Below are positions 1 through 64,000 of a DNA stretch of 64,000 bases, in pieces; within the stretch, counting starts at the first letter, position 1, and each line of letters begins with the position of its first letter. This DNA is from Promethearchaeota archaeon (lineage in GTDB: Archaea > Asgardarchaeota > Lokiarchaeia > Sigyniarchaeales > SOKP01), in contig JBHLON010000005.1 in NCBI GenBank assembly GCA_048940445.1, positions 32,001-96,000 on the forward strand, given 5' to 3'. A model generated the notes under the pieces. That model did not search any database. It had not been told where the DNA came from and saw only the letters and a list, made by a program, of their open reading frames with translations. A program made the position numbers and the translations under genes.

Positions 1-596
1 ATACGGGCTAATTTTGCTTCTCTAAGGATTACCTTATCTGCATGAGGATCAACAATGACAACCACAGAAGCGTCTTTGATATAATCATCAATCTGAGGAT
101 TAGTAAGTGAGCCCGGTATAAATCTATCCACAATAGCTTTACACCCTAGAGCGTCGCAGAATTTACGAACGGGTTCTTTTCCATATCTTCTAACAGATGT
201 TACGATTACTCGATCACTTCCTTCTTCGATATATTTACTTAAAAATTTTGCTGCGATTTTTAATCGCTCATCCGTTTTAGTTAAGTCGATAACATAAAGG
301 CCATAATTAGTCTGTCTATAAATAAACCTTCTTGCATCTCCAGAGAGTAATTTTGTCCCGATATGTATTCCACAACTTAAATAAAGTTGTTTTTGTTCTT
401 CATCTTTATCGATTATTTTTTGAGCTGCTACAGCATCCTCTTCAATACTTTCTGTGTCAAGTAGATCGAGTTCTTCAACTAAATCAAGATCTTCCTCGAA
501 ATCCTCAACGAAATCTTCTTCAAATTCAAAATCTTCTGTCTTTTCCTTTTCTTCGGTTTTTTTAGCATCTTCAGCCTTTTTCTTCTTTTTAGCCAA
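1..596 (-). CDS. rps2: 30S ribosomal protein uS2, partial (runs off window), with long acidic N-terminal extension
   Basis: Manual translation from TTG at 596: MAKKKKKAEDAKK...LYLSCGIHIGTK...RFIYRQTNYGLYVIDL...RFIPGSLTNP...DPHADKVILREA; typical archaeal uS2 motifs. Confidence 0.95.
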   Translation of the reverse strand, partial: MAKKKKKAEDAKKTEEKEKTEDFEFEEDFVEDFEEDLDLVEELDLLDTESIEEDAVAAQKIIDKDEEQKQLYLSCGIHIGTKLLSGDARRFIYRQTNYGLYVIDLTKTDERLKIAAKFLSKYIEEGSDRVIVTSVRRYGKEPVRKFCDALGCKAIVDRFIPGSLTNPQIDDYIKDASVVVIVDPHADKVILREAKLAR

Positions 597-794
597 GGTA
601 AGACCCTAAGAGTTAGTTAATTATTAAATTAATAAAATTGTCTCAAATATATTAATTAAAATAGCATAATTTTAATATTTTATTAAAAGAAGTCAACTAT
701 GTGCTTTAGAACTAAAGAATTAAAATATTGTATTAATTCCTATTTATAATAAATTTATTAATTATAAAAGAAGCTCGAAAAGATGGTTTAAACT

Positions 795-1283
795 ATGGTA
801 TCATACCGATTGGTAATAGGAATCATTGTAGGGGTAACATTTGGCTTTTTCACAAGTTTATTCTTTGATTTGGGTGGTACTCTTCCAATTATCCAAGTCA
901 CGGCAGGTTCCGATTTTTTAAAAATAGTCACTATACTAATTGGTTGGAATTTTAAATATGATATCATTTCTTTTTTTACTGAGAACCCTTCCATTGTCAG
1001 CTTTTTTGCTCCCCAACTTTTAGCTTGCATCTTTGTAGGCTATTTAAGCGGATCTATTTCAAAAGGATTTAAAAGAGGATTAGTGGCTAGCACAGTAGTC
1101 ATTGTCGTAGATTTATTAATTTGGATGCTATTGAGCGTAATTGGTGGTGAAGATCTCATGGCTTTGTTTCAACCACCACAACTTTTCTCAACCGTTGGAG
1201 GAATTATTAGTGCTTTAATTGGAGCAATTCTAGGAGGGATAATTGGTGGCTCAATTAGTGGCCCATATGAGGAAGTTTATTAA
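795..1283 (+). CDS. Hypothetical multi-pass membrane protein (Gly-rich TM helices)
   Basis: 162-aa ORF, about 4 hydrophobic segments with GxxxG motifs. Confidence 0.7.
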   Translation: MVSYRLVIGIIVGVTFGFFTSLFFDLGGTLPIIQVTAGSDFLKIVTILIGWNFKYDIISFFTENPSIVSFFAPQLLACIFVGYLSGSISKGFKRGLVASTVVIVVDLLIWMLLSVIGGEDLMALFQPPQLFSTVGGIISALIGAILGGIIGGSISGPYEEVY

Positions 1284-1378
1284 CTCTCTTTTTTATTTAT
1301 CAGTAAATAAAAAGCTTTCCATCTTACTTATGAAAATATAACTAAACCTTAAAGCTAATTCTTAATATATAAAAAATA

Positions 1379-1912
1379 ATGGATGATAATCAGATATTAC
1401 CATCTAGGGAATTTGCATTTGACTTTTTAAAAAAAATGAAAGTTCCATATCATGTTAGACGTCATTCTCTTAAAGTAACTGATAAAGCCTTAGAAATAGC
1501 AGAAAAGATAGTAAAAATTGAAGTCGATATTGATTTAATTGAAATTGGAGCCTTATTACATGACATTGGTCGAGCAAAGACACATGGATTTAGACATGCT
1601 CTAATAGGAGCACATCTATTAAGAGAACATGGGTTTTCTGAAAAACTAGCGAGAATTTGTGAAACCCATATTTTAGGAGGATTAGATAAGGTTGATGCTG
1701 TTGGTGTTAATCTTCCTGAAAGAGACTTTTTGCCCCAAACTATTGAAGAGAAGATAATTTGCTTAGCTGATAAACATATGGCTGGGACTCGGGAGGTGTC
1801 AATTGAAGAAAGATTTAATAGGTGGTTCTTGAAGTATGGAAAAACCCAGATACTTATAAAAGCGAAAAAAAGAATTGAGGATATTCAAGAAGAAATAAAA
1901 AATTTAATGTAA
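1379..1912 (+). CDS. HD-domain (HDIG) metal-dependent phosphohydrolase
   Basis: RRHS...GALLHDIGR...HALIGA...CETH...EEKIICLADK. Confidence 0.9.
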   Translation: MDDNQILPSREFAFDFLKKMKVPYHVRRHSLKVTDKALEIAEKIVKIEVDIDLIEIGALLHDIGRAKTHGFRHALIGAHLLREHGFSEKLARICETHILGGLDKVDAVGVNLPERDFLPQTIEEKIICLADKHMAGTREVSIEERFNRWFLKYGKTQILIKAKKRIEDIQEEIKNLM

Positions 1913-2031
1913 TTTTGAAAATTTTCTCCTTATTTGATTGAATTAAGTTTTCCAATTTCTAAGAAGGTTTTTTTAACTTTTAAGAATGAACTTTAATATT
2001 TTAAAGAATTAAATAATTTTTGTTTTCTATA

Positions 2032-2664
2032 TTAAATTTTAATTCCCTTCTCTTTTAGTTTCTTTAAAACTATTTCTTGTATCTTTTGCTGAGCAAACTC
2101 TATAATTTCATTTGTATTAATAATAAAGTAGCCCTCTTCCTTTGCTCTCACAAGATAAAGTTCTCTAACTTTATTCAAAAAAGAATCATTCTCAAATTTT
2201 TCAATGGTAGTTGATTTTCTTGCTAAGGAGATTTTTGGATCAATATCTAATATAATAGTTAAATCTGCTTTTCCTGCAAATTTATTTATCAATTTCAGCC
2301 ATTCAATTGAGATTTCTTCTGATTGAATAGATTGGTATACTATTGATGATTCGACGTATCTATCAGAAATAACAATAAATTCTTTTGATAAGTAATCTTT
2401 AATTTCCATCTGATAATGGAAGTCTCTGTCAGCTGCAAACATCAAAGCATCCGTAGTCGGAGGGATGTCTTGATTTTGAAGATTTTTCCTTATTAATTGG
2501 CCTATTTCACTATTTGAAGGTTCTTTTGTTAAATGAACTTTAAAACCCTTTGATTCTAAAAAGCCATAGAGAAGTTTACTATGAGTTGTAGTACCAGAGC
2601 CATCGATCCCATCTAATACAATAAATAAGGAATTGATGCTATTGAACTTATTAACAGAATTCAT
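2032..2664 (-). CDS. tmk: Thymidylate kinase
   Basis: FIVLDGIDGSGTTT P-loop, KEP, LMFAADR, ISDRYVESS. Confidence 0.93.
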   Translation of the reverse strand: MNSVNKFNSINSLFIVLDGIDGSGTTTHSKLLYGFLESKGFKVHLTKEPSNSEIGQLIRKNLQNQDIPPTTDALMFAADRDFHYQMEIKDYLSKEFIVISDRYVESSIVYQSIQSEEISIEWLKLINKFAGKADLTIILDIDPKISLARKSTTIEKFENDSFLNKVRELYLVRAKEEGYFIINTNEIIEFAQQKIQEIVLKKLKEKGIKI

Positions 2665-2833
2665 TTTTTACACTTTTCTTATTATGGATTAACTTAATTT
2701 CTTCACATCTAAAAAAAATTCATTTTATAAAATGCAACTTAAATTATTAATTTATTTTCTCCTCATAAAAGTAGATGATCCTTAATTTAAATAGTACTTA
2801 AAAACTTACGAGATTTGCGCTTGATTCTTACAC

Positions 2834-3736
2834 CTATTCATCTTTTAATATATTCATGAATTCATAGAAATTTTTATATGAATCTTTAAAGTCATTATCA
2901 GGTTTTGAATAATCTAAAGCATCGTAGAACATATCAATAAAACTTTGCTTATCTTCATTTTGTATTATTTTTTTGTACTCTCTTAACAATTTTTCGAATT
3001 CGTCTAAAACTTCTTGAAATTCCTTGTTTCTTATTTGAATATCCCCAAACATATCCATTTCTCTTTGAATAATACTTTCAGCAAAAATTTTTTGGAGCAG
3101 AAAAGTTGTACCTGCATATTTTGTCAATTCATTTAACGGCATTTTCATTCTTCTCAATAGGTTTAAAAATATGATATTAAGCATATGTGGTATTCCTAGG
3201 GTCATTGATATGTATTTATCATGTAATTTGGGAGATGTTTCAGTAATTAATAGACCATCAGATTTGAATAATCTTATTAAATCATCCACGATATACATAT
3301 AGTTTTTAGTACCGCCAATTCTTAATACAAGCATGATATAGTTCTTCATATTTTTAATACCAGGACCAAACATTGGATGAAGTGAAAGACAATTAATAGG
3401 ATATTTTCTTTTAAGTTCATCAAAAATTCTCACCACATCAGTTTTTAATGAAGTGATATCAAAAATTAAAGAATCCGGTTTTAAATAGGGAGCTACTTTT
3501 CTTATTGTTTCTATTGTAACAGTAATAGGGACAGAGATCATGACTAAATCTGCATCTTTGACACTCTTTTCAAGGGATGGTGCATAACTTACATTTAATT
3601 CATTAGCAACTCGCTTCAAATTTTCTTTATTCCGAGCATTTAAAATTATATTAAATCCATGTTTTTTGAAGTATCTAGCAAAAATTTTTCCCATCCCTCC
3701 TGAGCCTCCTACTATAGTTAAATTCTTTCCTAACAT
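2834..3736 (-). CDS. tyrA: Prephenate dehydrogenase
   Basis: IVGGSGGMG Rossmann motif, DITSLK, SLHPMFGP, HDKYISMTLGIPH. Confidence 0.9.
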   Translation of the reverse strand: MLGKNLTIVGGSGGMGKIFARYFKKHGFNIILNARNKENLKRVANELNVSYAPSLEKSVKDADLVMISVPITVTIETIRKVAPYLKPDSLIFDITSLKTDVVRIFDELKRKYPINCLSLHPMFGPGIKNMKNYIMLVLRIGGTKNYMYIVDDLIRLFKSDGLLITETSPKLHDKYISMTLGIPHMLNIIFLNLLRRMKMPLNELTKYAGTTFLLQKIFAESIIQREMDMFGDIQIRNKEFQEVLDEFEKLLREYKKIIQNEDKQSFIDMFYDALDYSKPDNDFKDSYKNFYEFMNILKDE

Positions 3737-4605
3737 TATTTCACTCCTAAATATTCAATTATTTTTGATTTCATCAATTCAATATTTGGCTTTTTGTTTG
3801 TCCACCATTCAAATGCTAAAGCTCCCTGGTATACCAACATATCTAGACCACTTAGTGTCCTACAACCAATCTCTTTTGAATCTTTAAGTAATTGGGTTTC
3901 TAAAGGATTATAAATTAGATCAAAAACAAATAATTTATTGTGCAATAAAGTTTTTGAAAGTGGTGATATTTCAGTTTTAGGAAACATACCAACCGAAGTT
4001 GCATTTATTAAAATATCAGCATTATCTATTTCCTTTTTAATAGTTGTTTTGGTATTTTTCTTGCTTTCGATATTGTATCCTATTTTAGTTTTTAGTTCGC
4101 TGACTAATCTTTTAGCTCGCTCTTCCGTTCGGTTAATGATTAAAATTTTCTCTACTTCTGAAGCTAGTGAGTAAGAAATAGCTTTTGCAGCCCCTCCTGC
4201 GCCTAATAGAATAACTTTTTTCCCTGAAAGTTTACACCCCGCCTCTATTAATGCTTTTTTGGCTCCTTCTGCATCTGTATTTGTACCTTTCAAAAAACCA
4301 TCTACATTTTTTATTGTGTTTATGCTATTGATTTTTTGAGCAATAAGATCAATTTCATCTAAAAATGGTATCACACGTTCTTTATGAGGAATTGTCACGC
4401 TAATTCCCTTTATATTAAAAGCCTTTATTCCCTTTATAGCATCCTGTAATTTATTTGGGGGAACATTCAAAGCTAAATATATATAATTTAAATGAAGATC
4501 TTGAATAGCTGCATTATGCATAATAGGACTCATGCTATGTTCAATTGGGTGCCCAATTACACCAAGTATTTTTGTTTGGGAGTTAATATAATTCCTAACT
4601 GACAT
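3736..4605 (-). CDS. aroE: Shikimate dehydrogenase
   Basis: GHPIEHSMSPIMHN, SVTIPHK, NTI, NTDAEG, LGAGGAAKA, DLIYNP, GLDMLVYQG. Confidence 0.96.
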   Translation of the reverse strand: MSVRNYINSQTKILGVIGHPIEHSMSPIMHNAAIQDLHLNYIYLALNVPPNKLQDAIKGIKAFNIKGISVTIPHKERVIPFLDEIDLIAQKINSINTIKNVDGFLKGTNTDAEGAKKALIEAGCKLSGKKVILLGAGGAAKAISYSLASEVEKILIINRTEERAKRLVSELKTKIGYNIESKKNTKTTIKKEIDNADILINATSVGMFPKTEISPLSKTLLHNKLFVFDLIYNPLETQLLKDSKEIGCRTLSGLDMLVYQGALAFEWWTNKKPNIELMKSKIIEYLGVK

Positions 4606-4695
4606 TTATCAATTAATCAACAAATTAATAATTATTAATATGTTTAAGGATAAAATTAATTTATAATTATTTAGCTAATATTTAAAACAAGAAAG

Positions 4696-5262
4696 GTGAA
4701 TTCTAATATGAGAAAAGTAATTCTTAAACCTGGAATAAGCGTATTTCCTATGCCTACGGCTGTTATTTCGGTAGGAAAGGGAGATGAAGCAAATTTAATA
4801 ACACTTGCTTATGTTGGTAAAGTTTGTCTAAAGCCTCCAATAGTGGTAATCTCAATACAGCCCAAACGCCATTCCTATTTATTAATCGAAAAACATGGCG
4901 AATTTGTAATTAATTATCCAACTATCAAGCAGTTAAAAGAGGTTGATTATTGTGGTACACGTTCGGGAAGAAATATTGATAAATGGGAAAATCTTAATTT
5001 AACTAAAGAACCAGCATCAATCGTTCAAGTACCAATGGTAAAAGAATTTCCATGGAATATGGAATGTAAAGTAATCAACAGTATTAAATTGGGTTCACAC
5101 GTTTGTTATTTCGGAGAAGTATTAGCTACGCATTCAGATCCTAAATATGTAAGGGATAATGATTTGAATCTTGATGAATTCAATTCATATACATACATAT
5201 CTGGAAATTATCTTGAAATTAAGGGAGGAGTAATAGCAAGACATGGATTTTCTATAAATTAA
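4696..5262 (+). CDS. Flavin reductase-like (flavoredoxin family) protein
   Basis: PMPTAVIS, GEFVINYP, CGTRSGRNIDK, MECKV, GSHVCYFGEV. Confidence 0.88.
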   Translation: MNSNMRKVILKPGISVFPMPTAVISVGKGDEANLITLAYVGKVCLKPPIVVISIQPKRHSYLLIEKHGEFVINYPTIKQLKEVDYCGTRSGRNIDKWENLNLTKEPASIVQVPMVKEFPWNMECKVINSIKLGSHVCYFGEVLATHSDPKYVRDNDLNLDEFNSYTYISGNYLEIKGGVIARHGFSIN

Positions 5263-5287
5263 AGATTTTAATTATAAAGAAACTGAA

Positions 5288-5824
5288 TTGATTATGTTTA
5301 AAGATTCTATTGCTCTTATTGGATTTATGGCTACTGGAAAAACATTGATTGGTAAGAAACTCGCAAGTTGTTTAAATAATGAGTACCGATTTTTAGAAAC
5401 TGATCAGATCGTTGTAGAAATGGTTGGAAAGTCAATAAATGAAATCTTTGAAGAAGATGGAGAACAAAAATTCAGAGAATATGAAATTAAAGCTTGTAAA
5501 AAAGTTTCTAAGTTAAAGAAAGTAATTATTTCTTGTGGAGGGGGCATAGTCTTAAATAAAAAAAATGTTAGGCGTTTAAGAAAAAATTGTGTTCTAATAC
5601 TCCTAACTGCAAGTATTGATGAACTTTCTTATAGAATAATTAAGAATGGGAAAGAAAAGAGACCATTAATAGATAAAAAAAATCCTAAAAGAGAGATAGA
5701 AGTAATTTTACACAATAGAGAACCCATTTATAATGCAGTAGCAGATATCGTTATAGATACTACAAATAGAGAAGTAAATGATATTGTTAATGAAATTATC
5801 TCCAAAACCGATATCAGAATATAA
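5288..5824 (+). CDS. aroK: Shikimate kinase, bacterial AroK-type (P-loop)
   Basis: IALIGFMATGKT, IFEEDGEQKFREYE, ISCGGGIV, RPLI, REPIY. Confidence 0.92.
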   Translation: MIMFKDSIALIGFMATGKTLIGKKLASCLNNEYRFLETDQIVVEMVGKSINEIFEEDGEQKFREYEIKACKKVSKLKKVIISCGGGIVLNKKNVRRLRKNCVLILLTASIDELSYRIIKNGKEKRPLIDKKNPKREIEVILHNREPIYNAVADIVIDTTNREVNDIVNEIISKTDIRI

Positions 5825-5909
5825 TAATCAAATTTTTATTTTTTGTTTAAAAAACTAAATTTAAATTCAAAAAGTCTTACTATTTTATATAAAATAAGAG
5901 TTTAATAAA

Positions 5910-6083
5910 ATGACTGAATACAAAAGATTTAAGTGCGGTCAATGTGGAGAAGAAAACCCTAGAAAGCTTCATGAAGAGCCAGATAAAACCCAAGTACTTT
6001 ACTTTTCCATGCAAGGTACCCCCGTTTACAAAAAAAGGATTAAATGTGGAAGTTGTGGGAATATTTTTGATAAATCGCAGTAA
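5910..6083 (+). CDS. Small zinc-ribbon protein (57 aa), absent from ORF track
   Basis: MTEYKRFKCGQCGEENPRKLHEEPDKTQVLYFSMQGTPVYKKRIKCGSCGNIFDKSQ; two CxxC pairs. Confidence 0.8.
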   Translation: MTEYKRFKCGQCGEENPRKLHEEPDKTQVLYFSMQGTPVYKKRIKCGSCGNIFDKSQ

Positions 6084-6152
6084 TACCGGACATCTGGCCA
6101 CCAAAAATAAAAAGAAAGCTTGTTAATTTTATTTATTGTTCATCTTTTTTTA

Positions 6153-7355
6153 TTATAAAGTTAAGATAATTTTATCATGAGCTTGTAACATATCTCTCAT
6201 GATTAACTCCATAGCTTCTTTGATTTCCGGATTATTATCGGGAATACTTCTTTTTGCGTTAACACTAGCTATTAAAACCTCATTCAATCCACGTAATATC
6301 ATATCAGGATTATACCATGGCTTTTGTGATGCCCACCACTGTTGGCAACTGTAAATACCTCTATCAAGCAAATTTCGGGCATTTTCAAAAATTTTTTTTT
6401 TCTCTTCGTCCATACTGTCTCTATATTTTGTAGATAAGTTAATTAAGGTAAGAGCATACATGAAAAAACGATGTTGTTCTCTATGTATCTCATTATTGGG
6501 GTCAAACCATAGGGGAAATGGTACATCATGTGCTAAATCATAGGGCATTGTCGACCAACTAGATACGCGAGGGACTTGTTTAGTTCTTTTTGGAAATCTA
6601 TCAACAATTTCAGAAACAGTACAAATTTTTATATCTTGTCTTTGAGGTAGTGTTTCGAATAATGGGATTAAGAAATCATCAATCGCACCTTTAACATGAT
6701 GCCCAAGGGTCTCCCCATCAAATGCCAAGATTATATACATATCTTCGTTTGAATTTTTATATTTTAGACGATTGATAAATGTATCTACATTATTTATTTT
6801 ATTAAATGCACAATCTATTGAGATATAATCGTCTCTAAATATTAATTTTAGACCGTTTTTGTGTAAAGAGATATAATTAGTTGGAAAATCTGGAAGTATA
6901 TTTGCTATTCCGCTAAGAATGACCCAATCAAATCCTAATTTTTTTACAACCTTAAAAACTTCTTCAGAAATAGCCATTTCAGGCGGGAAAAAACCACGAG
7001 GAGTATACAGTTTTCCAAAGAAATAGCGATTAGTTTCATTATTCAGCTTAATTTGACGTCTAATTTCTTGCTCTGGGATAAGAGGTAAAATTGGATGGAA
7101 TTTTGCTGAGCCTGTGAATTCGATCTGTCCTCTATTGGCACCCATAATGATAGATTGAATCAAATCGTCATATCCAAAGTCATGGAGTTGCTCTGTCAAA
7201 GTACCATTGATGTTTAGCGTAATCTTGGCATATGTGTGATTTTCTAGTGCCTTAATTATAGGTTTATATGATTCATTGACAATTTGCTTTATTACTTGTG
7301 GTATTTGTACTGGTGGTTGATATATATGAAATAAAAATGCGAAATAAACAACCAT
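6153..7355 (-). CDS. Glycoside hydrolase family 57 protein
   Basis: FHIYQP, SAKFHPILPL, GFFPPEMA (nucleophile Glu), AFDGETLGHH, SSWS. Confidence 0.9.
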   Translation of the reverse strand: MVVYFAFLFHIYQPPVQIPQVIKQIVNESYKPIIKALENHTYAKITLNINGTLTEQLHDFGYDDLIQSIIMGANRGQIEFTGSAKFHPILPLIPEQEIRRQIKLNNETNRYFFGKLYTPRGFFPPEMAISEEVFKVVKKLGFDWVILSGIANILPDFPTNYISLHKNGLKLIFRDDYISIDCAFNKINNVDTFINRLKYKNSNEDMYIILAFDGETLGHHVKGAIDDFLIPLFETLPQRQDIKICTVSEIVDRFPKRTKQVPRVSSWSTMPYDLAHDVPFPLWFDPNNEIHREQHRFFMYALTLINLSTKYRDSMDEEKKKIFENARNLLDRGIYSCQQWWASQKPWYNPDMILRGLNEVLIASVNAKRSIPDNNPEIKEAMELIMRDMLQAHDKIILTL

Positions 7356-7409
7356 ATAAATCTATATTCATTATTTATATTTTAACTTTAAGCATATTCG
7401 TTATTCATT

Positions 7410-8150
7410 TTAGAATAATTCATAGAATTGTTGCATTATCTTCACATAAATTTGTCCAGGTGCTGTTTGTTCTTCAAGAGCCGCATAAGTCAGAAAAGAA
7501 CCTAATTTTACACACATTATTCTTGAAATTATTCCTAATTTATCCATGCAAAAAGATATAATTCTTTTTTTATTTCTTGAAAATTCTTGGCAAAGTTTTA
7601 AAGGCACTAGGTTATCTTCAATATTTTGAGCTGTAAATATTAGTTTATAGATACTTTTACTCAATATGTCAAATTCGTTTAATTTATTCTTTATAATTTT
7701 CTCTTCAAAGTTTAATATAATATTTTTTAAGGTTTCATAATTTAACGTTTCTTTAAGGTTGTGATAAGAAAAGATTAAATTGACTTTTTCCATAAAAGAT
7801 AAAGAAATTACATTATTTAGTGTTTCCAGATCTGTGTTCAGTTCAACATCGAAGAAGTCTGGTCGGGCTTGAATTAGCATTTTTATTAACTCTATTCTTT
7901 CCAATTTTTGAATTTTAAGTTTTCCTCCCTCTAACTTATCTCTTAGAGTAAAAATCGAGATACACTTATTTTCAAGTAGATCTTTTAATTTTATCGCATA
8001 ACCTTTTGTTATATAATCTTTTTTTTTTATATAGTCAAATCTAAATTCTATTGCTAAAGGATTGAATGTTAATGCCTTGTTGACTAAAATTTGGGCTTCT
8101 CTTAAGTCGTTTGACTTAATTGGAATTGAAATGCAAATACTAGATTTCAT
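7410..8150 (-). CDS. aroD: 3-dehydroquinate dehydratase type I
   Basis: IEFRFD, IFTLR...EGG, DVEL, IFSYHN, FCMDKLGIISR, TYA...TAPGQ. Confidence 0.92.
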   Translation of the reverse strand: MKSSICISIPIKSNDLREAQILVNKALTFNPLAIEFRFDYIKKKDYITKGYAIKLKDLLENKCISIFTLRDKLEGGKLKIQKLERIELIKMLIQARPDFFDVELNTDLETLNNVISLSFMEKVNLIFSYHNLKETLNYETLKNIILNFEEKIIKNKLNEFDILSKSIYKLIFTAQNIEDNLVPLKLCQEFSRNKKRIISFCMDKLGIISRIMCVKLGSFLTYAALEEQTAPGQIYVKIMQQFYELF

Positions 8151-8179
8151 AATGTTAAAAAAATAATAACTAAATGTAA

Positions 8180-8818
8180 TTAAAGCTCTAATACATTTCT
8201 AACTTCTTTCTCAGTTAATTTATGTTCATAATTGATCTTTTTTACCTTTCCTTTATTTCTATAATAATCAAGGAGAGGCTTAGCATTTTCTTTGTAAATG
8301 TCAAGTCGATTTCTCAATATTTCTTCATTATCATCAGTTCGTTGTTCAAATTTTATCGATGCTCCACATTTATTACATATCCCTTCTTTTTTTGGTTTCA
8401 TAAAATATTTATTATATAGTTCACCACAATTTGGGCATGAAAATCTACCGAGGATTCTTTTAATTATAATTTCCTCATCAACTTCTAATAATATAACAAA
8501 ATCTATGTCAGTTATATTTGATAAAGCCTCTGCTTGAGATAAAGTACGTGGAAAACCATCTAGCACAAAACCATTACTTTTAACATCTCTTTTGCTCATT
8601 CGATCCTTTATCATTTCAATTACGATATTATCTGGTACCAATTCTCCCTTTTCCATAAAAGCCTTAGCTTTCAAGCCTAAAGTAGTCTCATTTTTGAGAT
8701 TCTCTCGAAAAATATCACCTGTGCTGATATGCACTATTTTTGGTGAAACTTGTTTAATTTGGGACGAAAAAGTTCCTTTTCCAGCTCCAGGTGGTCCAAA
8801 AAGTACTATTTTTTTCAA
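8180..8818 (-). CDS. adk: Adenylate kinase, bacterial-type with Zn-binding LID
   Basis: GPPGAGKGT, HISTGDIFR, GELVPD, LDGFPRT, CPNC/CNKC LID, QRTDD. Confidence 0.95.
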   Translation of the reverse strand: MKKIVLFGPPGAGKGTFSSQIKQVSPKIVHISTGDIFRENLKNETTLGLKAKAFMEKGELVPDNIVIEMIKDRMSKRDVKSNGFVLDGFPRTLSQAEALSNITDIDFVILLEVDEEIIIKRILGRFSCPNCGELYNKYFMKPKKEGICNKCGASIKFEQRTDDNEEILRNRLDIYKENAKPLLDYYRNKGKVKKINYEHKLTEKEVRNVLEL

Positions 8819-8880
8819 ATTATACTCACTTAATTAGTAATATTAGTTACAGTTAATTATTTCTAAATGTATAACTATTA

Positions 8881-9741
8881 TTAAGTTTGACCGCCCCCAT
8901 AAAGAAAGAAATCTGGAATAAGCTTAGAACCAGGAACTACTGAATACTTTTCTAAATTTGTAATACCATGTTCCATTAAAACTTCGTCATCTATAAAAAA
9001 ATTTCCTGTGCATTCTTCGCTAGATCTTGTTAAAATTAAGTAAGCCGCATCTGCAACAATCTCTGGTTTACGCGAATGCTTGATTGTTGCATCACCTCCT
9101 AATAAATTTCTAACAGCTGCTGTAGCAATTGCTGTACGAGGCCATAGTGCATTAACTGCAATTCTATCCTTCTTGAATTCTTCAGCCATACCTAACACAC
9201 ACATACTCATTCCATATTTCGACATACTATAAGCAACATGATGAGTAAACCATTTGGGATCCAAATTTAATGGTGGAGATAGATTCAGAATATGTGGATT
9301 TTCGGATTTTTTTAAATAAGGAACACATAACTTTGAACATAAAAATGTTCCGCGTACATTAACTGAAAACATAAGATCAAATTTTTTCATAGTAGTATCC
9401 AAGGTTGATGTTAAACTTATAGCACTTGCATCATTAACTAATATATCAATTCCCCCAAATTCTTTAATAGTAGTATCAACAGCTGATTTAACTTGAGCTT
9501 CGAATCTAATATCTGCTATGCATGCAAGACCTTTTCCACCAGCATTATTGATATCCTCCACTGCACTATATACTGTACCAGGTAATTTAGGGTGTGGTTC
9601 TGCAGTTTTAGCCACTACAGCGATTTTTGCACCATCTTCAGCAGCTTTTATAGCAATTGCTTTTCCTATACCTCTACTTGCCCCAGTGATGAATACTATT
9701 TTATCTTTTAAACTTGCCATACTAAACCCTTCGATTTTCAT
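8881..9741 (-). CDS. Short-chain dehydrogenase/reductase (HSDL2-like); start may be ATG at 9720
   Basis: TGASRGIG, KTAEPHPKLPGT, HILNLSPPL, YSMSK, VNALWPRTAIATAA, TGNFFIDD. Confidence 0.9.
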   Translation of the reverse strand: MKIEGFSMASLKDKIVFITGASRGIGKAIAIKAAEDGAKIAVVAKTAEPHPKLPGTVYSAVEDINNAGGKGLACIADIRFEAQVKSAVDTTIKEFGGIDILVNDASAISLTSTLDTTMKKFDLMFSVNVRGTFLCSKLCVPYLKKSENPHILNLSPPLNLDPKWFTHHVAYSMSKYGMSMCVLGMAEEFKKDRIAVNALWPRTAIATAAVRNLLGGDATIKHSRKPEIVADAAYLILTRSSEECTGNFFIDDEVLMEHGITNLEKYSVVPGSKLIPDFFLYGGGQT

Positions 9742-9934
9742 AATTATAATATTTATAATTTAATCCATCCTTCATTAAAGAAAAAACGGTTGTTCCATTC
9801 ATTCTTTATCGCAGACCTGTTCAATTTAACATTTTATAAGATTTATGTTAAAAATTTAAGTTTATCCTTAATTTTTTATAAAAAGAATACAACCTTATGA
9901 AATTACAGCAAGAGGTCGAAGATGTTTATTTTTA

Positions 9935-10519
9935 TTAAGTTTGTATTGTATTTTTTAAGTATTTAATTAAAAACTCAACTTTTTTCCGTTCTTTAATAGT
10001 TAATAAATTTGCAAAATCTTTCTTTATAGAATATCCGTAATAAGAATTACCAAAAAACGTATTAGATTTTAAAATGGCTTCCAATATATCATATTTACTC
10101 CCTAAATGCAGATAAATTGAGATATCGTTAGCTATTAGGATGGAGGTTGGATTTTCATTAAATTTTTTTAAAATAATTGACACTATTGTATAATTATGAC
10201 ATAAGTTTTTATATAAATCCTCTTTATTAATTGCCTTTAATCGAGGAGGAATTATCTCTCCTTTGAGCTTTATGTAATTGCATTTTATACTATCCTTGAA
10301 ATAATCTTTAATTCTACCTCCTATTTTTAAATTGTCAAAATAAATTAATTTTGGGGCAAAATCTAATATAGATATTTCTTTAGGCTTAAATCTTTCTGAA
10401 TTCATTAAAAATTCTACAAATTTTGCTGTTAGAGACGTTTTTTGAGTGTTTGTTTCTCCATAGATAAACGTGTGTTGCCCAAGAAATTTCTGAAAATCCA
10501 AATGATTTAAATTTGTCAT
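9935..10519 (-). CDS. Hypothetical protein with degenerate P-loop
   Basis: HTFIYGETNTQKT resembles Walker A lacking the second Gly; LDFAP, IGG, PPRL, NDISIYLH. Confidence 0.7.
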   Translation of the reverse strand: MTNLNHLDFQKFLGQHTFIYGETNTQKTSLTAKFVEFLMNSERFKPKEISILDFAPKLIYFDNLKIGGRIKDYFKDSIKCNYIKLKGEIIPPRLKAINKEDLYKNLCHNYTIVSIILKKFNENPTSILIANDISIYLHLGSKYDILEAILKSNTFFGNSYYGYSIKKDFANLLTIKERKKVEFLIKYLKNTIQT

Positions 10520-10543
10520 AATTAATACGGAATTATAAATTGA

Positions 10544-11128
10544 TTACTCGAAATAATCTTTTCTTGATATTCCTGCCCTTCTTAAAATTTTCAAAGTTAA
10601 ATACCCTAATATACACCCAGGTACACTACTCGCCCCAAATAAACCCCAGAAAAAAAATAAACCTATAAAAAAAGCCTCTCCTGAAACTGGAGTTATTAAT
10701 TGTGCTATAGTTCCTGCAATAAATATTGTTCCTAAAGGTTCAGTTAAAGCTGCCAAATCCACATGTTTTGGTTTATATTTCCATAATAAATACGCAAATA
10801 TAGAGACTACAATGGCTCCTGAAATGTGTCCATGGAACGCATTAATAGTTCCAAGGCCAGTGAAGTATCGTACTATTGCAATTCCCAAAGCAGTAGTTGT
10901 GGAAAATGCTAAACCTATTAGAACTCCTGTTATAGCATTAATAAAATGAGCAAAAGGAAAAATTTTTGATCCTATAATTGGTATAAAGGCAAAAGGATTA
11001 ATATTACTTAGAGCTATGCCGATTCCTACGAAAATTGCTGCGGTAGCAATTTTTTTTGTTGTATTCTTTTTAAAGATTTTATTTTTTTCAATATCTCCCT
11101 TATAATTATTCGAATCCTTTTCTATCAT
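10544..11128 (-). CDS. thiW: ECF transporter S-component, ThiW-like
   Basis: KIFPFAHFINAITGVLIG, RYFTGLGTINAF, EPLGT; adjacent to thi4. Confidence 0.85.
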   Translation of the reverse strand: MIEKDSNNYKGDIEKNKIFKKNTTKKIATAAIFVGIGIALSNINPFAFIPIIGSKIFPFAHFINAITGVLIGLAFSTTTALGIAIVRYFTGLGTINAFHGHISGAIVVSIFAYLLWKYKPKHVDLAALTEPLGTIFIAGTIAQLITPVSGEAFFIGLFFFWGLFGASSVPGCILGYLTLKILRRAGISRKDYFE

Positions 11129-11186
11129 AAATTTTATGAATATTTTAAGTAAATTTTAAATGAATGTATTTCCTTAAAAAATTATT

Positions 11187-11972
11187 TTAAGCCTTCTTCT
11201 GTTTATCAATAATTAATTGAGCTACTTTTTCTCCGGAAAGGAGCATCCCTCCAAAAATTGGGCCCATCCGGGGTCCACCTGAGCAAGCACTCGCAGTCAT
11301 TCCCGTTACATATAAACCCGGATAGATCTCTTTAGTCATATCTAACAACATGTGTTCTCCCTTTTCTGCATTCATTGGAAGTTCTCCTATTTTTTTACCA
11401 GTGAGAGTCTTTAGTTTTGCATCTGGAATTTTTCTTAAAATTATATTAACTATTTCGCTATCATGTCCAGTGGCATCTATAACGTATTTACTTTCTATTG
11501 TCATCGGATCTACATGCAATTTTGCTAATTCCACAGCGCTCCAATTAATTACTACTCCCGTTACTTTATTGCTATCATTAATTTTTACATCTTCTACTGA
11601 GATTAAATTGAAAATTTTGACTCCTACATCAATAGCATATGCGGTTAATTTTACAACAGATTCAATAGCACCAGCGATATAATAATTAGGTTCATATTCT
11701 TCAGTTTTAATGTTGTATAAATCTAAGATTCTTTTTGCTTCTTTCTGAACTACAATTTTATTAAACATCATCCCCCCTCCTAACATCCCACCCCCTATTG
11801 ATAATTTTCTCTCAAAAATAATCGTTTTTAAACCTTTTTCCGCTAAAAATCTCGAAGCTGTTAAACCTGAAGGCCCGGCGCCTACTATTATTACATCCAC
11901 TTTTAAGTTATCTATTAAATCTTTAGTATAAGACTCAATTATCGCCTTGGTAATTATTGTTTCATCTAACAT
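11187..11972 (-). CDS. thi4: Thiazole synthase Thi4, sulfide-dependent (His-type)
   Basis: IVGAGPSGL, GGGMLGGGM, LHVDP, DATGHD, PRMGPIFGGMLLSG. Confidence 0.95.
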   Translation of the reverse strand: MLDETIITKAIIESYTKDLIDNLKVDVIIVGAGPSGLTASRFLAEKGLKTIIFERKLSIGGGMLGGGMMFNKIVVQKEAKRILDLYNIKTEEYEPNYYIAGAIESVVKLTAYAIDVGVKIFNLISVEDVKINDSNKVTGVVINWSAVELAKLHVDPMTIESKYVIDATGHDSEIVNIILRKIPDAKLKTLTGKKIGELPMNAEKGEHMLLDMTKEIYPGLYVTGMTASACSGGPRMGPIFGGMLLSGEKVAQLIIDKQKKA

Positions 11973-12077
11973 ATTATCTCATCAGAGTAGATTAGTATAT
12001 AATAATATTCATTGATGTAATTTTATAAATTATAGAATTTTAAATAAGATAAGATTTTTATTAATTTTTTATAAATT

Positions 12078-12764
12078 GTGGAGTATATGGTCAAGATTGG
12101 AGATTACGTTATAAATCCAACCAAAATTATATGTATTGGTACAAATTACATGGATCATATTGAAGAAACCAAATTGGATATACCTGAAGAACCTGTATTG
12201 TTTCCAAAGACTCCAAATTGTTTGATATTAAATGGAGATCCAATCGTATATCCCAAATGGTTATATAATAATAGTAAATATAACCGAGTTGACTATGAAG
12301 TTGAATTAGCTTTCATTGTAAAGGATAAATGCAAATACGTAAGTGAAGACAATGCATATGAACATATCCTTGGTTATACTGTTTTTAATGATATCACTGC
12401 ACGTAAGATGCAAGCTAAAGATATTGTATCTAAGTTTCCCTGGTTTCGATCAAAATCTTTTGACACATTTGGACCAATAGGTCCTATTATTAAAAATGTT
12501 GAAAGTATAGAAGACCCCCATAATTTAGACATTGAATTAAAGGTAAATGGAGTAATTAAGCAATCATCAAACACAAAATTTTTACTATTTAAAATCCCAG
12601 AATTATTAGAATATATAACAAAATTTTTTACAATGCAAAGAGGAGATATTATTGCTACGGGAACTCCTGGAGGCATAGGTCCTATCAATCCGGGTGATTT
12701 AATTGAAGCAAAAATTGAAGATATCGGAATACTTACAAATAAAGTAGTTTTAGAAGGAGAGTGA
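12078..12764 (+). CDS. Fumarylacetoacetate hydrolase family protein, copy 1
   Basis: KIICIGTNYMDH, DYEVEL, NDITAR, KSFDTFGPIGP, GDIIATGTPGG. Confidence 0.93.
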   Translation: MEYMVKIGDYVINPTKIICIGTNYMDHIEETKLDIPEEPVLFPKTPNCLILNGDPIVYPKWLYNNSKYNRVDYEVELAFIVKDKCKYVSEDNAYEHILGYTVFNDITARKMQAKDIVSKFPWFRSKSFDTFGPIGPIIKNVESIEDPHNLDIELKVNGVIKQSSNTKFLLFKIPELLEYITKFFTMQRGDIIATGTPGGIGPINPGDLIEAKIEDIGILTNKVVLEGE

Positions 12765-12773
12765 ATATCTAAA

Positions 12774-13448
12774 ATGAAAATTGGGGATGATTCAATTAAT
12801 CCTACCAAAATATTGTGTCTAGGGAGGAATTATTTAGAACATATTAAAGAAACAAAAGCACCAATACCTAAAGAACCAGTGTTTTTTGTTAAGACAATAA
12901 ATACGTTAATCACGGATAATAAGCCGATTATTTACCCGAAAATATTGTATCAAAATAACGAGTTTAACAGAGTAGATCATGAAGTCGAACTTGCATTTGT
13001 TATTAAGAAGAAATGTAAACACATTCCAGCGCAATATGCATATGATTATATAAAAGGTTATACCATACTTCTTGATCTAACTGCTCGAAATATGCAAGTA
13101 GCTGATAGAAACATTAATCTTCCTTGGTATAGGAGCAAGAATTTTGATACATTCGCTCCAATAGGACCTGTAATAAAAGAAGTTAATGAAATAAAAGCTC
13201 CTCATAATCTTAATATTGAGTTAAAGGTGAATGGAGAAACCAAACAGTCCTCTAACACTAAATATATGATTTTTAAGATTCCTGTAATTTTGGAATATCT
13301 TTCAAAGTTTGTCACTTTAGAAAAAGATGATATTGTTGCTACAGGGACTCCAAGTGGAATATCACCAATTTATCCTGGAGATACCATTGAAGCTTCGATT
13401 GAAAATATAGGAACCATTACCCACACGGTGATTTTAGAAGAAATATAG
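12774..13448 (+). CDS. Fumarylacetoacetate hydrolase family protein, copy 2
   Basis: KILCLGRNYLEH, DHEVEL, LDLTAR, KNFDTFAPIGP, ATGTPSG. Confidence 0.93.
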   Translation: MKIGDDSINPTKILCLGRNYLEHIKETKAPIPKEPVFFVKTINTLITDNKPIIYPKILYQNNEFNRVDHEVELAFVIKKKCKHIPAQYAYDYIKGYTILLDLTARNMQVADRNINLPWYRSKNFDTFAPIGPVIKEVNEIKAPHNLNIELKVNGETKQSSNTKYMIFKIPVILEYLSKFVTLEKDDIVATGTPSGISPIYPGDTIEASIENIGTITHTVILEEI

Positions 13449-13518
13449 ACAATTTTCACCTTGGAATTTCTAAAAATAAGGCTTACATTTATTTATGTAA
13501 ATAAATAACAATTTCATA

Positions 13519-13719
13519 ATGGAAGAAATAACTGAAGAGATTAAAAAGGAGATTTTTAGATTAATCGCCATTCCTGGGCTCGAAGTTAGGGACATTCCCA
13601 AACAGATAAATGCATCATTTAATACTCATTTTAATTATGACCAAATTATGGAGTTTTTATCTGATGAGTTTTTCAAAAAAAACCTAGATTATGGGCGAAG
13701 ATTATGTTGTAGATTTTAA
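13519..13719 (+). CDS. Small hypothetical protein ending in RRLCCRF
   Basis: 66-aa ORF in an otherwise empty intergenic space. Confidence 0.55.
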   Translation: MEEITEEIKKEIFRLIAIPGLEVRDIPKQINASFNTHFNYDQIMEFLSDEFFKKNLDYGRRLCCRF

Positions 13720-13977
13720 CCTCTAAAAATTTATGTCCCTTAATTAATAAAAATTCTGAATAAAGAAAAGAATCGTAATAAAATTTTTTAATATTGCTAT
13801 ATTTTTAATCATACTAAGTACAAAATATACTTCTAAAGGACTTAGGACGCAAATTAAAGCGGTTTCGATATAAAATATATATCGGGATGAAAAAGATCGA
13901 TAAAGAATTTAATTGAACGTTCTTAATCTTTTGAGTATATTTTAACATAAAATTATTTAGCAAAACGGTGAAATTAA

Positions 13978-14542
13978 TTGAGTACTAAAGGAAGATTGGT
14001 TGTAAAGGCTCTTGTGACTGGTGGGAGAGTTATAATTTAACATTCGTTTAGAATAAAACCCCGAATGCGTCAGGAGGGCCACCCATAGGTCCAGCTGTAG
14101 GTCCAACAGGCATAAAATTAAAATCTTTTCGATTTTTTGTGCAAATATAAAAGATGTCGTTGATGCGGTCAATGAAAAAACGATGATCTTCAAGGGCCTA
14201 ACAGTTCCGGTTAGGATTGAATGTGATCCTGAGACTAAACAATTTGAAATTTTTGTTGAAACTCCAAGTACTGCCTCTCTTCTCCTGAAGGAACTGGGCG
14301 TTGAGAAAGGGATTACTTCAGCTTCAGAATCAAAGATTGGTAATCTAACATTGGAACAGGTAATGGCTGTTGCAACCGCTAAGAAAGAGAAATTTTTGGA
14401 CAAAACTTATAGAACTGCTGTGAAAACTGTATTAGGTACAGCGTTATCAATAGGAGCTACCGTTGAAGGAGAAGATCCACGAGTAATTCAAAAAAAAATT
14501 GAAAATGGGGAATTTGATGATAGAATTAAGGGTGAGATGTAA
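13978..14542 (+). CDS. rpl11: 50S ribosomal protein uL11, split by two introns; exons 13978-14027, 14066-14115, 14145-14542 (165 aa)
   Basis: Spliced translation MSTKGRLVVKALVTGGSASGGPPIGPAVGPTGINIKDVVDAVNEKTMIFKGLTVPV... gives the complete uL11 N-terminus; TTG start after GGTG; first gene of the L11-L1-L10-P1 cluster. Confidence 0.93.
14028..14065 (+). other. Putative BHB-type mRNA intron 1 in rpl11 (38 nt)
   Basis: Central helix TGGG(14022-25)/CCCG(14060-63), bulges AG^A and AA^T, intron hairpin starting GTT/AAC; excision yields GGG AGT GCG in frame. Confidence 0.85.
14116..14144 (+). other. Putative BHB-type mRNA intron 2 in rpl11 (29 nt)
   Basis: Central helix GCAT(14110-13)/GTGC(14139-42), bulges AA^A and AA^A, intron hairpin AAAATC/GATTTT; excision yields GGC ATA AAT ATA in frame. 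Confidence 0.8.
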
Positions 14543-14545
14543 GAC

Positions 14546-15274
14546 ATGAAGTTAGATGATAAAATGTTAAGAAAATCAGTTAGCGCTGCTATTAAATTTT
14601 CAGTAAAGCAAAAAAAAGGGTCTAAAGATAAAGTTAGAAACTTTGATGAGAGTATAGATTTCATAGTAAATCTTAAAGATCTAAATTTAAATGACCCAAA
14701 ACAAAGAATTGATAAAGAAATCCTTTTACCCAACAATGTTCTAATCTCTGAAAAGCCAAATGTATGTGTGGTTGCTTCAGATGAAATTCTCTTGGAGGCA
14801 AAAAATTTAGGATTAGATACTTTGGATGAGGAGGGTCTTGTAAGATTAAATAATGAAGAGAAAAAGTATAAAAAAAAATTTGTTAAAAAGTATGATTTTT
14901 TTATCGTTGAAGACAAAATGATGCCAAATCTAGCTCGATATCTTGCTAGGTTTTTAGGACCAGTTGGTAAAATGCCAAAACCTTTCCCTAGTGGATATGG
15001 AATAATATCAAGTCCAGAAGATTTAAAAGTTGCAGTAGATCGGTATTTAAAAGCAATTCGAATTCAACTAAAGAAACAACCTCAGATACAAGTTAAAATC
15101 GGAAAGAAATCAATGGAAAAGAAAGAGGTTATTGAGAATTTAAAAACTGTTGTTGATTATATTGCAGAACAAATGCCCCATAAATATAACAACATTAAAT
15201 CCATGTATCTTAAAACAACAATGGGCCATCCTGTTAAAATTGATGAACAGCATTTAAAATCAATAGAGGTGTAA
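14546..15274 (+). CDS. rpl1: 50S ribosomal protein uL1
   Basis: RNFDESIDFIVNLK, LGPVGKMPKP, MYLKTTMGHPVKI. Confidence 0.96.
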   Translation: MKLDDKMLRKSVSAAIKFSVKQKKGSKDKVRNFDESIDFIVNLKDLNLNDPKQRIDKEILLPNNVLISEKPNVCVVASDEILLEAKNLGLDTLDEEGLVRLNNEEKKYKKKFVKKYDFFIVEDKMMPNLARYLARFLGPVGKMPKPFPSGYGIISSPEDLKVAVDRYLKAIRIQLKKQPQIQVKIGKKSMEKKEVIENLKTVVDYIAEQMPHKYNNIKSMYLKTTMGHPVKIDEQHLKSIEV

Positions 15275-15278
15275 ATAA

Positions 15279-16166
15279 TTGATTGGAAAAAAAGCTATTC
15301 CACAATGGAAGAAAAAAGAAGTTAATAGTTTAATAGATTTGTTTAAAAATAATAAAAATATCGCGGTAATTGAAGTTGCTAATTTAAATGATAGACAAAT
15401 TCAAGAAACAAGAAAACTTTTAAGAGGAAAAGCGATTATTAGAATGTCTAAAAAGAATCTACAGTTAAGGGCCATTGAAGAATTTAAAAAAGAATCAAAA
15501 AATTCAAATTTAGAAGAATTTGCGGAGAATATTCCTGGACAATCAGCCTTATGTTTTACAAATATGGATATTTTCGAATTAAAGAAGATTTTTAATGAGA
15601 ATGAGTGGATGGTTCCCGCGAAACCGGAGGAAGTAACTCCAGTAGATATTTGGGTTCCAGCCGGAGATACGGGATTACCTACTGGTCAGGTAATATCTGA
15701 GTTAAATATGACCTTGAAATTGCCAACAAGAATACAAAATGATACTATTTGGATAAGAGATGATACCAGAACACATAAAGCAGGAGATGTTGTTGATGTT
15801 AAACAAGCTGCAGTTTTGAAAAAGTTAGGAATTAAACCTATTGAATCATTAATTAGGATACATTCTGCTTGGAGCGATGGCGAGATTATACCCGAAGATA
15901 TTCTATATATGAATTTAGATCAGTTTAAGCAAGATCTTACAAAAGCTCATAGAGAAGCTCTCGGAATACTATTTGAAATCCCTGTTTTATTTGAAGATAT
16001 GACAAAAGAATATCTCCAAAAAGCAGTTGCAAGTGCTAATTTATTAAGTGCGATTATCTTTGGAGAAGGTTTGCAAGAAACTCCCAAGGTAGAACCTAAA
16101 GTTGAAGAAAAAGAATCTGAAGAAGAAGAAGAAGAACAAGTTGGTATAGGAGGTTTATTCGGCTAA
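15279..16166 (+). CDS. rpl10: 50S ribosomal protein uL10 (P0)
   Basis: IPQWKK, DIWVPAGDTGLPTG, LKKLGIKP, acidic C-terminus ending GIGGLFG. Confidence 0.96.
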   Translation: MIGKKAIPQWKKKEVNSLIDLFKNNKNIAVIEVANLNDRQIQETRKLLRGKAIIRMSKKNLQLRAIEEFKKESKNSNLEEFAENIPGQSALCFTNMDIFELKKIFNENEWMVPAKPEEVTPVDIWVPAGDTGLPTGQVISELNMTLKLPTRIQNDTIWIRDDTRTHKAGDVVDVKQAAVLKKLGIKPIESLIRIHSAWSDGEIIPEDILYMNLDQFKQDLTKAHREALGILFEIPVLFEDMTKEYLQKAVASANLLSAIIFGEGLQETPKVEPKVEEKESEEEEEEQVGIGGLFG

Positions 16167-16232
16167 ATTTTTCAACTGAAAATAAATTAAGAATTAAAAA
16201 TTATTGAAATTAAGAATTGGAGGTTATAAAAT

Positions 16233-16526
16233 ATGGAATCAATTTACGCTGCTTTATTGCTACATAAAGCCAATAAAAAGATTACAGAATCAAACTTAGA
16301 AAAGGTTTTAGAGGCGGCTGGTTCTAAAATCGACAAAGCAGAACTCACTAAGCTTATAGCAGGTTTAAAGGAGGTCAAACTTGAGGATATCATTAAATCC
16401 GCTGGCTCTGCTCCTGTTATGACAGCCCCAAGTGCAGCACCTAAAGTAGAAAAGAAAGAAAAAAAGAAGAAAAAAGAAGAAGAAGAAGAGGAAGAAGAAC
16501 CAACTGGTATTGGGTCACTTTTCTAG
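16233..16526 (+). CDS. rpl12: Ribosomal stalk protein P1 (aL12)
   Basis: MESIYAALLLH, acidic tail ending GIGSLF. Confidence 0.96.
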   Translation: MESIYAALLLHKANKKITESNLEKVLEAAGSKIDKAELTKLIAGLKEVKLEDIIKSAGSAPVMTAPSAAPKVEKKEKKKKKEEEEEEEEPTGIGSLF

Positions 16527-16719
16527 AAAAACTTGAATTAAATAAATTTTTTTTAACCTATTTTTTATTTATTATCTACAAAATTTTTTAAAAATTTAAA
16601 GTTCGATCAAAAACTTTTTTTTAAAGTTAATTTTTTATTAGTTACATTTATCAACCACTAAAGTGAAATTTATCTATAAATTAGACTTCCTAACAAAAAA
16701 ATGAAGGTATTGATACAAG

Positions 16720-18174
16720 ATGGGAGGTAAATTTCTTAAATTTTTCTCTCCATTTGTACGGGTAATGCCGGAGATAAAACAGCCCCAAAGAGAGGTAAGT
16801 TTTAAAGAAAAGCTCATTTGGACATCTCTTGTTTTGGTCATTTATATAATTATGTCCAGTATTCCTATGTACGGAGTAAATCTGGCAAATACCACAGATT
16901 ATTATTATTGGTTAAGGGTAATTTTAGCTAGCAAAAGAGGAACTCTAACCGAACTGGGTATCGGTCCTATAGTAACTGCTGGTTTAGTAATGCAATTATT
17001 ACTTGGTTCAAAAATTATTAAGGTAGATATGAGTGATCCATACGATAGAGCGATGTTTAGTGGCTCCCAAAAAGTAATGGCTTTGTTTTTAACCATATTT
17101 AATGCAGTTGCATACATTCTTGGTGGAGCCTTTGGTTCAGGTTTAGGTATTGCAACACAAACGTTCATATTTCTGCAACTATTGTTTGCTGGGATTATTA
17201 TAATACTTTTAGATGAACTATTACAAAAAGGATGGGGTCTGGGAAGTGGGGTTTCATTATTCATCGCTGCTGGAGTTGCAGGACAAATCTTTCTAAATTG
17301 CTTCAGTTTTTATGGGATCAATTCTCCACAGGGAGCAAGAGGTATAGTTGTTGCTTTTTTTGAATCCTTTACCAATCCTAATGTAGATATAGCATCACTA
17401 TTTCAAAGAGGACAATTACCTTCAATTTTAGGTGGATTAACTACATTACTTATTTTTGTAATTGTTGTTTGGCTTGAATCGACCAGAGTAGAAATACCTC
17501 TTACATACAGAGGATATCGAGGATTCAGAGGAAAATATCCAATGAAACTACTATATGTCTCTAATATTCCCGTGATATTAGTAAATGCCTTATATGCAAA
17601 TCTATTATTCTTCGGTCAGTTAATTGCAGGTCCAGATTCCGCCCTGCGGAACCCAGATACTGACTTCTGGTTAAACATTATAGGAAAATTTACTAAGGAG
17701 GCGTCGGCAACCCAACAAGGACAATATTTATTACCTACAGGAGGAATATTATATTTCTTATCAGCACCCCAAGGTATTAATGCCCTTCTTCAAGACCCCT
17801 TAAGAGCTGTTATTTATTTAGTCATATTCATATTTCTTTGTGTGATGCTCGGCCGTCTATGGGTTGAAGTCTCTGGATTAGCACCACGCGATATCGCACA
17901 ACAAATTCTCGATTCAGGTATGAGTGTGCCAGGATTTAGAAGCTCAGAACGTATAATTGAAAGAATTTTGAAGAGATATATTCCAACTTTAGTAATCATT
18001 AATGGAATGATAATTGCTTGTATGAGCTTCACCGCGGATTCATTGGGTGCATTGACTTCAGGTACGGGACTTTTGATCGCTATCGGCATCGTGCATCAAT
18101 ATTCAGAAACTATCGCAAAAGAGGTAGCGGCATCTCAATACCCAGGCATGCGGAGCTTCCTTGGCTTGGATTAG
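16720..18174 (+). CDS. secY: Protein translocase subunit SecY/Sec61alpha
   Basis: GTLTELGIGPIVTAG, DELLQKGWGLGSGVSLFIA, YPMKLLYVSNIPVIL, SGTGLLIA. Confidence 0.97.
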   Translation: MGGKFLKFFSPFVRVMPEIKQPQREVSFKEKLIWTSLVLVIYIIMSSIPMYGVNLANTTDYYYWLRVILASKRGTLTELGIGPIVTAGLVMQLLLGSKIIKVDMSDPYDRAMFSGSQKVMALFLTIFNAVAYILGGAFGSGLGIATQTFIFLQLLFAGIIIILLDELLQKGWGLGSGVSLFIAAGVAGQIFLNCFSFYGINSPQGARGIVVAFFESFTNPNVDIASLFQRGQLPSILGGLTTLLIFVIVVWLESTRVEIPLTYRGYRGFRGKYPMKLLYVSNIPVILVNALYANLLFFGQLIAGPDSALRNPDTDFWLNIIGKFTKEASATQQGQYLLPTGGILYFLSAPQGINALLQDPLRAVIYLVIFIFLCVMLGRLWVEVSGLAPRDIAQQILDSGMSVPGFRSSERIIERILKRYIPTLVIINGMIIACMSFTADSLGALTSGTGLLIAIGIVHQYSETIAKEVAASQYPGMRSFLGLD

Positions 18175-18270
18175 GCAATTCTATTTCTTTTCTATTATTT
18201 CTGAATAATTATAAAGATATTTAATATACAAAAAAATTTAAAATAATAGAGCGTATTTAGTACACTATCT

Positions 18271-18951
18271 ATGTTATTAATAATTTTTCAAGGGCTAGGT
18301 TGGTTTAGTTATCCACCCGGATCGATGTTATTTGTGTTGTTATTGGCTACAGCAACAGCATTGTTAAGCACAGGATTGACTAAATGGTTGACTGATATTG
18401 ATGAGATGAATAGGAAACAAAAGGCTTTAAAGGCGCATAATGAAGAAAAAGCCAAGATTATTGAATTAGCAGAAATTGATGTTGAGCGTTATAGAAAGCT
18501 TCGTAAAAGATGGGAACGAAAAGATAGTATGTTTAAACAGACTCAGCAAAGAATGTCACTCCAGCGTCTTAAACCTACATGTATTACCTTTTTACCAATG
18601 ATAATTATATTTACGCTTGTAAATTTTGTATTTAGACCTAATAATATACCTGTACCAGTTGCATTGTCCCCCATGAATGCAAATGACATTCCTTTTATTG
18701 GAGGGATAATAGCAGGTTTTACTGGTGGGCCATCAAATCCAGAATGGCCATACATATTTTATCACACATTTTATAAAGTTATCCAACCTTACCACGGATG
18801 GATTAATTTTACGGCATGGTATTTTCTGTGTAGTTTTGGAATAAATACTCTTATTCAAAGAATTTTTAAGTTACAGACTCAAGCTTCCGGTGGATTTGAA
18901 CAAATGATGGGTGGTGGTAGATCAAAAGCTATGGAATTTCCAGATGTCTGA
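18271..18951 (+). CDS. DUF106 / EMC3-TMCO1-Get1 (Oxa1 superfamily) membrane insertase
   Basis: TM, coiled coil, LKPTCITFLPMIIIF, WYFLCSF; usual position after secY. Confidence 0.88.
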   Translation: MLLIIFQGLGWFSYPPGSMLFVLLLATATALLSTGLTKWLTDIDEMNRKQKALKAHNEEKAKIIELAEIDVERYRKLRKRWERKDSMFKQTQQRMSLQRLKPTCITFLPMIIIFTLVNFVFRPNNIPVPVALSPMNANDIPFIGGIIAGFTGGPSNPEWPYIFYHTFYKVIQPYHGWINFTAWYFLCSFGINTLIQRIFKLQTQASGGFEQMMGGGRSKAMEFPDV

Positions 18952-18985
18952 AAATTATTCAAATTTATTATTAAAAAAGAAAGTA

Positions 18986-19087
18986 CGCAGACAGAGGGAT
19001 TTGAACCCTCGAGTGCTTTCACACACCAGCTTATTAGGTAAGTGCTTCTCTCCAAGCTGGCGCCGTACCAGGCTAGGCTATGTCTGC
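18986..19087 (-). tRNA. tRNA-Ser(GGA) with 18-nt intron at 37/38 (19032-19049)
   Basis: Acceptor GCAGACA/TGTCTGC, G73, anticodon stem CCAGC/GCTGG, long variable arm, GTTCAAATC; BHB helix TTGG/CTAA. Confidence 0.93.
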
Positions 19088-19162
19088 AAAAAATTTAAAT
19101 AAAATAACGCACACGAGCGTCATTTATCATATTTAAATTAGGGAATTTAAGGTCTTAATTTA

Positions 19163-19447
19163 TTATTTAGGGATTTCTACAGTCTCCTTCATCCTCTTAT
19201 CTAATTTAGCTTTCTTAATCGCTGTTTCTACATCTTCATGTTTAGCGCCCTTTTTAATCTCGATTATGTCAGCTAGAGGTTCAATATGGTTATAATTGAC
19301 TCTTCTCCTTCGAACTTTTAAACCATCGATTATAACAAAGTTCTTATCAATGATATCTACTATAACACAGTAATTTCCTGCTTCTCTTCCCATTGTTTTT
19401 ACACAAACTCTTCCTATATCATAAATACTCATATAATTCGTCACCAA
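19163..19447 (-). CDS. rpl14e: 50S ribosomal protein eL14
   Basis: IGRVCVKTMGREAGNYCVIVDIIDKNFVIIDG. Confidence 0.96.
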   Translation of the reverse strand: MVTNYMSIYDIGRVCVKTMGREAGNYCVIVDIIDKNFVIIDGLKVRRRRVNYNHIEPLADIIEIKKGAKHEDVETAIKKAKLDKRMKETVEIPK

Positions 19448-19564
19448 ATTACTTTAAGTTCATTTATCATTACTGAATCTTAGTTTCAGTAAGGATAAAT
19501 ATTTATTTGTAAATTAAGAAATTATACAAAAAATAAATCTTTTATGGTTTGTGAAGTAGAAGGT

Positions 19565-20101
19565 TTAGGCCCTTTTATTCAATTTTTTAATGATAATATC
19601 CACTATTTCTCCAATCGTTAAATTCTCAGTATTAATTGTTAAATCGAAATTTTCATTTATTTCATTCAGATTGGTTATGTCAATTTGGTATAATCTCTGG
19701 AAACGCGTGGCTTCTGATCGTTCTCTCAAAATTGTTTCTTTTAATTTTTCTTCATATGGAGTCTTATCTCTAGAACACATCCTTTTAACTCTGATATCAA
19801 TTGGACATGCTAAATAGATTCTAAAGTCTGCTATTTCTTTAAGAAGAAATCCACTTAATTGACTTTCTATTATGATATCTCCTTTTTTAGCGATTTGAAT
19901 GATTTTTTCATCCAAGTTAAGATCTATATCTGGATTGTTTTCAACATATTCTGTAAATTCTTTTAGGCTCATATTTTTTTCACGTGCTAATTCTCTGAAA
20001 GCTTCGCCTGTAGAATAATATCTATGATCAAGAGCATTAGCAATTAATTTACCAATTGTTGATTTTCCAGTTCCATGAAGGCCTGAAATTGTAATAATCA
20101 C
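19565..20101 (-). CDS. cmk: Cytidylate kinase (archaeal type)
   Basis: ITISGLHGTGKSTI, STGEAFRELA, NPDID; located between eL34 and eL14. Confidence 0.93.
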   Translation of the reverse strand: MIITISGLHGTGKSTIGKLIANALDHRYYSTGEAFRELAREKNMSLKEFTEYVENNPDIDLNLDEKIIQIAKKGDIIIESQLSGFLLKEIADFRIYLACPIDIRVKRMCSRDKTPYEEKLKETILRERSEATRFQRLYQIDITNLNEINENFDLTINTENLTIGEIVDIIIKKLNKRA

Positions 20102-20163
20102 ATCTATTAACCTTGTGGAATGTGATTGAAAAATAAAAATTAAACAAGGATATTAAAAGACGC

Positions 20164-20433
20164 TTATAACTGCCATACAGTTTCTTTAAGAATACTTTGT
20201 AAGCATTTAGCACAGTATTGTCCACTCGCAATTCTATTTGCTCTTCTAGATGTCTTATCTGTTTTTTTCATTTTAGAAGGTCGTAGTCGCGAGATTGATT
20301 GAAGTGGTTTTTTACATACGATACATCGGACTTTACTTGGCTTTCTTCTCCAATAGTGAGTTGTTGTACGGTTTCCTGGAGTTTTTAGCTTTTTTCTTGC
20401 TTGTGTCTTTGATCTTAATCCTGGTCTTGGCAA
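20164..20433 (-). CDS. rpl34e: 50S ribosomal protein eL34
   Basis: MPRPGLRS, KTPGNR, CIVC...CAKC zinc motif. Confidence 0.95.
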   Translation of the reverse strand: MPRPGLRSKTQARKKLKTPGNRTTTHYWRRKPSKVRCIVCKKPLQSISRLRPSKMKKTDKTSRRANRIASGQYCAKCLQSILKETVWQL

Positions 20434-20515
20434 GTTGGTTCCCTTTAGAATCTTTAATTAAAATTTGCCACTTAAATTGATATATTATAAAGTTGAAACA
20501 AGTTAATTAATTTTA

Positions 20516-21178
20516 TTATTTTGAATAATCTCTCAAATTCAATTTCTCTTGAAATTCTTGATACAATTTGTATAAATCATCTTCAATTGACTCTCTAAAA
20601 TTCTTGTTTTTAGTAAACTTTGAGTAGTTGTTTATAACGTTTTTATAAATACTTTCAAAGTTTAATCGTATCAATTCTAAACCCGGAAATTTTTCTAGAT
20701 TTTCTTTTATATCCTCGAATAGTTGTGATGTAATACTTTTATTGTCTAATGCATTTAATCTAAACGCATCTATTAGAGTGATAAACGAAGAAGTAATTTG
20801 AGAAGTAACCCCAGGAAGTTCAAGCATAGATGAGCTAATTGATTTCCTCTGCAAATATGATTTATCAATACTTTCTCGGTCCTGATTTTTTGAAAAATCA
20901 AGCTCGGATACGGTGTTTATTATATCAATAGCTTTAAAATAATTTTCATTAAATTTCATATAATCCAAAAATTCAGTAAGATCAATTTTTTGTTCTTTTA
21001 ATTGGAAATTGATTTTTAAAAGATCATTCATACAACTTTTAATAGATTTTTGGAAAAAATTGTGGTTTAAATTACCATTTTGATACTTTTTATACAATGT
21101 AAGTATTGTATTAACAACTGAATAGAGATCTGATTCAATATCGGCTATTTTTTTTTTCTTTTTTCCTTCTTCAGACAT
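20516..21178 (-). CDS. vps28: Vps28-like (ESCRT-I) protein
   Basis: SDLYSVVNT..LYKKY (N-domain), ITSSFITLIDAFRL and IEDDLYKLYQEF (C-domain) resemble Vps28 FITxMDxLRL and FDLExAYxxF motifs. Confidence 0.72.
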   Translation of the reverse strand: MSEEGKKKKKIADIESDLYSVVNTILTLYKKYQNGNLNHNFFQKSIKSCMNDLLKINFQLKEQKIDLTEFLDYMKFNENYFKAIDIINTVSELDFSKNQDRESIDKSYLQRKSISSSMLELPGVTSQITSSFITLIDAFRLNALDNKSITSQLFEDIKENLEKFPGLELIRLNFESIYKNVINNYSKFTKNKNFRESIEDDLYKLYQEFQEKLNLRDYSK

Positions 21179-21246
21179 TTATTACTTTAATAGATTAATA
21201 TATAATGATTATATAAAATGAAGATTTAGGATTAATAAATTTATCT

Positions 21247-22155
21247 TCAAAATGTTGAGCCTAAAAAGAAGAAAAGTCCTGCTACTAGTATACCAATTAT
21301 TAAAGACGATATTAAAACTCTTGTTGTGGAGGAGTTTGACAATTCTCTTATCGAAAGCGTAACTAAAATTGGAACCCATATTCCAATCGTTATTGCATCA
21401 ATAGAATGTAATATAATCCATGTAGAAGAAGTAAATATATTATTAAATACTGATGGATCAAACAAGCCCAAGATATTAATAGGAACGGAGCTAAATCCAA
21501 CTAGTGTAATAATAATTTCAATTAGGTTGATTAAAATAAAAGGAGAGAATGAGCAAAACATCATTCTATACTTAAAGGCTTGTTGTTGATGCAAAGTTCC
21601 TCCTTTATAAATGCTAAAAGGGCTCATTTCTGCTTCACGATATTTTTCTTTTGCATCTTTTCCTAAATACAATTCTAATTTTTCTGAAAATCCAACTGTA
21701 TAATTGGCTCCTTTGGTAAATAGCCAAATCACTATGAAACCAAAAATAAAATAGTATGCTAATCCAAATAGAAAAAATGCAGTAAAAATAGTTAAATTAT
21801 AGAAAAAGATTCTAAAGTCAAGGGGAGGGACGTCTTGTATATTAAAATGTGAAAAGAAAGCCAATCCTAAAAATCCATAGAGTAGCGCATTAAAGATTAA
21901 TATTAAATAACCTGGAGCTGACTTTCTACGATGATTAATGCTCCAAAATGCCTTATTGGGTTTAGTAAATAACCACAATATGATCTTATACCAAGGATCC
22001 GGAGTAGTCCAATCTAATTCAATACGTTTAAAAATTGAAAACTTTTCAATTTTTTCAAATCTTAACCTTTTACCACAGAAAGTACAGACGAAGAAATCTG
22101 CACGAACTTCATTACCGCATCTAGGGCATCGTAATTGAGTTATTATGGTTGCCAT
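21247..22155 (-). CDS. Zinc-ribbon plus Yip1-like membrane protein
   Basis: CPRC..CTFCG N-terminus, LFTKPNKAFWSI amphipathic motif, about 5 TM segments. Confidence 0.65.
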   Translation of the reverse strand: MATIITQLRCPRCGNEVRADFFVCTFCGKRLRFEKIEKFSIFKRIELDWTTPDPWYKIILWLFTKPNKAFWSINHRRKSAPGYLILIFNALLYGFLGLAFFSHFNIQDVPPLDFRIFFYNLTIFTAFFLFGLAYYFIFGFIVIWLFTKGANYTVGFSEKLELYLGKDAKEKYREAEMSPFSIYKGGTLHQQQAFKYRMMFCSFSPFILINLIEIIITLVGFSSVPINILGLFDPSVFNNIFTSSTWIILHSIDAITIGIWVPILVTLSIRELSNSSTTRVLISSLIIGILVAGLFFFLGSTF

Positions 22156-22281
22156 ATTGACTTCTAACTATTTAATTTTTTATATAATTCATATAATTAT
22201 AATCATTTATATGTTTTTATGAAAAAATTTTACTTTTCGCAATTTGAACTCTTAAAATATGATTTTAAAAGGAAATAAAAT

Positions 22282-23352
22282 TTAAAAATATTTAATTATC
22301 AAAGATTTCTTATCTTGAATAATTTCATAATCTCTATTAGTAAAAAGTTTCACTAACTCTAAATTGGTTTTAGTATGACTAGTAATTTCAAGCACTTTAA
22401 TAGATGAAGATTCTTTAACAAAGGCCATGAGTGGGATTAACTGATCACTTAGGTAATTATCGACAGGAATTTGATTGAAAACGTACTTTAAAATTTCCCT
22501 TGACGCCACTTTTCCTAATCTTTCTGAACTTAAATTTCTCTCACCAAGTATGGTCCCCGATGAAATGATTGCTCCTGAATCAGAGTGTGCCCAAAGACAG
22601 ACTCCTACTCCTGGACTGATAGATTTAACCCTAGAACAACTTATATCCATTTCGAAATTTGTATTTCGTTTTATTTCTCGTCTTATTGAATTTTTAATTC
22701 TCTCTCCAATATCCTTCTGTATTAGATTTGAAACAATTATTTCACCCTCAATTAGGTCAATATTTCCTAGTTCGGTAAGGTTGAGTGGCTTTAATTTCAT
22801 TTTAGGTGGTAAGATTTTACATTTAGTCAAGGCTCCTCCTTTCGGGTAAAATCCGAATTCTTCTATTTTAATTACAAGTTCAAGACCACTCATTTTGAAG
22901 AATGGATATGTTACGTTCATTAAGTAATTTAAGCTTGGAGCCCATTTACCAAAAGTACCTCCTCCTTTAATAGAAATCATGATCTGATCATTATGAGAAA
23001 ATCTAAGACTAGAAATCTGAATTGGTTGAATTAATAAGCCAATACTAGCTGCAGTGTCAACATTGACGTTTAAATGATCTTTAATTCTCAGATTTGGGTT
23101 AAAAGTTATTTCCTCTGTACCAATTTTGCATTCTCCATTTATGGCATTAAGTTGACTGCCAGTTAATTTAGCTAAAGTTTGCAATCCTAGAAGATGTTGA
23201 AGGCGTAAACCTCTTTGAGGACGATTAGCCCGAATATTAAATATTCTTATTGGTTGATCAAATAGAAGTGAAAATCCAGCCGCTATACGTAAAATAGAAC
23301 CCCCGCCTTCCCCAAAAGCACCATTAATTTCTAAGTATTTTTTCTTACTCAT
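22282..23352 (-). CDS. rtcA: RNA 3'-terminal phosphate cyclase
   Basis: GEGGGSILR, IRANRPQRGLRLQHL, GFYPKGG, LSDQL, catalytic His in TSHTKTN. Confidence 0.93.
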   Translation of the reverse strand: MSKKKYLEINGAFGEGGGSILRIAAGFSLLFDQPIRIFNIRANRPQRGLRLQHLLGLQTLAKLTGSQLNAINGECKIGTEEITFNPNLRIKDHLNVNVDTAASIGLLIQPIQISSLRFSHNDQIMISIKGGGTFGKWAPSLNYLMNVTYPFFKMSGLELVIKIEEFGFYPKGGALTKCKILPPKMKLKPLNLTELGNIDLIEGEIIVSNLIQKDIGERIKNSIRREIKRNTNFEMDISCSRVKSISPGVGVCLWAHSDSGAIISSGTILGERNLSSERLGKVASREILKYVFNQIPVDNYLSDQLIPLMAFVKESSSIKVLEITSHTKTNLELVKLFTNRDYEIIQDKKSLIIKYF

Positions 23353-23354
23353 AA

Positions 23355-24506
23355 CTAATTTGTTTCAATATATAGCTGTTTGATTCTTTCTATTCCATTC
23401 TTTTGAATTATTAAATTAGCTACTTCTTTGGGTACTAAACTCTTCCACTCTTGATTGTTTTTATTAATCAATTCTCTAACATTAGAGCCATTATACTTTT
23501 TCTTAAAGATTGTTATTTTCTTCCCCAATTTATATCCCTTGGCCTTAAACAGTTGCCTTACCCATTCACTATTAGAATATATTATATCAAATTCCCCTAC
23601 AATAGATTTAACATGGTTAACCCATTCTTTAGCATTAAATATGTCTGGAATTTCATAAATCTTATATTTCGAGGAACTTATACTTCTTTTTTCTAGAGCG
23701 GTTCTAAGAAATTGGACTCTTTCTTTGCTAGAAAAAGGATTAGTCTTAGTATCAGAGAGTTGAGAGCTACCAATCCCTATTTTAACGAAGTTATGATTTT
23801 TATAAAGTTGATTAAGCACATATAAATGTCCATGATGCAGTGGTTGAAATCTTCCAATAAATAGAGCAATGTCTTTTTTTATAGGATTATTTTTTTGATT
23901 ATCTAACTGGAAATATTTAGTAGGGTCCAATTCAGAAATCTCTTTCCAAATTCTTTTTGAATAATCAATGTATTTTTCATTTTCTAATATATTTTTTAAT
24001 TCTGATTTATTATAAAATCTGCTTTCCTTAACGTCTAATTCTTCTGGATTAGGTTTTAATTCAATATCACATTCTACCAAGCCTAAAAAGATATACGCAA
24101 TTTCCAAGGTTTTTTCATTCGTCTCAGCATTTAGATCATAAAATTTAATTTGAATAAGCGTATTTGGGGATATTCCAAATTCTTCTTGTAATTCTCTTTT
24201 TGCATTATATGTAATATCGTTTATATCGAGATTTTTTTTGTAGATTACATGCCCTGAAGCAGAATCTGTAAAGTATTCTGGAAACTCTTTCTTTTTTTTA
24301 CTTCTTTTTTGGACAAGAAAATGAATGTCATTTGCTGGTGAAATAGCGATTATAAAGACTCGAATAATTAAGTGACTGACTTTTTTTCTGTGAGCCTCTT
24401 GTCTTTCCATAGGATAAACAAATTTTGAAATTTGACCCGAATGTAGATATTTTATATTTTTTTCATCAATGCAAGCTAAGATTTCTTTTTCCATGAGTCT
24501 AGCCAA
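23355..24506 (-). CDS. Nudix domain fused to NMN adenylyltransferase (NadM)
   Basis: N-terminal QKRS..K..FP..SASGH...AKRELQEEFG; C-terminal FIGRFQPLHHGH, IGIGSSQ, NPFS..ER, W..LVP. Confidence 0.88.
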   Translation of the reverse strand: MARLMEKEILACIDEKNIKYLHSGQISKFVYPMERQEAHRKKVSHLIIRVFIIAISPANDIHFLVQKRSKKKKEFPEYFTDSASGHVIYKKNLDINDITYNAKRELQEEFGISPNTLIQIKFYDLNAETNEKTLEIAYIFLGLVECDIELKPNPEELDVKESRFYNKSELKNILENEKYIDYSKRIWKEISELDPTKYFQLDNQKNNPIKKDIALFIGRFQPLHHGHLYVLNQLYKNHNFVKIGIGSSQLSDTKTNPFSSKERVQFLRTALEKRSISSSKYKIYEIPDIFNAKEWVNHVKSIVGEFDIIYSNSEWVRQLFKAKGYKLGKKITIFKKKYNGSNVRELINKNNQEWKSLVPKEVANLIIQKNGIERIKQLYIETN

Positions 24507-24507
24507 G

Positions 24508-25344
24508 TTAATTAATTCTAATTATGATAGTATCACCAACTTTAAATCCCATTCTTTCTGCAGCATTTCCTTGATTAAGAGAAATTTCTAATAATCCAGA
24601 GGACCCTTCTAAAAATAAAATTGAGTTCTTTTCTACATTATTGTAATAAGTTGTAAAAGGTCCAATATACTCTTTATCATTTATAAATAAGTGAATCTTA
24701 TCACCCTCTTTCAACGTTAAAAGAGAATTTCCTATCTTTTCTTGGTTTAATGGAACATTTGTAATACTATTTCCAAATTCATCGATATAAATGATCATAG
24801 CTTCTATTTTCCTGTCTGATAGAGAAATTTTATACTTATAGGGGATTTCTACTAAATCTTTAGGATTAAATGGTGGCCCAAATTCTTTTAAATCATGATT
24901 TTTAGAAATATAGGCAGCAACAGGTGCCATTATATCTCTCCCATGAAAAGTATTAGAAACTGGTTTCAAAAAGTATTTTTCGTTTTTTATGTTTACGCAT
25001 TCAACTATATCATTTAATGTAAAAAGATTTGTAAAGATTCCATTGTTAGGTCCAATGAAGTAGTAGTTAGATGTTATTTTGATTGCCACAATCTCTCTTA
25101 GAGAGCCCACTCCAGGATCTACAACTATAACAAAAATTGAATCATTAGGGAAGTAATTATAACACGCTTTTATTAAGAAGGAAGCTTCATACAAATTGTG
25201 GCGACTAACGTTATGATTTATATCTATTATATGAACATTAGGATTAATGTTTAATATTACAGCTTTTATGGTCGCAACATAATGTAAACCCCGTGTTCCA
25301 AAATCTGTAATTAAACCGATAATTCTTTTGTTCAAATTGCCCAT
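24508..25344 (-). CDS. SAM hydroxide adenosyltransferase (DUF62, chlorinase/fluorinase family)
   Basis: LITDFG, VVDPGVGS, GPNNG, SNTFHGRDIMAP, IDEFGN, LEISLNQGNAA. Confidence 0.93.
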   Translation of the reverse strand: MGNLNKRIIGLITDFGTRGLHYVATIKAVILNINPNVHIIDINHNVSRHNLYEASFLIKACYNYFPNDSIFVIVVDPGVGSLREIVAIKITSNYYFIGPNNGIFTNLFTLNDIVECVNIKNEKYFLKPVSNTFHGRDIMAPVAAYISKNHDLKEFGPPFNPKDLVEIPYKYKISLSDRKIEAMIIYIDEFGNSITNVPLNQEKIGNSLLTLKEGDKIHLFINDKEYIGPFTTYYNNVEKNSILFLEGSSGLLEISLNQGNAAERMGFKVGDTIIIRIN

Positions 25345-25350
25345 TTTTCA

Positions 25351-26250
25351 TTAATCTTTATATTTTTCGTCTACTTTGTAGAACTCTTCCAATGCTTTAG
25401 ACTTTAATCTGTATTCTTCCTCTTTTTCAAACTCTACTAGCTTTTTCGATAATTCACTTGCTTCTTTGTATGACAAATAAGCTGAATGAAAATCATCATT
25501 TCTCAAAGAATTTTTAGCATCTTGTACCAATTTATCTCTCTCCTTAGATATTTCTGGAACTTTTTCTGAAAAGTTAGCCTTCTCATTCAAGGATTCAGCA
25601 ATATCTATTAAATACAAAGAATTTGCCATATCTGCAGCTCTTTTATAAAACTTTGCTGCTTTCTCATAATCAAGTGATTTCAAAGCATTCTCAGCGATAT
25701 CATATTGTTCTGAAACTTTTTCATGTTCGCCATTTTCTACCTTTTTCAGAAGATCCTGAGCAATTTTTCTTTCATTCTTTCCTCCACTTAACATAAATTT
25801 CGTAATAGAGATAATGCTTGATTTCAAGGCATCTGGCTTTAAAATATCAATAAAGGGTTCTAGATGTTCATAGTAAATATCTTTTAAAATTGGTTTAAAT
25901 TCGTCTTTAGACAAAGTTAATAAATTTAAACCAATAACTTCAATTGCTTCTGCACCCAATTTAAGAGAAGAACGAAATTTTTCAGGTTTATCATTCTCAT
26001 TCAGTAATAAGCCTATAATTGTTCCCGATGCTTTTCGAGACAATTTTCCTTTGAATTTATATATATAAGAGAAAATTTGGAAATCTTTTATTTTTAAGAG
26101 ATTATATTCATTTTTCCCATGATCAAGATTCAATCTTAGAAAAAGATCATTCGAAACTTCAAAATTTGACTTACCTTCTTTAAAGTAATAGCCCAAAATT
26201 CTATAATCGGCTTCTAAAGGTAATAAAATTACAAAACTTCCTATTGGCAT
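25351..26250 (-). CDS. Hypothetical protein; possible longin-like N-domain and TPR/MIT-like helical C-domain
   Basis: Beta-beta-alpha-beta3-alpha pattern at N-terminus; twice-repeated A..AL...D(Y/F)..A...YK.A.. helical motif. Confidence 0.6.
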   Translation of the reverse strand: MPIGSFVILLPLEADYRILGYYFKEGKSNFEVSNDLFLRLNLDHGKNEYNLLKIKDFQIFSYIYKFKGKLSRKASGTIIGLLLNENDKPEKFRSSLKLGAEAIEVIGLNLLTLSKDEFKPILKDIYYEHLEPFIDILKPDALKSSIISITKFMLSGGKNERKIAQDLLKKVENGEHEKVSEQYDIAENALKSLDYEKAAKFYKRAADMANSLYLIDIAESLNEKANFSEKVPEISKERDKLVQDAKNSLRNDDFHSAYLSYKEASELSKKLVEFEKEEEYRLKSKALEEFYKVDEKYKD

Positions 26251-26324
26251 CGTTATTAAGTCTCCATTAAATTAATTAATACTAAAATATAATAAATGTT
26301 AATCATCCAAATTTAAAGAGTTTA

Positions 26325-26744
26325 CTATTCCTTACAACTCATTATTCTGTTTGTTTCTTCTCTGATTGATTGGATTATGTTTAATAGTTGCGCGTAATAA
26401 AGGTTATTGGATACATTCTTAGCCGCCTGTCTAATTATTTCTATTGCCTTTTTTTCTTCTTCTGTTATACTTTCTAATGATTTTTTTTCATACAACTCTT
26501 TAACCTTTGCATTAAAATCATCTGCAATTTCTTGAATACTCTCACTCGATTTCATTCTAAACTGTTTAAGCACTTCTACAATGAGGCGGATATTTTCATT
26601 GACAGATATAGTTTCTTCAGAAAATTTCTGTGACATAGCTTGAATTGATGTACTCATATGATTAATCTGGGCAATTGTTCCATCTAATGAAGATGTTATT
26701 TGATTAATTTTATTTATCATCTCATTTAATAAATTTTCTGCCAT
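26325..26744 (-). CDS. Hypothetical coiled-coil protein
   Basis: 139 aa, heptad pattern, GGTGA upstream. Confidence 0.75.
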   Translation of the reverse strand: MAENLLNEMINKINQITSSLDGTIAQINHMSTSIQAMSQKFSEETISVNENIRLIVEVLKQFRMKSSESIQEIADDFNAKVKELYEKKSLESITEEEKKAIEIIRQAAKNVSNNLYYAQLLNIIQSIREETNRIMSCKE

Positions 26745-26756
26745 GAGTTCACCTTT

Positions 26757-27161
26757 TTATAATTTTGTGGAGGAATATTGTTTTAAATTTTTTACAGAAC
26801 TTATAGCCTCAGATAATAATAAATTCACAGTATCTTGATTTAAGACTTCTCCTGATAGTTTTTGAAATTCATCAAGTTTTTTTATTAAAGTGTTTAAAGC
26901 ATCCAACCCCAATCCTTCTTTAATGCTTTTTAATTCCAATTTAGTGCTTTCACCAATATCTCTTAGAACTTCAATGTGTTTCGTTTGAGTAATTTCTATT
27001 TCCTCTGAAAATGATTTTAACTTTTCGTTTAGATTGGTAATTTTTTCCTCGATATTTTTATTTAAGCCATCCAAGGAAGTGTTTAGCGCTTGGATTGCTT
27101 GACCTAATTGAGCTATTCTTTTATAAATAGAATTTAATAAATCTGTTAGCATTTCAGCCAT
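26757..27161 (-). CDS. Hypothetical coiled-coil protein, probable paralog of neighbour
   Basis: 134 aa, heptad pattern, shared MAE.L...I.Q...SLDG N-terminus. Confidence 0.75.
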   Translation of the reverse strand: MAEMLTDLLNSIYKRIAQLGQAIQALNTSLDGLNKNIEEKITNLNEKLKSFSEEIEITQTKHIEVLRDIGESTKLELKSIKEGLGLDALNTLIKKLDEFQKLSGEVLNQDTVNLLLSEAISSVKNLKQYSSTKL

Positions 27162-27341
27162 GATCTTCTCGCTCTTAAATATAAATAATTAAATTCTTAA
27201 TAAATTCATTTTGTAGCTTTAATTATAAATATAACAGAGTACAACAATAAAAAAATTTTTATGTTTTTGAAACTTTTGAATTTTTAAGGAAAATATTTTT
27301 TTAAATGTACAGAAGACTTTAGATAAAATTATCATTCTCTT

Positions 27342-27520
27342 GGGCCATTAGCTCAGACTGGTTAACAAGGTTTTAAAAGCTTGGTCAAAAAGCGCAGGTC
27401 TTATAAATGACCGACGGACATACATCAAATTAAATTGTCTGTTATTAGTAAAAACCTGAGTCTCATTGTGTTTCCATCAATGAGTGAAGGAAATCCGGGG
27501 TTCAAATCCCCGATGGCCCA
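27342..27520 (+). tRNA. tRNA-Ile(UAU) with three introns (27365-27389, 27407-27453, 27461-27492)
   Basis: Acceptor GGGCCAT/ATGGCCC, A73, anticodon arm CAGGT-CTTATAA-ACCTG, T arm CGGGG-TTCAAAT-CCCCG; removing 25+47+32 nt leaves a 75-nt tRNA. Confidence 0.88.
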
Positions 27521-27531
27521 TTTTTAAAATA

Positions 27532-28212
27532 TTATTTATCTAAATTTGTTGAAATTAAGTTTAAAGTCCACTTCTTTATCTGCATAAGATTTTTTAACAA
27601 TCCTGCTACAAGATTTTCAGGAAACGGTTTTTCTTGGTCAAGATTTTGGACTATGGTCATCCACTTATTTAGGGCTAATTGTACTAGACTCGCACCATCG
27701 GCTTCCATAAATATAGGTATTACCGCAGCACTCTCTCTAGCATCCCCAATAGAGAAATAAATCTTTCTATTCATATCTTTTAACATTACTAAATTTGCGC
27801 ATTCATCCAATTTACGTTCTACTAAAATCATTTTAAGTATTTGAGTTTGAATATCTTTATTCTTTTTTATGAATTGTTCTTTTCTGTTGATTATAAGAGG
27901 TTGTATTTCCGTTACAAGTTTATCTCCAGTGGAATCCTTTGGAAAAAATTTAGTCAATTTGATTACATCGTCTAAGACTTCAATATTAATGAATTTTTTA
28001 GTGTTAGAATAAAAAATTGTTTGAAATCCTCCTTTATCTTCACTAGGAGAGAGTTTAATGAAAATATTTCTCATTGTGATTGAATTACAACAATGATATG
28101 CTAATTCGAATAATTCTTTTGAAGTTAATGGGTTATATGGTATTTGAATATCTTTGAAGAGCCATTGTGAAGATATAACATTATTAAACTGATTTAAAAG
28201 TCGATTCTCCAT
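27532..28212 (-). CDS. Hypothetical protein
   Basis: 226-aa ORF, no recognised motif. Confidence 0.7.
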   Translation of the reverse strand: MENRLLNQFNNVISSQWLFKDIQIPYNPLTSKELFELAYHCCNSITMRNIFIKLSPSEDKGGFQTIFYSNTKKFINIEVLDDVIKLTKFFPKDSTGDKLVTEIQPLIINRKEQFIKKNKDIQTQILKMILVERKLDECANLVMLKDMNRKIYFSIGDARESAAVIPIFMEADGASLVQLALNKWMTIVQNLDQEKPFPENLVAGLLKNLMQIKKWTLNLISTNLDK

Positions 28213-28308
28213 AATTAGATAACATAATAGTATTTATTATTATATAGTTCTATTCATTTTTATTTATTTTTATTATTTATGTAGAAGAATTAAATAATTT
28301 GATTGATT

Positions 28309-29694
28309 TTACTTCTGTACAATTTGATTATAGGCTTTTTCGAATCTATTAACAGCAAGAATTATATCCCTTGAAGTGGTACCTATAGCAGCATTCATTA
28401 TAATATAGGGAATTGTATAGTTTGAACAACAAGTTCCAAATGCACTTTTTTTAGGATTATATACTCTTGGACCAGTAACCCTTAAGTTATATAAAGCTCC
28501 TCCTAATTCTGATAACTGATCTTCTCTTAAATTTTTTAATGTCATTGCTACTGCAACTGGATTAAATACATCTAAAATTCTCTCATTTATCTTTTTAGCG
28601 ACATTCTCAATTTTTTGTTGTAATAATTTTCGATTTTTCTGTTGAGTAGTTATTAATTTCTGATATCCTTTCAGCCCCAAAGAAAGAATTGAAATCAAAA
28701 TGTTAACAATTGGAGTTGCTGAAGCGCGTCCAGCATAAGCTTGACTTATTTTGATAATCTTTTCTTTATGTGGTGAAGCAATTATCGCCCCACCAATAGG
28801 AGTAAGTACATTTTTATCAGTTGATTGAATTATCGCATCTATTCTTCCCGCATCTATTCCTGAGCGAATCAATTTCATCCATTCTGGGCTCTGAACTCCA
28901 TATGCGTTTATTACAATATGAACAAGATCATTTTCCTTGGCAAATTTACTGATTTCTTTAATATCATCATTTTCACGAGGAGGAAAGAAACTTGTAGAAG
29001 AAATAATCGCAAAGCAATCTTTATCTAATTTTAATTTAAGATTTTCAATTGGAATTCGAACAGCATCTCCAAAAATTTTACCCTCAACAATTTTTGGCTT
29101 CACACCTACTAAATCGATGCCCTTTAAAAGAGATTTATGGTCAATTTGGGGTACTAAGACTGTTCTTTTAGATATTAATGCCTTATTATTCCAATTAGGC
29201 CTTAGAGCGCTAAGACACAAAGCTAATGACATTCCAGTACATAATGGTACCACAATTGCACTTTCAATATTTGGTATACCAAATTTCCTCATAAAGTCTC
29301 GTGTTAAATAATTTGTTAATTCATACATAATAGATCCACCAGGGGCTTTTGGTTGAGGAGCTGTTAAAAACCCACTTCTACCTACACCATGACAAAAGCC
29401 TTGTGAAGTTTTAATATGTAATTTAGACGCTATCCTAGCTTCTCGTTCTCCTACTCGTGCTGCTTTAATGTCCTTATCTGTATCCATATTTGAAAGTGTT
29501 TGTAAGAGATATGCGATTTGTTCATCTGTCCAATGTTCTTTTGGAACACTTTTCTGTTCAAATAGAATTTTAATCGGTTTAAGAAATTCTTTTAATACTA
29601 ATTGTCCTCTATTCAATATATTTTCAGGAATAGATGCAGTTTTAAAATATTCAATAATTTTATTAAACTCAATCAATTTAAACACTTTTATCAT
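28309..29694 (-). CDS. spcS: O-phosphoseryl-tRNA(Sec) selenium transferase (SepSecS)
   Basis: MDTDK..VGEREAR, FCHGVGRSG..APQPKAPG, TGMSLAL, DHKS, NAYGVQ, QSTDKN (PLP Lys), YAGRASA. Confidence 0.96.
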   Translation of the reverse strand: MIKVFKLIEFNKIIEYFKTASIPENILNRGQLVLKEFLKPIKILFEQKSVPKEHWTDEQIAYLLQTLSNMDTDKDIKAARVGEREARIASKLHIKTSQGFCHGVGRSGFLTAPQPKAPGGSIMYELTNYLTRDFMRKFGIPNIESAIVVPLCTGMSLALCLSALRPNWNNKALISKRTVLVPQIDHKSLLKGIDLVGVKPKIVEGKIFGDAVRIPIENLKLKLDKDCFAIISSTSFFPPRENDDIKEISKFAKENDLVHIVINAYGVQSPEWMKLIRSGIDAGRIDAIIQSTDKNVLTPIGGAIIASPHKEKIIKISQAYAGRASATPIVNILISILSLGLKGYQKLITTQQKNRKLLQQKIENVAKKINERILDVFNPVAVAMTLKNLREDQLSELGGALYNLRVTGPRVYNPKKSAFGTCCSNYTIPYIIMNAAIGTTSRDIILAVNRFEKAYNQIVQK

Positions 29695-29701
29695 AAAGAT
29701 A

Positions 29702-29858
29702 TGGCGGCCCTTGAGGAGATTTTCTAAGATTGGTTAATTTCCAACCATTATCGAACTCCTATCCCTCCGCAGGATAACTAGGTTTGAAGCCTAGCGTCAG
29801 AGACCACTTATCGTTGGAGATCGATATGATCTCAAAACAATTCCGACCGTCAAGGGCC
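29702..29858 (-). tRNA. selC: tRNA-Sec(UCA), 9/4 fold, encoded CCA, two introns (D-arm 29808-29841; T-loop 29720-29749)
   Basis: 9-bp acceptor GGCCCTTGA/TCAAGGGCC, G73-CCA, 7-bp D stem, CTAGG-CTTCAAA-CCTAG, long variable arm, 4-bp T stem GGAG/CTCC; directly upstream of SepSecS. Confidence 0.93.
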
Positions 29859-30063
29859 ATTGAAAATTAATATGATAATTAGTTGATTTAAATTGAATTT
29901 TATTATTATACTTTATTCTTTATTTAAACTAAATTATTTACGGCAGAAATTCTATACCTCTGAAATTAACTTCGGATTTATATAATATTAATCCAATGAT
30001 TAAGTTTTTAAGTTTACTTCTTTGAGTAGTAATTATAAAAAATTAGATCAAAATCAAAATTGA

Positions 30064-31104
30064 ATGAGTTTAATCAAATATATCGCTCGTAGATTAATAT
30101 TTTTAATCCCAATTTTGTTCGGGACATTAACATTAACATTTGTATTATCAAGATTTATGCCCGGTGATCCCGTTTTAGGATATGTTGCAAATCTGGGGCA
30201 GAACGGATTCGAACGGGGTTTATCTCCAGGTGAATATGAACGAGCTCTAAAGTTGCTTGGACTTGATAAACCAGTATTAGAACAGTATGCTATATATTTG
30301 AAAGATTTATTTACGGGTAACTGGGGATATTCAGTTTCAATTGTAAGAGGTGAAGCTGTTTGGGATTTAATAAGCCAAAGAATTCCTCGAACAGTAGATT
30401 TAGCCCTTTTTTCAATATTAATAGCAGTACCGCTTGGAATTAAAACAGGAATGATTTCAGCAAAACATAGAAATAAAGCTCAAGATACTTTTACAAGAGG
30501 ATTCTCCTTAATTGGAGTTTCTATTCCCGTTTTTTTCTTAGGATTAATGTTCCAATATGTTTTTGGCTATACTTTAGGACTTTTCCCTATAAGTGGATAT
30601 AAGAATTATGCTTATTCTGATCCTCCTTATGTTACTGGTTTCCGAATAATTGACGCTCTAATTTCAGGACAACTCTATATTATCTCAGATTATTTATATC
30701 ATTTAATTTTACCCGTAACAGTTTTATCTTTCACAATTTTAGGGAATATTACAAGACAAACGCGTTCAAGTATGTTAGAGGTATTAGAAGAAGATTATAT
30801 AAGAACTGCTCGAGTAAAGGGATGTGATGAAAAAAATGTATTATATATACATGCTAGAAAAAATGCCTTAATCCCTACAGTAACAGTTGTAGGATTAAAT
30901 CTTGGAGGTTTTTTGGCAGGTGCAGTTCTAACAGAAGTCACCTTTAATTTTCTTGGAATAGGGGATTTATTGATTGCTGCGATTGCATTGAACGATTACT
31001 GGGTGTTAAACGGTATTGTATTTTTCATCACAATTTGTTATGTTCTTATTAATTTGGTTATAGATATAATATACAGTATGTTAGATCCACGAATAAGTTA
31101 TTAA
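30064..31104 (+). CDS. dppB: Peptide/nickel ABC transporter permease (DppB/OppB family)
   Basis: MPGDP, LGLDKP, GNWGYS, HLILP, RSSMLEVLEEDYIRTARVKG, LDPRI. Confidence 0.93.
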   Translation: MSLIKYIARRLIFLIPILFGTLTLTFVLSRFMPGDPVLGYVANLGQNGFERGLSPGEYERALKLLGLDKPVLEQYAIYLKDLFTGNWGYSVSIVRGEAVWDLISQRIPRTVDLALFSILIAVPLGIKTGMISAKHRNKAQDTFTRGFSLIGVSIPVFFLGLMFQYVFGYTLGLFPISGYKNYAYSDPPYVTGFRIIDALISGQLYIISDYLYHLILPVTVLSFTILGNITRQTRSSMLEVLEEDYIRTARVKGCDEKNVLYIHARKNALIPTVTVVGLNLGGFLAGAVLTEVTFNFLGIGDLLIAAIALNDYWVLNGIVFFITICYVLINLVIDIIYSMLDPRISY

Positions 31105-31135
31105 GATATCTCCTATATTCTAAATAGACATAGGT

Positions 31136-31816
31136 TCAGTTTTTAATTATTTTATCTTCAATATCGCTACATTTTATTCTTCTTGTCCCAGGAGTCATCA
31201 AGCCTATATTGTATACTGTATCTATAAATTTTACAATAATGTGAGAGGAAGCCCCAAAAATTACATATAATTTGCCATTAGAGGTTCTGTATTTAAATTT
31301 CCCGACCGCAATTCGATCTCCCTTTAAAAAATAAGTCTTTTCCTTATAATTAAGTTTATTTGCGAAAAAGTTAATAGGGATTCTTACAATCTCTTTGACT
31401 TCTTCTTCTTGCTTAATTAATTTAACTTTTTTTACCATAAATCCTACGAAAGGAGTTATGATATATCCTTTAGGTGTGAGATGATCATCTATACTCCCTA
31501 AGATACTTATAGTTAGTCGAGAGACCCCAATTTCTTCTTCAACTTCCCTTAGAGCTGTGTCTAATAGACTTTGATCAAATTTAGGATCGAACTTTCCCCC
31601 TGGAAATGACATTTCACCTGAATGCTTATCGTTTATTCTTTTTGTACGACGTATCATAAGCAGATCATAAGGAGTTTCTTCCCGTGGTTGAATTAAAAGA
31701 ATTACAGCCGAATTGACAAATGGTGCTTGTTGCATTTTAAGTCTGATTGGAGAATTGAAATCATTTAATTTACTTCTAATTGAAGTCTCGTGAAATATAA
31801 AATCTTTAGTATTCAC
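31136..31816 (-). CDS. CoA pyrophosphatase-type Nudix hydrolase, copy 2
   Basis: SAV, HSGEMSFPGGK, TALREVEEEIG, ITPFVG, IFGAS. Confidence 0.9.
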   Translation of the reverse strand: MNTKDFIFHETSIRSKLNDFNSPIRLKMQQAPFVNSAVILLIQPREETPYDLLMIRRTKRINDKHSGEMSFPGGKFDPKFDQSLLDTALREVEEEIGVSRLTISILGSIDDHLTPKGYIITPFVGFMVKKVKLIKQEEEVKEIVRIPINFFANKLNYKEKTYFLKGDRIAVGKFKYRTSNGKLYVIFGASSHIIVKFIDTVYNIGLMTPGTRRIKCSDIEDKIIKN

Positions 31817-31819
31817 TGT

Positions 31820-32551
31820 TTAATTATCATCATCCAAAATTTCAAATTTATTTACAATTTGGTTCCTATACTTAATATACTCTTTCAATTGCTTAATTTT
31901 TTCGAGTTTGAATCGATTTAATCCCATTTCTGACATATTATAATCATATATCTTTTCAATGAACGCTGAAATCATATAGGCGGTAGCACCCCAAATTGTA
32001 TATGTTCTTTTAGTTACGGGTTCAAAATAATTAAAATAGAAGATAGGAAACTTTTTATCTTCAATTTTAATTGCTTGTTCTTTGAAATTTTTTTTTAAAA
32101 TAAAGAAGTCTATAGGAATTTTTAATATAGATTGCACTTCCCGGTCGTCTTTTACTAATTTCTGATTTTTGTCAACAATAGCAATAAAGGGAGTGATTAT
32201 ATATTTTGTCATTGTCGGAAAATCATCAAGACATCCTAAAATTTTTATTTTATTCCTTGGAACACCTATCTCCTCTTCTGTTTCTCTCAAAGCAGTATCT
32301 TTTAGGGTTTTATCCTTATTTGGTTCATATTTTCCTCCAGGAAAAGAAATTTCTCCTCTATGTCTTGAGCCTCTTTCAGAACGATGAATTAAAATTAATT
32401 CATAAGGTTTATTGTTATATTGAATTATAGAAAATAAGACTGCAGAACTTGTAAAAAAAGGATCTTTAAGTGAAATCCTTAAAGGAGAATTGCAATCCAA
32501 AATTTTTTTTCTTACAAGACTCTCATTGAAAATTAATTTTAAACTATCCAT
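31820..32551 (-). CDS. CoA pyrophosphatase-type Nudix hydrolase, copy 1
   Basis: SAVL, HRGEISFPGGK, TALRETEEEIG, IWGATA. Confidence 0.9.
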   Translation of the reverse strand: MDSLKLIFNESLVRKKILDCNSPLRISLKDPFFTSSAVLFSIIQYNNKPYELILIHRSERGSRHRGEISFPGGKYEPNKDKTLKDTALRETEEEIGVPRNKIKILGCLDDFPTMTKYIITPFIAIVDKNQKLVKDDREVQSILKIPIDFFILKKNFKEQAIKIEDKKFPIFYFNYFEPVTKRTYTIWGATAYMISAFIEKIYDYNMSEMGLNRFKLEKIKQLKEYIKYRNQIVNKFEILDDDN

Positions 32552-32636
32552 TAGTTTTTAAAAAGATTTTAAGATGTTTGTTAATTAAAAAACATAATAT
32601 TCAATCCTAATAAAATTTTTTTGGAGATGTTTAAAA

Positions 32637-32939
32637 TTGAAACTCCCAAAAGAACTCAGAGAAAAAAGAGATTTAACCGCTGCTACAAACAAGGGAAAGC
32701 AGTGTTCAATAATAGGGTGTAATGAGCTAGCTACAAGATCTCTCTCAGAAAGTAAATGGAAATCATATTTAGAAAAAACAGATTTGAAATATAAGGAGAA
32801 TAAGCAAAAAAAAATTTTTCTCTGCAAAAATCATTATAAGGATGTAAATAAATTAAGAAAATCCCAAGAGAAGTTTTATCAAAAAAAAGGATTTTTGGAA
32901 GATTCTTTTTCTGGAGGAAAATTAAAGAGATATGATTAG
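32637..32939 (+). CDS. Small basic putative Zn-binding protein
   Basis: CSIIGC...LCKNHYK (Cx4C...CxxH). Confidence 0.7.
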   Translation: MKLPKELREKRDLTAATNKGKQCSIIGCNELATRSLSESKWKSYLEKTDLKYKENKQKKIFLCKNHYKDVNKLRKSQEKFYQKKGFLEDSFSGGKLKRYD

Positions 32940-32951
32940 TAGCTATAAATC

Positions 32952-33077
32952 TTAAGGAACTAGAACCATTTGCTGATACAATGTACTGATTAATGAATAT
33001 TGAGCATCAATGATTCCAATTGTTAGAAATGATAACGTAATTAAAAAGATAATAAAACCAATTAAAATTTTCCTCAT
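32952..33077 (-). CDS. Small single-TM protein (41 aa), absent from ORF track
   Basis: MRKILIGFIIFLITLSFLTIGIIDAQYSLISTLYQQMVLVP; fills the gap downstream of the 33119-33988 gene. Confidence 0.5.
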   Translation of the reverse strand: MRKILIGFIIFLITLSFLTIGIIDAQYSLISTLYQQMVLVP

Positions 33078-33118
33078 GATATCGATTATAATTATATTAG
33101 AACTTATATAAAATTTAG

Positions 33119-33988
33119 TTATTCAACGAGGGTTTCTAACGTGTTAATCTTTACGTCAATTTTTTTAAGCTTCAAATCAAATCCTTTATCTTTTTCTTTA
33201 TAATCTTCTTCGGTAATCTCTTTGGCAGAAAATCTACCTTTATTGAGATTTCTCTCAGCTTTTAATTCAGACTTTTCCATTTTTAATTCTTTAATCCATA
33301 ATTTAATGCCAGATATGAGATCCTCCCGTTCTTTCACAAAATCTGCTCTTTCTTCTTTATATTTCTCTTTTAATTCTTCAAATGTTTCCTTATCTATCTT
33401 GTGCAATTTGAATTCTTGAGTTAAATTCTTTAGTTGAAAGATTCTTTTATTAATATCATCTTTAATCCTTTGAACTATAAATGGCTCCTCCATTTTTTGT
33501 TTAACTTCGTTTTCTTTTTGTTTAAGTTCGTTAATTAATGTTTTAATTGCATCAATTTTGACAGTAACTGATTTCTTGTATTCCTCTTCTACATCATAGC
33601 GAGGGTCATTCAAAGACTTTTGAATTTCTTTTAATTTTTCTAAAAGCAATTTTTTGTTTAATTGGATATCATTATACTCTATATAGAGTATCATCTGCTC
33701 TTTAACTTCAAATGGTAACGGTTTTTCTAATTTTTCTTTTACTTTTGCCTTTTTCTTTTTTTCTCCTTTAATTTCAATTTCTTCAAGAGGTTCTTCTTCA
33801 ATTTCGATCTCATGGGATTTTTGTTCTCCACGGATTTCCTTCACTTTTTCTTTTATAACATCTTTAGGTTTCTGAACTTCTTTTGTCTTAGGTTTTTGAA
33901 CATCACTCAAGACTGGCTTGCCACATATTATACAAAATTTATCAGTAGGTTTCAAAGGGTTCCCACAATAAACACAGTAACGAGGCAT
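33119..33988 (-). CDS. Zinc-ribbon plus long coiled-coil protein (possible CdvA-like coiled coil)
   Basis: CVYCG..FCIICG; coiled coil with two (H/K)xI(D/T)xExF/Y hinge motifs. Confidence 0.6.
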   Translation of the reverse strand: MPRYCVYCGNPLKPTDKFCIICGKPVLSDVQKPKTKEVQKPKDVIKEKVKEIRGEQKSHEIEIEEEPLEEIEIKGEKKKKAKVKEKLEKPLPFEVKEQMILYIEYNDIQLNKKLLLEKLKEIQKSLNDPRYDVEEEYKKSVTVKIDAIKTLINELKQKENEVKQKMEEPFIVQRIKDDINKRIFQLKNLTQEFKLHKIDKETFEELKEKYKEERADFVKEREDLISGIKLWIKELKMEKSELKAERNLNKGRFSAKEITEEDYKEKDKGFDLKLKKIDVKINTLETLVE

Positions 33989-34140
33989 TTTTCACAATCC
34001 TTACTTTTTTTAATTGATATTCTAATATAATAAAATTAAAATCCATTTAATTAAATTTTATTGGAGTCCAATATTTAGAAGAATAATTAAGAATTTTTTA
34101 ATTTCTTCTTTTAAAATAAAAGAAATTTATAAAAGTTCCT

Positions 34141-35583
34141 TTGATTGACGTTAAGAATTTAATTCCGATTCATATAGGGCTATATGGACACATAGATAGT
34201 GGTAAAACAGCTATAGCTGCAGTTCTTAGTGAAATTATCTCAACTGCAGGTATTGACGCTCATCCGCAAAGTAAAGAAAGGGGTATAACTATTGATTTAG
34301 GTTTTACAAGTTTCGTGTTAGAAAAGTTTATCATAACTTTAGTTGATGCACCTGGTCATGCAGACTTAATCAAAGTAAGTGCTTCTTCAGTAGAAATAAT
34401 TGATTGTGCGCTGGTAGTTTTAGATATAAATAAAGGTCCACAAGTTCAAACTGGCGAACATTTAATTATGATAGAATCATTAAATATTAAGGATATTATA
34501 GTTGTGCTTAATAAGACAGATTTATTTAAAGGTGATATTAATCAAGAGATTCAAAAAACAAGAAAATTTTTTCAATCTACCTCTTTTGGAGCCGAAGTGC
34601 CAATATTTACCGTGTCTGCGAAAAAAAAGACAGGCTTTCAAGAATTGAAAGATGGAATTTTAAAAACAGTAAAAAATCTCACGATAAATAGAGAATTCGA
34701 AGGAAGTCTTATATTACCAATCGATCATCATTTTTTAATAAAAGGGAAAGGAACAATAATAACGGGTACAATTTTGCAGGGGAAACTAAATTTAAATTGC
34801 ACATTATATATATTACCTGTTGGGATCTCTGGAAAAGTTAAATCTATTCAAATATTCCATCAAACAGTTGATAATGCCAAAGCAGGTGACAGGGTTGGAA
34901 TCAATATTAAAGGTATTGACGTCAAGAAGGTTTTTAGAGGTTGCTATGCAACAGATAATAAAGAACTTTTTGAATACTCTGATTTAATTGAAGTATATGT
35001 GACAAAAAATAGATTATTTAAAGCAGAAACCCATTTTGGAACCCAAGTGCACGCAACTATTGGAATGTTTACAACAACAGGTTATATTTATCCTTTTTAT
35101 GAATTAAATGGGAAAAAAATTCAAATGAATGTAGACAAAGAGTTAACAAATTTTAAAGCTTTTATATGGTTCAATGAGAACGTTTTATTTAGGAAAGAAA
35201 AATTTACAATATTGTTAACCCGCTTAGATTTACCTCCAATAACTTTAAGGGTATTAGGTTCAGCTAAATTGATTAATATATTCAATGATTTACCATTAAT
35301 TTATAGATATAAAACAAAACGAGGAATAATTCAAAATCCATTACATCCGCAAGGTATAATTTGCACTGGTTTAGCCCAAAGTTTAATTGGTGCTAAAAAG
35401 ATCGTGGGGCGTAAATTAGAGAAACCCTTTACTAAAATAATTAGTCCGTTTGGAACCAAGGGATCTGTAATTGTGGGAATTGAAAAAGATCACGCTCGTG
35501 TGAAGAAAGGTGAAGATGTCATTTTGAAGGAACTTAGAAGCTTTAAATTAAAATCTAAAAAAGATTTAAATTCTCAAAATTAA
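34141..35583 (+). CDS. selB: Selenocysteine-specific elongation factor (aSelB/EFSec)
   Basis: GHIDSGKT, DAHPQSKERGITIDLGF, DAPGHADLI, QTGEHL, NKTD, IDHHF.IKGKGT, C-terminal ISPFGTKG. Confidence 0.93.
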   Translation: MIDVKNLIPIHIGLYGHIDSGKTAIAAVLSEIISTAGIDAHPQSKERGITIDLGFTSFVLEKFIITLVDAPGHADLIKVSASSVEIIDCALVVLDINKGPQVQTGEHLIMIESLNIKDIIVVLNKTDLFKGDINQEIQKTRKFFQSTSFGAEVPIFTVSAKKKTGFQELKDGILKTVKNLTINREFEGSLILPIDHHFLIKGKGTIITGTILQGKLNLNCTLYILPVGISGKVKSIQIFHQTVDNAKAGDRVGINIKGIDVKKVFRGCYATDNKELFEYSDLIEVYVTKNRLFKAETHFGTQVHATIGMFTTTGYIYPFYELNGKKIQMNVDKELTNFKAFIWFNENVLFRKEKFTILLTRLDLPPITLRVLGSAKLINIFNDLPLIYRYKTKRGIIQNPLHPQGIICTGLAQSLIGAKKIVGRKLEKPFTKIISPFGTKGSVIVGIEKDHARVKKGEDVILKELRSFKLKSKKDLNSQN

Positions 35584-35610
35584 TTTATATTATTAAGTGA
35601 GGTTATAATA

Positions 35611-36048
35611 ATGGAACATATTCCTGCTACTGAAATTGAGATTGACCAAGAAATTTTAGATGAATTAATGCGCAATTTAGAGCATTTAGAAAGCTCTACC
35701 GACCTTGAGGGTACTGCTTTAGTATCTAAGACAGGATTAAGAATTGCTAGTTCTGAAACAGCAGATATAGTCGCTGATGTGTATAGCGCAAGTCCTGCAA
35801 CATTAATTTCTTTAGGAGAGAAAATAAGTACTGGTTTAGGTCAAGGGGAATTACGGGAAATCGTAATCAGAGGAGTAAAAGGATATACTATTATTATTGT
35901 GGGAGATGCGGATAATAATTTTATGCTATTCACTAATTGTAAAAAAGGATATAAATTAGGTTATTATTTCCATAAAATCCGTAAATCATTTAAAGAAATG
36001 GAACCTACTCTTAAGAAAATACAAACTTCTTACAGAAAATCTGTTTGA
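35611..36048 (+). CDS. Roadblock/LC7 (MglB-like) domain protein
   Basis: LEGTALVSKTGLRIAS, SA..ATLISLGEK...LGQGELREIVIRGVKGYTII. Confidence 0.88.
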   Translation: MEHIPATEIEIDQEILDELMRNLEHLESSTDLEGTALVSKTGLRIASSETADIVADVYSASPATLISLGEKISTGLGQGELREIVIRGVKGYTIIIVGDADNNFMLFTNCKKGYKLGYYFHKIRKSFKEMEPTLKKIQTSYRKSV

Positions 36049-36065
36049 CTTAATATAAGTCAAGT

Positions 36066-37865
36066 TTAGCTTAATACCCATTTTACTATATCTCCATTAT
36101 TAAGATAATAGAGATTCGCGGCAGCTACCACGTATTCATCATTTACATAAAAAAGCCAGTTTCCATATGTTCCGTTTATTGCTTCTACTAGATATCCCAT
36201 TTCTCCATAATTTTTATAAATTACTTCACAGCTATAATTCAAAGCATCAAAGGCTGTTGTTTTATGATTAATTAAATTTATATTATCTACTGTTATTATT
36301 GTACCATTTCCATAGTCAACCATTAAAGTAATATTATTAACCTCTTGCTTGGGTTCATTTGGGACACTGACAGATAGGGTAGAGATATAAATAAATAGTG
36401 AACTGAAACTAGCAATACCTAGAACTGCAATAAGAGTATATTTATTTAATTTTTTATATTTAGGTTGAAATTTTGTAACGATTAAAGAGCTTATAGCTAA
36501 AAAACTGCTTATAGAAATAACTAGAAGATAGGGAAAAAGCACTAATATCAAATTGACTTGTGGATTAGGGGGTAAAATACTATACAATGGATGATAACCT
36601 TGAATTCTTATCTCAAGTAAATAATTCCCTATTGATGTTTTTGCCCATAATAATAAACCGGTCTGCTTTTCATAAATTAGGGTTGTTTTTTGAGCTCCTC
36701 CAATCTGATTGAATTGTATTTTTAAGGTTAAATCCGACTCTTGAATTTCAACATTACCAGAAATAAATCCGTTAGCTTCTTGGAAAGCTAATTGCTTAAT
36801 TCCGGTAATATTGTTAGCCATAGTAATCCGAAATCCTGGCTGAAAAGTATTATATCCAAGTATTAAATTATATGCAATCTCACTATTTGAGCGGTTAAAT
36901 AAGGTGAAATTTGAAATTAATATACCTGAGAAATTTTCAAAAATTTTAATATCTAACCACGGAATTGGATTTTTGAAAATGTTTCCCCAATCGTTCTTAT
37001 CTTTATTAAACAACCCAGTAAAGTTAATAGTAATTAATCCGGAAGGATTAGTTCGAAAATTACCCTCAAAAGAATCAGCTGGCCATGGTGTGAAATTATA
37101 CCAGCTAGAAGACCCTCCGAAATCATCTACTATGTAATCATAATTTTTATCTTCACTCATTGTGAAATTTATCGAGGAGATTTCAAGTCTATAATTTCCT
37201 ACTTTAGTTTTAGCCCAAATCAATAGGCCACTCAATTTATCATATTTAAGGTAGGTTCTTTGAGTTCCATATGATTGTTCATAACTAATATAAAGAAAGT
37301 GATAAGATTCTTCAGTCTTGAGTTCTCCAGAAAAGAAACCAGATACTTGTTCTTGAGCTACATTTTTGATATAAGTCATGTTATCCACAGGAATTAGAAA
37401 GCCTGGTTGAAACTGGTTGAATCCTAAAATTAAATTATAAGCGATTTCACTATTAGAACGATTTGCTAAAGTAAAGTTTGCTTTAAGCAATCCTAGATCG
37501 TTTTCAAATATCTCAATATTCATCCAAGGGATTGGATTCGTAAACATATTTCCCCAATCATTTTGATCTTTATCATAAAATCCTGTAAAATTGATTATTA
37601 TTTGTCCATTTGGATTAGTTTTAAAATTTCCTTCAAAGGAATCTGATGGAGATGGGGTAAAATTGTACCAACTAGAAATACCTCCAAAATCAGACACATT
37701 ATAGATATAGACCCCATTTAGATCAATATCATTAGAATATAATTCTGGAATTGAACTATTACAAGATATTGGAGAAAAATCATTACCAAATATTAGAGTA
37801 TCAAATAATAAGAAAGAGAAAAACAATATTCCAATCTTAATATTAGTCATAAGAATCAAGGACAT
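36066..37865 (-). CDS. Membrane-anchored protein with two tandem ~185-aa repeats, two TMs and a C-terminal DUF4430-like (transcobalamin C-terminal-like) domain
   Basis: Repeats FGG.SSWYNFTP.P.DSFEGNF.TNP.G; C-terminal VDYGNG..TAFDAL..GYLVEAING..WLFYVN..A..Y.L.NGD. Confidence 0.78.
   Translation of the reverse strand: MSLILMTNIKIGILFFSFLLFDTLIFGNDFSPISCNSSIPELYSNDIDLNGVYIYNVSDFGGISSWYNFTPSPSDSFEGNFKTNPNGQIIINFTGFYDKDQNDWGNMFTNPIPWMNIEIFENDLGLLKANFTLANRSNSEIAYNLILGFNQFQPGFLIPVDNMTYIKNVAQEQVSGFFSGELKTEESYHFLYISYEQSYGTQRTYLKYDKLSGLLIWAKTKVGNYRLEISSINFTMSEDKNYDYIVDDFGGSSSWYNFTPWPADSFEGNFRTNPSGLITINFTGLFNKDKNDWGNIFKNPIPWLDIKIFENFSGILISNFTLFNRSNSEIAYNLILGYNTFQPGFRITMANNITGIKQLAFQEANGFISGNVEIQESDLTLKIQFNQIGGAQKTTLIYEKQTGLLLWAKTSIGNYLLEIRIQGYHPLYSILPPNPQVNLILVLFPYLLVISISSFLAISSLIVTKFQPKYKKLNKYTLIAVLGIASFSSLFIYISTLSVSVPNEPKQEVNNITLMVDYGNGTIITVDNINLINHKTTAFDALNYSCEVIYKNYGEMGYLVEAINGTYGNWLFYVNDEYVVAAANLYYLNNGDIVKWVLS
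36600..37710 (-). repeat. Intragenic tandem duplication (two units of about 550 nt; boundaries approximate)
   Basis: Near-identical peptide blocks, e.g. NDWGN.F.NPIPW, NRSNSEIAYNLILG.N.FQPGF, GLL.WAKT..GNY.LEI. Confidence 0.85.
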
Positions 37866-37973
37866 TAGGATAAATTACCTATATCATATTATTGTTTTTT
37901 ATAATATTTAATATTTTACAATAGATTTATAAGGAAAAAAATTATTTTTTATATTAGGAAACTTATCCAGGTT

Positions 37974-38645
37974 ATGAAATCATTGGAAGAAAGTTTAGAA
38001 TTAGATAGAAAGGAAACTTACAATGGTTCAGTATGGTTTCAGAAAAGAACACTCCGAATTGCCTTGGTAAGTTCTTTTACAGGATTAGCTGTAGTTTTAG
38101 GGTATGCATTAGCATATCTTCCTAATATTGAAGTATTTACAATGATGATATTTCTGGGAGGGTTTATATTAGGTAAAAGAGATGGGCTAATAATAGGCGT
38201 TTTGAGCTCATTAATTTTTGTAATTTTAAATCCTTATGGAGCATCACCACTTTTTCTTTTAAGTTATCAAATTTCTCATTATTCCTTAGTTGGGCTGATT
38301 GGTGGTGTTGTAAAGAATTATCTGAGTAAAAAGAATTATTTTAAACCAAAAAGAGATTTATACTTGTTTCAAATAATGTTCATTCTTGGTTGTATTGGAG
38401 CATTTATCACATTTTTTTATGATTTAATTAGTACGTTAATAGGAGCGTTTATAGTTACTTTTAGGTTTTCATCATTTCCCACAACTATGGAATTCTTCTC
38501 ACAACTACAAGTTTCTTACAATTTTTTTATTATATCTTATATTTATGGAATCCCTTTTACAGCTATTCACCTAATAGGAAATACACTTGAGTTTATATTT
38601 ATTTTACCTGGATTAATCAGCTTAATATATAAATTATTAAATTAG
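37974..38645 (+). CDS. ECF transporter S-component (possibly cobalamin, CbrT-like)
   Basis: IALVS.F.GLAVVL...LPNIE...G..LG...G; divergent from the DUF4430 gene. Confidence 0.72.
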   Translation: MKSLEESLELDRKETYNGSVWFQKRTLRIALVSSFTGLAVVLGYALAYLPNIEVFTMMIFLGGFILGKRDGLIIGVLSSLIFVILNPYGASPLFLLSYQISHYSLVGLIGGVVKNYLSKKNYFKPKRDLYLFQIMFILGCIGAFITFFYDLISTLIGAFIVTFRFSSFPTTMEFFSQLQVSYNFFIISYIYGIPFTAIHLIGNTLEFIFILPGLISLIYKLLN

Positions 38646-38679
38646 AATAACTTAAGTTTAAGATATTAAAAGTGGATAA

Positions 38680-39159
38680 TTATTCTGTTTGTGCTAGAAG
38701 GGTTACTTTTCCTCCTGCTGCTTCAATTTTTTCTATTGCTTGTTTTGAGGCTTTATTTACTGAAAGATTTATTTTTTTATTAATATCTCCACGACCTAAT
38801 ACCTTTTGAATATTAATATCGTTTAAATTAATGCTATACGTATTTCCAGATTTTATTGCAACCTTCTCTAGAACTAAATCATCAATTTTTAAATCTAAAT
38901 CTTTTACATTAAGAGCTTTTGTTTGATGAATACGGGTCATATCTTGAGGTCGTTTGAAACCCTTTGCTCCTATTTTCCATTCAGGATCAGGAAAACCAAG
39001 TTCTTTTTGTTTATAGTAATATGATTTCATACTTTTATTCCATTGAGTTGTTTTACCTCGGCCTGCCCTTTGTCCAGTTTTCCGATGTTGTCCAACTCGC
39101 CCAAATCCACATGTTCGAGTTCCTCTCTTTTTTCTTATTTTTCGGGGATATTTTCTCAT
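38680..39159 (-). CDS. rpl15: 50S ribosomal protein uL15
   Basis: RKKRGTRTCGFG..HR..G.RAGRG, KVLGRG, AIEKIEAAGG. Confidence 0.96.
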   Translation of the reverse strand: MRKYPRKIRKKRGTRTCGFGRVGQHRKTGQRAGRGKTTQWNKSMKSYYYKQKELGFPDPEWKIGAKGFKRPQDMTRIHQTKALNVKDLDLKIDDLVLEKVAIKSGNTYSINLNDINIQKVLGRGDINKKINLSVNKASKQAIEKIEAAGGKVTLLAQTE

Positions 39160-39171
39160 CTATAACACCTT

Positions 39172-39714
39172 TTAAATCATTTTATGAATTAATTCATTTA
39201 TATAATTTTTAACGTATCCTAAGCTACCACCTTCTCCATAATGGAGTTTTATAGAACCTCGATAACCTTTTTTAGGTGGATGTAAACGGAAAACTGGTTT
39301 GATTTTGTAGATATCTTTTTTTCTATATTGGATATCTCCTTTTAATAAAGCTTTAGCAAGTTCCTTTATACTTTTATATTCAGTTAAATTTTTGATATGT
39401 TCATCTGTAAGCGGTTTATTTCCTTCTACTTTTCCTCTTACTCTTAAAAGTCTAATTAATGTTTTTTCATCTATTTCACCAAAAGCAATATAATCTTTAC
39501 ATTTGTTCAGCATTCCTAAATAGCTTTTTTCTCCCCAAATAAGTACTCCATGGTTAACTTTAAACATTCTTAGCATTTTTAGAGTGTCTAAGATAGTTCT
39601 CTTCATTCCAGGAGCCCCTCTTATCCTAATTGCAAAATATAAGACAGGTGTAAATTCTTTTACTTTATGTTTTTTTTTAGTGATTGATTCATTGTCTGCT
39701 ATCATTTTAATCAT
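39172..39714 (-). CDS. rpl30: 50S ribosomal protein uL30
   Basis: AIRIRG, TLKMLR, FRLHPPKKG, INELIHKM. Confidence 0.95.
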   Translation of the reverse strand: MIKMIADNESITKKKHKVKEFTPVLYFAIRIRGAPGMKRTILDTLKMLRMFKVNHGVLIWGEKSYLGMLNKCKDYIAFGEIDEKTLIRLLRVRGKVEGNKPLTDEHIKNLTEYKSIKELAKALLKGDIQYRKKDIYKIKPVFRLHPPKKGYRGSIKLHYGEGGSLGYVKNYINELIHKMI

Positions 39715-39722
39715 TACTCTTG

Positions 39723-40337
39723 TTATACTTTAAAATTATATTTATGGGCATTTTTAAGGGCATTAAATGTCGCTTTTACAAGGTTTTCGCTTGTTCGCGT
39801 ATCACCATAAGTCTTACTCCAAATATCTTCGATACCCGCTAGTTTTAGTAATTGCTTTACCTTATCTGCTGATGCCAATCCCACTCCTGCAGGTGCAGGA
39901 ATCAATCGGATTCGCACTGAACCACATTTTCCATCAGTTTTAAATGGGATACTATGTATACCACCACAACCACATTCTTTACTCCCACATCCTCTAAGTA
40001 CAGGAATTACAGACAATTTTGCTTTATCTATTGCTTTTCTTATTGCAGGACCTACTTCACGTGATTTAGCTGAGCCAATTCCGATGAATCCATCGGCTCC
40101 TACCAATACAACAGCTTTAAATTTGGAACGTTGACCACTTGCACTCATTTGTTGAACCATTGATATTTTTACAACATCTTCACGTAATTGTGGAAGTAAT
40201 ATATCAATTATTTCCTTTTCTTTAACAACCAAATTATTCGCAAAAATTTTATCCAATGTAATTAATCCTTCTCGAACTAATTCTCCCAAACGAGTTCTGG
40301 GTACCCAGGTTTCTTCAATATTCCTCAAACGACTCAT
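39723..40337 (-). CDS. rps5: 30S ribosomal protein uS5
   Basis: WVPRTRLG, HSIPFK..GKCGSVRIRLIPAPAGVGL, KATFNAL. Confidence 0.97.
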   Translation of the reverse strand: MSRLRNIEETWVPRTRLGELVREGLITLDKIFANNLVVKEKEIIDILLPQLREDVVKISMVQQMSASGQRSKFKAVVLVGADGFIGIGSAKSREVGPAIRKAIDKAKLSVIPVLRGCGSKECGCGGIHSIPFKTDGKCGSVRIRLIPAPAGVGLASADKVKQLLKLAGIEDIWSKTYGDTRTSENLVKATFNALKNAHKYNFKV

Positions 40338-40351
40338 ACAACTTCACATCC

Positions 40352-40945
40352 TTAAGGTTTACTTTTAATAGATTTCAACGTAGCTGAAAACATTTGATTA
40401 ATCTTTAGTGGATTTATTTTATTACTATTTAAGTATCCTGAAAATATTTTTTCATACTTTTCAGGATTTTCATCTTTTAACATCTTAGCATATTTTTCAA
40501 TATGTAAACCTTCTATTCTTTCTTGAAGATTTTCTGGAAAGAATCCTTCACTATAAGGAATCTCTAAACCAGCATCTATTACTCCTTTGGACGCTGCTAT
40601 CAACCTATTGCGATGATATAAGATCCCCAAATCTAAGATGGCTTTTGATATATTTTGCTTTTTTGCTCTTAAACCAAGGAGATAACCGGTTAAATAAGCT
40701 GTAGGTATATTACCAGTATTTGCCTTCCAACCATACTTATTCGTTAACTCTTTAGAAAAAGCTGAAGAGAGAATTTTATCTCCTCCAAGTTTAGATTGAA
40801 CAGCTTGAACTAGTATATGATTATTTGATGCTCTAGCTACAATCCGTAATTGATTTGATTTTAGAAATTTCAATCTTCTATGATAGTTTGTTTTACCTAT
40901 CAATCTTCTTCTAAATGGTCGTTTATACTTTGGCCCTTTTGTCAT
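40352..40945 (-). CDS. rpl18: 50S ribosomal protein uL18
   Basis: GPKYKRPFRRR..GKTNY, NIPTAYLTG, KGVIDAGLEIP. Confidence 0.96.
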   Translation of the reverse strand: MTKGPKYKRPFRRRLIGKTNYHRRLKFLKSNQLRIVARASNNHILVQAVQSKLGGDKILSSAFSKELTNKYGWKANTGNIPTAYLTGYLLGLRAKKQNISKAILDLGILYHRNRLIAASKGVIDAGLEIPYSEGFFPENLQERIEGLHIEKYAKMLKDENPEKYEKIFSGYLNSNKINPLKINQMFSATLKSIKSKP

Positions 40946-40947
40946 TT

Positions 40948-41403
40948 TTACCTTCCTCTCCTTAGTAATTCTTTTTCTCTGATATATCGATTCATTTGAG
41001 CTACACTCGCAAACATTCCTCCTTTAGCATTTTTATATAATCTCCGATAGTTACTAGCAGTAATTAATTTTCTATTTCTTAACTTCTTTAATTCCCTTCT
41101 CTGAGGTCTTATTCTTCTTATCCAATCTCTTTTCTTGGGGGTTCTAGCAGTTTTTTTACCTTTTCTTTTTCCTAAACCTCTTGCTCTTCCTTTTTTCTTC
41201 CTTTGATGATGTAATTTCTTGCGATAATTTGAAATTCCTTTTTTATATTTCTTTTGTATTATACCATCTTTGATTAAACTTCGTATATCCTCTCTAGTTA
41301 TAGCTAATTGAATATCATCTATTAAATAGGGGTCAAAATATACTCGATTCTCACCACACTTTAATATTTCTGCCGCCATTCTTTTTTGGGCCTTTAAACT
41401 CAT
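40948..41403 (-). CDS. rpl19e: 50S ribosomal protein eL19
   Basis: LKAQKRMAAEILKCGENRV, AITREDIR, YKNAKGG. Confidence 0.97.
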   Translation of the reverse strand: MSLKAQKRMAAEILKCGENRVYFDPYLIDDIQLAITREDIRSLIKDGIIQKKYKKGISNYRKKLHHQRKKKGRARGLGKRKGKKTARTPKKRDWIRRIRPQRRELKKLRNRKLITASNYRRLYKNAKGGMFASVAQMNRYIREKELLRRGR

Positions 41404-41423
41404 AATTTCACACCTATATAAAA

Positions 41424-41903
41424 TTAATTTTCATCTAATGATTCTTCCAGATCATCTATATCAACTTCTTCCATATCTTTAAGAGGACTCTCTAGTAATG
41501 ATTCAAATCGTTCTAATTCTTTTTGAGCAATTCCTAAATTAAGTATTTTAAATCCTCTACTCTGAGCATAATCAACTAAAGCAATTCTCTTCTTAGCACC
41601 TAATTTTCCTGAAAATTTTATCGCATGCTTTTTATTATTCAATCCATTAAAATCTTTTAAATTAAAAACTCTTATTTCCTCATATCCAGAGGGATGGTAT
41701 CCTCTCACTTTCCTAGGACTTCTATAACCAACAGTTGGGGATTTTACACCACTTTTTTCTTTTTTTCTTGTCTGTGAATCAATTCCTCTGGCTTTTCTCC
41801 ATGAATCTTTCAATTTTTTATATCTCCATGATTCAACACGCCTAAATGATGGTCTTTTCTTTTTTAATCTCTCTCTTATTTGAAATAATCTTTCTTTTTC
41901 CAT
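41424..41903 (-). CDS. rpl32e: 50S ribosomal protein eL32
   Basis: KRPSFRR, WRKARGIDS, GYRSP..VRGYHPSG. Confidence 0.96.
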   Translation of the reverse strand: MEKERLFQIRERLKKKRPSFRRVESWRYKKLKDSWRKARGIDSQTRKKEKSGVKSPTVGYRSPRKVRGYHPSGYEEIRVFNLKDFNGLNNKKHAIKFSGKLGAKKRIALVDYAQSRGFKILNLGIAQKELERFESLLESPLKDMEEVDIDDLEESLDEN

Positions 41904-41917
41904 TTCTTTTCACTTTC

Positions 41918-42496
41918 TTATCTTATTTGCCAGAGAATTTCTTCTCCTAATTTAATTTTATAGAGATAAATTCCATCTTGAAACACCCGAGGATCCTTCT
42001 TCTTAATTCTACAACACTTTTTAAGATTTGCTGCTGTTTGTCCTAATTTTTCCTTATCTGGTCCTATTAAGATAATATCATCACCTTCAATCTTTACTTC
42101 TACATTATCAAGGTATTTCGCTATCCTTGGGGCTCTTTCACCTAAAAAGTTAATAACATGAATTTCTTTTTTGTTTGGTTTGACTTCTGCATTAAATGGA
42201 AAATGAGAATATGCCATTTTACAGAAATACTCGTAATTAGTTAGAACTCCAGTTATAATACTCTTAATGATGTTATATATGGTATTAGTTAAAGCAAGTG
42301 TACCGCTTTTGGGAAAGTAGGTTGAAAATATTATATTTTGGCCCTCAATTAAGACTTTAACACCCCTAATATGGGAAAAATCTTTTGTAATTTCTCCATT
42401 CGGTCCATTTACGATTATATGTTGATCATCCCCTAATGTAACTTTCACATTTTTGGGAATCTCTAATTCTTGCTTAAAAAATGCTGTCTTTACCAT
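41918..42496 (-). CDS. rpl6: 50S ribosomal protein uL6
   Basis: YSHFP, NFLGERAPR, GQTAAN, KDPRVFQDGIY. Confidence 0.97.
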   Translation of the reverse strand: MVKTAFFKQELEIPKNVKVTLGDDQHIIVNGPNGEITKDFSHIRGVKVLIEGQNIIFSTYFPKSGTLALTNTIYNIIKSIITGVLTNYEYFCKMAYSHFPFNAEVKPNKKEIHVINFLGERAPRIAKYLDNVEVKIEGDDIILIGPDKEKLGQTAANLKKCCRIKKKDPRVFQDGIYLYKIKLGEEILWQIR

Positions 42497-42517
42497 TATG
42501 AACTACCTTTGATCCAT

Positions 42518-42901
42518 TTAATAAATATAACATAAAGTCACACCACCAATATTTTTCTCTTCTGCTTCCTTCATAGTAATTATACCTTGATTTGTGGTCA
42601 TAATTATTAGTCCTAGTCCTGGTGCCGGTAAAAGTTTCCTTTCAAGCATTTCAAATTGAGACATTTTGTAATTAAGTCTTAATAGTCCCTTCGCTTCATT
42701 TATTTTACCTAATAATGCTATCCTAAATTTTCCATGACGTCCATCATCATATCGTTCGAATTCCCCAATATATGCATTTTTTTGGAGGATTAATAATATT
42801 TTTTGTATTAATTTTGATGCTGGACTTATAACTACTTCTTTCTTTCTTGCTCTTTCAGCATTACGTATCATATTCATTGCATCTGCGATTGTATTTACCA
42901 A
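42518..42901 (-). CDS. rps8: 30S ribosomal protein uS8
   Basis: ADAM..IRNAE, PASKL, YIGEFE..DDGR.G, LLPA, GG..LCYIY. Confidence 0.96.
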   Translation of the reverse strand: MVNTIADAMNMIRNAERARKKEVVISPASKLIQKILLILQKNAYIGEFERYDDGRHGKFRIALLGKINEAKGLLRLNYKMSQFEMLERKLLPAPGLGLIIMTTNQGIITMKEAEEKNIGGVTLCYIY

Positions 42902-42922
42902 TTTTTACACCTCTTTTTAAAT

Positions 42923-43078
42923 CTAATCAAATCTTTTAAATCCTATAGCTTTACCAATCTCATAAAAACATCTTCTACATATATATAAACCATATCGCCT
43001 AATTATTCCTCTGTGAGTCCCACATCTTCTGCAGGTTCGGGTTCCTTTACCAATTTTACCTTGAGGCACTTGTATCAT
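42923..43078 (-). CDS. rps14: 30S ribosomal protein uS14 (Zn-type), absent from ORF track
   Basis: MIQVPQGKIGKGTRTCRRCGTHRGIIRRYGLYICRRCFYEIGKAIGFKRFD; between uL5 and uS8. Confidence 0.96.
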   Translation of the reverse strand: MIQVPQGKIGKGTRTCRRCGTHRGIIRRYGLYICRRCFYEIGKAIGFKRFD

Positions 43079-43100
43079 CTACTTTTTATTTTAACCATAT

Positions 43101-43706
43101 TTACATAAATTCTAAATCTAAACGTTCTACAATTTCCACTCCAAAATTTTTTTCTAGGAAATATTGAGTTTCTGTTTTAGAAACATAATGATGCTTTGGA
43201 ATTTTGCCTTTTGTTTGCCTTCTAAATTTAATTCTCATACCAGGTCTTGTAATTCGTCCAACTACATCTAAACCCCAGATTCCTATTAAATTATCATATT
43301 CAATACCTGGTATCGATATATGTTCAGTTATTCCAAAACCAAAATTACCATAATTATCAAAACTCTTACGCAGAATTTTATTATTATTTACAATTAATAG
43401 TCTTTTGAGTAATTTCTCAGCTTCACTACCCCTTATCGTAACCATTGTTCCAATAGGTCTTCCTTTCCTTAAATTAAATTCTTTTATATTTTTTTTTGAT
43501 AAAGTTTTTACTGGTTTTCTGCCAGTAATGGTCTCTAAGACTTTTATTGCTCTTTCTAACTCTTCTCCACCACTACCAACACCAATATTCAATATAACTT
43601 TCTCTAAAAATGGACGCTTCATTGGATTCTCCCACATTTTCTCAAACTGTTCAGTTACTTCTTTTGGGGTCCTTTTTCTGGTTTTTACTGACATTTTAAT
43701 TATCAT
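43101..43706 (-). CDS. rpl5: 50S ribosomal protein uL5
   Basis: NPM....EKVILNIGVG, SFDNYGNFGFGITEHI, GIWGLD. Confidence 0.97.
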   Translation of the reverse strand: MIIKMSVKTRKRTPKEVTEQFEKMWENPMKRPFLEKVILNIGVGSGGEELERAIKVLETITGRKPVKTLSKKNIKEFNLRKGRPIGTMVTIRGSEAEKLLKRLLIVNNNKILRKSFDNYGNFGFGITEHISIPGIEYDNLIGIWGLDVVGRITRPGMRIKFRRQTKGKIPKHHYVSKTETQYFLEKNFGVEIVERLDLEFM

Positions 43707-43718
43707 CTCTTCTTATAA

Positions 43719-44474
43719 TTAACTTTGAGTTTCGGGGAGACTAATTTCAGGCTTATCTTCTCCAATAACGAAAGTATAATCATACAGAGTTTCGGTGTGT
43801 TCAGAATTGTGTTGGATCGAAACCGTGCTGGCTTTTGGCCCATATCGTTTTAAAATGGAGATAATTTTACCCACCTGCCCAATATTTTTACCTGCCATTA
43901 TAACGGCTAGATTACCTTCTTTAAATCTAATAACTTTCTCAATTTGTTGTTCTGGCAATGTGATCTTCAAAACATCCATCCTTTTATATATGTCATCTTT
44001 AGGATTTTGGGGATCTTTTATTTGAATTAAAATGTTTCTTCCATCGTGCAAATTTAATTGAAGGTTTCCACCTTTAACAGTGGTTTTTTGATTTATTCTA
44101 CATAATTTATAATTACTCTCTTTCTCAGAAATTTCATGAAGGATTAAACCGTAGTGAGAATCTGGAAGTATCCGGTAATATTTATTCATTTTCTCAATAG
44201 TTAATACATCCATCAATCCAACAGGAAATGCTTTATCTTTGACTGTTTTCCCATCTACTTTGATGTACCCAAGGCCTATTAATTTTTTCGCTTCTCTATG
44301 AAAATTTACAATCTTAAGATTGTCTCTTATAATATGAAGTAGTGGTAAGCAAAATCGGTTTGGATGTGGTCCTGGAGAAGCCTTTATGAAGAACTTACCA
44401 TGTTTCCTTTTAATTTGTAAAAATTTAGGAGTATTAAGTCTTTTTAATATTTTTTTCCCTCCATGTTGGGTCAT
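43719..44474 (-). CDS. rps4e: 30S ribosomal protein eS4
   Basis: LKRL..P, SPGPH, FPVGLMDV, QLNLHDGRN, GKNIG. Confidence 0.97.
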   Translation of the reverse strand: MTQHGGKKILKRLNTPKFLQIKRKHGKFFIKASPGPHPNRFCLPLLHIIRDNLKIVNFHREAKKLIGLGYIKVDGKTVKDKAFPVGLMDVLTIEKMNKYYRILPDSHYGLILHEISEKESNYKLCRINQKTTVKGGNLQLNLHDGRNILIQIKDPQNPKDDIYKRMDVLKITLPEQQIEKVIRFKEGNLAVIMAGKNIGQVGKIISILKRYGPKASTVSIQHNSEHTETLYDYTFVIGEDKPEISLPETQS

Positions 44475-44914
44475 TTATACTCCTCCTCTTTCAATTTTTT
44501 CGGAGCAACCAATTCTTCTTCACTAAATACATACACGGCCTTTCTTTCAATCATACTGGCTCTCCATGGATCTAATTTCTTTTCTTTACCCAATTTTGTC
44601 AATACAAGTTTAGAAATGTGAATTGAAGGGTTAAATTGAGTTCCGTCTGCTTTTTCAAATTGACATTCTTTGATCTTCGCTCTTTGATTTTTCGTAATTT
44701 CCAGAACTTCACCTTCGAAATCTTTGAACTCTCCCTTGCATACTTTTACTTGATCACCAACTCTTAATGGGAGTCTTTTGATCCCATATTCGTCTCTAAG
44801 AAAATCTGCTACTTTAGTTGATAATAATTTAGCTCTTTGGTGAACTTTGTAATTAAACAATGCTTTTCTTTGTTTTCCTGGTTTTTTTGAAGTAATTTTC
44901 ATACTCATTCTCAC
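44471..44914 (-). CDS. rpl24: 50S ribosomal protein uL24
   Basis: SKKPGKQRK, LRVGDQVKVCKGEFK, KADGT, IHISK. Confidence 0.95.
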   Translation of the reverse strand: MRMSMKITSKKPGKQRKALFNYKVHQRAKLLSTKVADFLRDEYGIKRLPLRVGDQVKVCKGEFKDFEGEVLEITKNQRAKIKECQFEKADGTQFNPSIHISKLVLTKLGKEKKLDPWRASMIERKAVYVFSEEELVAPKKLKEEEYK

Positions 44915-44919
44915 TTTTT

Positions 44920-45345
44920 TTAAATTATTAAAGATGAGATAGACGCTAGGCGAGGAAACAATTCAGCTGCTTCCCTTGCAATTGGTCCTCGAATTTCTGT
45001 TCCTTTAGGGTCTCCTTCTTTACTTATTATCACTCCAGCATTATCTTCAAAACATACACGTGTTCCGTCTAATCTTTTATAGATCTTCTTCTGCCGAACA
45101 ATTACTGCTTTCATAATGTTTCCTCGCATATCTGGCCGTCCTTTTTTTATTGCTACTGAACAGACTGATCCTACCGTTGCTTTAGGTAATCGCCTTAGCC
45201 TCGTCTTTGTATGATCAACATTAATTATCTCGGCAATTTTTGCTCCAGAATTATCTGTAATAAAAATCCTTGAAGAATTTTGAAGTCCATAGCTAGTTCT
45301 AGGTTTTACCATTTTCTTCCTTCCTGTCTTTCTTCTTGTTCCCAT
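44920..45345 (-). CDS. rpl14: 50S ribosomal protein uL14
   Basis: DNSGAK, AVIVRQ, FEDNAGV, PKGTEIRGPIAREAA. Confidence 0.97.
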   Translation of the reverse strand: MGTRRKTGRKKMVKPRTSYGLQNSSRIFITDNSGAKIAEIINVDHTKTRLRRLPKATVGSVCSVAIKKGRPDMRGNIMKAVIVRQKKIYKRLDGTRVCFEDNAGVIISKEGDPKGTEIRGPIAREAAELFPRLASISSLII

Positions 45346-45696
45346 CTACATCTCCTCACGTGATAGTTTATCTAATACAATAAATGCTTTCATCTTAGAG
45401 ATTTTTCTACTCTCACCTACTCGCACTAAATCTCCTAATTTAATTTCATTCTTTAAACAATCTGGTAAATGACACGCAAGACGTGTGTTACGTCTTTCAT
45501 ATCGTTGATATTTTTTAACGAAATGAAGATAATCTCTTTTAATTATTATACTATTCCTGGATTTTTTACTTACAACTATTCCACTTGTTATTTTGCCTCG
45601 AATTCTTGTAGTCCCATGAAATGGACAATATTTATCATTACATTCCTTTGTTTTAGGGGGTGTTACTCCAGGAATACCAATGTTTCGAATACTCAT
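45346..45696 (-). CDS. rps17: 30S ribosomal protein uS17
   Basis: CND..CPFHG, KKYQRYERR, GDLVRVGESRKISK. Confidence 0.96.
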   Translation of the reverse strand: MSIRNIGIPGVTPPKTKECNDKYCPFHGTTRIRGKITSGIVVSKKSRNSIIIKRDYLHFVKKYQRYERRNTRLACHLPDCLKNEIKLGDLVRVGESRKISKMKAFIVLDKLSREEM

Positions 45697-45697
45697 T

Positions 45698-45991
45698 TTA
45701 CTTTTTCATCCACTTTTTCTTTTTTAAGCTTCTTAATCTATTTTCTGGAATTCCAACAATCTTGGAACCATCAACTTCTAATAAATCTTTATTTAACTTG
45801 AATCTGAAAATATAATCCTTTTTTATATATTTTTTAATTTGATTTATTTTTTCGATTATTAACATATTACTCGACTCGTCTATTATAATACCCAGATATT
45901 TGAAATCTGAGCCTCTATTTTTTGATTTTAATTTTGCACAAGTGTGGAATCCAATTAAATCATGATAGATTATATATTTAGGACTAATCAT
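45698..45991 (-). CDS. rnp1: RNase P protein subunit Rpp29 (POP4)
   Basis: HDLIG, GIIIDES.NML, VDGSKIVGIPENRL; conserved position between uL29 and uS17. Confidence 0.88.
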   Translation of the reverse strand: MISPKYIIYHDLIGFHTCAKLKSKNRGSDFKYLGIIIDESSNMLIIEKINQIKKYIKKDYIFRFKLNKDLLEVDGSKIVGIPENRLRSLKKKKWMKK

Positions 45992-45992
45992 C

Positions 45993-46211
45993 TTATCCTT
46001 TCAATCTCTCTTCATTTTTAACGGTTAAAATTCTAGCAATTTGCTTTCTTAATAGCTTTGCTTTTGCAGGATTATCAGCGATGCCACCACCAGTTTGTTG
46101 ACTATATAACATCATTAATTCTTCTTTTAATGTAATAAGAGTCCTTTCTCTCTCTCTTTCGTCCATCTGTCTAACTTTTTCAGCAGTTATAATTTCTGGC
46201 ATTTTTTTCAC
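45993..46211 (-). CDS. rpl29: 50S ribosomal protein uL29
   Basis: L..EL, GG..DNP.K...LRKQIARILTV. Confidence 0.93.
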   Translation of the reverse strand: MKKMPEIITAEKVRQMDERERERTLITLKEELMMLYSQQTGGGIADNPAKAKLLRKQIARILTVKNEERLKG

Positions 46212-46225
46212 TTAACCTATATTTT

Positions 46226-47017
46226 CTATTTTTTACTTGGTTCAATAGATACTTCTGATACATCTTCCTCATCTACTTCATCCAGTAAATCTTTTTCTTC
46301 TTCACTTAATTCAGCTTCTTCTTCAGTTACTTCATATTCTTTTTCTGCTATTTTTTCTACTCTGGTCTTTTTTTCAGTTGCTTTTGCCTTTGCCTGGGCT
46401 TTAGCCAATTCGGCCTCAAATATTTTTATATCATCTCCCATCTTTGTATCTGCTTTCATGATTTTAACAATAACACCAAGTACTCCACTTTTCTGAATAC
46501 ATTGAGCAACTCCCTTATCTACTCCAGTTTCCGCAGGTTGCCCAGATTTTGTCATTGTTCCTGCTCGAAATATCTGTGAACGTGCTCTCTGTGAAGTCAC
46601 CTTTCCTGCTACTCGAATCTCTACTCCTTTTGCTCCTGCATCCATCACCTTTCTTAATATATAATACCCTGCTCTACGATAATGTCTACCTCTGTCAAGA
46701 CTATATGCTAACCTTTCAGCCATAATCTGAGCGTCTAAATCTGGGTTCTGGACTTCCTCAACCTCTATCTGGGGCATTTCCAAGCCATACTGTTCTTGTA
46801 AGATGTCTGTGATTTCTTGAATTCTCTTTCCACCTTTTCCAATCACTAAACCCGGACGTGAAGTCTTTAGTGTTATTCTTACTCCTAAAGGTGTTTTTTG
46901 GATATCTACTCCAGCAAATCCAGCTCGTACAAGCTCAGATCGTAAAAATTCATTTATTTGCATCATCTTGACGCCTTGTTCAATAAAATGACGGGATAAG
47001 GGACTCATTCTTTTCAC
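46226..47017 (-). CDS. rps3: 30S ribosomal protein uS3 with acidic C-terminal tail
   Basis: RAGFAG, KTPLG, RPGLVIGKGG, GAKGVEI.VAGK, GVLGVIVKIM. Confidence 0.97.
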   Translation of the reverse strand: MKRMSPLSRHFIEQGVKMMQINEFLRSELVRAGFAGVDIQKTPLGVRITLKTSRPGLVIGKGGKRIQEITDILQEQYGLEMPQIEVEEVQNPDLDAQIMAERLAYSLDRGRHYRRAGYYILRKVMDAGAKGVEIRVAGKVTSQRARSQIFRAGTMTKSGQPAETGVDKGVAQCIQKSGVLGVIVKIMKADTKMGDDIKIFEAELAKAQAKAKATEKKTRVEKIAEKEYEVTEEEAELSEEEKDLLDEVDEEDVSEVSIEPSKK

Positions 47018-47041
47018 TCATAAATTTTTATTATTTTATAC

Positions 47042-47521
47042 CTAACTTGGAAATTCATATACTACAATTTCAATATGCGATAGACGTCTGTATTTTGCAC
47101 TTGATCGGCCATGAGCACGTTGGATATACCTTTTAATAGTTCTTCCCTGATGTGTTGCTGCATGAATTATTCGACAGGCTTCAATGTCCAATCCTTTGTA
47201 TTCTGCATTTGATTCAGCAGCAGATAATACTTCATAAATTCGAGCAGCTGCTTTTTGTGGATATCTTCCTGCATACCATTTAAATTGTTTTAAATCTTTG
47301 CGATGAGCTTGCTTTTTTTTATATCTTCTGAATGGTACCGACTGTTTTAATTGAATAACTTTTTCTAAATATGATTTAGCATTGTCAATTTTCATACCTT
47401 TAATTACAGCACAAATTTCTCTTGCATGCTTTGGTTTAATTCTTAAATCTCTCCCAGATGCCCTTGCTAATCTTTCAGCATCATACTTTTGTTCTATAAA
47501 TGAATAATTCCAGGTAGGCAT
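47042..47521 (-). CDS. rpl22: 50S ribosomal protein uL22
   Basis: KHAREIC..IKG, VPFRRY, GRYPQKAA, RAHGRSS, HIEIV. Confidence 0.97.
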   Translation of the reverse strand: MPTWNYSFIEQKYDAERLARASGRDLRIKPKHAREICAVIKGMKIDNAKSYLEKVIQLKQSVPFRRYKKKQAHRKDLKQFKWYAGRYPQKAAARIYEVLSAAESNAEYKGLDIEACRIIHAATHQGRTIKRYIQRAHGRSSAKYRRLSHIEIVVYEFPS

Positions 47522-47555
47522 TTTCTATATCTCTCTTTTTGAAAATAATTCAACA

Positions 47556-48089
47556 TTATTTAAGTGGAACATATTTACTTGAACGTGTTGCTCCTATACC
47601 GGGTGATCCGTGTTGGACTCTCTTTCTTGTTAAAGCAAATTCCCCAAGATAATGACCAATCATTTCAGGGCGAATTTCTACAATTTCATAGGTTCTTCCG
47701 TTATAAATACCAACTTTAAGACCTACAAACTCTGGGAAAATTACTAAGTCTCGAACGTGTGTTCTCACAACTAAATCTTTTCCTCTTTTTTTCGCTCGAT
47801 ATGCTCTTCTTAACCTTTCGATAACTTTTTTCTGGCGAGGAGGAAGTCCTCTTCTTAAAGTTCTTCTAGTTCTTGATGGCAACAGTTGAAGCAATCGATC
47901 CATGTTCATCTTTTTTAGGTCTTCTAGTGTATATCCACGGTAATGAAATCTTAATTTATCACGTTCCTTTTCAACGTCTAATTCCTCGATTTCAGCTTCT
48001 TCTTCAACTTCTTCCTCAATATTCTCTGGAGATTCTTCTTCTTCTAAATCTTCTTTATTCTCTTCATTAAGATCTTCATTCGGAGCCAT
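47556..48089 (-). CDS. rps19: 30S ribosomal protein uS19 with acidic N-terminal extension
   Basis: FHYRGYTLE, RTHVRD, PEMIGHYLGEF, HGSPGIGATRSSKYVPLK. Confidence 0.97.
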   Translation of the reverse strand: MAPNEDLNEENKEDLEEEESPENIEEEVEEEAEIEELDVEKERDKLRFHYRGYTLEDLKKMNMDRLLQLLPSRTRRTLRRGLPPRQKKVIERLRRAYRAKKRGKDLVVRTHVRDLVIFPEFVGLKVGIYNGRTYEIVEIRPEMIGHYLGEFALTRKRVQHGSPGIGATRSSKYVPLK

Positions 48090-48319
48090 TTTTACACCAA
48101 TCTATTTGTTCCATTTACTATTTTTTGTTTAATTTTACTTGATTATTTTGACATGTAAGGTTACAAGTCATCTATCAAATTTTAATTTTATTAAAACGAG
48201 AGAACTGAAAAACATAAAATTTAAAAGTTTATAACCTAAAATTGACCCAAACCCTAAAGATCTTCAAAACGTGAATTTTATCGAAGATTAAAAGAGTTTT
48301 ATTATAATATTTGTCTCAC

Positions 48320-48994
48320 TCAGTAATATTTGTTAGGATTATAAACACGAACAATGTCCGCTTCATTAAAGACTCCGCTCCATCTTTCTTCAATTATAAC
48401 AAATGCATCTGGATCTTTATTCGGATTTATCACTGAATGAAACATATTTTTTAAGTTTGCAAAATAAGAACCATCTTTGATAAAATAGTACACTTTATTT
48501 CCATTTATTACAATAGGTTTACCTGTTAAAACTTTCCAAAATTCACTTCGATATTTATGGATTTGGATTGAAATACCCATCTCTGGTTTAATATATATCA
48601 GATTATAATCACTATATGTGAATTTTATACTATACCATTTTGATAATATATCATCGAATCCTTTAGGAACATTAAACTTATCTATGAATGAATTAGGATC
48701 AATTTTTACTTTCTGTGTATGTTCGTATTTATAAGGATTATAAATAATCTCATGTTTAGAAATATCTTGATTTACCCCAAATTTGATCTTTTCCTTGCTA
48801 TTGTTTAATAACATATAATAATCATATGGAGCAATATTCAAATCTGTGATTGATAAATTATTCACGATAAAAGATGATCCATTTATGAAAAAAATTTTAT
48901 CTAATAGAGCATCATCAATAGAAATCACTAGAGTATCTCTACCGTTTTTCCTTAAAAAAGTGCCTCTCTTAGCATCTAAAATTTGTTCTATCAT
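48320..48994 (-). CDS. Cupin protein resembling the type II mannose-6-phosphate isomerase C-terminal domain
   Basis: SIQIHKYRSEFWKVL.G, FHSVINP, EADIVRV. Confidence 0.7.
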   Translation of the reverse strand: MIEQILDAKRGTFLRKNGRDTLVISIDDALLDKIFFINGSSFIVNNLSITDLNIAPYDYYMLLNNSKEKIKFGVNQDISKHEIIYNPYKYEHTQKVKIDPNSFIDKFNVPKGFDDILSKWYSIKFTYSDYNLIYIKPEMGISIQIHKYRSEFWKVLTGKPIVINGNKVYYFIKDGSYFANLKNMFHSVINPNKDPDAFVIIEERWSGVFNEADIVRVYNPNKYY

Positions 48995-49969
48995 TTAAGT
49001 TTGCCCCATTAAAGCATTATATTTTTGGTATCTTTCTTCAATCTCATTTAAATGTGGGATTGATTCTTGCGCTCCTTTTCTAGTTACAGCAATAGAGGCT
49101 GCTGCTGTAGCATACTTTACAGATGTTATTATGTCTTCTCCTTGATTTAATTTACTTGCTATAATACCATTAAAACAGTCCCCAGCTCCAACTGTGTCAA
49201 TAGCTTTAACTTTGAATGCAGGCAATTCAATGTATTTATCATTTTTAGATAAATACGTTAATGAACCTTTACTACCTAGGGTTGTAATTACACTTTTTAC
49301 CCCTAAGCTACATATATCTCTTGAAATTTGAATAATCTTCTTATTTCCTTTATGTAATGATTCTTTAAAACCTAATAATGTACTTAATCGAGTTAATTCG
49401 CCCTCATTTGGGATGAGGATATCTGTTTTGCTTAAAATTTTAGGAGGTATAGTTTTTAAAGGAGCAGGATTAAGGATTTTAATAACCTCTCCTTTAGAGG
49501 CAATTGAGAAAACTTCTTCGATAGTTTCAATTGAGATTTCCATTTGCACTATTAATGAAGTTGAGTTTTTAATTAATTTTGCAAGTTTTCGAATATCTTC
49601 TGGCATTAATTTAGCATTAGCTCCTGGAGCAACACTTATCATATTTTCTCCATCTTTATCAATCATGATGAAAGCAATTCCACTTGATTCAGTAGGATCT
49701 TTAAGGATATAATCTGTATTAACTCCTTCATTCCTTAATTGAGATATCATTTGTTCCCCATATAAATCTCTACCTACTTTACCGATAAAAATAGTATTTG
49801 AACCAGAGCGCACTGAAGCAACTGATTGATTTGCTCCTTTTCCACCTAAATATTGCTTAAAAATACCTCCTGTTATTGTTTCACCAGGCTTAGGCAATCT
49901 TTCTGAATAAATATTTAAATCTATATTGCTAGAACCTATAATAATTACATAATTTTTCGAACCAATCAT
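48995..49969 (-). CDS. rbsK: Ribokinase (PfkB family)
   Basis: GGKGANQSVA, GENMI..APGAN, NPAP, PNEGE, DTVGAGDCF. Confidence 0.93.
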   Translation of the reverse strand: MIGSKNYVIIIGSSNIDLNIYSERLPKPGETITGGIFKQYLGGKGANQSVASVRSGSNTIFIGKVGRDLYGEQMISQLRNEGVNTDYILKDPTESSGIAFIMIDKDGENMISVAPGANAKLMPEDIRKLAKLIKNSTSLIVQMEISIETIEEVFSIASKGEVIKILNPAPLKTIPPKILSKTDILIPNEGELTRLSTLLGFKESLHKGNKKIIQISRDICSLGVKSVITTLGSKGSLTYLSKNDKYIELPAFKVKAIDTVGAGDCFNGIIASKLNQGEDIITSVKYATAAASIAVTRKGAQESIPHLNEIEERYQKYNALMGQT

Positions 49970-50139
49970 AATTAAATTTAATTCTTAAGTTTCTATTAAC
50001 TATAAGTAGACCATCACAATTAAAATCAATCGTATCTTATCGAATAGTTTTAATTTAATATTATTTTACCAAATAATATTACCTTTAACCAAATTGCTTA
50101 TTATCAAAAAAAAAATAATTTTTAAAAAAGTGAATAAAA

Positions 50140-50466
50140 ATGGCAAAAGATAAAATTATTGGTGCAATAGTATTAATTCTAGGGATTTTTATCGCAGTTG
50201 TCTATACGATGGGAAGTATTGTGGATCTCTGGTTTCAAACTTGGGGTAATAATCCAAATTGGGCAGTTCATATTTTTGGTAGCTTCTTGGGGGGATTACT
50301 TTCATGGGAACTTTTTGTAGTAATACCCATTTGGTTGATAGTAATCTTAATTTGTATTATCGCTATCTGGATCGGATATAGTATGCTAACCACACCCGCG
50401 CCTGTCCCACTCGAAGAACTAGAAGAAGAATTAGCAGCTGAGGAAGGAGAATCTTCTGAAGATTAG
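50140..50466 (+). CDS. Small archaeal 2-TM membrane protein
   Basis: MAKDKIIG..., WIGYSMLTTPAP.PLEELE acidic tail. Confidence 0.75.
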   Translation: MAKDKIIGAIVLILGIFIAVVYTMGSIVDLWFQTWGNNPNWAVHIFGSFLGGLLSWELFVVIPIWLIVILICIIAIWIGYSMLTTPAPVPLEELEEELAAEEGESSED

Positions 50467-50526
50467 AATGAAAACAACTTAAATCTTATTTTTTTTAATT
50501 TCATTTTTTAAAATGAGGAGAAATAT

Positions 50527-51642
50527 CTAATTGAACTCTAAGAAATGAGCTAGTAGATGACCACTACTATAACAGCTAATTAAGAGATTGGAATTGGGCT
50601 CATATTTCAAACCATTTAAACAAGACTTTTGTGTATTTTTTGATATTATTTGTCCATTTGTCGCATTTACAACCATTAACTCTCCTTTTGTAGTACCAAT
50701 ACCTATGAATTTTTGATTATCTTTATGAATTTGACAAATTGCCTCCACATTTATATTTTTTAGCTCCCAATCAACTCCCAAATTTCTATTTAAACATATC
50801 AATTTTGAAGAAAATTGAATGTCTTCAATTTTTTTGTCTTGATTGAAATATGAAAAAGAATAAGAACTGATTAATAATTTCCTATGCTTAAAAAATGGTA
50901 AGGAAAAACATTTCCATATATAATCATTGAAAGATATACTTTTCGTTTCTCTTTGTGTGCTTTTGTCGATTATATGAAGATCTCTATCGTCCCCGCCACA
51001 CACAATGAAGTCTGTCTCATTAGATGACAAATATGAGATGCATCTTATTTTATTAGAAAGGACTTTAAACCATTTTAAGTTTCCATTGATCTCTTCAAAG
51101 ATCTTGATCGTACCATCATTACTACATGCAAAGATCTCTTTTTTATTACTTAATTTATTATCCGACCATATACATGCATCTTCAACCCCATCTCCAAATA
51201 ATTGCCCCCAAATCAATGATCCATTTGAAGATTGCAGAACCCGTAGACTTTTGTCTAGAGAGTACGCAATAATTTCAAAATTATTATCAAGATTGATATC
51301 ATCTAATAAAAATCCGCTAATTGAAGATGCAAATTTGTGATCCCATAATGGTGTCAAGGATAAAGGTGCCGAAATTTGAAAAACACGCAGAATTCCATCC
51401 ATTCCACCAGTTATTAATTTAGGTAAGGTATCAATTTTGGCATTGTATATCTTTAGGTCCCAAATTGGAGTATTTTGCGTACAAGCGTTCTCGTATAACA
51501 AATCTCCTTTTAGTGAGAGAAAATAGATTTTCCCTGATTTTGAATATGAAACTATCTTTGTACCTAAATTTTGATTTGTCAGTATTTCTAGGCCTAATAA
51601 TTGTTCATTAGTTTTATATTTCCATATTTCGATGGTTCTCAA
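50527..51642 (-). CDS. WD40-like beta-propeller protein
   Basis: Repeats LITGGMDGILRVF, IIAYSLDKSLRVL, IFACSNDGTIKIF, IVCGGDDRDLHII. Confidence 0.82.
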   Translation of the reverse strand: MRTIEIWKYKTNEQLLGLEILTNQNLGTKIVSYSKSGKIYFLSLKGDLLYENACTQNTPIWDLKIYNAKIDTLPKLITGGMDGILRVFQISAPLSLTPLWDHKFASSISGFLLDDINLDNNFEIIAYSLDKSLRVLQSSNGSLIWGQLFGDGVEDACIWSDNKLSNKKEIFACSNDGTIKIFEEINGNLKWFKVLSNKIRCISYLSSNETDFIVCGGDDRDLHIIDKSTQRETKSISFNDYIWKCFSLPFFKHRKLLISSYSFSYFNQDKKIEDIQFSSKLICLNRNLGVDWELKNINVEAICQIHKDNQKFIGIGTTKGELMVVNATNGQIISKNTQKSCLNGLKYEPNSNLLISCYSSGHLLAHFLEFN

Positions 51643-51740
51643 CTATCTTCACATTTTAATTATTGGTTATACTATAAAAGAATTCATTTTATTTACTTTT
51701 AAATGCTAGATACTCTAAAAATAATATTCGTGATTAATAA

Positions 51741-52187
51741 ATGTCAGTAGAAAGGAGAATTGATATTTTTTCAGCTTTAATATCAACCCTCAGTATCATT
51801 GCCTTAATAATGGTTATAATTGGACCTTTCGCTGGAACCTTTAATTTTGGTTATGGTTATTATTACTATTCTTGTTTATACTGTGAAAATTGGACTACAA
51901 TTGACTTAATTACACAGATATTTATAATAATACTTTTGATCCTTCAATTTTTAATTGCTTTAAACGAATTACTTCCAAAGAAAATTATTTCAAATGATTT
52001 AACTATGATAGGCATAATAATGGCAGGATTGACATGGACTTTAGCTCTGATAGGTTTAGCTTCTTTCGGAATATGGTGGGGATTCATTAATGATTTCGAA
52101 TGGTGGCCAGAATTAGGTTTCTATGGCAGTCTTGTTGGTGGAATTCTCAATATGATTCTATTTATTTTGAAATTTAAGAATAAATAA
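51741..52187 (+). CDS. Hypothetical 4-TM membrane protein
   Basis: Four hydrophobic helices, CxxC in first loop. Confidence 0.7.
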   Translation: MSVERRIDIFSALISTLSIIALIMVIIGPFAGTFNFGYGYYYYSCLYCENWTTIDLITQIFIIILLILQFLIALNELLPKKIISNDLTMIGIIMAGLTWTLALIGLASFGIWWGFINDFEWWPELGFYGSLVGGILNMILFILKFKNK

Positions 52188-52332
52188 CTCCTCTTTTTTT
52201 TTTGAAAGTAAAAAATAAAGAGAATTTCTTAAAATAAAAACGAAATTTAAATTTTTTACTTTATTCTCATAATTACTGAAAAACACTCTAAACGAACTTA
52301 AACAAAAAATCATTCTTAAAAAGGTTTTAATT

Positions 52333-52530
52333 ATGGGATTCAGAATTGAAATTGATATGGATGCATGCAGCGGATGTGGAACATGTTATGAGGTTTGCCC
52401 TAGTGAATGTTTTGGAGAACCAGAAGGAGGCAAAGTAAATGTTCTAGAAGAAAACAGAGACGATTGCGTGGGTTGCAGAGCTTGTGAAACACAATGCTCT
52501 GAGGAAGCCATTACCATCACTGAAGATTAA
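52333..52530 (+). CDS. 2x[4Fe-4S] ferredoxin
   Basis: CSGCGTCYEVCP and CVGCRACETQC. Confidence 0.95.
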   Translation: MGFRIEIDMDACSGCGTCYEVCPSECFGEPEGGKVNVLEENRDDCVGCRACETQCSEEAITITED

Positions 52531-52596
52531 GAATTGTTTAATAATGTATATTTACAAAATTTTTTTTATTTTTATTACCTATTTAATAAGATAAAA

Positions 52597-52944
52597 TTAT
52601 TCAATTTTCTCAATATTTTCTAGTGGAATCCACCCCGATTTTCCATTTTCTGAAGTTACCCAAATCCACCCACTTTCTTCTAGTTCAATTAAAAATTCTT
52701 CTCCGATAGAAACTGTTAATTCAGTTGCATCATAGTCTTTTAACATGATAGCATTATTCCCATGAATTTTAAGATAACTCTTAGGAACCCATCCTGACTT
52801 TTTGGATTTATTAATAACCCAAATCCATCCTGGCCACTCAGAATCTTTAGTTTCTAGACGCAGCTTTTCTCCTTTTTTAAGTATTAACGGGACTGAAAAG
52901 GATGCTGTGTGATTTTTAACTACTCTACAATCTTTTTTTATCAT
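52597..52944 (-). CDS. Tandem SH3-domain protein
   Basis: KKGE...GWIWV...SGWVP.SYL and DYDATELTV..GE...GWIWV...SGWIPLENI. Confidence 0.85.
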   Translation of the reverse strand: MIKKDCRVVKNHTASFSVPLILKKGEKLRLETKDSEWPGWIWVINKSKKSGWVPKSYLKIHGNNAIMLKDYDATELTVSIGEEFLIELEESGWIWVTSENGKSGWIPLENIEKIE

Positions 52945-53044
52945 TATTTTACTTTAGTATTGATTTTTTTAAAGAATTTCTATTTAAATTAGTTCAGTGT
53001 TACATAATTTAATAGTTATATAATATGATGAACATTTTGGTATT

Positions 53045-53362
53045 ATGCTAAAACAAATTGAAGAGTTTAGTGATGTACTAAAAAAAAAATTTGATCAAGA
53101 AAAGCAAAACAATAAAAAGAAGGTTTCAGCTTTAAAGAATTGTCGATTAGATATTGTCGAAATAAAGTCTGCTATTGAATTTCTACCAAATGGATATAAA
53201 GAATTAAATGAAAAATAAAACTTGCTCCATGAAAAATATTCTTATAAAAAATTCTATAAATATGAAAAAAAGAAAAATAATTTTTTAGATTCCGTTATAG
53301 AATTATCCAAAATATGTGAAATGCTTGAAGATAATATTAGGTTTACAATATCACAAAATTAA
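53045..53362 (+). pseudogene. Possible decayed gene (57-aa ORF 53045-53218 followed by broken reading frames)
   Basis: Protein-like codons continue past TAA at 53216 and in a shifted frame; no family recognised. Confidence 0.3.
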
Positions 53363-53368
53363 TAATTG

Positions 53369-53394
53369 TTTCGTGAAACCCCCCTTTCACGAAA
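53369..53394. repeat. Perfect 10-bp inverted repeat with C6 loop (possible terminator or binding site)
   Basis: TTTCGTGAAA-CCCCCC-TTTCACGAAA, about 55 nt past the stop of the 53448-54554 gene. Confidence 0.6.
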
Positions 53395-53447
53395 GTTTAT
53401 TCATATCTACTAAATATTTCAAGATTCATCATGAAAAGAATGAAGAT

Positions 53448-54554
53448 TTACCATAATAAAATTTTGTTACAATTTTTACAGATACCCTCATTAATCTGTA
53501 TGTTAAGGCATGTTTCATGATACGGGGTTTTACAAGCATTGCACATAAAAATTTTTCCAGTGTATTCCCCAAAATCATATCCACAATATCCACATTTATT
53601 TGCAAAAGAAAAATCAGTGCTATTTACATTTACTTGAACAATTTGGGAGGTTCCCGTCAATCCTATAACATTATCAGAAGGGGTTAGGTAATCGTTTGAT
53701 TGGATTGGTGCTGAATCTTGATGATGAGGTTGTTGAAAATCTTCCCAATTAGATACATAGGTAGAAGTAGGTTTTTTTGAAATTCCTGTTTTTTGAGCTA
53801 CTTTTTCATCTAAGATATTAGTTAAAATAAGTGCTGAAGCGTATTTACCCTTTACTCCTCCTTTTTGCAAGTGAGTATGAGAGATCATATGAATGACTCT
53901 ACCTCCCGCTTTACCAAAATCAAAATATATAAAAACAGGAGCTTCTCCCCATTTACTTAATATTTCTTGAGATGATATCAAAACGTGTACGTTCGGATTC
54001 AAGATGCTAATTGGAAAGCTTTTGGTTTCTAACCACCATCTGAATTCTGTCTTTTTAGTATTTTTTGCGTCCTTTTTTTGCCATTTACTCTGTTGTATTT
54101 CACTAAGAACACCATCAAGGTAAGGGTGATTTGGTTCCAATATTTGGCATGCAACTACTGCATCTGCTGTTTTTTGCCCATTCCAGCGGATAAAACCAGG
54201 AAAAACTACTTCTACCAAAGTTTTTATGGCCCAATCTGTTGTGATTAGCCAACCACCATTTAAAGATACATAATCTTTCACTTTTAAATAAGCAGAATGA
54301 GGAATCTCATCGCCTGGGCATCCAATTAGTACTACATCGTAATCATTAAGATTATATTTCATTATTTGTTTTGGCTTTATAGTTTCATGAGTGGCAGCAT
54401 ACATATGATCGATAATTTTTTTGGGTTTTTCATATCGTCCTTCGACAGCTAAGATTTTACCATGCTTCTCGACAGCGTGTACAACATCTTTTTTATTAAG
54501 CGCTTCCATCTTACGTTGCTTAACCTCAGAATATAAATCTTTCCAGCTACTCAT
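53448..54554 (-). CDS. Protein with GATase-like N-domain and C-terminal C4HC3 RING/PHD-like zinc finger
   Basis: YDVVLIGCPG...YV..GGWLITTDWA; CGYC-CNAC-YHETC-CKNC. Confidence 0.7.
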   Translation of the reverse strand: MSSWKDLYSEVKQRKMEALNKKDVVHAVEKHGKILAVEGRYEKPKKIIDHMYAATHETIKPKQIMKYNLNDYDVVLIGCPGDEIPHSAYLKVKDYVSLNGGWLITTDWAIKTLVEVVFPGFIRWNGQKTADAVVACQILEPNHPYLDGVLSEIQQSKWQKKDAKNTKKTEFRWWLETKSFPISILNPNVHVLISSQEILSKWGEAPVFIYFDFGKAGGRVIHMISHTHLQKGGVKGKYASALILTNILDEKVAQKTGISKKPTSTYVSNWEDFQQPHHQDSAPIQSNDYLTPSDNVIGLTGTSQIVQVNVNSTDFSFANKCGYCGYDFGEYTGKIFMCNACKTPYHETCLNIQINEGICKNCNKILLW

Positions 54555-54636
54555 TAAAAATCTCTCACATTAAGATTATAAGGAATTTAATGTTATTTTT
54601 ATAAAAGTAATAAAAAAATACATATTTATATTTTCA

Positions 54637-56148
54637 TTGAAAGTGATTATGATTAAATATTTAAAAGATTTGGGAAATCCATTAGAATTTTGGGAATATT
54701 TTTATGAAATTTCAAAAATTCCTCACTGTTCTGGACATGAGGGGCAATTAAGGCTTTTTATACAAAAAGAAGCAGAAAAACTAGGTTATGAAACTAAAAC
54801 AGATAAAGTTAATAACTTAGTCATCAAAATTCCATCAAATCCGAGTGAAAAAGATGTAGTAGTTATTACCTTACAAAGTCATATGGATATGGTGTGTGAA
54901 AAAAATGATGACATCATACATGATTTTTCAACGGATCCTTTAGATCTGGAAATAATTAAAATTAAGAATGAAAATTGGATAACTGCCAAGGGTACCACAT
55001 TAGGGGCAGACAACGCTGTTGGAATGGCATATCAATTAGCCATTATGAGAAAGATATATAAAAAGGAGTTGGATTTAGGTCCCATATCATTGAATCTTTT
55101 ATTTACTGTTGATGAAGAGAGAGGACTCACAGGAGCAAGTCAAATCGACAAAGACCTAATAAATGGTCCTTATATGATAAATCTAGATTCAGAAGGAGAT
55201 AATAAGTTTACAATAGGAGCCGCAGGAGGGCGAGTTTTTGAAGTTAAATTATTACTTGAAAAAAGTATTCATGATCAAGATGACTTAGTACCAATAACTC
55301 TTTCAATTACAGGTTTAACTGGTGGTCATTCAGGGGTAGATATTGATAAAGGTAGAGCAAATGCACTAAATTTACTTTCTCAAATTTTATGGAAATTAAA
55401 TAATAATTATAAAATTCATTTAATATCTTTAAGTGGTGGTAATCTAGATAATGCTATTCCAAGAGAAGCAGAAGCGTTATTTTTTATAAAAAAGACTACT
55501 TTCTCTGAAATAAATGAATTAATAGAGCACACTTCTCTACATATTAAGATGTTATATGGGAATATTGAACCTAATATCAAAATAGATATTAATCAAGTAG
55601 ATACTTCTAATGAATTTTCAACTTTTTCAGAAGATATTCAAAATAGGTTGCTTGAACTTTTGTTTTTAATGAAAAATGGCCCAATTTATCTACATCCTAC
55701 AAATAAAGAATTAGTACATACTTCAAGTAATTTTGCTTCAATAAAAACAGAGGAATCTTTTCTTAAATTTGTAATCAGTCAAAGAAGCCTAACTCAATAT
55801 GATTTAGATGTTATTTTTAATCAATTTCAAACTCTGTTTAAGATGTCTGGATTGAAATTTATGACTGATATTAAGTATGAATATCCAAGTTGGACTCCAA
55901 ATTTTAATTCAAAGCTTTCAATGCTAGCAGCAGAGAGCTATAAAGAATTATTCAATAGTGATGTCATAATACACGCTATTCATGCTGGTTTAGAATGCGC
56001 TTACTTCAAATATCATTTTCCTCAATTGGAAATCATATCATTTGGACCAACTATTATTGATGGCCATTCACCTGATGAACGGCTGAAAATAAGTAGCGTG
56101 GAAAAAATATGGAATTTATTAATAAATTTATTAGTCAAACTAGTTTAG
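54637..56148 (+). CDS. pepD: Aminoacyl-histidine dipeptidase (M20C)
   Basis: LQSHMDMVCEK, GTTLGADN, TVDEERGL.GA, INLDSE, GGHSG.DI, IHAGLEC, HSPDE. Confidence 0.95.
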   Translation: MKVIMIKYLKDLGNPLEFWEYFYEISKIPHCSGHEGQLRLFIQKEAEKLGYETKTDKVNNLVIKIPSNPSEKDVVVITLQSHMDMVCEKNDDIIHDFSTDPLDLEIIKIKNENWITAKGTTLGADNAVGMAYQLAIMRKIYKKELDLGPISLNLLFTVDEERGLTGASQIDKDLINGPYMINLDSEGDNKFTIGAAGGRVFEVKLLLEKSIHDQDDLVPITLSITGLTGGHSGVDIDKGRANALNLLSQILWKLNNNYKIHLISLSGGNLDNAIPREAEALFFIKKTTFSEINELIEHTSLHIKMLYGNIEPNIKIDINQVDTSNEFSTFSEDIQNRLLELLFLMKNGPIYLHPTNKELVHTSSNFASIKTEESFLKFVISQRSLTQYDLDVIFNQFQTLFKMSGLKFMTDIKYEYPSWTPNFNSKLSMLAAESYKELFNSDVIIHAIHAGLECAYFKYHFPQLEIISFGPTIIDGHSPDERLKISSVEKIWNLLINLLVKLV

Positions 56149-56237
56149 ATATTTTGAAAATAACTTGTATAACTAAAAAGTTTTTAATTTAAAAAAAATT
56201 AATATGTTGTAGATATAAAGCATTTTTATAAGAAAGT

Positions 56238-56750
56238 ATGCAAAAACAGACAACTCCTAAGGAAGATATCAGTGGTTCTGAAACTATTTTTGAAAAAATA
56301 AAAAGCAAAACACCCTGGTTATTTGGAAACTCATTAAGAAAACCTAAAGTAAATTATCCCCAATTCAAACTTCGAAAGATGGAAATGCCATTACCTGGGC
56401 GAACCTTAGTCGTAATAGGAATATATATAATATTATTCCTCCTCCAAACAGGCATAATATATATTATTTATAGAGAACCTATAGCAATAGGGTCTAATCA
56501 ACAAGGTGATCCTGTTCTATTCTATCCTGATATACATGAAGCATTCATAATTGAGAGTATAGTCGCTTCAATTTTTATTTTTCTTTGTTCTATTGGTTTT
56601 ATTCTTCTCTATCAGGCATCAAAGTATGTATATAATAAGAAGACTGCTATAAAAATATTAATAATAGGCATTATTTTAGTTATTTCTGCTTTTGTTGCAC
56701 TACAAGCGTTTATAACTATAAAATTAGGGGAAAAATTATTTAATGTTTAA
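56238..56750 (+). CDS. Oligosaccharyltransferase subunit OSTC/DC2-like (Ost3/Ost6 TM family)
   Basis: FL.TGIIY....EP.AIGS...G.PV.F.....FIIES..AS..F...GFI.L matches the recalled DC2 pattern GGIIYD...EPPSVGS...YIMEGLASS. Confidence 0.78.
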   Translation: MQKQTTPKEDISGSETIFEKIKSKTPWLFGNSLRKPKVNYPQFKLRKMEMPLPGRTLVVIGIYIILFLLQTGIIYIIYREPIAIGSNQQGDPVLFYPDIHEAFIIESIVASIFIFLCSIGFILLYQASKYVYNKKTAIKILIIGIILVISAFVALQAFITIKLGEKLFNV

Positions 56751-56826
56751 TTTTATTACTTATTTCTTCTATTAATGAAGGCTTTCCTAAAAAAAGAAAA
56801 AAAATTAATAAATTTATACTCCAAAA

Positions 56827-57225
56827 TTATAAATTAGCAATAAAAGCTTTATATGCGGCCTCATCTAATAAATTGCCTTTTTCAGAATCCCAATTCGATG
56901 GCTTAACTTTAAATAGCCATGCTGAGAAAGCATCTTCATTGATTTTTTCTGGTTCATCCATTAATGATGAATTAATTTCTGTTACGGTTCCTGAAACGGG
57001 ACTATAAACATCCCCCACCGCTTTACTTGATTCAACAGTACAATCCAAAGGATCACTACTTGGTTCATCTCCATCCATTTTAACTTGCATAATAGTAGCT
57101 CCTTCAAGAGATTCAACATCTACAAAAGATATTTCACCTAATTGTTCAGCCGCATAAGGAGTGATTCCAACTGCTCCAGTTGCATCATTAAACCATTGAT
57201 GGGTCTTAGTATACCAAATTGTCAT
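56827..57225 (-). CDS. gcvH: Glycine cleavage system H protein (lipoyl carrier)
   Basis: YTKTHQW, VGIT.YAAEQLG, VESSKAVGDVYSPVSG, PEKINED..WLFK. Confidence 0.93.
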   Translation of the reverse strand: MTIWYTKTHQWFNDATGAVGITPYAAEQLGEISFVDVESLEGATIMQVKMDGDEPSSDPLDCTVESSKAVGDVYSPVSGTVTEINSSLMDEPEKINEDAFSAWLFKVKPSNWDSEKGNLLDEAAYKAFIANL

Positions 57226-57352
57226 TTTTTATCTAACTCTTTGTTATATTTTTATAAAACAAAATATATTGAATTTAATTGTATGATAAATTTAATTATA
57301 TCCAAAATATAAAATTTTTTTATTAATTTGACTTAAAATCATATCTGCCAAC

Positions 57353-58192
57353 ATGACCTTTTCTATTAGTGATAAAATCAATTTTTATAATAATTTTAAA
57401 AATTTTTATCATCAAATTCTAAAAAATTTCAAATTTGATTATAATCGCGATCAGAACGCACGGGATTTCTTACAAGAAATGATGATGAAAAAAAAAGATT
57501 ATGATCTTGAAGAAATCCTTAAATCCATTAAAATTATGATTCATAGTAAAGAGAAAATACTAATCTATGGTTGTGGACCATCATTAGAAAATACAATGAA
57601 ATATATACTCAAGATTAACGGAAATAATATTTTTAATAATTCAATCAATCTCTGTGCTGATGGAGCAACCAGATTACTACGCGAAAAAAGTGTCCCTGTC
57701 GATGCTATATTTACAGACTTAGATGGAATCTCTGATGTGGATTTTCTTTATTCTAAATTTGTAATTGTACACGCCCATGGAGATAATATAGATAAAATGC
57801 AAAAATTTAAAGATGTAATCATCAATTTCAAAAATGTAGTTGGTACAACTCAAGTAGAACCGACTAAATACATTTTAAATCCGGGAGGTTTTACTGATGG
57901 GGATCGGATTTTATTTTTTTTAAAATCATTTCTAAAACCGACACATAATATTTTTTTAATCGGTATGGATTTTGATAAGATAGTTGGTAAATATAGTAAA
58001 ATTGATAAATATAATAATTTTAAAGCTTCAAGAACTAAGAGAAAGAAACTAAAATATGCAAAATTTTTGCTAGAATGGATTCAAAGCCAAATCCCATGTC
58101 CTGTTTATAATGTAAATTCAAACAAAAGTACCAAAAAGCTTAATAACTTAACTTTATTCGAATTTAAAAAATTTGTAATTTTTTCTAATTAA
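57353..58192 (+). CDS. mptE: 6-hydroxymethyl-7,8-dihydropterin pyrophosphokinase (MptE, DUF115)
   Basis: GCGPSL, ADGA, TDLDG, VHAHGDN, GTTQ, GGFTDGDR, GMDF, K.KKL. Confidence 0.9.
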   Translation: MTFSISDKINFYNNFKNFYHQILKNFKFDYNRDQNARDFLQEMMMKKKDYDLEEILKSIKIMIHSKEKILIYGCGPSLENTMKYILKINGNNIFNNSINLCADGATRLLREKSVPVDAIFTDLDGISDVDFLYSKFVIVHAHGDNIDKMQKFKDVIINFKNVVGTTQVEPTKYILNPGGFTDGDRILFFLKSFLKPTHNIFLIGMDFDKIVGKYSKIDKYNNFKASRTKRKKLKYAKFLLEWIQSQIPCPVYNVNSNKSTKKLNNLTLFEFKKFVIFSN

Positions 58193-58983
58193 GTATTTCG
58201 ATCTTTAATACCCTCAGACTTTATTTCAAATAACCCCTTTTTCTCTGGTAGTGAAAATGAATTAACTAAATGCGCAGTACCAATTGAATCTTCTCTTAAA
58301 GTTAAATATAAAAACTCAGAATAATAATGATCGAGGTATTGAATTCCAACAGGATTTTCTGAGATGATGGCATCATTGATGAAATTTGGGGAAACTTGAG
58401 CCGTACCAATAGTGATTAAGTTATAGGAGTTAATTAAGTCATTAAGATAATTTAATATTTTGAGAAAATCAGTTTTAGCTTTATAATAACTAATTTCAAA
58501 ACTCGATTGCTCTACTCGATAATAATTATTAATCGAATCAATCAAGATTACCTTATATTTATTACTTTTTAGGATTTTTTCAACATTTTGTAAATTCAAA
58601 ATAAACATAGAATTGCTTAAAATCTTAGTTACTAAAATGCTTTTCAATACATTATTTGGATTAAGATTCTGGGCTTTTGTTATTTGTACAATTCTTTCAG
58701 GACGAAATGTATTTTCGGTATCTATAAAAATACATGACCCAAATTTCTTGTAAGATTCTACACATAATTGATGACAGAGTTGAGTCTTTCCAGTACTATA
58801 TTTTCCAAATATTATATAAAATTTTTTTGAATAAAATCCTCCATTCAAGATGTTATCTAAATTACATAATCCAGATGGAAGTATGTTAGTTCCTTCTAAA
58901 TATGTTTTTTGCTTTTCTAATATTATGTTTGTACTAATATGTTGATCATTTTTATTGAGTATCTTGGAAAGGTTTAGGATCAT
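58189..58983 (-). CDS. RadA/Rad51 paralog (ATPase core only)
   Basis: LDNILNGG, GKYSTGKTQLCHQL, FIDTENTFRPERI, LIDS; lacks the N-terminal HhH domain. Confidence 0.87.
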   Translation of the reverse strand: MILNLSKILNKNDQHISTNIILEKQKTYLEGTNILPSGLCNLDNILNGGFYSKKFYIIFGKYSTGKTQLCHQLCVESYKKFGSCIFIDTENTFRPERIVQITKAQNLNPNNVLKSILVTKILSNSMFILNLQNVEKILKSNKYKVILIDSINNYYRVEQSSFEISYYKAKTDFLKILNYLNDLINSYNLITIGTAQVSPNFINDAIISENPVGIQYLDHYYSEFLYLTLREDSIGTAHLVNSFSLPEKKGLFEIKSEGIKDRNT

Positions 58984-59103
58984 CTTGTAGTTGATTTTAT
59001 AATTAAAATTTAGTTAATCATAAGAATTATTTATCTATCTGATATTAAAAATTAATCTTAAAATAATATGCAAAAATTAATTTTTAGCCAAACATAATTT
59101 ATT

Positions 59104-59742
59104 TTGTTAAAAGAAAGAATTGAAATTAAGATGGCAAAGAAAAAAAAAGAAGTTTGTCCTTATTGTGGTAATAGCTTTGCATACCTTTCGCGTCATAAGT
59201 GTAAAGTAAAGGAGCGATTGGAAGGTTCGGAGGAATCTGATCAATCAGAAATTGAAAGAAGGATCGAAAGAATAGAAGAAAGGAAAAGACATTTTACTCG
59301 AAACCTCAAAAAGGAAGAAAAGGCTATCCTTGATATAATTAATAGAAAAAACGCCTTATATTTTAAAGAACTTCTGAAATTAACCAAGAAAAATCGGAAT
59401 GAATTAGATGAGATACTAGATACATTAGCTCTGCAATCAAAGATTAAGGTAAGGAGGGAGTTAGTTGATGCCTCATGGACAAAATTCATATCAGCTGTTG
59501 AAGATATTGAAGTTAAAGTAAAAGATATTAAAATAGATGAAAGTAAAAATGATTTTATCTTCGATCTTTTCTCATACCAACCATGTTTGATTTGTCCCTT
59601 TATTGCTAGATGTAATGAAACTAGTAATGATCAATTTAATCCACACATTTGTCCTTGGCTTACTGAATGGATTTATGCATCACTAGAGGGTAAAATTTAT
59701 AAAGTAAATTTTGATGAGATTCAATCAGAAGACTTAGAATAA
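59104..59742 (+). CDS. RPC34/TFE-beta-like protein (winged helix plus Fe-S motif) with an extra N-terminal zinc finger
   Basis: C-terminal PCLICP....C.......NP..CPWLTEW; central helix-turn-helix; N-terminal CPYC..LSRHKC. Confidence 0.75.
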   Translation: MLKERIEIKMAKKKKEVCPYCGNSFAYLSRHKCKVKERLEGSEESDQSEIERRIERIEERKRHFTRNLKKEEKAILDIINRKNALYFKELLKLTKKNRNELDEILDTLALQSKIKVRRELVDASWTKFISAVEDIEVKVKDIKIDESKNDFIFDLFSYQPCLICPFIARCNETSNDQFNPHICPWLTEWIYASLEGKIYKVNFDEIQSEDLE

Positions 59743-60405
59743 CTATTTCTTCTTTAATCCGATGAGGTAGATTTCATTACTTTTTTTTTTTGAAGCTTTT
59801 GGCTTGAAGCTTTTAACTTGAAAAAAGTGATTTTTAAAATCCTTAAAAAATGCTTCAAAGTCTTTTCCTTGAAAAAGTTTAATAACGCAATTTCCTCTAA
59901 TTTTTAAAAACCTTGTTAATGAAAGTATTTCATAACATAATTGTATTTGTCTTGCCTGATCACTAAATTTATTACCAGATTTATTTATGCTAGCATCAGA
60001 AAGGATTAAATCTATCTTCTCTCCTTCAAAATATTCATCTATTTTTTCTCTTAAATCTTCATCATGAATATTCATTACTATTGTTTCGATATCTTCAATT
60101 GAAGAGAGCTTTTTAATGTCTACACCCATAATTTTGAAATGATCTCTTGAATAATAGGTATCATTATATTTCTCTAGATTTCTAATGGCGAATTCTTTTG
60201 AAACTTGTAACCAAGAACCAGGAGCACTTCCTAAATCTAAAATATAATAAGCTCTCTTAAACACATTGAATCTTTTTTGAATTTCTAATAATTTAAAAGC
60301 TGAACGCGCTCTATATCCTTTTTGTTTGGCTTCTTTATAATAAGTCTCTTTTGAGTGATTTGATTGATATCTAACCAAATTTAACACCTTTAATTTACAT
60401 TCCAC
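59743..60405 (-). CDS. rlmE: 23S rRNA 2'-O-methyltransferase RlmE/FtsJ
   Basis: GYRARSAFKL, DLGSAPGSWLQV, ILSDA, KLFQG, KP.AS...S.EIY. Confidence 0.94.
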   Translation of the reverse strand: MECKLKVLNLVRYQSNHSKETYYKEAKQKGYRARSAFKLLEIQKRFNVFKRAYYILDLGSAPGSWLQVSKEFAIRNLEKYNDTYYSRDHFKIMGVDIKKLSSIEDIETIVMNIHDEDLREKIDEYFEGEKIDLILSDASINKSGNKFSDQARQIQLCYEILSLTRFLKIRGNCVIKLFQGKDFEAFFKDFKNHFFQVKSFKPKASKKKSNEIYLIGLKKK

Positions 60406-61606
60406 GAATAAGTTCTTCTAATTTTTGTATTCCAATATTGGTTTTTATGGCTAAATAGTCAAAAAGGGTTCTTGAAGCTTGAGCTCCTAGGTTTTCAATT
60501 TTTTCAATTATCAAATTAATTTTGGGAACTTGAGATAATTTGAATTTTTCACATAGTTTATGAATATTATAATATGAAGCTGGCATATCCATTTCCTTTA
60601 ATGCAATATTCAAAATTTTATTGATTTTACTTTTATTAGTAAATTGGGTATCTAAATTTTGGATAATTAGTTTTTCGAGAAAAACCTTATTATGCAGATT
60701 TTCAATCCAAAGAGGACCCGCATATTCAAGTGCTTTATTTTTTTTGCAAATAGGACAATGATGAGGGATTATTAGAATATTTTCATGATATACTGAACGA
60801 GCCCCACAATCATTACAGTGTAAGATATAACCATAAGTTGAAAAATTTGAATAGATTTTTTTATTCCCTTTATATGTAAGAGCGAAAATTTTTAGAAAAT
60901 GACCCGAATAAAACGTTAATAGAGGTGTTATGCCAATGTTGTTTATATTGGCTATTTTAGAAATAAAATAGAGCAATATTCTTGCACCAATTTCTTTACA
61001 GTACTCGTTGTGAAGAGGTTTAGATAAATACTTTTTGATGCACGCTCGTTTTCTAACACCAAATAAAACTGCTGTATCTGTAGCAGTCACGCATAATAGA
61101 CCATTCTCTTTTTGAATTAATTTTGAAGCACAATCAATGAAGTTAGAAGGAGTCCCAAAAGGATCGATAATTAAAACATTAGGACGCCTCAACTTATCTT
61201 GACTTACTAATTTGAAGAAGAGGGAATTAGCCTCTTCGTTAGTTACCTCCACATTATCTAAAATTTTGTTAGTTATGTCTAAATTTTTTTTTATTAGCTT
61301 AACTGCAAGAGGATTTATATCATTTATATAAATTTTTTTAATGTTATTGCATTCTTTAAGTAATCTGATTGATGTTATTCCAGAGGCTGCCATAGAATCA
61401 ACGATGATTAGCGAATCAGGATGGTACAAATTTTTATAAGTAATAATTGATGAAATGGTTATGTCTCGATTTATTTCCATATCCTTATTATAAAATACAT
61501 TCATTGATTTTGATGGTATCTTCTCTTTATCAGATCGATGAATAAAAAATTCTACAGAACCTTCTTTTTGTAATAGATACTTACTATTTTTTTTATTTTG
61601 CTTCAT
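60395..61606 (-). CDS. trm1: tRNA (guanine26-N2)-dimethyltransferase
   Basis: VFYN..M..NRD, AASG..SIR, NDIN, IDPFGTP, VTATDTAVL.G, E.G.RILL, GPLW. Confidence 0.94.
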   Translation of the reverse strand: MKQNKKNSKYLLQKEGSVEFFIHRSDKEKIPSKSMNVFYNKDMEINRDITISSIITYKNLYHPDSLIIVDSMAASGITSIRLLKECNNIKKIYINDINPLAVKLIKKNLDITNKILDNVEVTNEEANSLFFKLVSQDKLRRPNVLIIDPFGTPSNFIDCASKLIQKENGLLCVTATDTAVLFGVRKRACIKKYLSKPLHNEYCKEIGARILLYFISKIANINNIGITPLLTFYSGHFLKIFALTYKGNKKIYSNFSTYGYILHCNDCGARSVYHENILIIPHHCPICKKNKALEYAGPLWIENLHNKVFLEKLIIQNLDTQFTNKSKINKILNIALKEMDMPASYYNIHKLCEKFKLSQVPKINLIIEKIENLGAQASRTLFDYLAIKTNIGIQKLEELIRGM

Positions 61607-61657
61607 ATTTTTTGTTTGAATTTTAATTATTCCACTATTAGTAGGTAATTAACTTTT

Positions 61658-62641
61658 TCAAATTGTAAGATATAAATTGACTGCCTTCTTGCTGCCGATT
61701 ATCCCACCATAACAAAGAGTATGCAATTCTTTAACATTATCTTTTTTCAAAAGGGGAATTTCTTCCAAATATTTTGTTTTATTTTTACTGTCTAAAGCCA
61801 AAAACTCTCCTACTAGTGTTTTTATTATAAAAGCTAGGGGTAACCATTCATAATAAACCCTAATTTTTGGTTTCGGCGAAGGAAAGTACGCATAAACCCC
61901 TCCATAGTTCAGAATTGCGTGGATATCTCCTACAAAACTACCACTATAACGATCTTTTAAATGATGTTGAATCAGGATTTGTTCATATTTTTTAAAAGTC
62001 TCATTCCATTGAGTTGAATCACCTCCGATACATCTAATGCCTCCTTCTTGTTGATTAGGCATAAACTTTAACTCTTGAAATACATAATGATAAAATGTCA
62101 TGCTGTAAGGTGAATTATCTAACATAAACTCTGCAACTTTATTGTTAATAGCAATTACAAGATTAGTAAAGATTCCATAGAGAACGTAAAATCCACATAT
62201 TATATTACCAGTTTCGTTATATATTCCAATAATTGTTCCTACCGTTCTATTTACAGCAACATTCGTAGAGCCATCAACTGGATCAATTGTTATTCCAAAT
62301 ATGCCCTCACCTAAAACAGGAGCTGCCTCCTCAGAAGCTATATATGAAAAACTTGCATTGCTCTCTGTTAATGCCTTTAAAATTATACTGTGTGTTAAAA
62401 CATCTTCGTGAATTTGAGTTTCATTAAAAATGTTCTTAGAATTAGCATCAGTTTCTTCAATGTTCATTCTGTGCTTTATTTCTCGAGAACTTATTCCCCT
62501 CTCAAGTAAACCTCGTATAGGAATTGTAGCGTCGGCAATAGTTTCAATGATTTCAATTAACTTCTCTTTATGAGGATATAAGGGATCAATTTCTTTTACT
62601 AACCATTTAGACAATTTAATTTTTTCAATTTTGAAGCTCAT
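61658..62641 (-). CDS. fbp: Fructose-1,6-bisphosphatase class I
   Basis: N.F.E.Q..D, ASEE, IDPVDGSTN..VN.TVGTI, RYSGSFVGDIH, KIR.YYE.LP. Confidence 0.88.
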   Translation of the reverse strand: MSFKIEKIKLSKWLVKEIDPLYPHKEKLIEIIETIADATIPIRGLLERGISSREIKHRMNIEETDANSKNIFNETQIHEDVLTHSIILKALTESNASFSYIASEEAAPVLGEGIFGITIDPVDGSTNVAVNRTVGTIIGIYNETGNIICGFYVLYGIFTNLVIAINNKVAEFMLDNSPYSMTFYHYVFQELKFMPNQQEGGIRCIGGDSTQWNETFKKYEQILIQHHLKDRYSGSFVGDIHAILNYGGVYAYFPSPKPKIRVYYEWLPLAFIIKTLVGEFLALDSKNKTKYLEEIPLLKKDNVKELHTLCYGGIIGSKKAVNLYLTI

Positions 62642-62911
62642 AACCTAAGACCGAACTTTTGATTTTCTAATATGTAAAATCTTTAATTATTATAATGAAA
62701 ATTTATAGTTAATTCTTTATATCAATAAAAGAGAGTTAAATAATATGTAGAATTATAATCAAACTATATAGTTTATTTAGAACAGATTTATTACATTTAT
62801 TCGAATTAAATTATATGATTAATGTTTCTAAAGGTGTAATCCATCATTAGATCTAGGAAAATAATTAAAATTAAGAAAGTCCTAAAACAAAATTATGTTG
62901 CATTTTTAATT

Positions 62912-63967
62912 GTGATTTTCTGGTTTCTTGGGAATTTCATATATTTTTCGATCAAAACCTCCAGTTCTTATGAGGCTTTATTGATAATTTTTTACTTTAA
63001 ACATTATTCAAGTTTGTATGGAAATTTTTATGCAAGTTTTACTGAGTTCATCATTTTTGGTTTAATCTTCTCCTTAATTACTATTGACCTTTTTAGAAAG
63101 TACAATCCTGCAGATACAAGCAGAGAATTAGCAAGATTTTGTGATAATCACGTTGTAATTATAGGATATAATCATGTAGGAAAAAGAATTGTAGATTATT
63201 TTCATGAGAATACTGATTATGATGTTGTAATTATTGAAAAAAGAGAAAATTTAGTAAAGGATTTAATCGAAAATGAATTGGCAGTTATAAATGACGATGC
63301 CTTAAAGATAGAGACCCTAAAGGATGCCAGTATAGAGAAAGCAAGAGCTGTTTATGTGATGAGTGATAATTTAGAAGTTCAATTAGTAGTGAATGCAAAT
63401 ATTAGAGAATTAAATAAGTATTGTAAACTAGTATGTAGGGTTTTTGAGGATGATATTGGAGACTTAATTGCTAAAACTTATAATGCAATAGTTATTTCTA
63501 CTTCTAAATTTGCATCTGAGATTATTTTTAAAAAGATAAGTAAACATAATTACAAAAAAATTCTTTTAATTGGTTTAGATCATATAGCTTTAAGATTAAT
63601 TGAGAAGATCAAACAACGTGGTAATATTGATTATTATATCATCGAGGAGGATGAAGAAAAAATTGAACAACTAATGATTCCAAAAGAAACTATTATAATT
63701 GGTGATCCAAAAGAAGAACTAATATTAGGTAGAGCAAACGTTCTGGAGAGAGATTGTATTATTAACACTATCTCAGATGTAACTGATATTATACTTATTA
63801 CACGAAAAATAAGAGAATTAAATTCTAAATGCAAAATATTTTCTAGATTTTTTCTTGATAGTGTTGCGGAAGTGCTTGAAAGACCCCCTTTTCGTTCGAA
63901 AGTTATTTCTAGCTCGAAGCAAACCCTAAAAATTATGACTAAAGAAGGAATATTAGATCTTTCATAA
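62912..63967 (+). CDS. Membrane protein with two TrkA-N (RCK) domains, K+ channel-like; true start probably further upstream
   Basis: N-terminal TMs, NHVVIIGYNHVG, DDAL..ETL..A.I..A, second domain ILLIGLDHIA, GDP. Confidence 0.82.
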   Translation: MIFWFLGNFIYFSIKTSSSYEALLIIFYFKHYSSLYGNFYASFTEFIIFGLIFSLITIDLFRKYNPADTSRELARFCDNHVVIIGYNHVGKRIVDYFHENTDYDVVIIEKRENLVKDLIENELAVINDDALKIETLKDASIEKARAVYVMSDNLEVQLVVNANIRELNKYCKLVCRVFEDDIGDLIAKTYNAIVISTSKFASEIIFKKISKHNYKKILLIGLDHIALRLIEKIKQRGNIDYYIIEEDEEKIEQLMIPKETIIIGDPKEELILGRANVLERDCIINTISDVTDIILITRKIRELNSKCKIFSRFFLDSVAEVLERPPFRSKVISSSKQTLKIMTKEGILDLS

Positions 63968-64000
63968 AAATCCATTTTCAGTAAGAGTTGCTGAAATTGC

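What the first reader, a model, noticed from the sequence alone, without database searches (positions are those of the whole stretch)
13978..14185. Ribosomal protein uL11 gene interrupted by two BHB-type (tRNA-like) mRNA introns
Seen: the ORF track only finds a truncated 119-aa uL11 from 14183. The missing conserved N-terminus is present upstream in three different frames: MSTKGRLVVKALVTGG, ASGGPPIGPAVGPTGI and NIKDVVDAVNEK. The pieces are separated by AT-rich hairpin insertions of 38 and 29 nt, and unspliced reading stops at 14038 and 14148. Each insertion has a 4-bp exon-intron helix flanked by 3-nt bulges (TGGG/CCCG with AG^A and AA^T; GCAT/GTGC with AA^A and AA^A). Applying the standard EndA cleavage rule (after the 2nd bulge nucleotide) removes exactly 14028-14065 and 14116-14144, giving a gap-free 165-aa uL11. 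Known: archaeal EndA/RtcB splice BHB introns, and the classic protein-gene case is crenarchaeal cbf5. Inference: this Asgard lineage splices a multi-intron ribosomal-protein mRNA with a 50-nt internal exon. I am not aware of this being described, but could not check the literature.
Basis: partly seen in the sequence, partly recalled or inferred. Interest (0 to 1): 0.96.

Follow-up and report, generated by a model that had tools for sequence, protein, structure and literature searches.

The report
Two tRNA-type introns split Asgard uL11
The only gene for ribosomal protein uL11 in this Loki-type Asgard archaeon is cut into three pieces by two tiny inserts shaped like tRNA introns, so its messenger RNA almost certainly has to be spliced by the tRNA-splicing enzymes, which the papers I could search confirm inside only one other archaeal coding gene (cbf5).

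Summary
Confirmed. Removing 14028-14065 and 14116-14144 gives a gap-free 165-aa uL11, the genome's only copy. DNA contigs from four studies carry both inserts. Among 54 genomes of the same family, 26 carry 37 such inserts at four fixed uL11 sites (up to three per gene). All splice to open frames, and 35/37 keep the 4-bp helix, with a compensatory change at a synonymous exon base. The short upstream exons are under strong purifying selection. The genome encodes an intact two-subunit EndA, with the loop lysine that lets the Aeropyrum enzyme cut relaxed motifs, and RtcB. Five more genes (purA, mevalonate kinase, Lsm, GH38, AIR-synthase-like) carry like inserts, checked against intron-free orthologues. 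Close relatives that differ in intron content differ across a ~100-nt tract, so introns come and go by recombination. No RNA run was available: splicing is inferred (~0.92), not seen. I found no paper on it. This scan has already noted the same phenomenon, uL11 included, on other Asgard DNA.

The parts
13967..13971 (+). Shine-Dalgarno-like GGTGA, 6 nt before the TTG start
   Evidence: sequence; a similar GGTGA lies before the start in several relatives
13978..14027 (+). uL11 exon 1 (TTG start, aa 1-16 plus two bases of Ser17)
   Evidence: aligns to intron-free orthologues
14022..14025 (+). 5' strand of central helix of BHB 1 (exon)
   Evidence: pairs with 14060-14063; T-A/T-G versus A-T compensatory change across 12 carriers
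14028..14065 (+). intron 1, 38 nt, 26% GC, phase 2, in-frame TAA at 14038, hairpin interior
   Evidence: same site in 12 of 54 family genomes, three genera
14066..14115 (+). uL11 exon 2, 50 nt (end of Ser17 codon to first base of Asn34)
   Evidence: G000 vs G029 (both carry both introns) 18 synonymous, 0 non-synonymous differences in aa 8-46
14110..14113 (+). 5' strand of central helix of BHB 2 (exon)
   Evidence: pairs with 14139-14142; GCAT in all 14 carriers, but only a minority of intron-free alleles
14116..14144 (+). intron 2, 29 nt, 21% GC, phase 1, 6-bp hairpin with a TTTTC loop
   Evidence: same site in 14 of 54 family genomes
14145..14542 (+). uL11 exon 3; contains the 119-aa ORF from ATG 14183 (Met47, no SD) that gene callers report
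14546..16526 (+). rest of the operon: uL1, uL10, P1/P2 stalk protein, ORFs uninterrupted
   Evidence: identities read from the translations; Pfam L1 and L10 on orthologous loci
13812..13890 (+). conserved structured 5' leader candidate (three stems, two with compensatory changes) behind a TATA-like box at about 13784
   Evidence: 32 distinct family loci; no Rfam match; link to splicing not shown

Best explanation
Both inserts are real mRNA introns of the archaeal tRNA type. After transcription of the uL11-uL1-uL10-P1 operon, the last exon bases pair with the intron's 3' end to form a 4-bp helix between two 3-nt bulges. [quoted passage not shown] Until both are removed ribosomes stop at codon 21 or just after intron 2. 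The introns have no ORF and are neutral passengers, tolerated because splicing is exact. They sit in the most conserved stretches of core genes and are gained or lost when a ~100-nt tract is swapped by recombination with alleles of related species. SHOWN: anatomy, genomic reality, family-wide distribution, covariation, selection, enzymes present, mosaic tracts. INFERRED: cleavage by EndA, ligation by RtcB, neutrality, recombination as the route of gain and loss.
For: Single uL11 in a 93%-complete genome. 37 inserts at 4 sites in 26 of 54 family genomes, found by motif-free spliced alignment; all leave a stop-free frame, 35/37 have 4/4 central pairs. Compensatory pairs at synonymous exon bases: uL11 site 1 T-A/T-G (7) versus A-T (5); mevalonate kinase GGTG/CACT versus GGCG/CGCT. 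pN/pS 0.077 for aa 8-46 in carriers versus 0.125 in intron-free genomes. EndA alpha (C3:34241 region) best matches Aeropyrum EndA (E 3e-38), with Tyr/His/Lys triad and the loop Lys44/Arg46 conserved; Lys44 gives broad specificity (PMC3241643). Second EndA subunit and RtcB intact. Five further genes with inserts inside conserved motifs, intron-free in relatives. Mosaic tracts: G030 vs G010 30/99 differences around the introns, 14/330 downstream, Fisher P 1e-11; three other pairs P 2e-9 to 3e-4.
Against: No spliced read or peptide was examined. Outer helices are weak and intron 2 prefers an extended hairpin in silico. Genomes are related, so counts are not independent events and the Fisher P values overstate. 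Synonymous sites are near saturation. From my own knowledge, uL11 is dispensable in some bacteria, so this gene alone does not force splicing. Some intron-free pairs also show the mosaic 5' tract, so the tract shows recombination, not its direction.
Confidence: 0.92

Rival explanations
1. The gene is a decaying pseudogene, or only an N-terminally truncated uL11 is made from Met47 (ATG 14183).
For: A 119-aa ORF with ATG exists and is what databases annotate. It would keep the rRNA-binding C-terminal domain (own knowledge).
Against: Exons 1-2 are more conserved at protein level than exon 3 in carriers (pN/pS 0.077; 18 syn/0 non-syn between two carriers). SD and TTG are kept at exon 1, with no SD at Met47. 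No second copy. The same kind of insert splits the WGDEGKGK motif of purA and the GEH motif of mevalonate kinase in 8/30 and 20/29 loci.
Confidence: 0.02
2. Ribosomes hop over the inserts (translational bypassing) or shift frame, with no RNA cutting.
For: AT-rich hairpins with early stops resemble bypass elements (own knowledge); intron 2 has ATA codons on both sides.
Against: No matched take-off/landing codon at intron 1. The ATA-ATA hop would drop Asn34-Ile35, whereas all 14 carriers rebuild an Asn codon across the junction. Hopping does not explain a fixed 4-bp exon-intron helix with 3-nt bulges and compensatory changes in every gene.
Confidence: 0.03
3. The inserts are removed at RNA level but by another enzyme or self-splicing, or are excised from DNA.
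For: EndA activity was not tested here.
Against: 28-38 nt is too short for group I/II ribozymes. No GT-AG ends, no target duplication or terminal repeats, no second copy in the genome. No contig of this species skipped either insert exactly (contigs drop rare variants). Geometry equals the EndA rule in all cases.
Confidence: 0.02
4. Assembly or sequencing artefact.
For: The genome is a metagenome bin of 139 contigs.
Against: Contigs from four studies cross both inserts without gaps; homologous inserts occur in 25 other genomes.
Confidence: 0.005

Closest known systems
cbf5 pre-mRNA intron of Desulfurococcales/Sulfolobales (Watanabe 2002; Yoshinari 2006; Yokobori 2009, PMC2738675)
   Same: Short insert in a coding sequence, relaxed BHB, cut between 2nd and 3rd bulge base by hetero-oligomeric EndA, splits a conserved codon, lineage-specific presence.
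   Different: cbf5 is one gene, one site, one ancient gain with a few losses. Here there are four sites in one gene, up to three introns per gene with exons as short as 21-50 nt, at least six genes in one genome, another phylum, and rapid turnover with co-exchanged flanks. Splicing is confirmed for cbf5, only inferred here.
Multiple non-canonical tRNA introns of Asgard archaea (bioRxiv 10.64898/2026.10.13.758758) and Thermoproteales
   Same: Small BHB introns gained repeatedly at many sites; most Asgard genomes have two EndA paralogues.
   Different: That work covers tRNA genes only (no occurrence of 'mRNA' or 'cbf5' in its text) and its intron-rich families are Jordi-/Atabeyarchaeia. No tRNA-intron donor was found for these inserts.
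Haloferax HVO_1309 5' UTR intron (Schwarz 2020, PMC7714728)
   Same: EndA-processed BHB intron in an mRNA.
   Different: In a UTR, not in a reading frame. The paper names cbf5 as the only other mRNA case.
Eukaryotic XBP1/HAC1 unconventional splicing (own knowledge)
   Same: Endonuclease cut plus tRNA ligase (RtcB in animals) removes a ~26-nt frame-shifting intron from an mRNA.
   Different: Cut by IRE1 at stem-loops, regulated, one gene; no evidence of regulation or common descent here.

Membership tests
Archaeal BHB (EndA-spliced) intron | 4-bp central helix between exon end and intron end | tested here: met
   4/4 in both; 35/37 across family, with covariation
Archaeal BHB (EndA-spliced) intron | Two 3-nt bulges with cuts after the 2nd base giving the correct mature RNA | tested here: met
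   junctions match intron-free orthologues exactly; stop-free in all 54
Archaeal BHB (EndA-spliced) intron | Flanking helices on both sides (strict hBHBh') | tested here: not met
   inner helix present, outer exon-exon helix weak for these two sites. This is the relaxed form, as for cbf5 (PMC2738675), so it lowers 'canonical BHB', not 'EndA substrate'
Archaeal BHB (EndA-spliced) intron | Host has EndA able to cut relaxed motifs, and a ligase | tested here: met
   two EndA subunits, triad and loop lysine conserved, RtcB intact; by sequence only
Archaeal BHB (EndA-spliced) intron | Spliced RNA or excised circle observed; cleavage by EndA | not testable with these tools
   no RNA holder listed for this stretch
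cbf5-type mRNA intron (strict) | Located in the catalytic Asp codon of cbf5 | tested here: not met
   host gene is uL11; unrelated sites
Group I/II or spliceosomal intron | Ribozyme core or GT-AG ends | tested here: not met
   29-38 nt, ends AG..AA and AA..AA; no Rfam match
Homing BHB intron (rRNA type with LAGLIDADG ORF) | Intron-encoded homing endonuclease | tested here: not met
   no room for an ORF; only the flanking co-exchange signature is shared. A trans-acting nuclease was not searched

The most novel reading that the evidence does not exclude
Loki-type Asgard archaea run a genome-wide, spliceosome-free mRNA splicing system in which ORF-less BHB mini-introns actively spread between species into the most conserved codons of core genes by homing-like gene conversion, giving multi-exon genes with exons of 21-50 nt in the sister group of eukaryotes.
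Probability: 0.3. Interest if true: 0.95.

Novelty: new variant of a known kind. Interest (0 to 1): 0.86.

Why it matters
Archaeal coding-sequence splicing is known from one gene. Multi-intron, multi-gene endonuclease splicing in Asgard archaea would show that interrupted genes and an obligatory splice-before-translate step exist without a spliceosome or nucleus in the closest prokaryotic relatives of eukaryotes. That makes the conflict between coupled translation and splicing directly testable. Practically, core marker genes are mis-called in these genomes: public uL11 entries are N-truncated or start inside the intron (P0032, P0036, P0037). This affects completeness estimates, phylogenomics and claims of missing enzymes.

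Tried and rejected
RNA evidence: no RNA holder listed; this is no evidence either way. I searched for a full-length uL11 of this species in protein collections as a proxy for an RNA contig and found none (best full-length 84% identity). Four intron-free full-length relatives traced to contigs include the upstream divergent gene, so they are genomic alleles, not transcripts. De novo genome-wide BHB scans were swamped by operon junctions and antisense frames, so no genome-wide intron count is claimed. A motif-free test of 148 G000 ORFs with orthologues (many from a 400-kb sample of G249; some are antisense shadows) found only uL11 x2, purA and Lsm as clean inserts and missed the known mevalonate kinase one, so intron-bearing genes look rare, a few percent at most. 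ARAGORN found only 13 tRNAs, so tRNA introns could not be compared properly; BLAST of the inserts against the genome gave only chance 13-18-nt hits. Rfam: nothing. One Pfam call and one genome search failed on my frame errors; my first translation was off by one base and was corrected. A recalled paper on split reads in archaeal RNA-seq (Doose 2013) is not held, so candidate mRNA introns reported there could not be checked. Precise loss through the cell's own cDNA was considered and is disfavoured for the closest pairs, because flanks differ far more than the rest of the gene.

Full report
1. Observation. The window holds the uL11-uL1-uL10-P1 operon on the + strand, and ORF calling finds only a 119-aa uL11 from 14183. 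Joining 13978-14027, 14066-14115 and 14145-14542 gives 165 codons and a stop, without gaps against orthologues. Read unspliced, the frame stops at 14038. With only intron 1 removed it stops at 14148, and with only intron 2 removed it still stops at 14038. It is the only uL11 in the 3.64-Mb, 93%-complete genome. Logan contigs from four studies cross both inserts without gaps (records X1-5, X2-19, X5-23, X13-9), so they are genomic. Homologues are labelled Promethearchaeota/Lokiarchaeota by NCBI, which places the organism among Loki-type Asgard archaea.

2. Anatomy. Each insert has a 4-bp helix between exon bases -6..-3 and intron bases -6..-3, two 3-nt A-rich bulges and an AT-rich hairpin inside. 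The exon-exon outer helix is weak, so these are relaxed motifs. In shuffles of the insert, with five registers allowed, helix plus first inner pair plus bulge A arises in about 3% for each intron.

3. Relatives. A motif-free spliced alignment of uL11 in 54 genomes of the same family found 37 inserts of 28-38 nt in 26 genomes, at only four positions: after CDS base 50 (12 genomes), 71 (8), 83 (3) and 100 (14). Seventeen genomes have one, seven have two and two have three; 28 have none. All splice to open frames and 35 have a full central helix. At site 50 the first helix pair is T-A or T-G in seven genomes and A-T in five: the intron follows a synonymous change in the exon. Carriers use a narrow set of exon codons next to the junction, while intron-free alleles vary freely. 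In the phylum-wide search of 221 genomes, split uL11 matches appeared only in this family among the listed rows; 74 rows were not listed.

4. Selection. For residues 8-46, which would be untranslated without splicing, pN/pS is 0.077 among carriers and 0.125 among intron-free genomes; for residues 47-160 it is 0.21 and 0.23. G000 and G029, which both carry both introns, differ at 18 synonymous and no non-synonymous positions there. Pairs are not independent and pS is near saturation, but the short exons are clearly translated.

5. Machinery. The genome has two EndA paralogues and one RtcB, all with open frames. The 201-aa subunit best matches Aeropyrum pernix EndA (E 3e-38) and keeps the Tyr-His-Lys triad and the loop Lys44/Arg46. 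In Aeropyrum Lys44 confers cleavage of relaxed motifs (PMC3241643), and this enzyme type splices cbf5 mRNA (PMC2738675). The 205-aa paralogue lacks the histidine and looks like the structural subunit.

6. Not only uL11. Scans of this genome turned up 30-31-nt inserts of the same build in purA (C134:73775-73804, splitting the Asp codon of WGDEGKGK), mevalonate kinase (C78:74261-74291), an Lsm protein (C26:3313-3343), a GH38 mannosidase (C78:67401-67430) and an AIR-synthase-like gene (C61:8911-8940); gene names are read from the motifs. These were found through the motif, so their fold is not independent evidence, but intron-free orthologues confirm each junction: carriers are 8/30, 20/29, 1/29, 2/5 and 3/6 loci. 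The mevalonate kinase helix shows a second compensatory change. A dnaG candidate (C67:4642-4678) was seen by motif only.

7. How they come and go. On a uL11 tree the four sites need 11, 6, 2 and 12 changes (a single-gene tree that includes the mosaic tract, so rough). Pairs only 2-7% apart in the 3' part of the gene but with different intron sets are 12-33% apart in the first 100 bases, almost all synonymous. Most equally close pairs with the same set are 0-7% apart there; a few intron-free pairs are mosaic too. Introns therefore change hands with a tract of flanking DNA from a divergent allele, as in gene conversion or homing, and not by clean loss through the cell's own cDNA. Whether this drives spread, loss or both is not shown.

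8. What is known. My searches found cbf5 as the only confirmed archaeal coding-sequence intron, with others merely predicted (PMC2738675). They also found a 5' UTR intron in Haloferax (PMC7714728) and a 2026 preprint on Asgard tRNA introns that does not treat mRNA. Subscription journals are not searchable, so novelty is relative to that library. Earlier notes of this scan report the same kind of intron in many Asgard genomes, uL11 included, and two mention RNA support on other DNA. I could not test those and do not count them as evidence.

9. Verdict. Real, and very probably spliced by EndA and RtcB (0.92). It is a new variant of a known kind: the chemistry is that of cbf5, while the multi-intron genes, many host genes, Asgard host and tract-wise turnover are not described in what I could read. 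The missing step is a spliced read.

Noticed in passing
window 13784-13890 (+): TATA-like box followed by a conserved three-stem RNA element 90-165 nt upstream of uL11, present in 32 distinct family loci, with compensatory changes in two stems (CGC/GCG versus CGT/ACG; CGATAT/ATATCG versus CAATAT/ATATTG); single copy in the genome, no Rfam match. Candidate ribosomal-protein leader.
   Followed up: partly
L001-L063, L162-L165, uL11 CDS bases 22-120: The 5' 100 bases of uL11 are a recombination mosaic among close relatives, also between some intron-free pairs such as G034/G010 and G026/G028.
   Followed up: partly
G000 C134:73775-73804, C78:74261-74291, C26:3313-3343, C78:67401-67430, C61:8911-8940 (L064-L068): Five more BHB inserts in conserved motifs of purA, mevalonate kinase, Lsm, GH38 and an AIR-synthase-like gene, confirmed against intron-free orthologues.
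   Followed up: yes
G000 C67:4642-4678: 37-nt BHB-like insert in a dnaG-like motif; not compared with relatives.
   Followed up: no
P0032, P0036, P0037 and many 119-142-aa entries: Public uL11 annotations of this family are N-truncated or begin inside an intron.
   Followed up: partly
G000 whole genome: ARAGORN finds only 13 tRNAs, all called with introns and several mis-typed, suggesting heavily interrupted tRNA genes.
   Followed up: no
window 12078-13448 (-): Two adjacent, similar fumarylacetoacetate-hydrolase-like genes lie divergently upstream of the operon, apparently a tandem duplication (read from translations).
   Followed up: no
L018 (G035), L162 (G218): Two genomes of different genera carry three uL11 introns, leaving internal exons of 21 and 29 nt.
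   Followed up: partly

What the first reader, a model, noticed from the sequence alone, without database searches (positions are those of the whole stretch)
13978..29858. Eight BHB-like introns within 16 kb, shared between tRNA and mRNA: an intron-rich, relaxed-specificity splicing system
Seen: 2 introns in rpl11, 1 in tRNA-Ser, 3 in tRNA-Ile and 2 in tRNA-Sec. All are 18-47 nt AT-rich hairpins, and 7 of 8 end in AA at the 3' cut. Several have relaxed motifs: a G-A mismatch in the central helix of the Ile 45/46 and Sec 59/60 introns, and a weak exon-exon helix in rpl11. Known: non-canonical intron positions need broad-specificity EndA forms (alpha2beta2 or epsilon2). Inference: the same machinery let introns spread into protein genes, so other apparently frameshifted or truncated genes in this genome may be spliced.
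Basis: partly seen in the sequence, partly recalled or inferred. Interest (0 to 1): 0.72.

Follow-up and report, generated by a model that had tools for sequence, protein, structure and literature searches.

The report
tRNA-type introns in Asgard protein genes
In this uncultured Asgard archaeon the short hairpin introns normally cut out of tRNAs also interrupt at least 12 protein genes, including the only gene for ribosomal protein uL11, so their messenger RNAs very probably have to be spliced by the tRNA-splicing enzymes; the papers I could search document this inside an archaeal coding sequence only for cbf5.

Summary
All eight inserts are real. The genome is a Lokiarchaeia (Promethearchaeota) of the Loki_b31/b32 group. 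The six tRNA introns are known Asgard biology, and the 16-kb cluster is only where three tRNAs happen to lie. The two rpl11 inserts (38 and 29 nt) behave as mRNA introns. Removing them at bulge-helix-bulge (BHB) cut points gives a gap-free 165-aa uL11. Of 63 related rpl11 genes, 35 carry such inserts at four sites. The 4-bp helix holds in 40 of 46 inserts at the true register and in 0-1 at shifted registers, and the exons are under purifying selection. Genome-wide I count at least 15 such introns in 12 protein genes (including dnaG, metG, purA, uvrA, fwdA); one in fwdA is in-frame and stop-free. EndA has an alpha subunit with the broad-specificity L1 loop and a separate beta subunit; RtcB and archease are present. 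mRNA and tRNA introns share shape and size but not sequence. No spliced RNA has been seen (no RNA run was listed). Other agents of this scan reported the same phenomenon, including rpl11 introns, in other Lokiarchaeia genomes. New variant of the cbf5-type intron.

The parts
13967..13971 (+). Shine-Dalgarno-like GGTGA, 6 nt before the rpl11 start
   Evidence: sequence
13978..14027 (+). rpl11 exon 1 (50 nt, TTG start; ATG at this place in the closest relative G017)
14028..14065 (+). rpl11 intron 1, 38 nt: helix UGGG/CCCG, bulges AG^A and AA^U, shifts the frame and holds an in-frame stop
14066..14115 (+). rpl11 exon 2, a 50-nt micro-exon coding the conserved SGGPPIGPAVGPTGI stretch
14116..14144 (+). 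rpl11 intron 2, 29 nt: helix GCAU/GUGC, bulges AA^A twice, weak exon-exon helix, shifts the frame
14145..14542 (+). rpl11 exon 3; the spliced product is a 165-aa uL11, 85% identical without gaps to the intact gene of G003
14546..16526 (+). downstream operon genes rpl1 (PF00687), an ORF at the rpl10 position (15279-16166, not scanned) and rpl12/P1 (PF00428); no intron found in them
18986..19087 (-). tRNA-Ser(GGA) gene
19032..19049 (-). canonical 37/38 intron of tRNA-Ser, 18 nt, strict BHB
   Evidence: the same site is used in 7 related loci
27342..27520 (+). tRNA-Ile(UAU) gene with three introns
27365..27389 (+). tRNA-Ile intron 21/22, 25 nt
   Evidence: an insert at this site is also in G061
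27407..27453 (+). tRNA-Ile intron 38/39, 47 nt
   Evidence: also in G061
27461..27492 (+). tRNA-Ile intron 45/46, 32 nt, G-A mismatch in the central helix
   Evidence: precisely absent in G061
29702..29858 (-). tRNA-Sec(UCA) gene with two introns, directly upstream of SepSecS (28309-29694) and a Sel_Asgard gene (27532-28212)
29808..29841 (-). tRNA-Sec D-arm intron, 34 nt
   Evidence: a different insert at this site in G061
29720..29749 (-). tRNA-Sec intron 59/60, 30 nt, G-A mismatch
   Evidence: precisely absent in G061

Best explanation
The rpl11 inserts, and similar inserts in at least 11 other protein genes of this genome, are BHB-type pre-mRNA introns removed by the tRNA-splicing pathway. 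After transcription, the last exon bases pair in a 4-bp helix with the intron's 3' end, between two 3-nt bulges. The (alpha-beta)2 EndA cuts after the second base of each bulge, and RtcB with archease joins the exons, restoring the frame. The L1 (CSL) loop lets EndA accept relaxed motifs: a missing or offset exon-exon helix, or one mismatch in the central helix. Shown here: the DNA anatomy, exact frame repair, precise presence and absence in relatives, conserved pairing with G-U pairs and a compensatory change, purifying selection on the exons, and the presence and residue pattern of the enzymes. Inferred: that cutting and joining happen on these mRNAs in vivo, and that this EndA is the enzyme. 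The introns come and go repeatedly within this genus and sit in conserved, often glycine-rich motifs, where an imprecise loss would be lethal (inference).
For: Excision gives a stop-free 165-aa uL11, 85% identical and gap-free against an intact relative; it is the only uL11 match in the genome. Among 63 distinct related rpl11 genes, 35 carry 46 inserts at four fixed sites and 28 have none; 37 of the 46 shift the frame. The central helix is 4/4 in 40 of 46 at the true register and in 0-1 of 46 when shifted by 1-3 nt; 24 of 46 use a G-U pair. At site 1, exon UGGG goes with intron CCCR/CUCA and exon AGGG with CCCU/CUCU. Exons 1-2 against intron-bearing relatives: pS 0.61, pN 0.059. In a motif-free comparison with 1592 proteins of relative G061, 9 of 16 frame-breaking insertions meet strict BHB rules against 2 of 143 ordinary in-frame insertions. 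Decoy geometries return only slid copies of real introns or two weak hits. dnaG carries an intron at the same codon in 17 of 29 genus loci, at another codon in 2 and none in 10; metG in 3 of 29. fwdA has two 30-nt BHB inserts; the first falls exactly where the solved FwdA has a 10-residue gap. EndA alpha aligns with Aeropyrum EndA (3P1Z, E 3e-38) through the loop lysine and the Tyr/His/Lys triad; the beta paralogue lacks the His. RtcB and archease are adjacent genes. PMC5829648 ties the L1 loop to cleavage of relaxed motifs and reports it in Asgard.
Against: No spliced transcript or protein was seen. In local folds the central helix is poorly populated for some introns (dnaG, rubredoxin, metG, C94-2: pair probability about 0.1 or less). 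The genomes compared are related, so the counts are not independent. Cut points were chosen among 1-5 sequence-equivalent positions with the help of the BHB rule. The genome-wide count rests on about 60% of one reference genome plus targeted checks; the mevalonate kinase and rubredoxin cases rest on motifs recalled from knowledge of those families and on open-frame lengths only.
Confidence: 0.87

Rival explanations
1. rpl11 and the other genes are pseudogenes or decaying copies, and the inserts are neutral damage.
For: No RNA data; unspliced reading stops early.
Against: Single uL11 match in the genome. pN/pS is about 0.1 in exons 1-2. The same sites are interrupted in dozens of genomes with pairing kept. 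dnaG and metG gave one match each in this genome, and MetRS is essential (established knowledge).
Confidence: 0.02
2. The ribosome bypasses or frameshifts over the inserts (T4 gene 60-like hopping) and the RNA is not cut.
For: Hairpins and in-frame stops resemble bypass signals; cbf5 was once confused with frameshifting (PMC2738675).
Against: Terminal repeats are only 0-3 nt and absent at rpl11 intron 1, so matched take-off and landing codons are mostly missing. Nine junctions checked split a codon (phase 1 or 2). The conserved feature is a 4-bp exon-intron helix exactly 2 nt from both cuts, as in the tRNA introns.
Confidence: 0.04
3. The inserts are cut out of the DNA, or are assembly errors.
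For: All genomes are metagenome assemblies.
Against: The same sites recur in independent assemblies from many studies. G-U pairs are tolerated in 24 of 46 helices, which points to RNA. No target-site repeats.
Confidence: 0.02
4. They are RNA introns, but removed by a different nuclease or by self-splicing rather than by EndA/RtcB.
For: Some have a weak or offset exon-exon helix and a poorly populated central helix in local folds.
Against: Length (mode 30-31 nt), A+T content (0.70) and bulge letters match the genome's tRNA introns. At 21-38 nt they are far too short for group I or II ribozymes (established knowledge). An L1-loop EndA is present.
Confidence: 0.05

Closest known systems
BHB intron in the cbf5 pre-mRNA of Desulfurococcales and Sulfolobales (Watanabe 2002; Yokobori 2009, PMC2738675)
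   Same: Short insert in a coding sequence at a conserved motif, often with a relaxed BHB, cut after the second bulge base, in organisms with a hetero-oligomeric EndA; gains and losses across relatives.
   Different: There it is one gene with one site and is confirmed by cDNA. Here at least 12 genes per genome, two-intron genes with 50-nt micro-exons (up to three introns in rpl11 of relatives), core translation and replication genes, an Asgard lineage, and no RNA confirmation. cbf5 itself is intact around its catalytic motif here, so this is not the same intron.
EndA-cut intron in the 5' UTR of Haloferax HVO_1309 (PMC7714728)
   Same: mRNA as a substrate of the tRNA splicing endonuclease.
   Different: Lies outside the coding sequence; that paper names cbf5 as the only other case.
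Multiple non-canonical tRNA introns of Asgard archaea (PMC11291895; bioRxiv 10.64898/2026.10.13.758758) and Thermoproteales
   Same: The six tRNA introns here are of this kind: several per gene, in D-arm, variable-region and T-loop positions, missed by standard tools, repeated gains, little sequence sharing.
   Different: The preprint has no occurrence of 'mRNA', 'cbf5' or 'ribosomal protein', and the intron passages of the Nature Communications paper concern tRNA only; neither treats protein genes.
IRE1/RtcB splicing of XBP1/HAC1 mRNA in eukaryotes
   Same: Non-spliceosomal removal of a short, frame-shifting mRNA intron followed by a tRNA ligase (my own knowledge; mentioned in PMC13149111).
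   Different: Different nuclease and recognition motif, one regulated target; an analogy only, no homology tested.

Membership tests
BHB (EndA-type) intron | 4-bp central helix between exon and intron, ending 2 nt before each cut | tested here: met
   4/4 in both rpl11 introns, 14 of 15 mRNA introns in the genome, 40 of 46 in relatives against 0-1 at shifted registers
BHB (EndA-type) intron | Cuts after the second base of each 3-nt bulge regenerate the intact product | tested here: met
   Gap-free uL11, valid cloverleafs, and precise absence in relatives
BHB (EndA-type) intron | Intron-side helix next to the bulge | tested here: met
   First inner pair formed in all 15 mRNA introns and four of four in 11; stability is modest
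BHB (EndA-type) intron, strict hBHBh' form | Exon-exon helix directly after the 3' bulge | tested here: not met
   Weak for rpl11 intron 2, offset for intron 1; these are relaxed forms. Met for several others (ptp, AIR-synthase-like, fwdA-2)
BHB (EndA-type) intron | Removal from the RNA by EndA and joining by RtcB | not testable with these tools
   Needs RNA reads or an in vitro assay
(alpha-beta)2 EndA with broad specificity | Separate catalytic and structural subunit genes | tested here: met
   Two PF01974 genes of 201 and 205 aa; only one has the Tyr/His/Lys triad
(alpha-beta)2 EndA with broad specificity | L1/CSL loop with the conserved lysine in the alpha subunit | tested here: met
   The GISKP loop aligns with the Aeropyrum (3P1Z) and Sulfolobus (2CV8) loops; its role is taken from PMC5829648
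(alpha-beta)2 EndA with broad specificity | Heterotetramer assembly and cleavage of relaxed motifs | not testable with these tools
   Biochemistry needed
Crenarchaeal cbf5 intron | Intron in the catalytic Asp codon of cbf5 | tested here: not met
   The cbf5 GHxGTLDP motif is uninterrupted in G000 and G061
Introns transposed from tRNA genes (Thermoproteales type) | Sequence similarity between introns at different loci | tested here: not met
   Best mRNA-tRNA intron scores lie within shuffled controls; one p of 0.03 among 15 tests. The tRNA set is partial
Group I / group II self-splicing introns | Ribozyme core of hundreds of bases | tested here: not met
   Inserts are 18-47 nt; Rfam finds no intron family in the window

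The most novel reading that the evidence does not exclude
This Lokiarchaeia genus runs a genome-wide, non-spliceosomal mRNA splicing system. Tens of protein genes per genome, among them uL11, DnaG and MetRS, depend on EndA/RtcB. The system includes multi-intron genes with micro-exons, in-frame introns hidden inside annotated proteins, and continuing gain and loss. [quoted passage not shown]
Probability: 0.72. Interest if true: 0.88.

Novelty: new variant of a known kind. Interest (0 to 1): 0.78.

Why it matters
Archaeal coding sequences are treated as intron-free apart from cbf5. If a dozen or more core genes per genome need the tRNA-splicing enzymes, gene models and marker-gene sets for this abundant Asgard group are systematically wrong: truncated uL11, DnaG and MetRS, and extra residues in FwdA. 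mRNA maturation would then sit between transcription and translation in a cell without a nucleus, which bears on how early eukaryotes tolerated introns. The four polymorphic sites within the first 35 codons of rpl11 are a compact test bed for how BHB introns are gained, which the recent Asgard tRNA preprint names as the central open problem. The test is cheap: short RNA substrates plus two recombinant subunits.

Tried and rejected
RNA evidence: no RNA holder was listed for window:12000-20000; this is neither for nor against, and no reads could be laid. A purely de novo BHB-plus-coding-score scan does not discriminate: true and decoy geometries each gave 16-18 thousand candidates. Looking for introns shared with G061 from those candidates was swamped by collinear shadow frames in true and decoy sets alike, so introns shared with the reference are undercounted. 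A suspected UUCG-loop signature is not enriched across sites (4 of 15, p 0.2). Copying from tRNA introns: no sequence support. Hopping or transposon footprints: no terminal repeats. No other intron was found in window genes covered by relatives' loci. The Zn-ribbon intron noted by another reader was not checked. My tRNA census is partial (27 tRNAs; it missed Ile and Sec, which were added by hand) and some of its boundaries are uncertain. One PDB query failed on frame. Literature searches found no report of BHB introns in Asgard protein genes; most subscription journals are not covered, and PMC2738675 says such introns had been 'predicted' in other archaeal genes in sources I could not read.
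Full report
Verdict. The tRNA part is known Asgard biology. The protein-gene part is very probably real mRNA splicing by the tRNA pathway, on a scale that the papers I could search do not describe for any archaeon. No RNA evidence was available.

Organism. The window is G000:C61:32001-96000 of a 3.64-Mb, 30% G+C genome, 93% complete. The closest uL11 relatives are Promethearchaeota (Lokiarchaeia) assemblies, including Loki_b31 and Loki_b32.

The eight inserts. All lie where a BHB model puts them. ARAGORN sees no tRNA in the raw window but calls Ser(GGA), Ile(UAU) and SeC after excision. Lengths are 18-47 nt and A+T is 62-79%. Seven end in AA, and Ile 45/46 and Sec 59/60 have a G-A mismatch in the central helix. 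Relative G061 lacks exactly those two inserts at the predicted junctions and has its own T-loop insert in tRNA-Ile. Multi-intron Asgard tRNAs are published (PMC11291895; bioRxiv 10.64898/2026.10.13.758758). A partial census gives 34 introns in 29 tRNAs across the genome, so the 16-kb grouping carries no meaning of its own.

rpl11. Removing 14028-14065 and 14116-14144 gives a 165-aa uL11 from the TTG at 13978, with exons of 50, 50 and 398 nt; it is 85% identical without gaps to the intact gene of G003. It is the only uL11 match in the genome. Among 63 distinct related genes, 28 have no insert and 35 carry 46 inserts at four sites (near codons 17, 25, 29 and 34), up to three per gene; 37 of the 46 shift the frame. 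The 4-bp helix is complete in 40 of 46 at the true register and in 0-1 of 46 when shifted by 1-3 nt. Two of the six misses look like boundary errors of my aligner; the other four are real one-mismatch helices at site 2. Twenty-four of 46 use a G-U pair. At site 1 the silent third base of a glycine codon covaries with the intron: UGGG with CCCR/CUCA, AGGG with CCCU/CUCU. Exons 1-2 are under purifying selection (pS 0.61, pN 0.059). On the gene tree the intron-free state needs 12 changes, at least 9 forced by well-supported branches, so gain and loss are recurrent; the tree does not separate gains from losses. The 23 matches outside the genus are uninterrupted. The exon-exon helix is weak for intron 2 and strong but offset for intron 1, so both are relaxed motifs.

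Other protein genes. I compared G000 with 1592 proteins from about 60% of relative G061 without using any motif. Nine of 16 frame-breaking insertions meet strict BHB rules, against 2 of 143 ordinary in-frame insertions; most of the other seven have weak flanks or lie in doubtful ORFs. The nine are rpl11 (two), a CxGNxxRS phosphatase-like gene (C84), a small GTPase (C72), purA (C134), uvrA (C63), an AIR-synthase-like gene (C61:8911-8940) and a 241-aa gene next to rtcB (C94, two). A second route with decoy geometries added dnaG. Leads from other readers were then checked. dnaG has an intron at the same codon in 17 of 29 genus loci, at another codon in 2 and none in 10; five genomes of other families have long open frames there. 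metG has one in 3 of 29, with a C-A mismatch in this genome's central helix. fwdA has the noted stop-bearing 30-nt intron and a second 30-nt, in-frame, stop-free insert (C47:63579-63608) with a 4/4 helix, exactly where solved FwdA has a 10-residue gap; I did not see this one among the notes shown to me. Mevalonate kinase and rubredoxin fit the geometry but were checked only by motif and open-frame length. The total is at least 15 introns in 12 genes, 21-38 nt, mode 30, 14 with a full helix. This is a floor, because introns shared with the reference or outside the fetched part are missed. G061 has its own set, three clean cases in the part read, and one relative has an insert in the adenylate kinase P-loop.

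Machinery. There are two EndA genes. The 201-aa one aligns with Aeropyrum EndA alpha through the Tyr/His/Lys triad and the L1/CSL loop lysine; the 205-aa one lacks the histidine and is the beta subunit. PMC5829648 links that loop to cleavage of relaxed motifs and already reports it in Asgard. RtcB and archease are neighbours on C94.

Mechanism. Shown: anatomy, exact repair, polymorphism, kept pairing, selection and enzyme presence. Inferred: EndA cuts both bulges of the pre-mRNA and RtcB joins the exons before translation can make uL11 (confidence 0.87). mRNA and tRNA introns match in length, A+T content and bulge letters but not in sequence, so shared machinery is supported and copying from tRNA genes is not. 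The introns sit in conserved motifs, often near the 5' end; this may reflect selection against imprecise loss, the need for G+C-rich pairing bases in an A+T-rich genome, or detection bias, and I could not separate these. Pseudogene, hopping, DNA-level excision and another nuclease are each at or below 0.05.

Comparison and novelty. The closest known case is the crenarchaeal cbf5 intron (PMC2738675); PMC7714728 names it as the only other mRNA case beside a Haloferax 5' UTR intron. cbf5 is intact here. It works like the cbf5 intron and meets every sequence-level feature of a relaxed BHB intron, but differs in scale, in the multi-intron genes with micro-exons, in the core genes affected and in lineage: a new variant of a known kind. 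Other agents of this scan reported rpl11 and other mRNA introns in other Lokiarchaeia genomes; those notes are not independent evidence, and the score rests on my own tests.

Side finding. The window's tRNA-Ile has the anticodon UAU, also seen in G061, and the agmatidine enzyme TiaS (PF08489) was not found in any of 61 Lokiarchaeia genomes searched while all four control archaea have it. AUA is common here (24,579 codons in long ORFs). This suggests eukaryote-like AUA decoding; PMC8879553 says prokaryotes generally do not use UAU. I did not search for a tRNA-Ile(CAU) thoroughly.

Noticed in passing
window 27342-27520 (+): tRNA-Ile has anticodon UAU (also in G061) and TiaS (PF08489) was not found in 61 Lokiarchaeia genomes searched, while 4 of 4 control archaea have it: possibly eukaryote-like decoding of AUA without agmatidine.
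   Followed up: partly
window 27363 and 27390 (tRNA-Ile D-stem): The spliced tRNA-Ile has only three D-stem pairs, with a C13-A22 mismatch next to the 21/22 junction.
   Followed up: no
window 22282-23352 (-): An RNA 3'-terminal phosphate cyclase gene (RtcA, TIGR03399 over cut-off) lies between the intron-bearing tRNA-Ser and tRNA-Ile genes; a link to splicing chemistry is untested.
   Followed up: no
window 27532-29858 (-): Selenocysteine cluster: tRNA-Sec, SepSecS and a Sel_Asgard (NF045535) gene in a row.
   Followed up: no
window 23355-24506 (-): Fusion of a Nudix/IPP-isomerase-like N-terminal domain with an NMN adenylyltransferase domain.
   Followed up: no
window 12078-13448 (+): Two tandem FAA-hydrolase family genes directly upstream of the rpl11 operon.
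   Followed up: no
window 16720-18951 (+): secY followed by an EMC3/TMCO1-like membrane protein gene.
   Followed up: no
L291:1094-1123 (G000 C47:63579-63608): In-frame, stop-free 30-nt BHB insert in fwdA matching a 10-residue gap in solved FwdA: a likely hidden intron that no frameshift screen would find.
   Followed up: partly
L142:417-1200 (G000 C94:59617 onward): The two-intron 241-aa gene lies directly upstream of rtcB, with archease just beyond; feedback on splicing capacity is conceivable but untested.
   Followed up: no
L068 (adenylate kinase gene): A 30-nt stop-bearing BHB-like insert in the P-loop of adenylate kinase in a relative; the window's own copy is intact.
   Followed up: partly
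G061 C12:205678-205708, C12:69954-69981, C10:447264-447293: Three clean BHB inserts in G061 genes that are intact in G000 (motifs suggest AMP phosphorylase, RNase HII and a deacetylase-family protein).
   Followed up: partly
L291:2302-3021 (-): An ORF next to fwdA with a GYYDGDG motif that recalls LAGLIDADG-type proteins (from memory, not tested).
   Followed up: no
L052, L057, L058, L069, L071, L079: Records titled Odin-, Hod-, Hermod-, Thorarchaeota or even a bacterium carry uL11 at 76-83% identity to this genome and are probably mislabelled members of the same Lokiarchaeia group.
   Followed up: no
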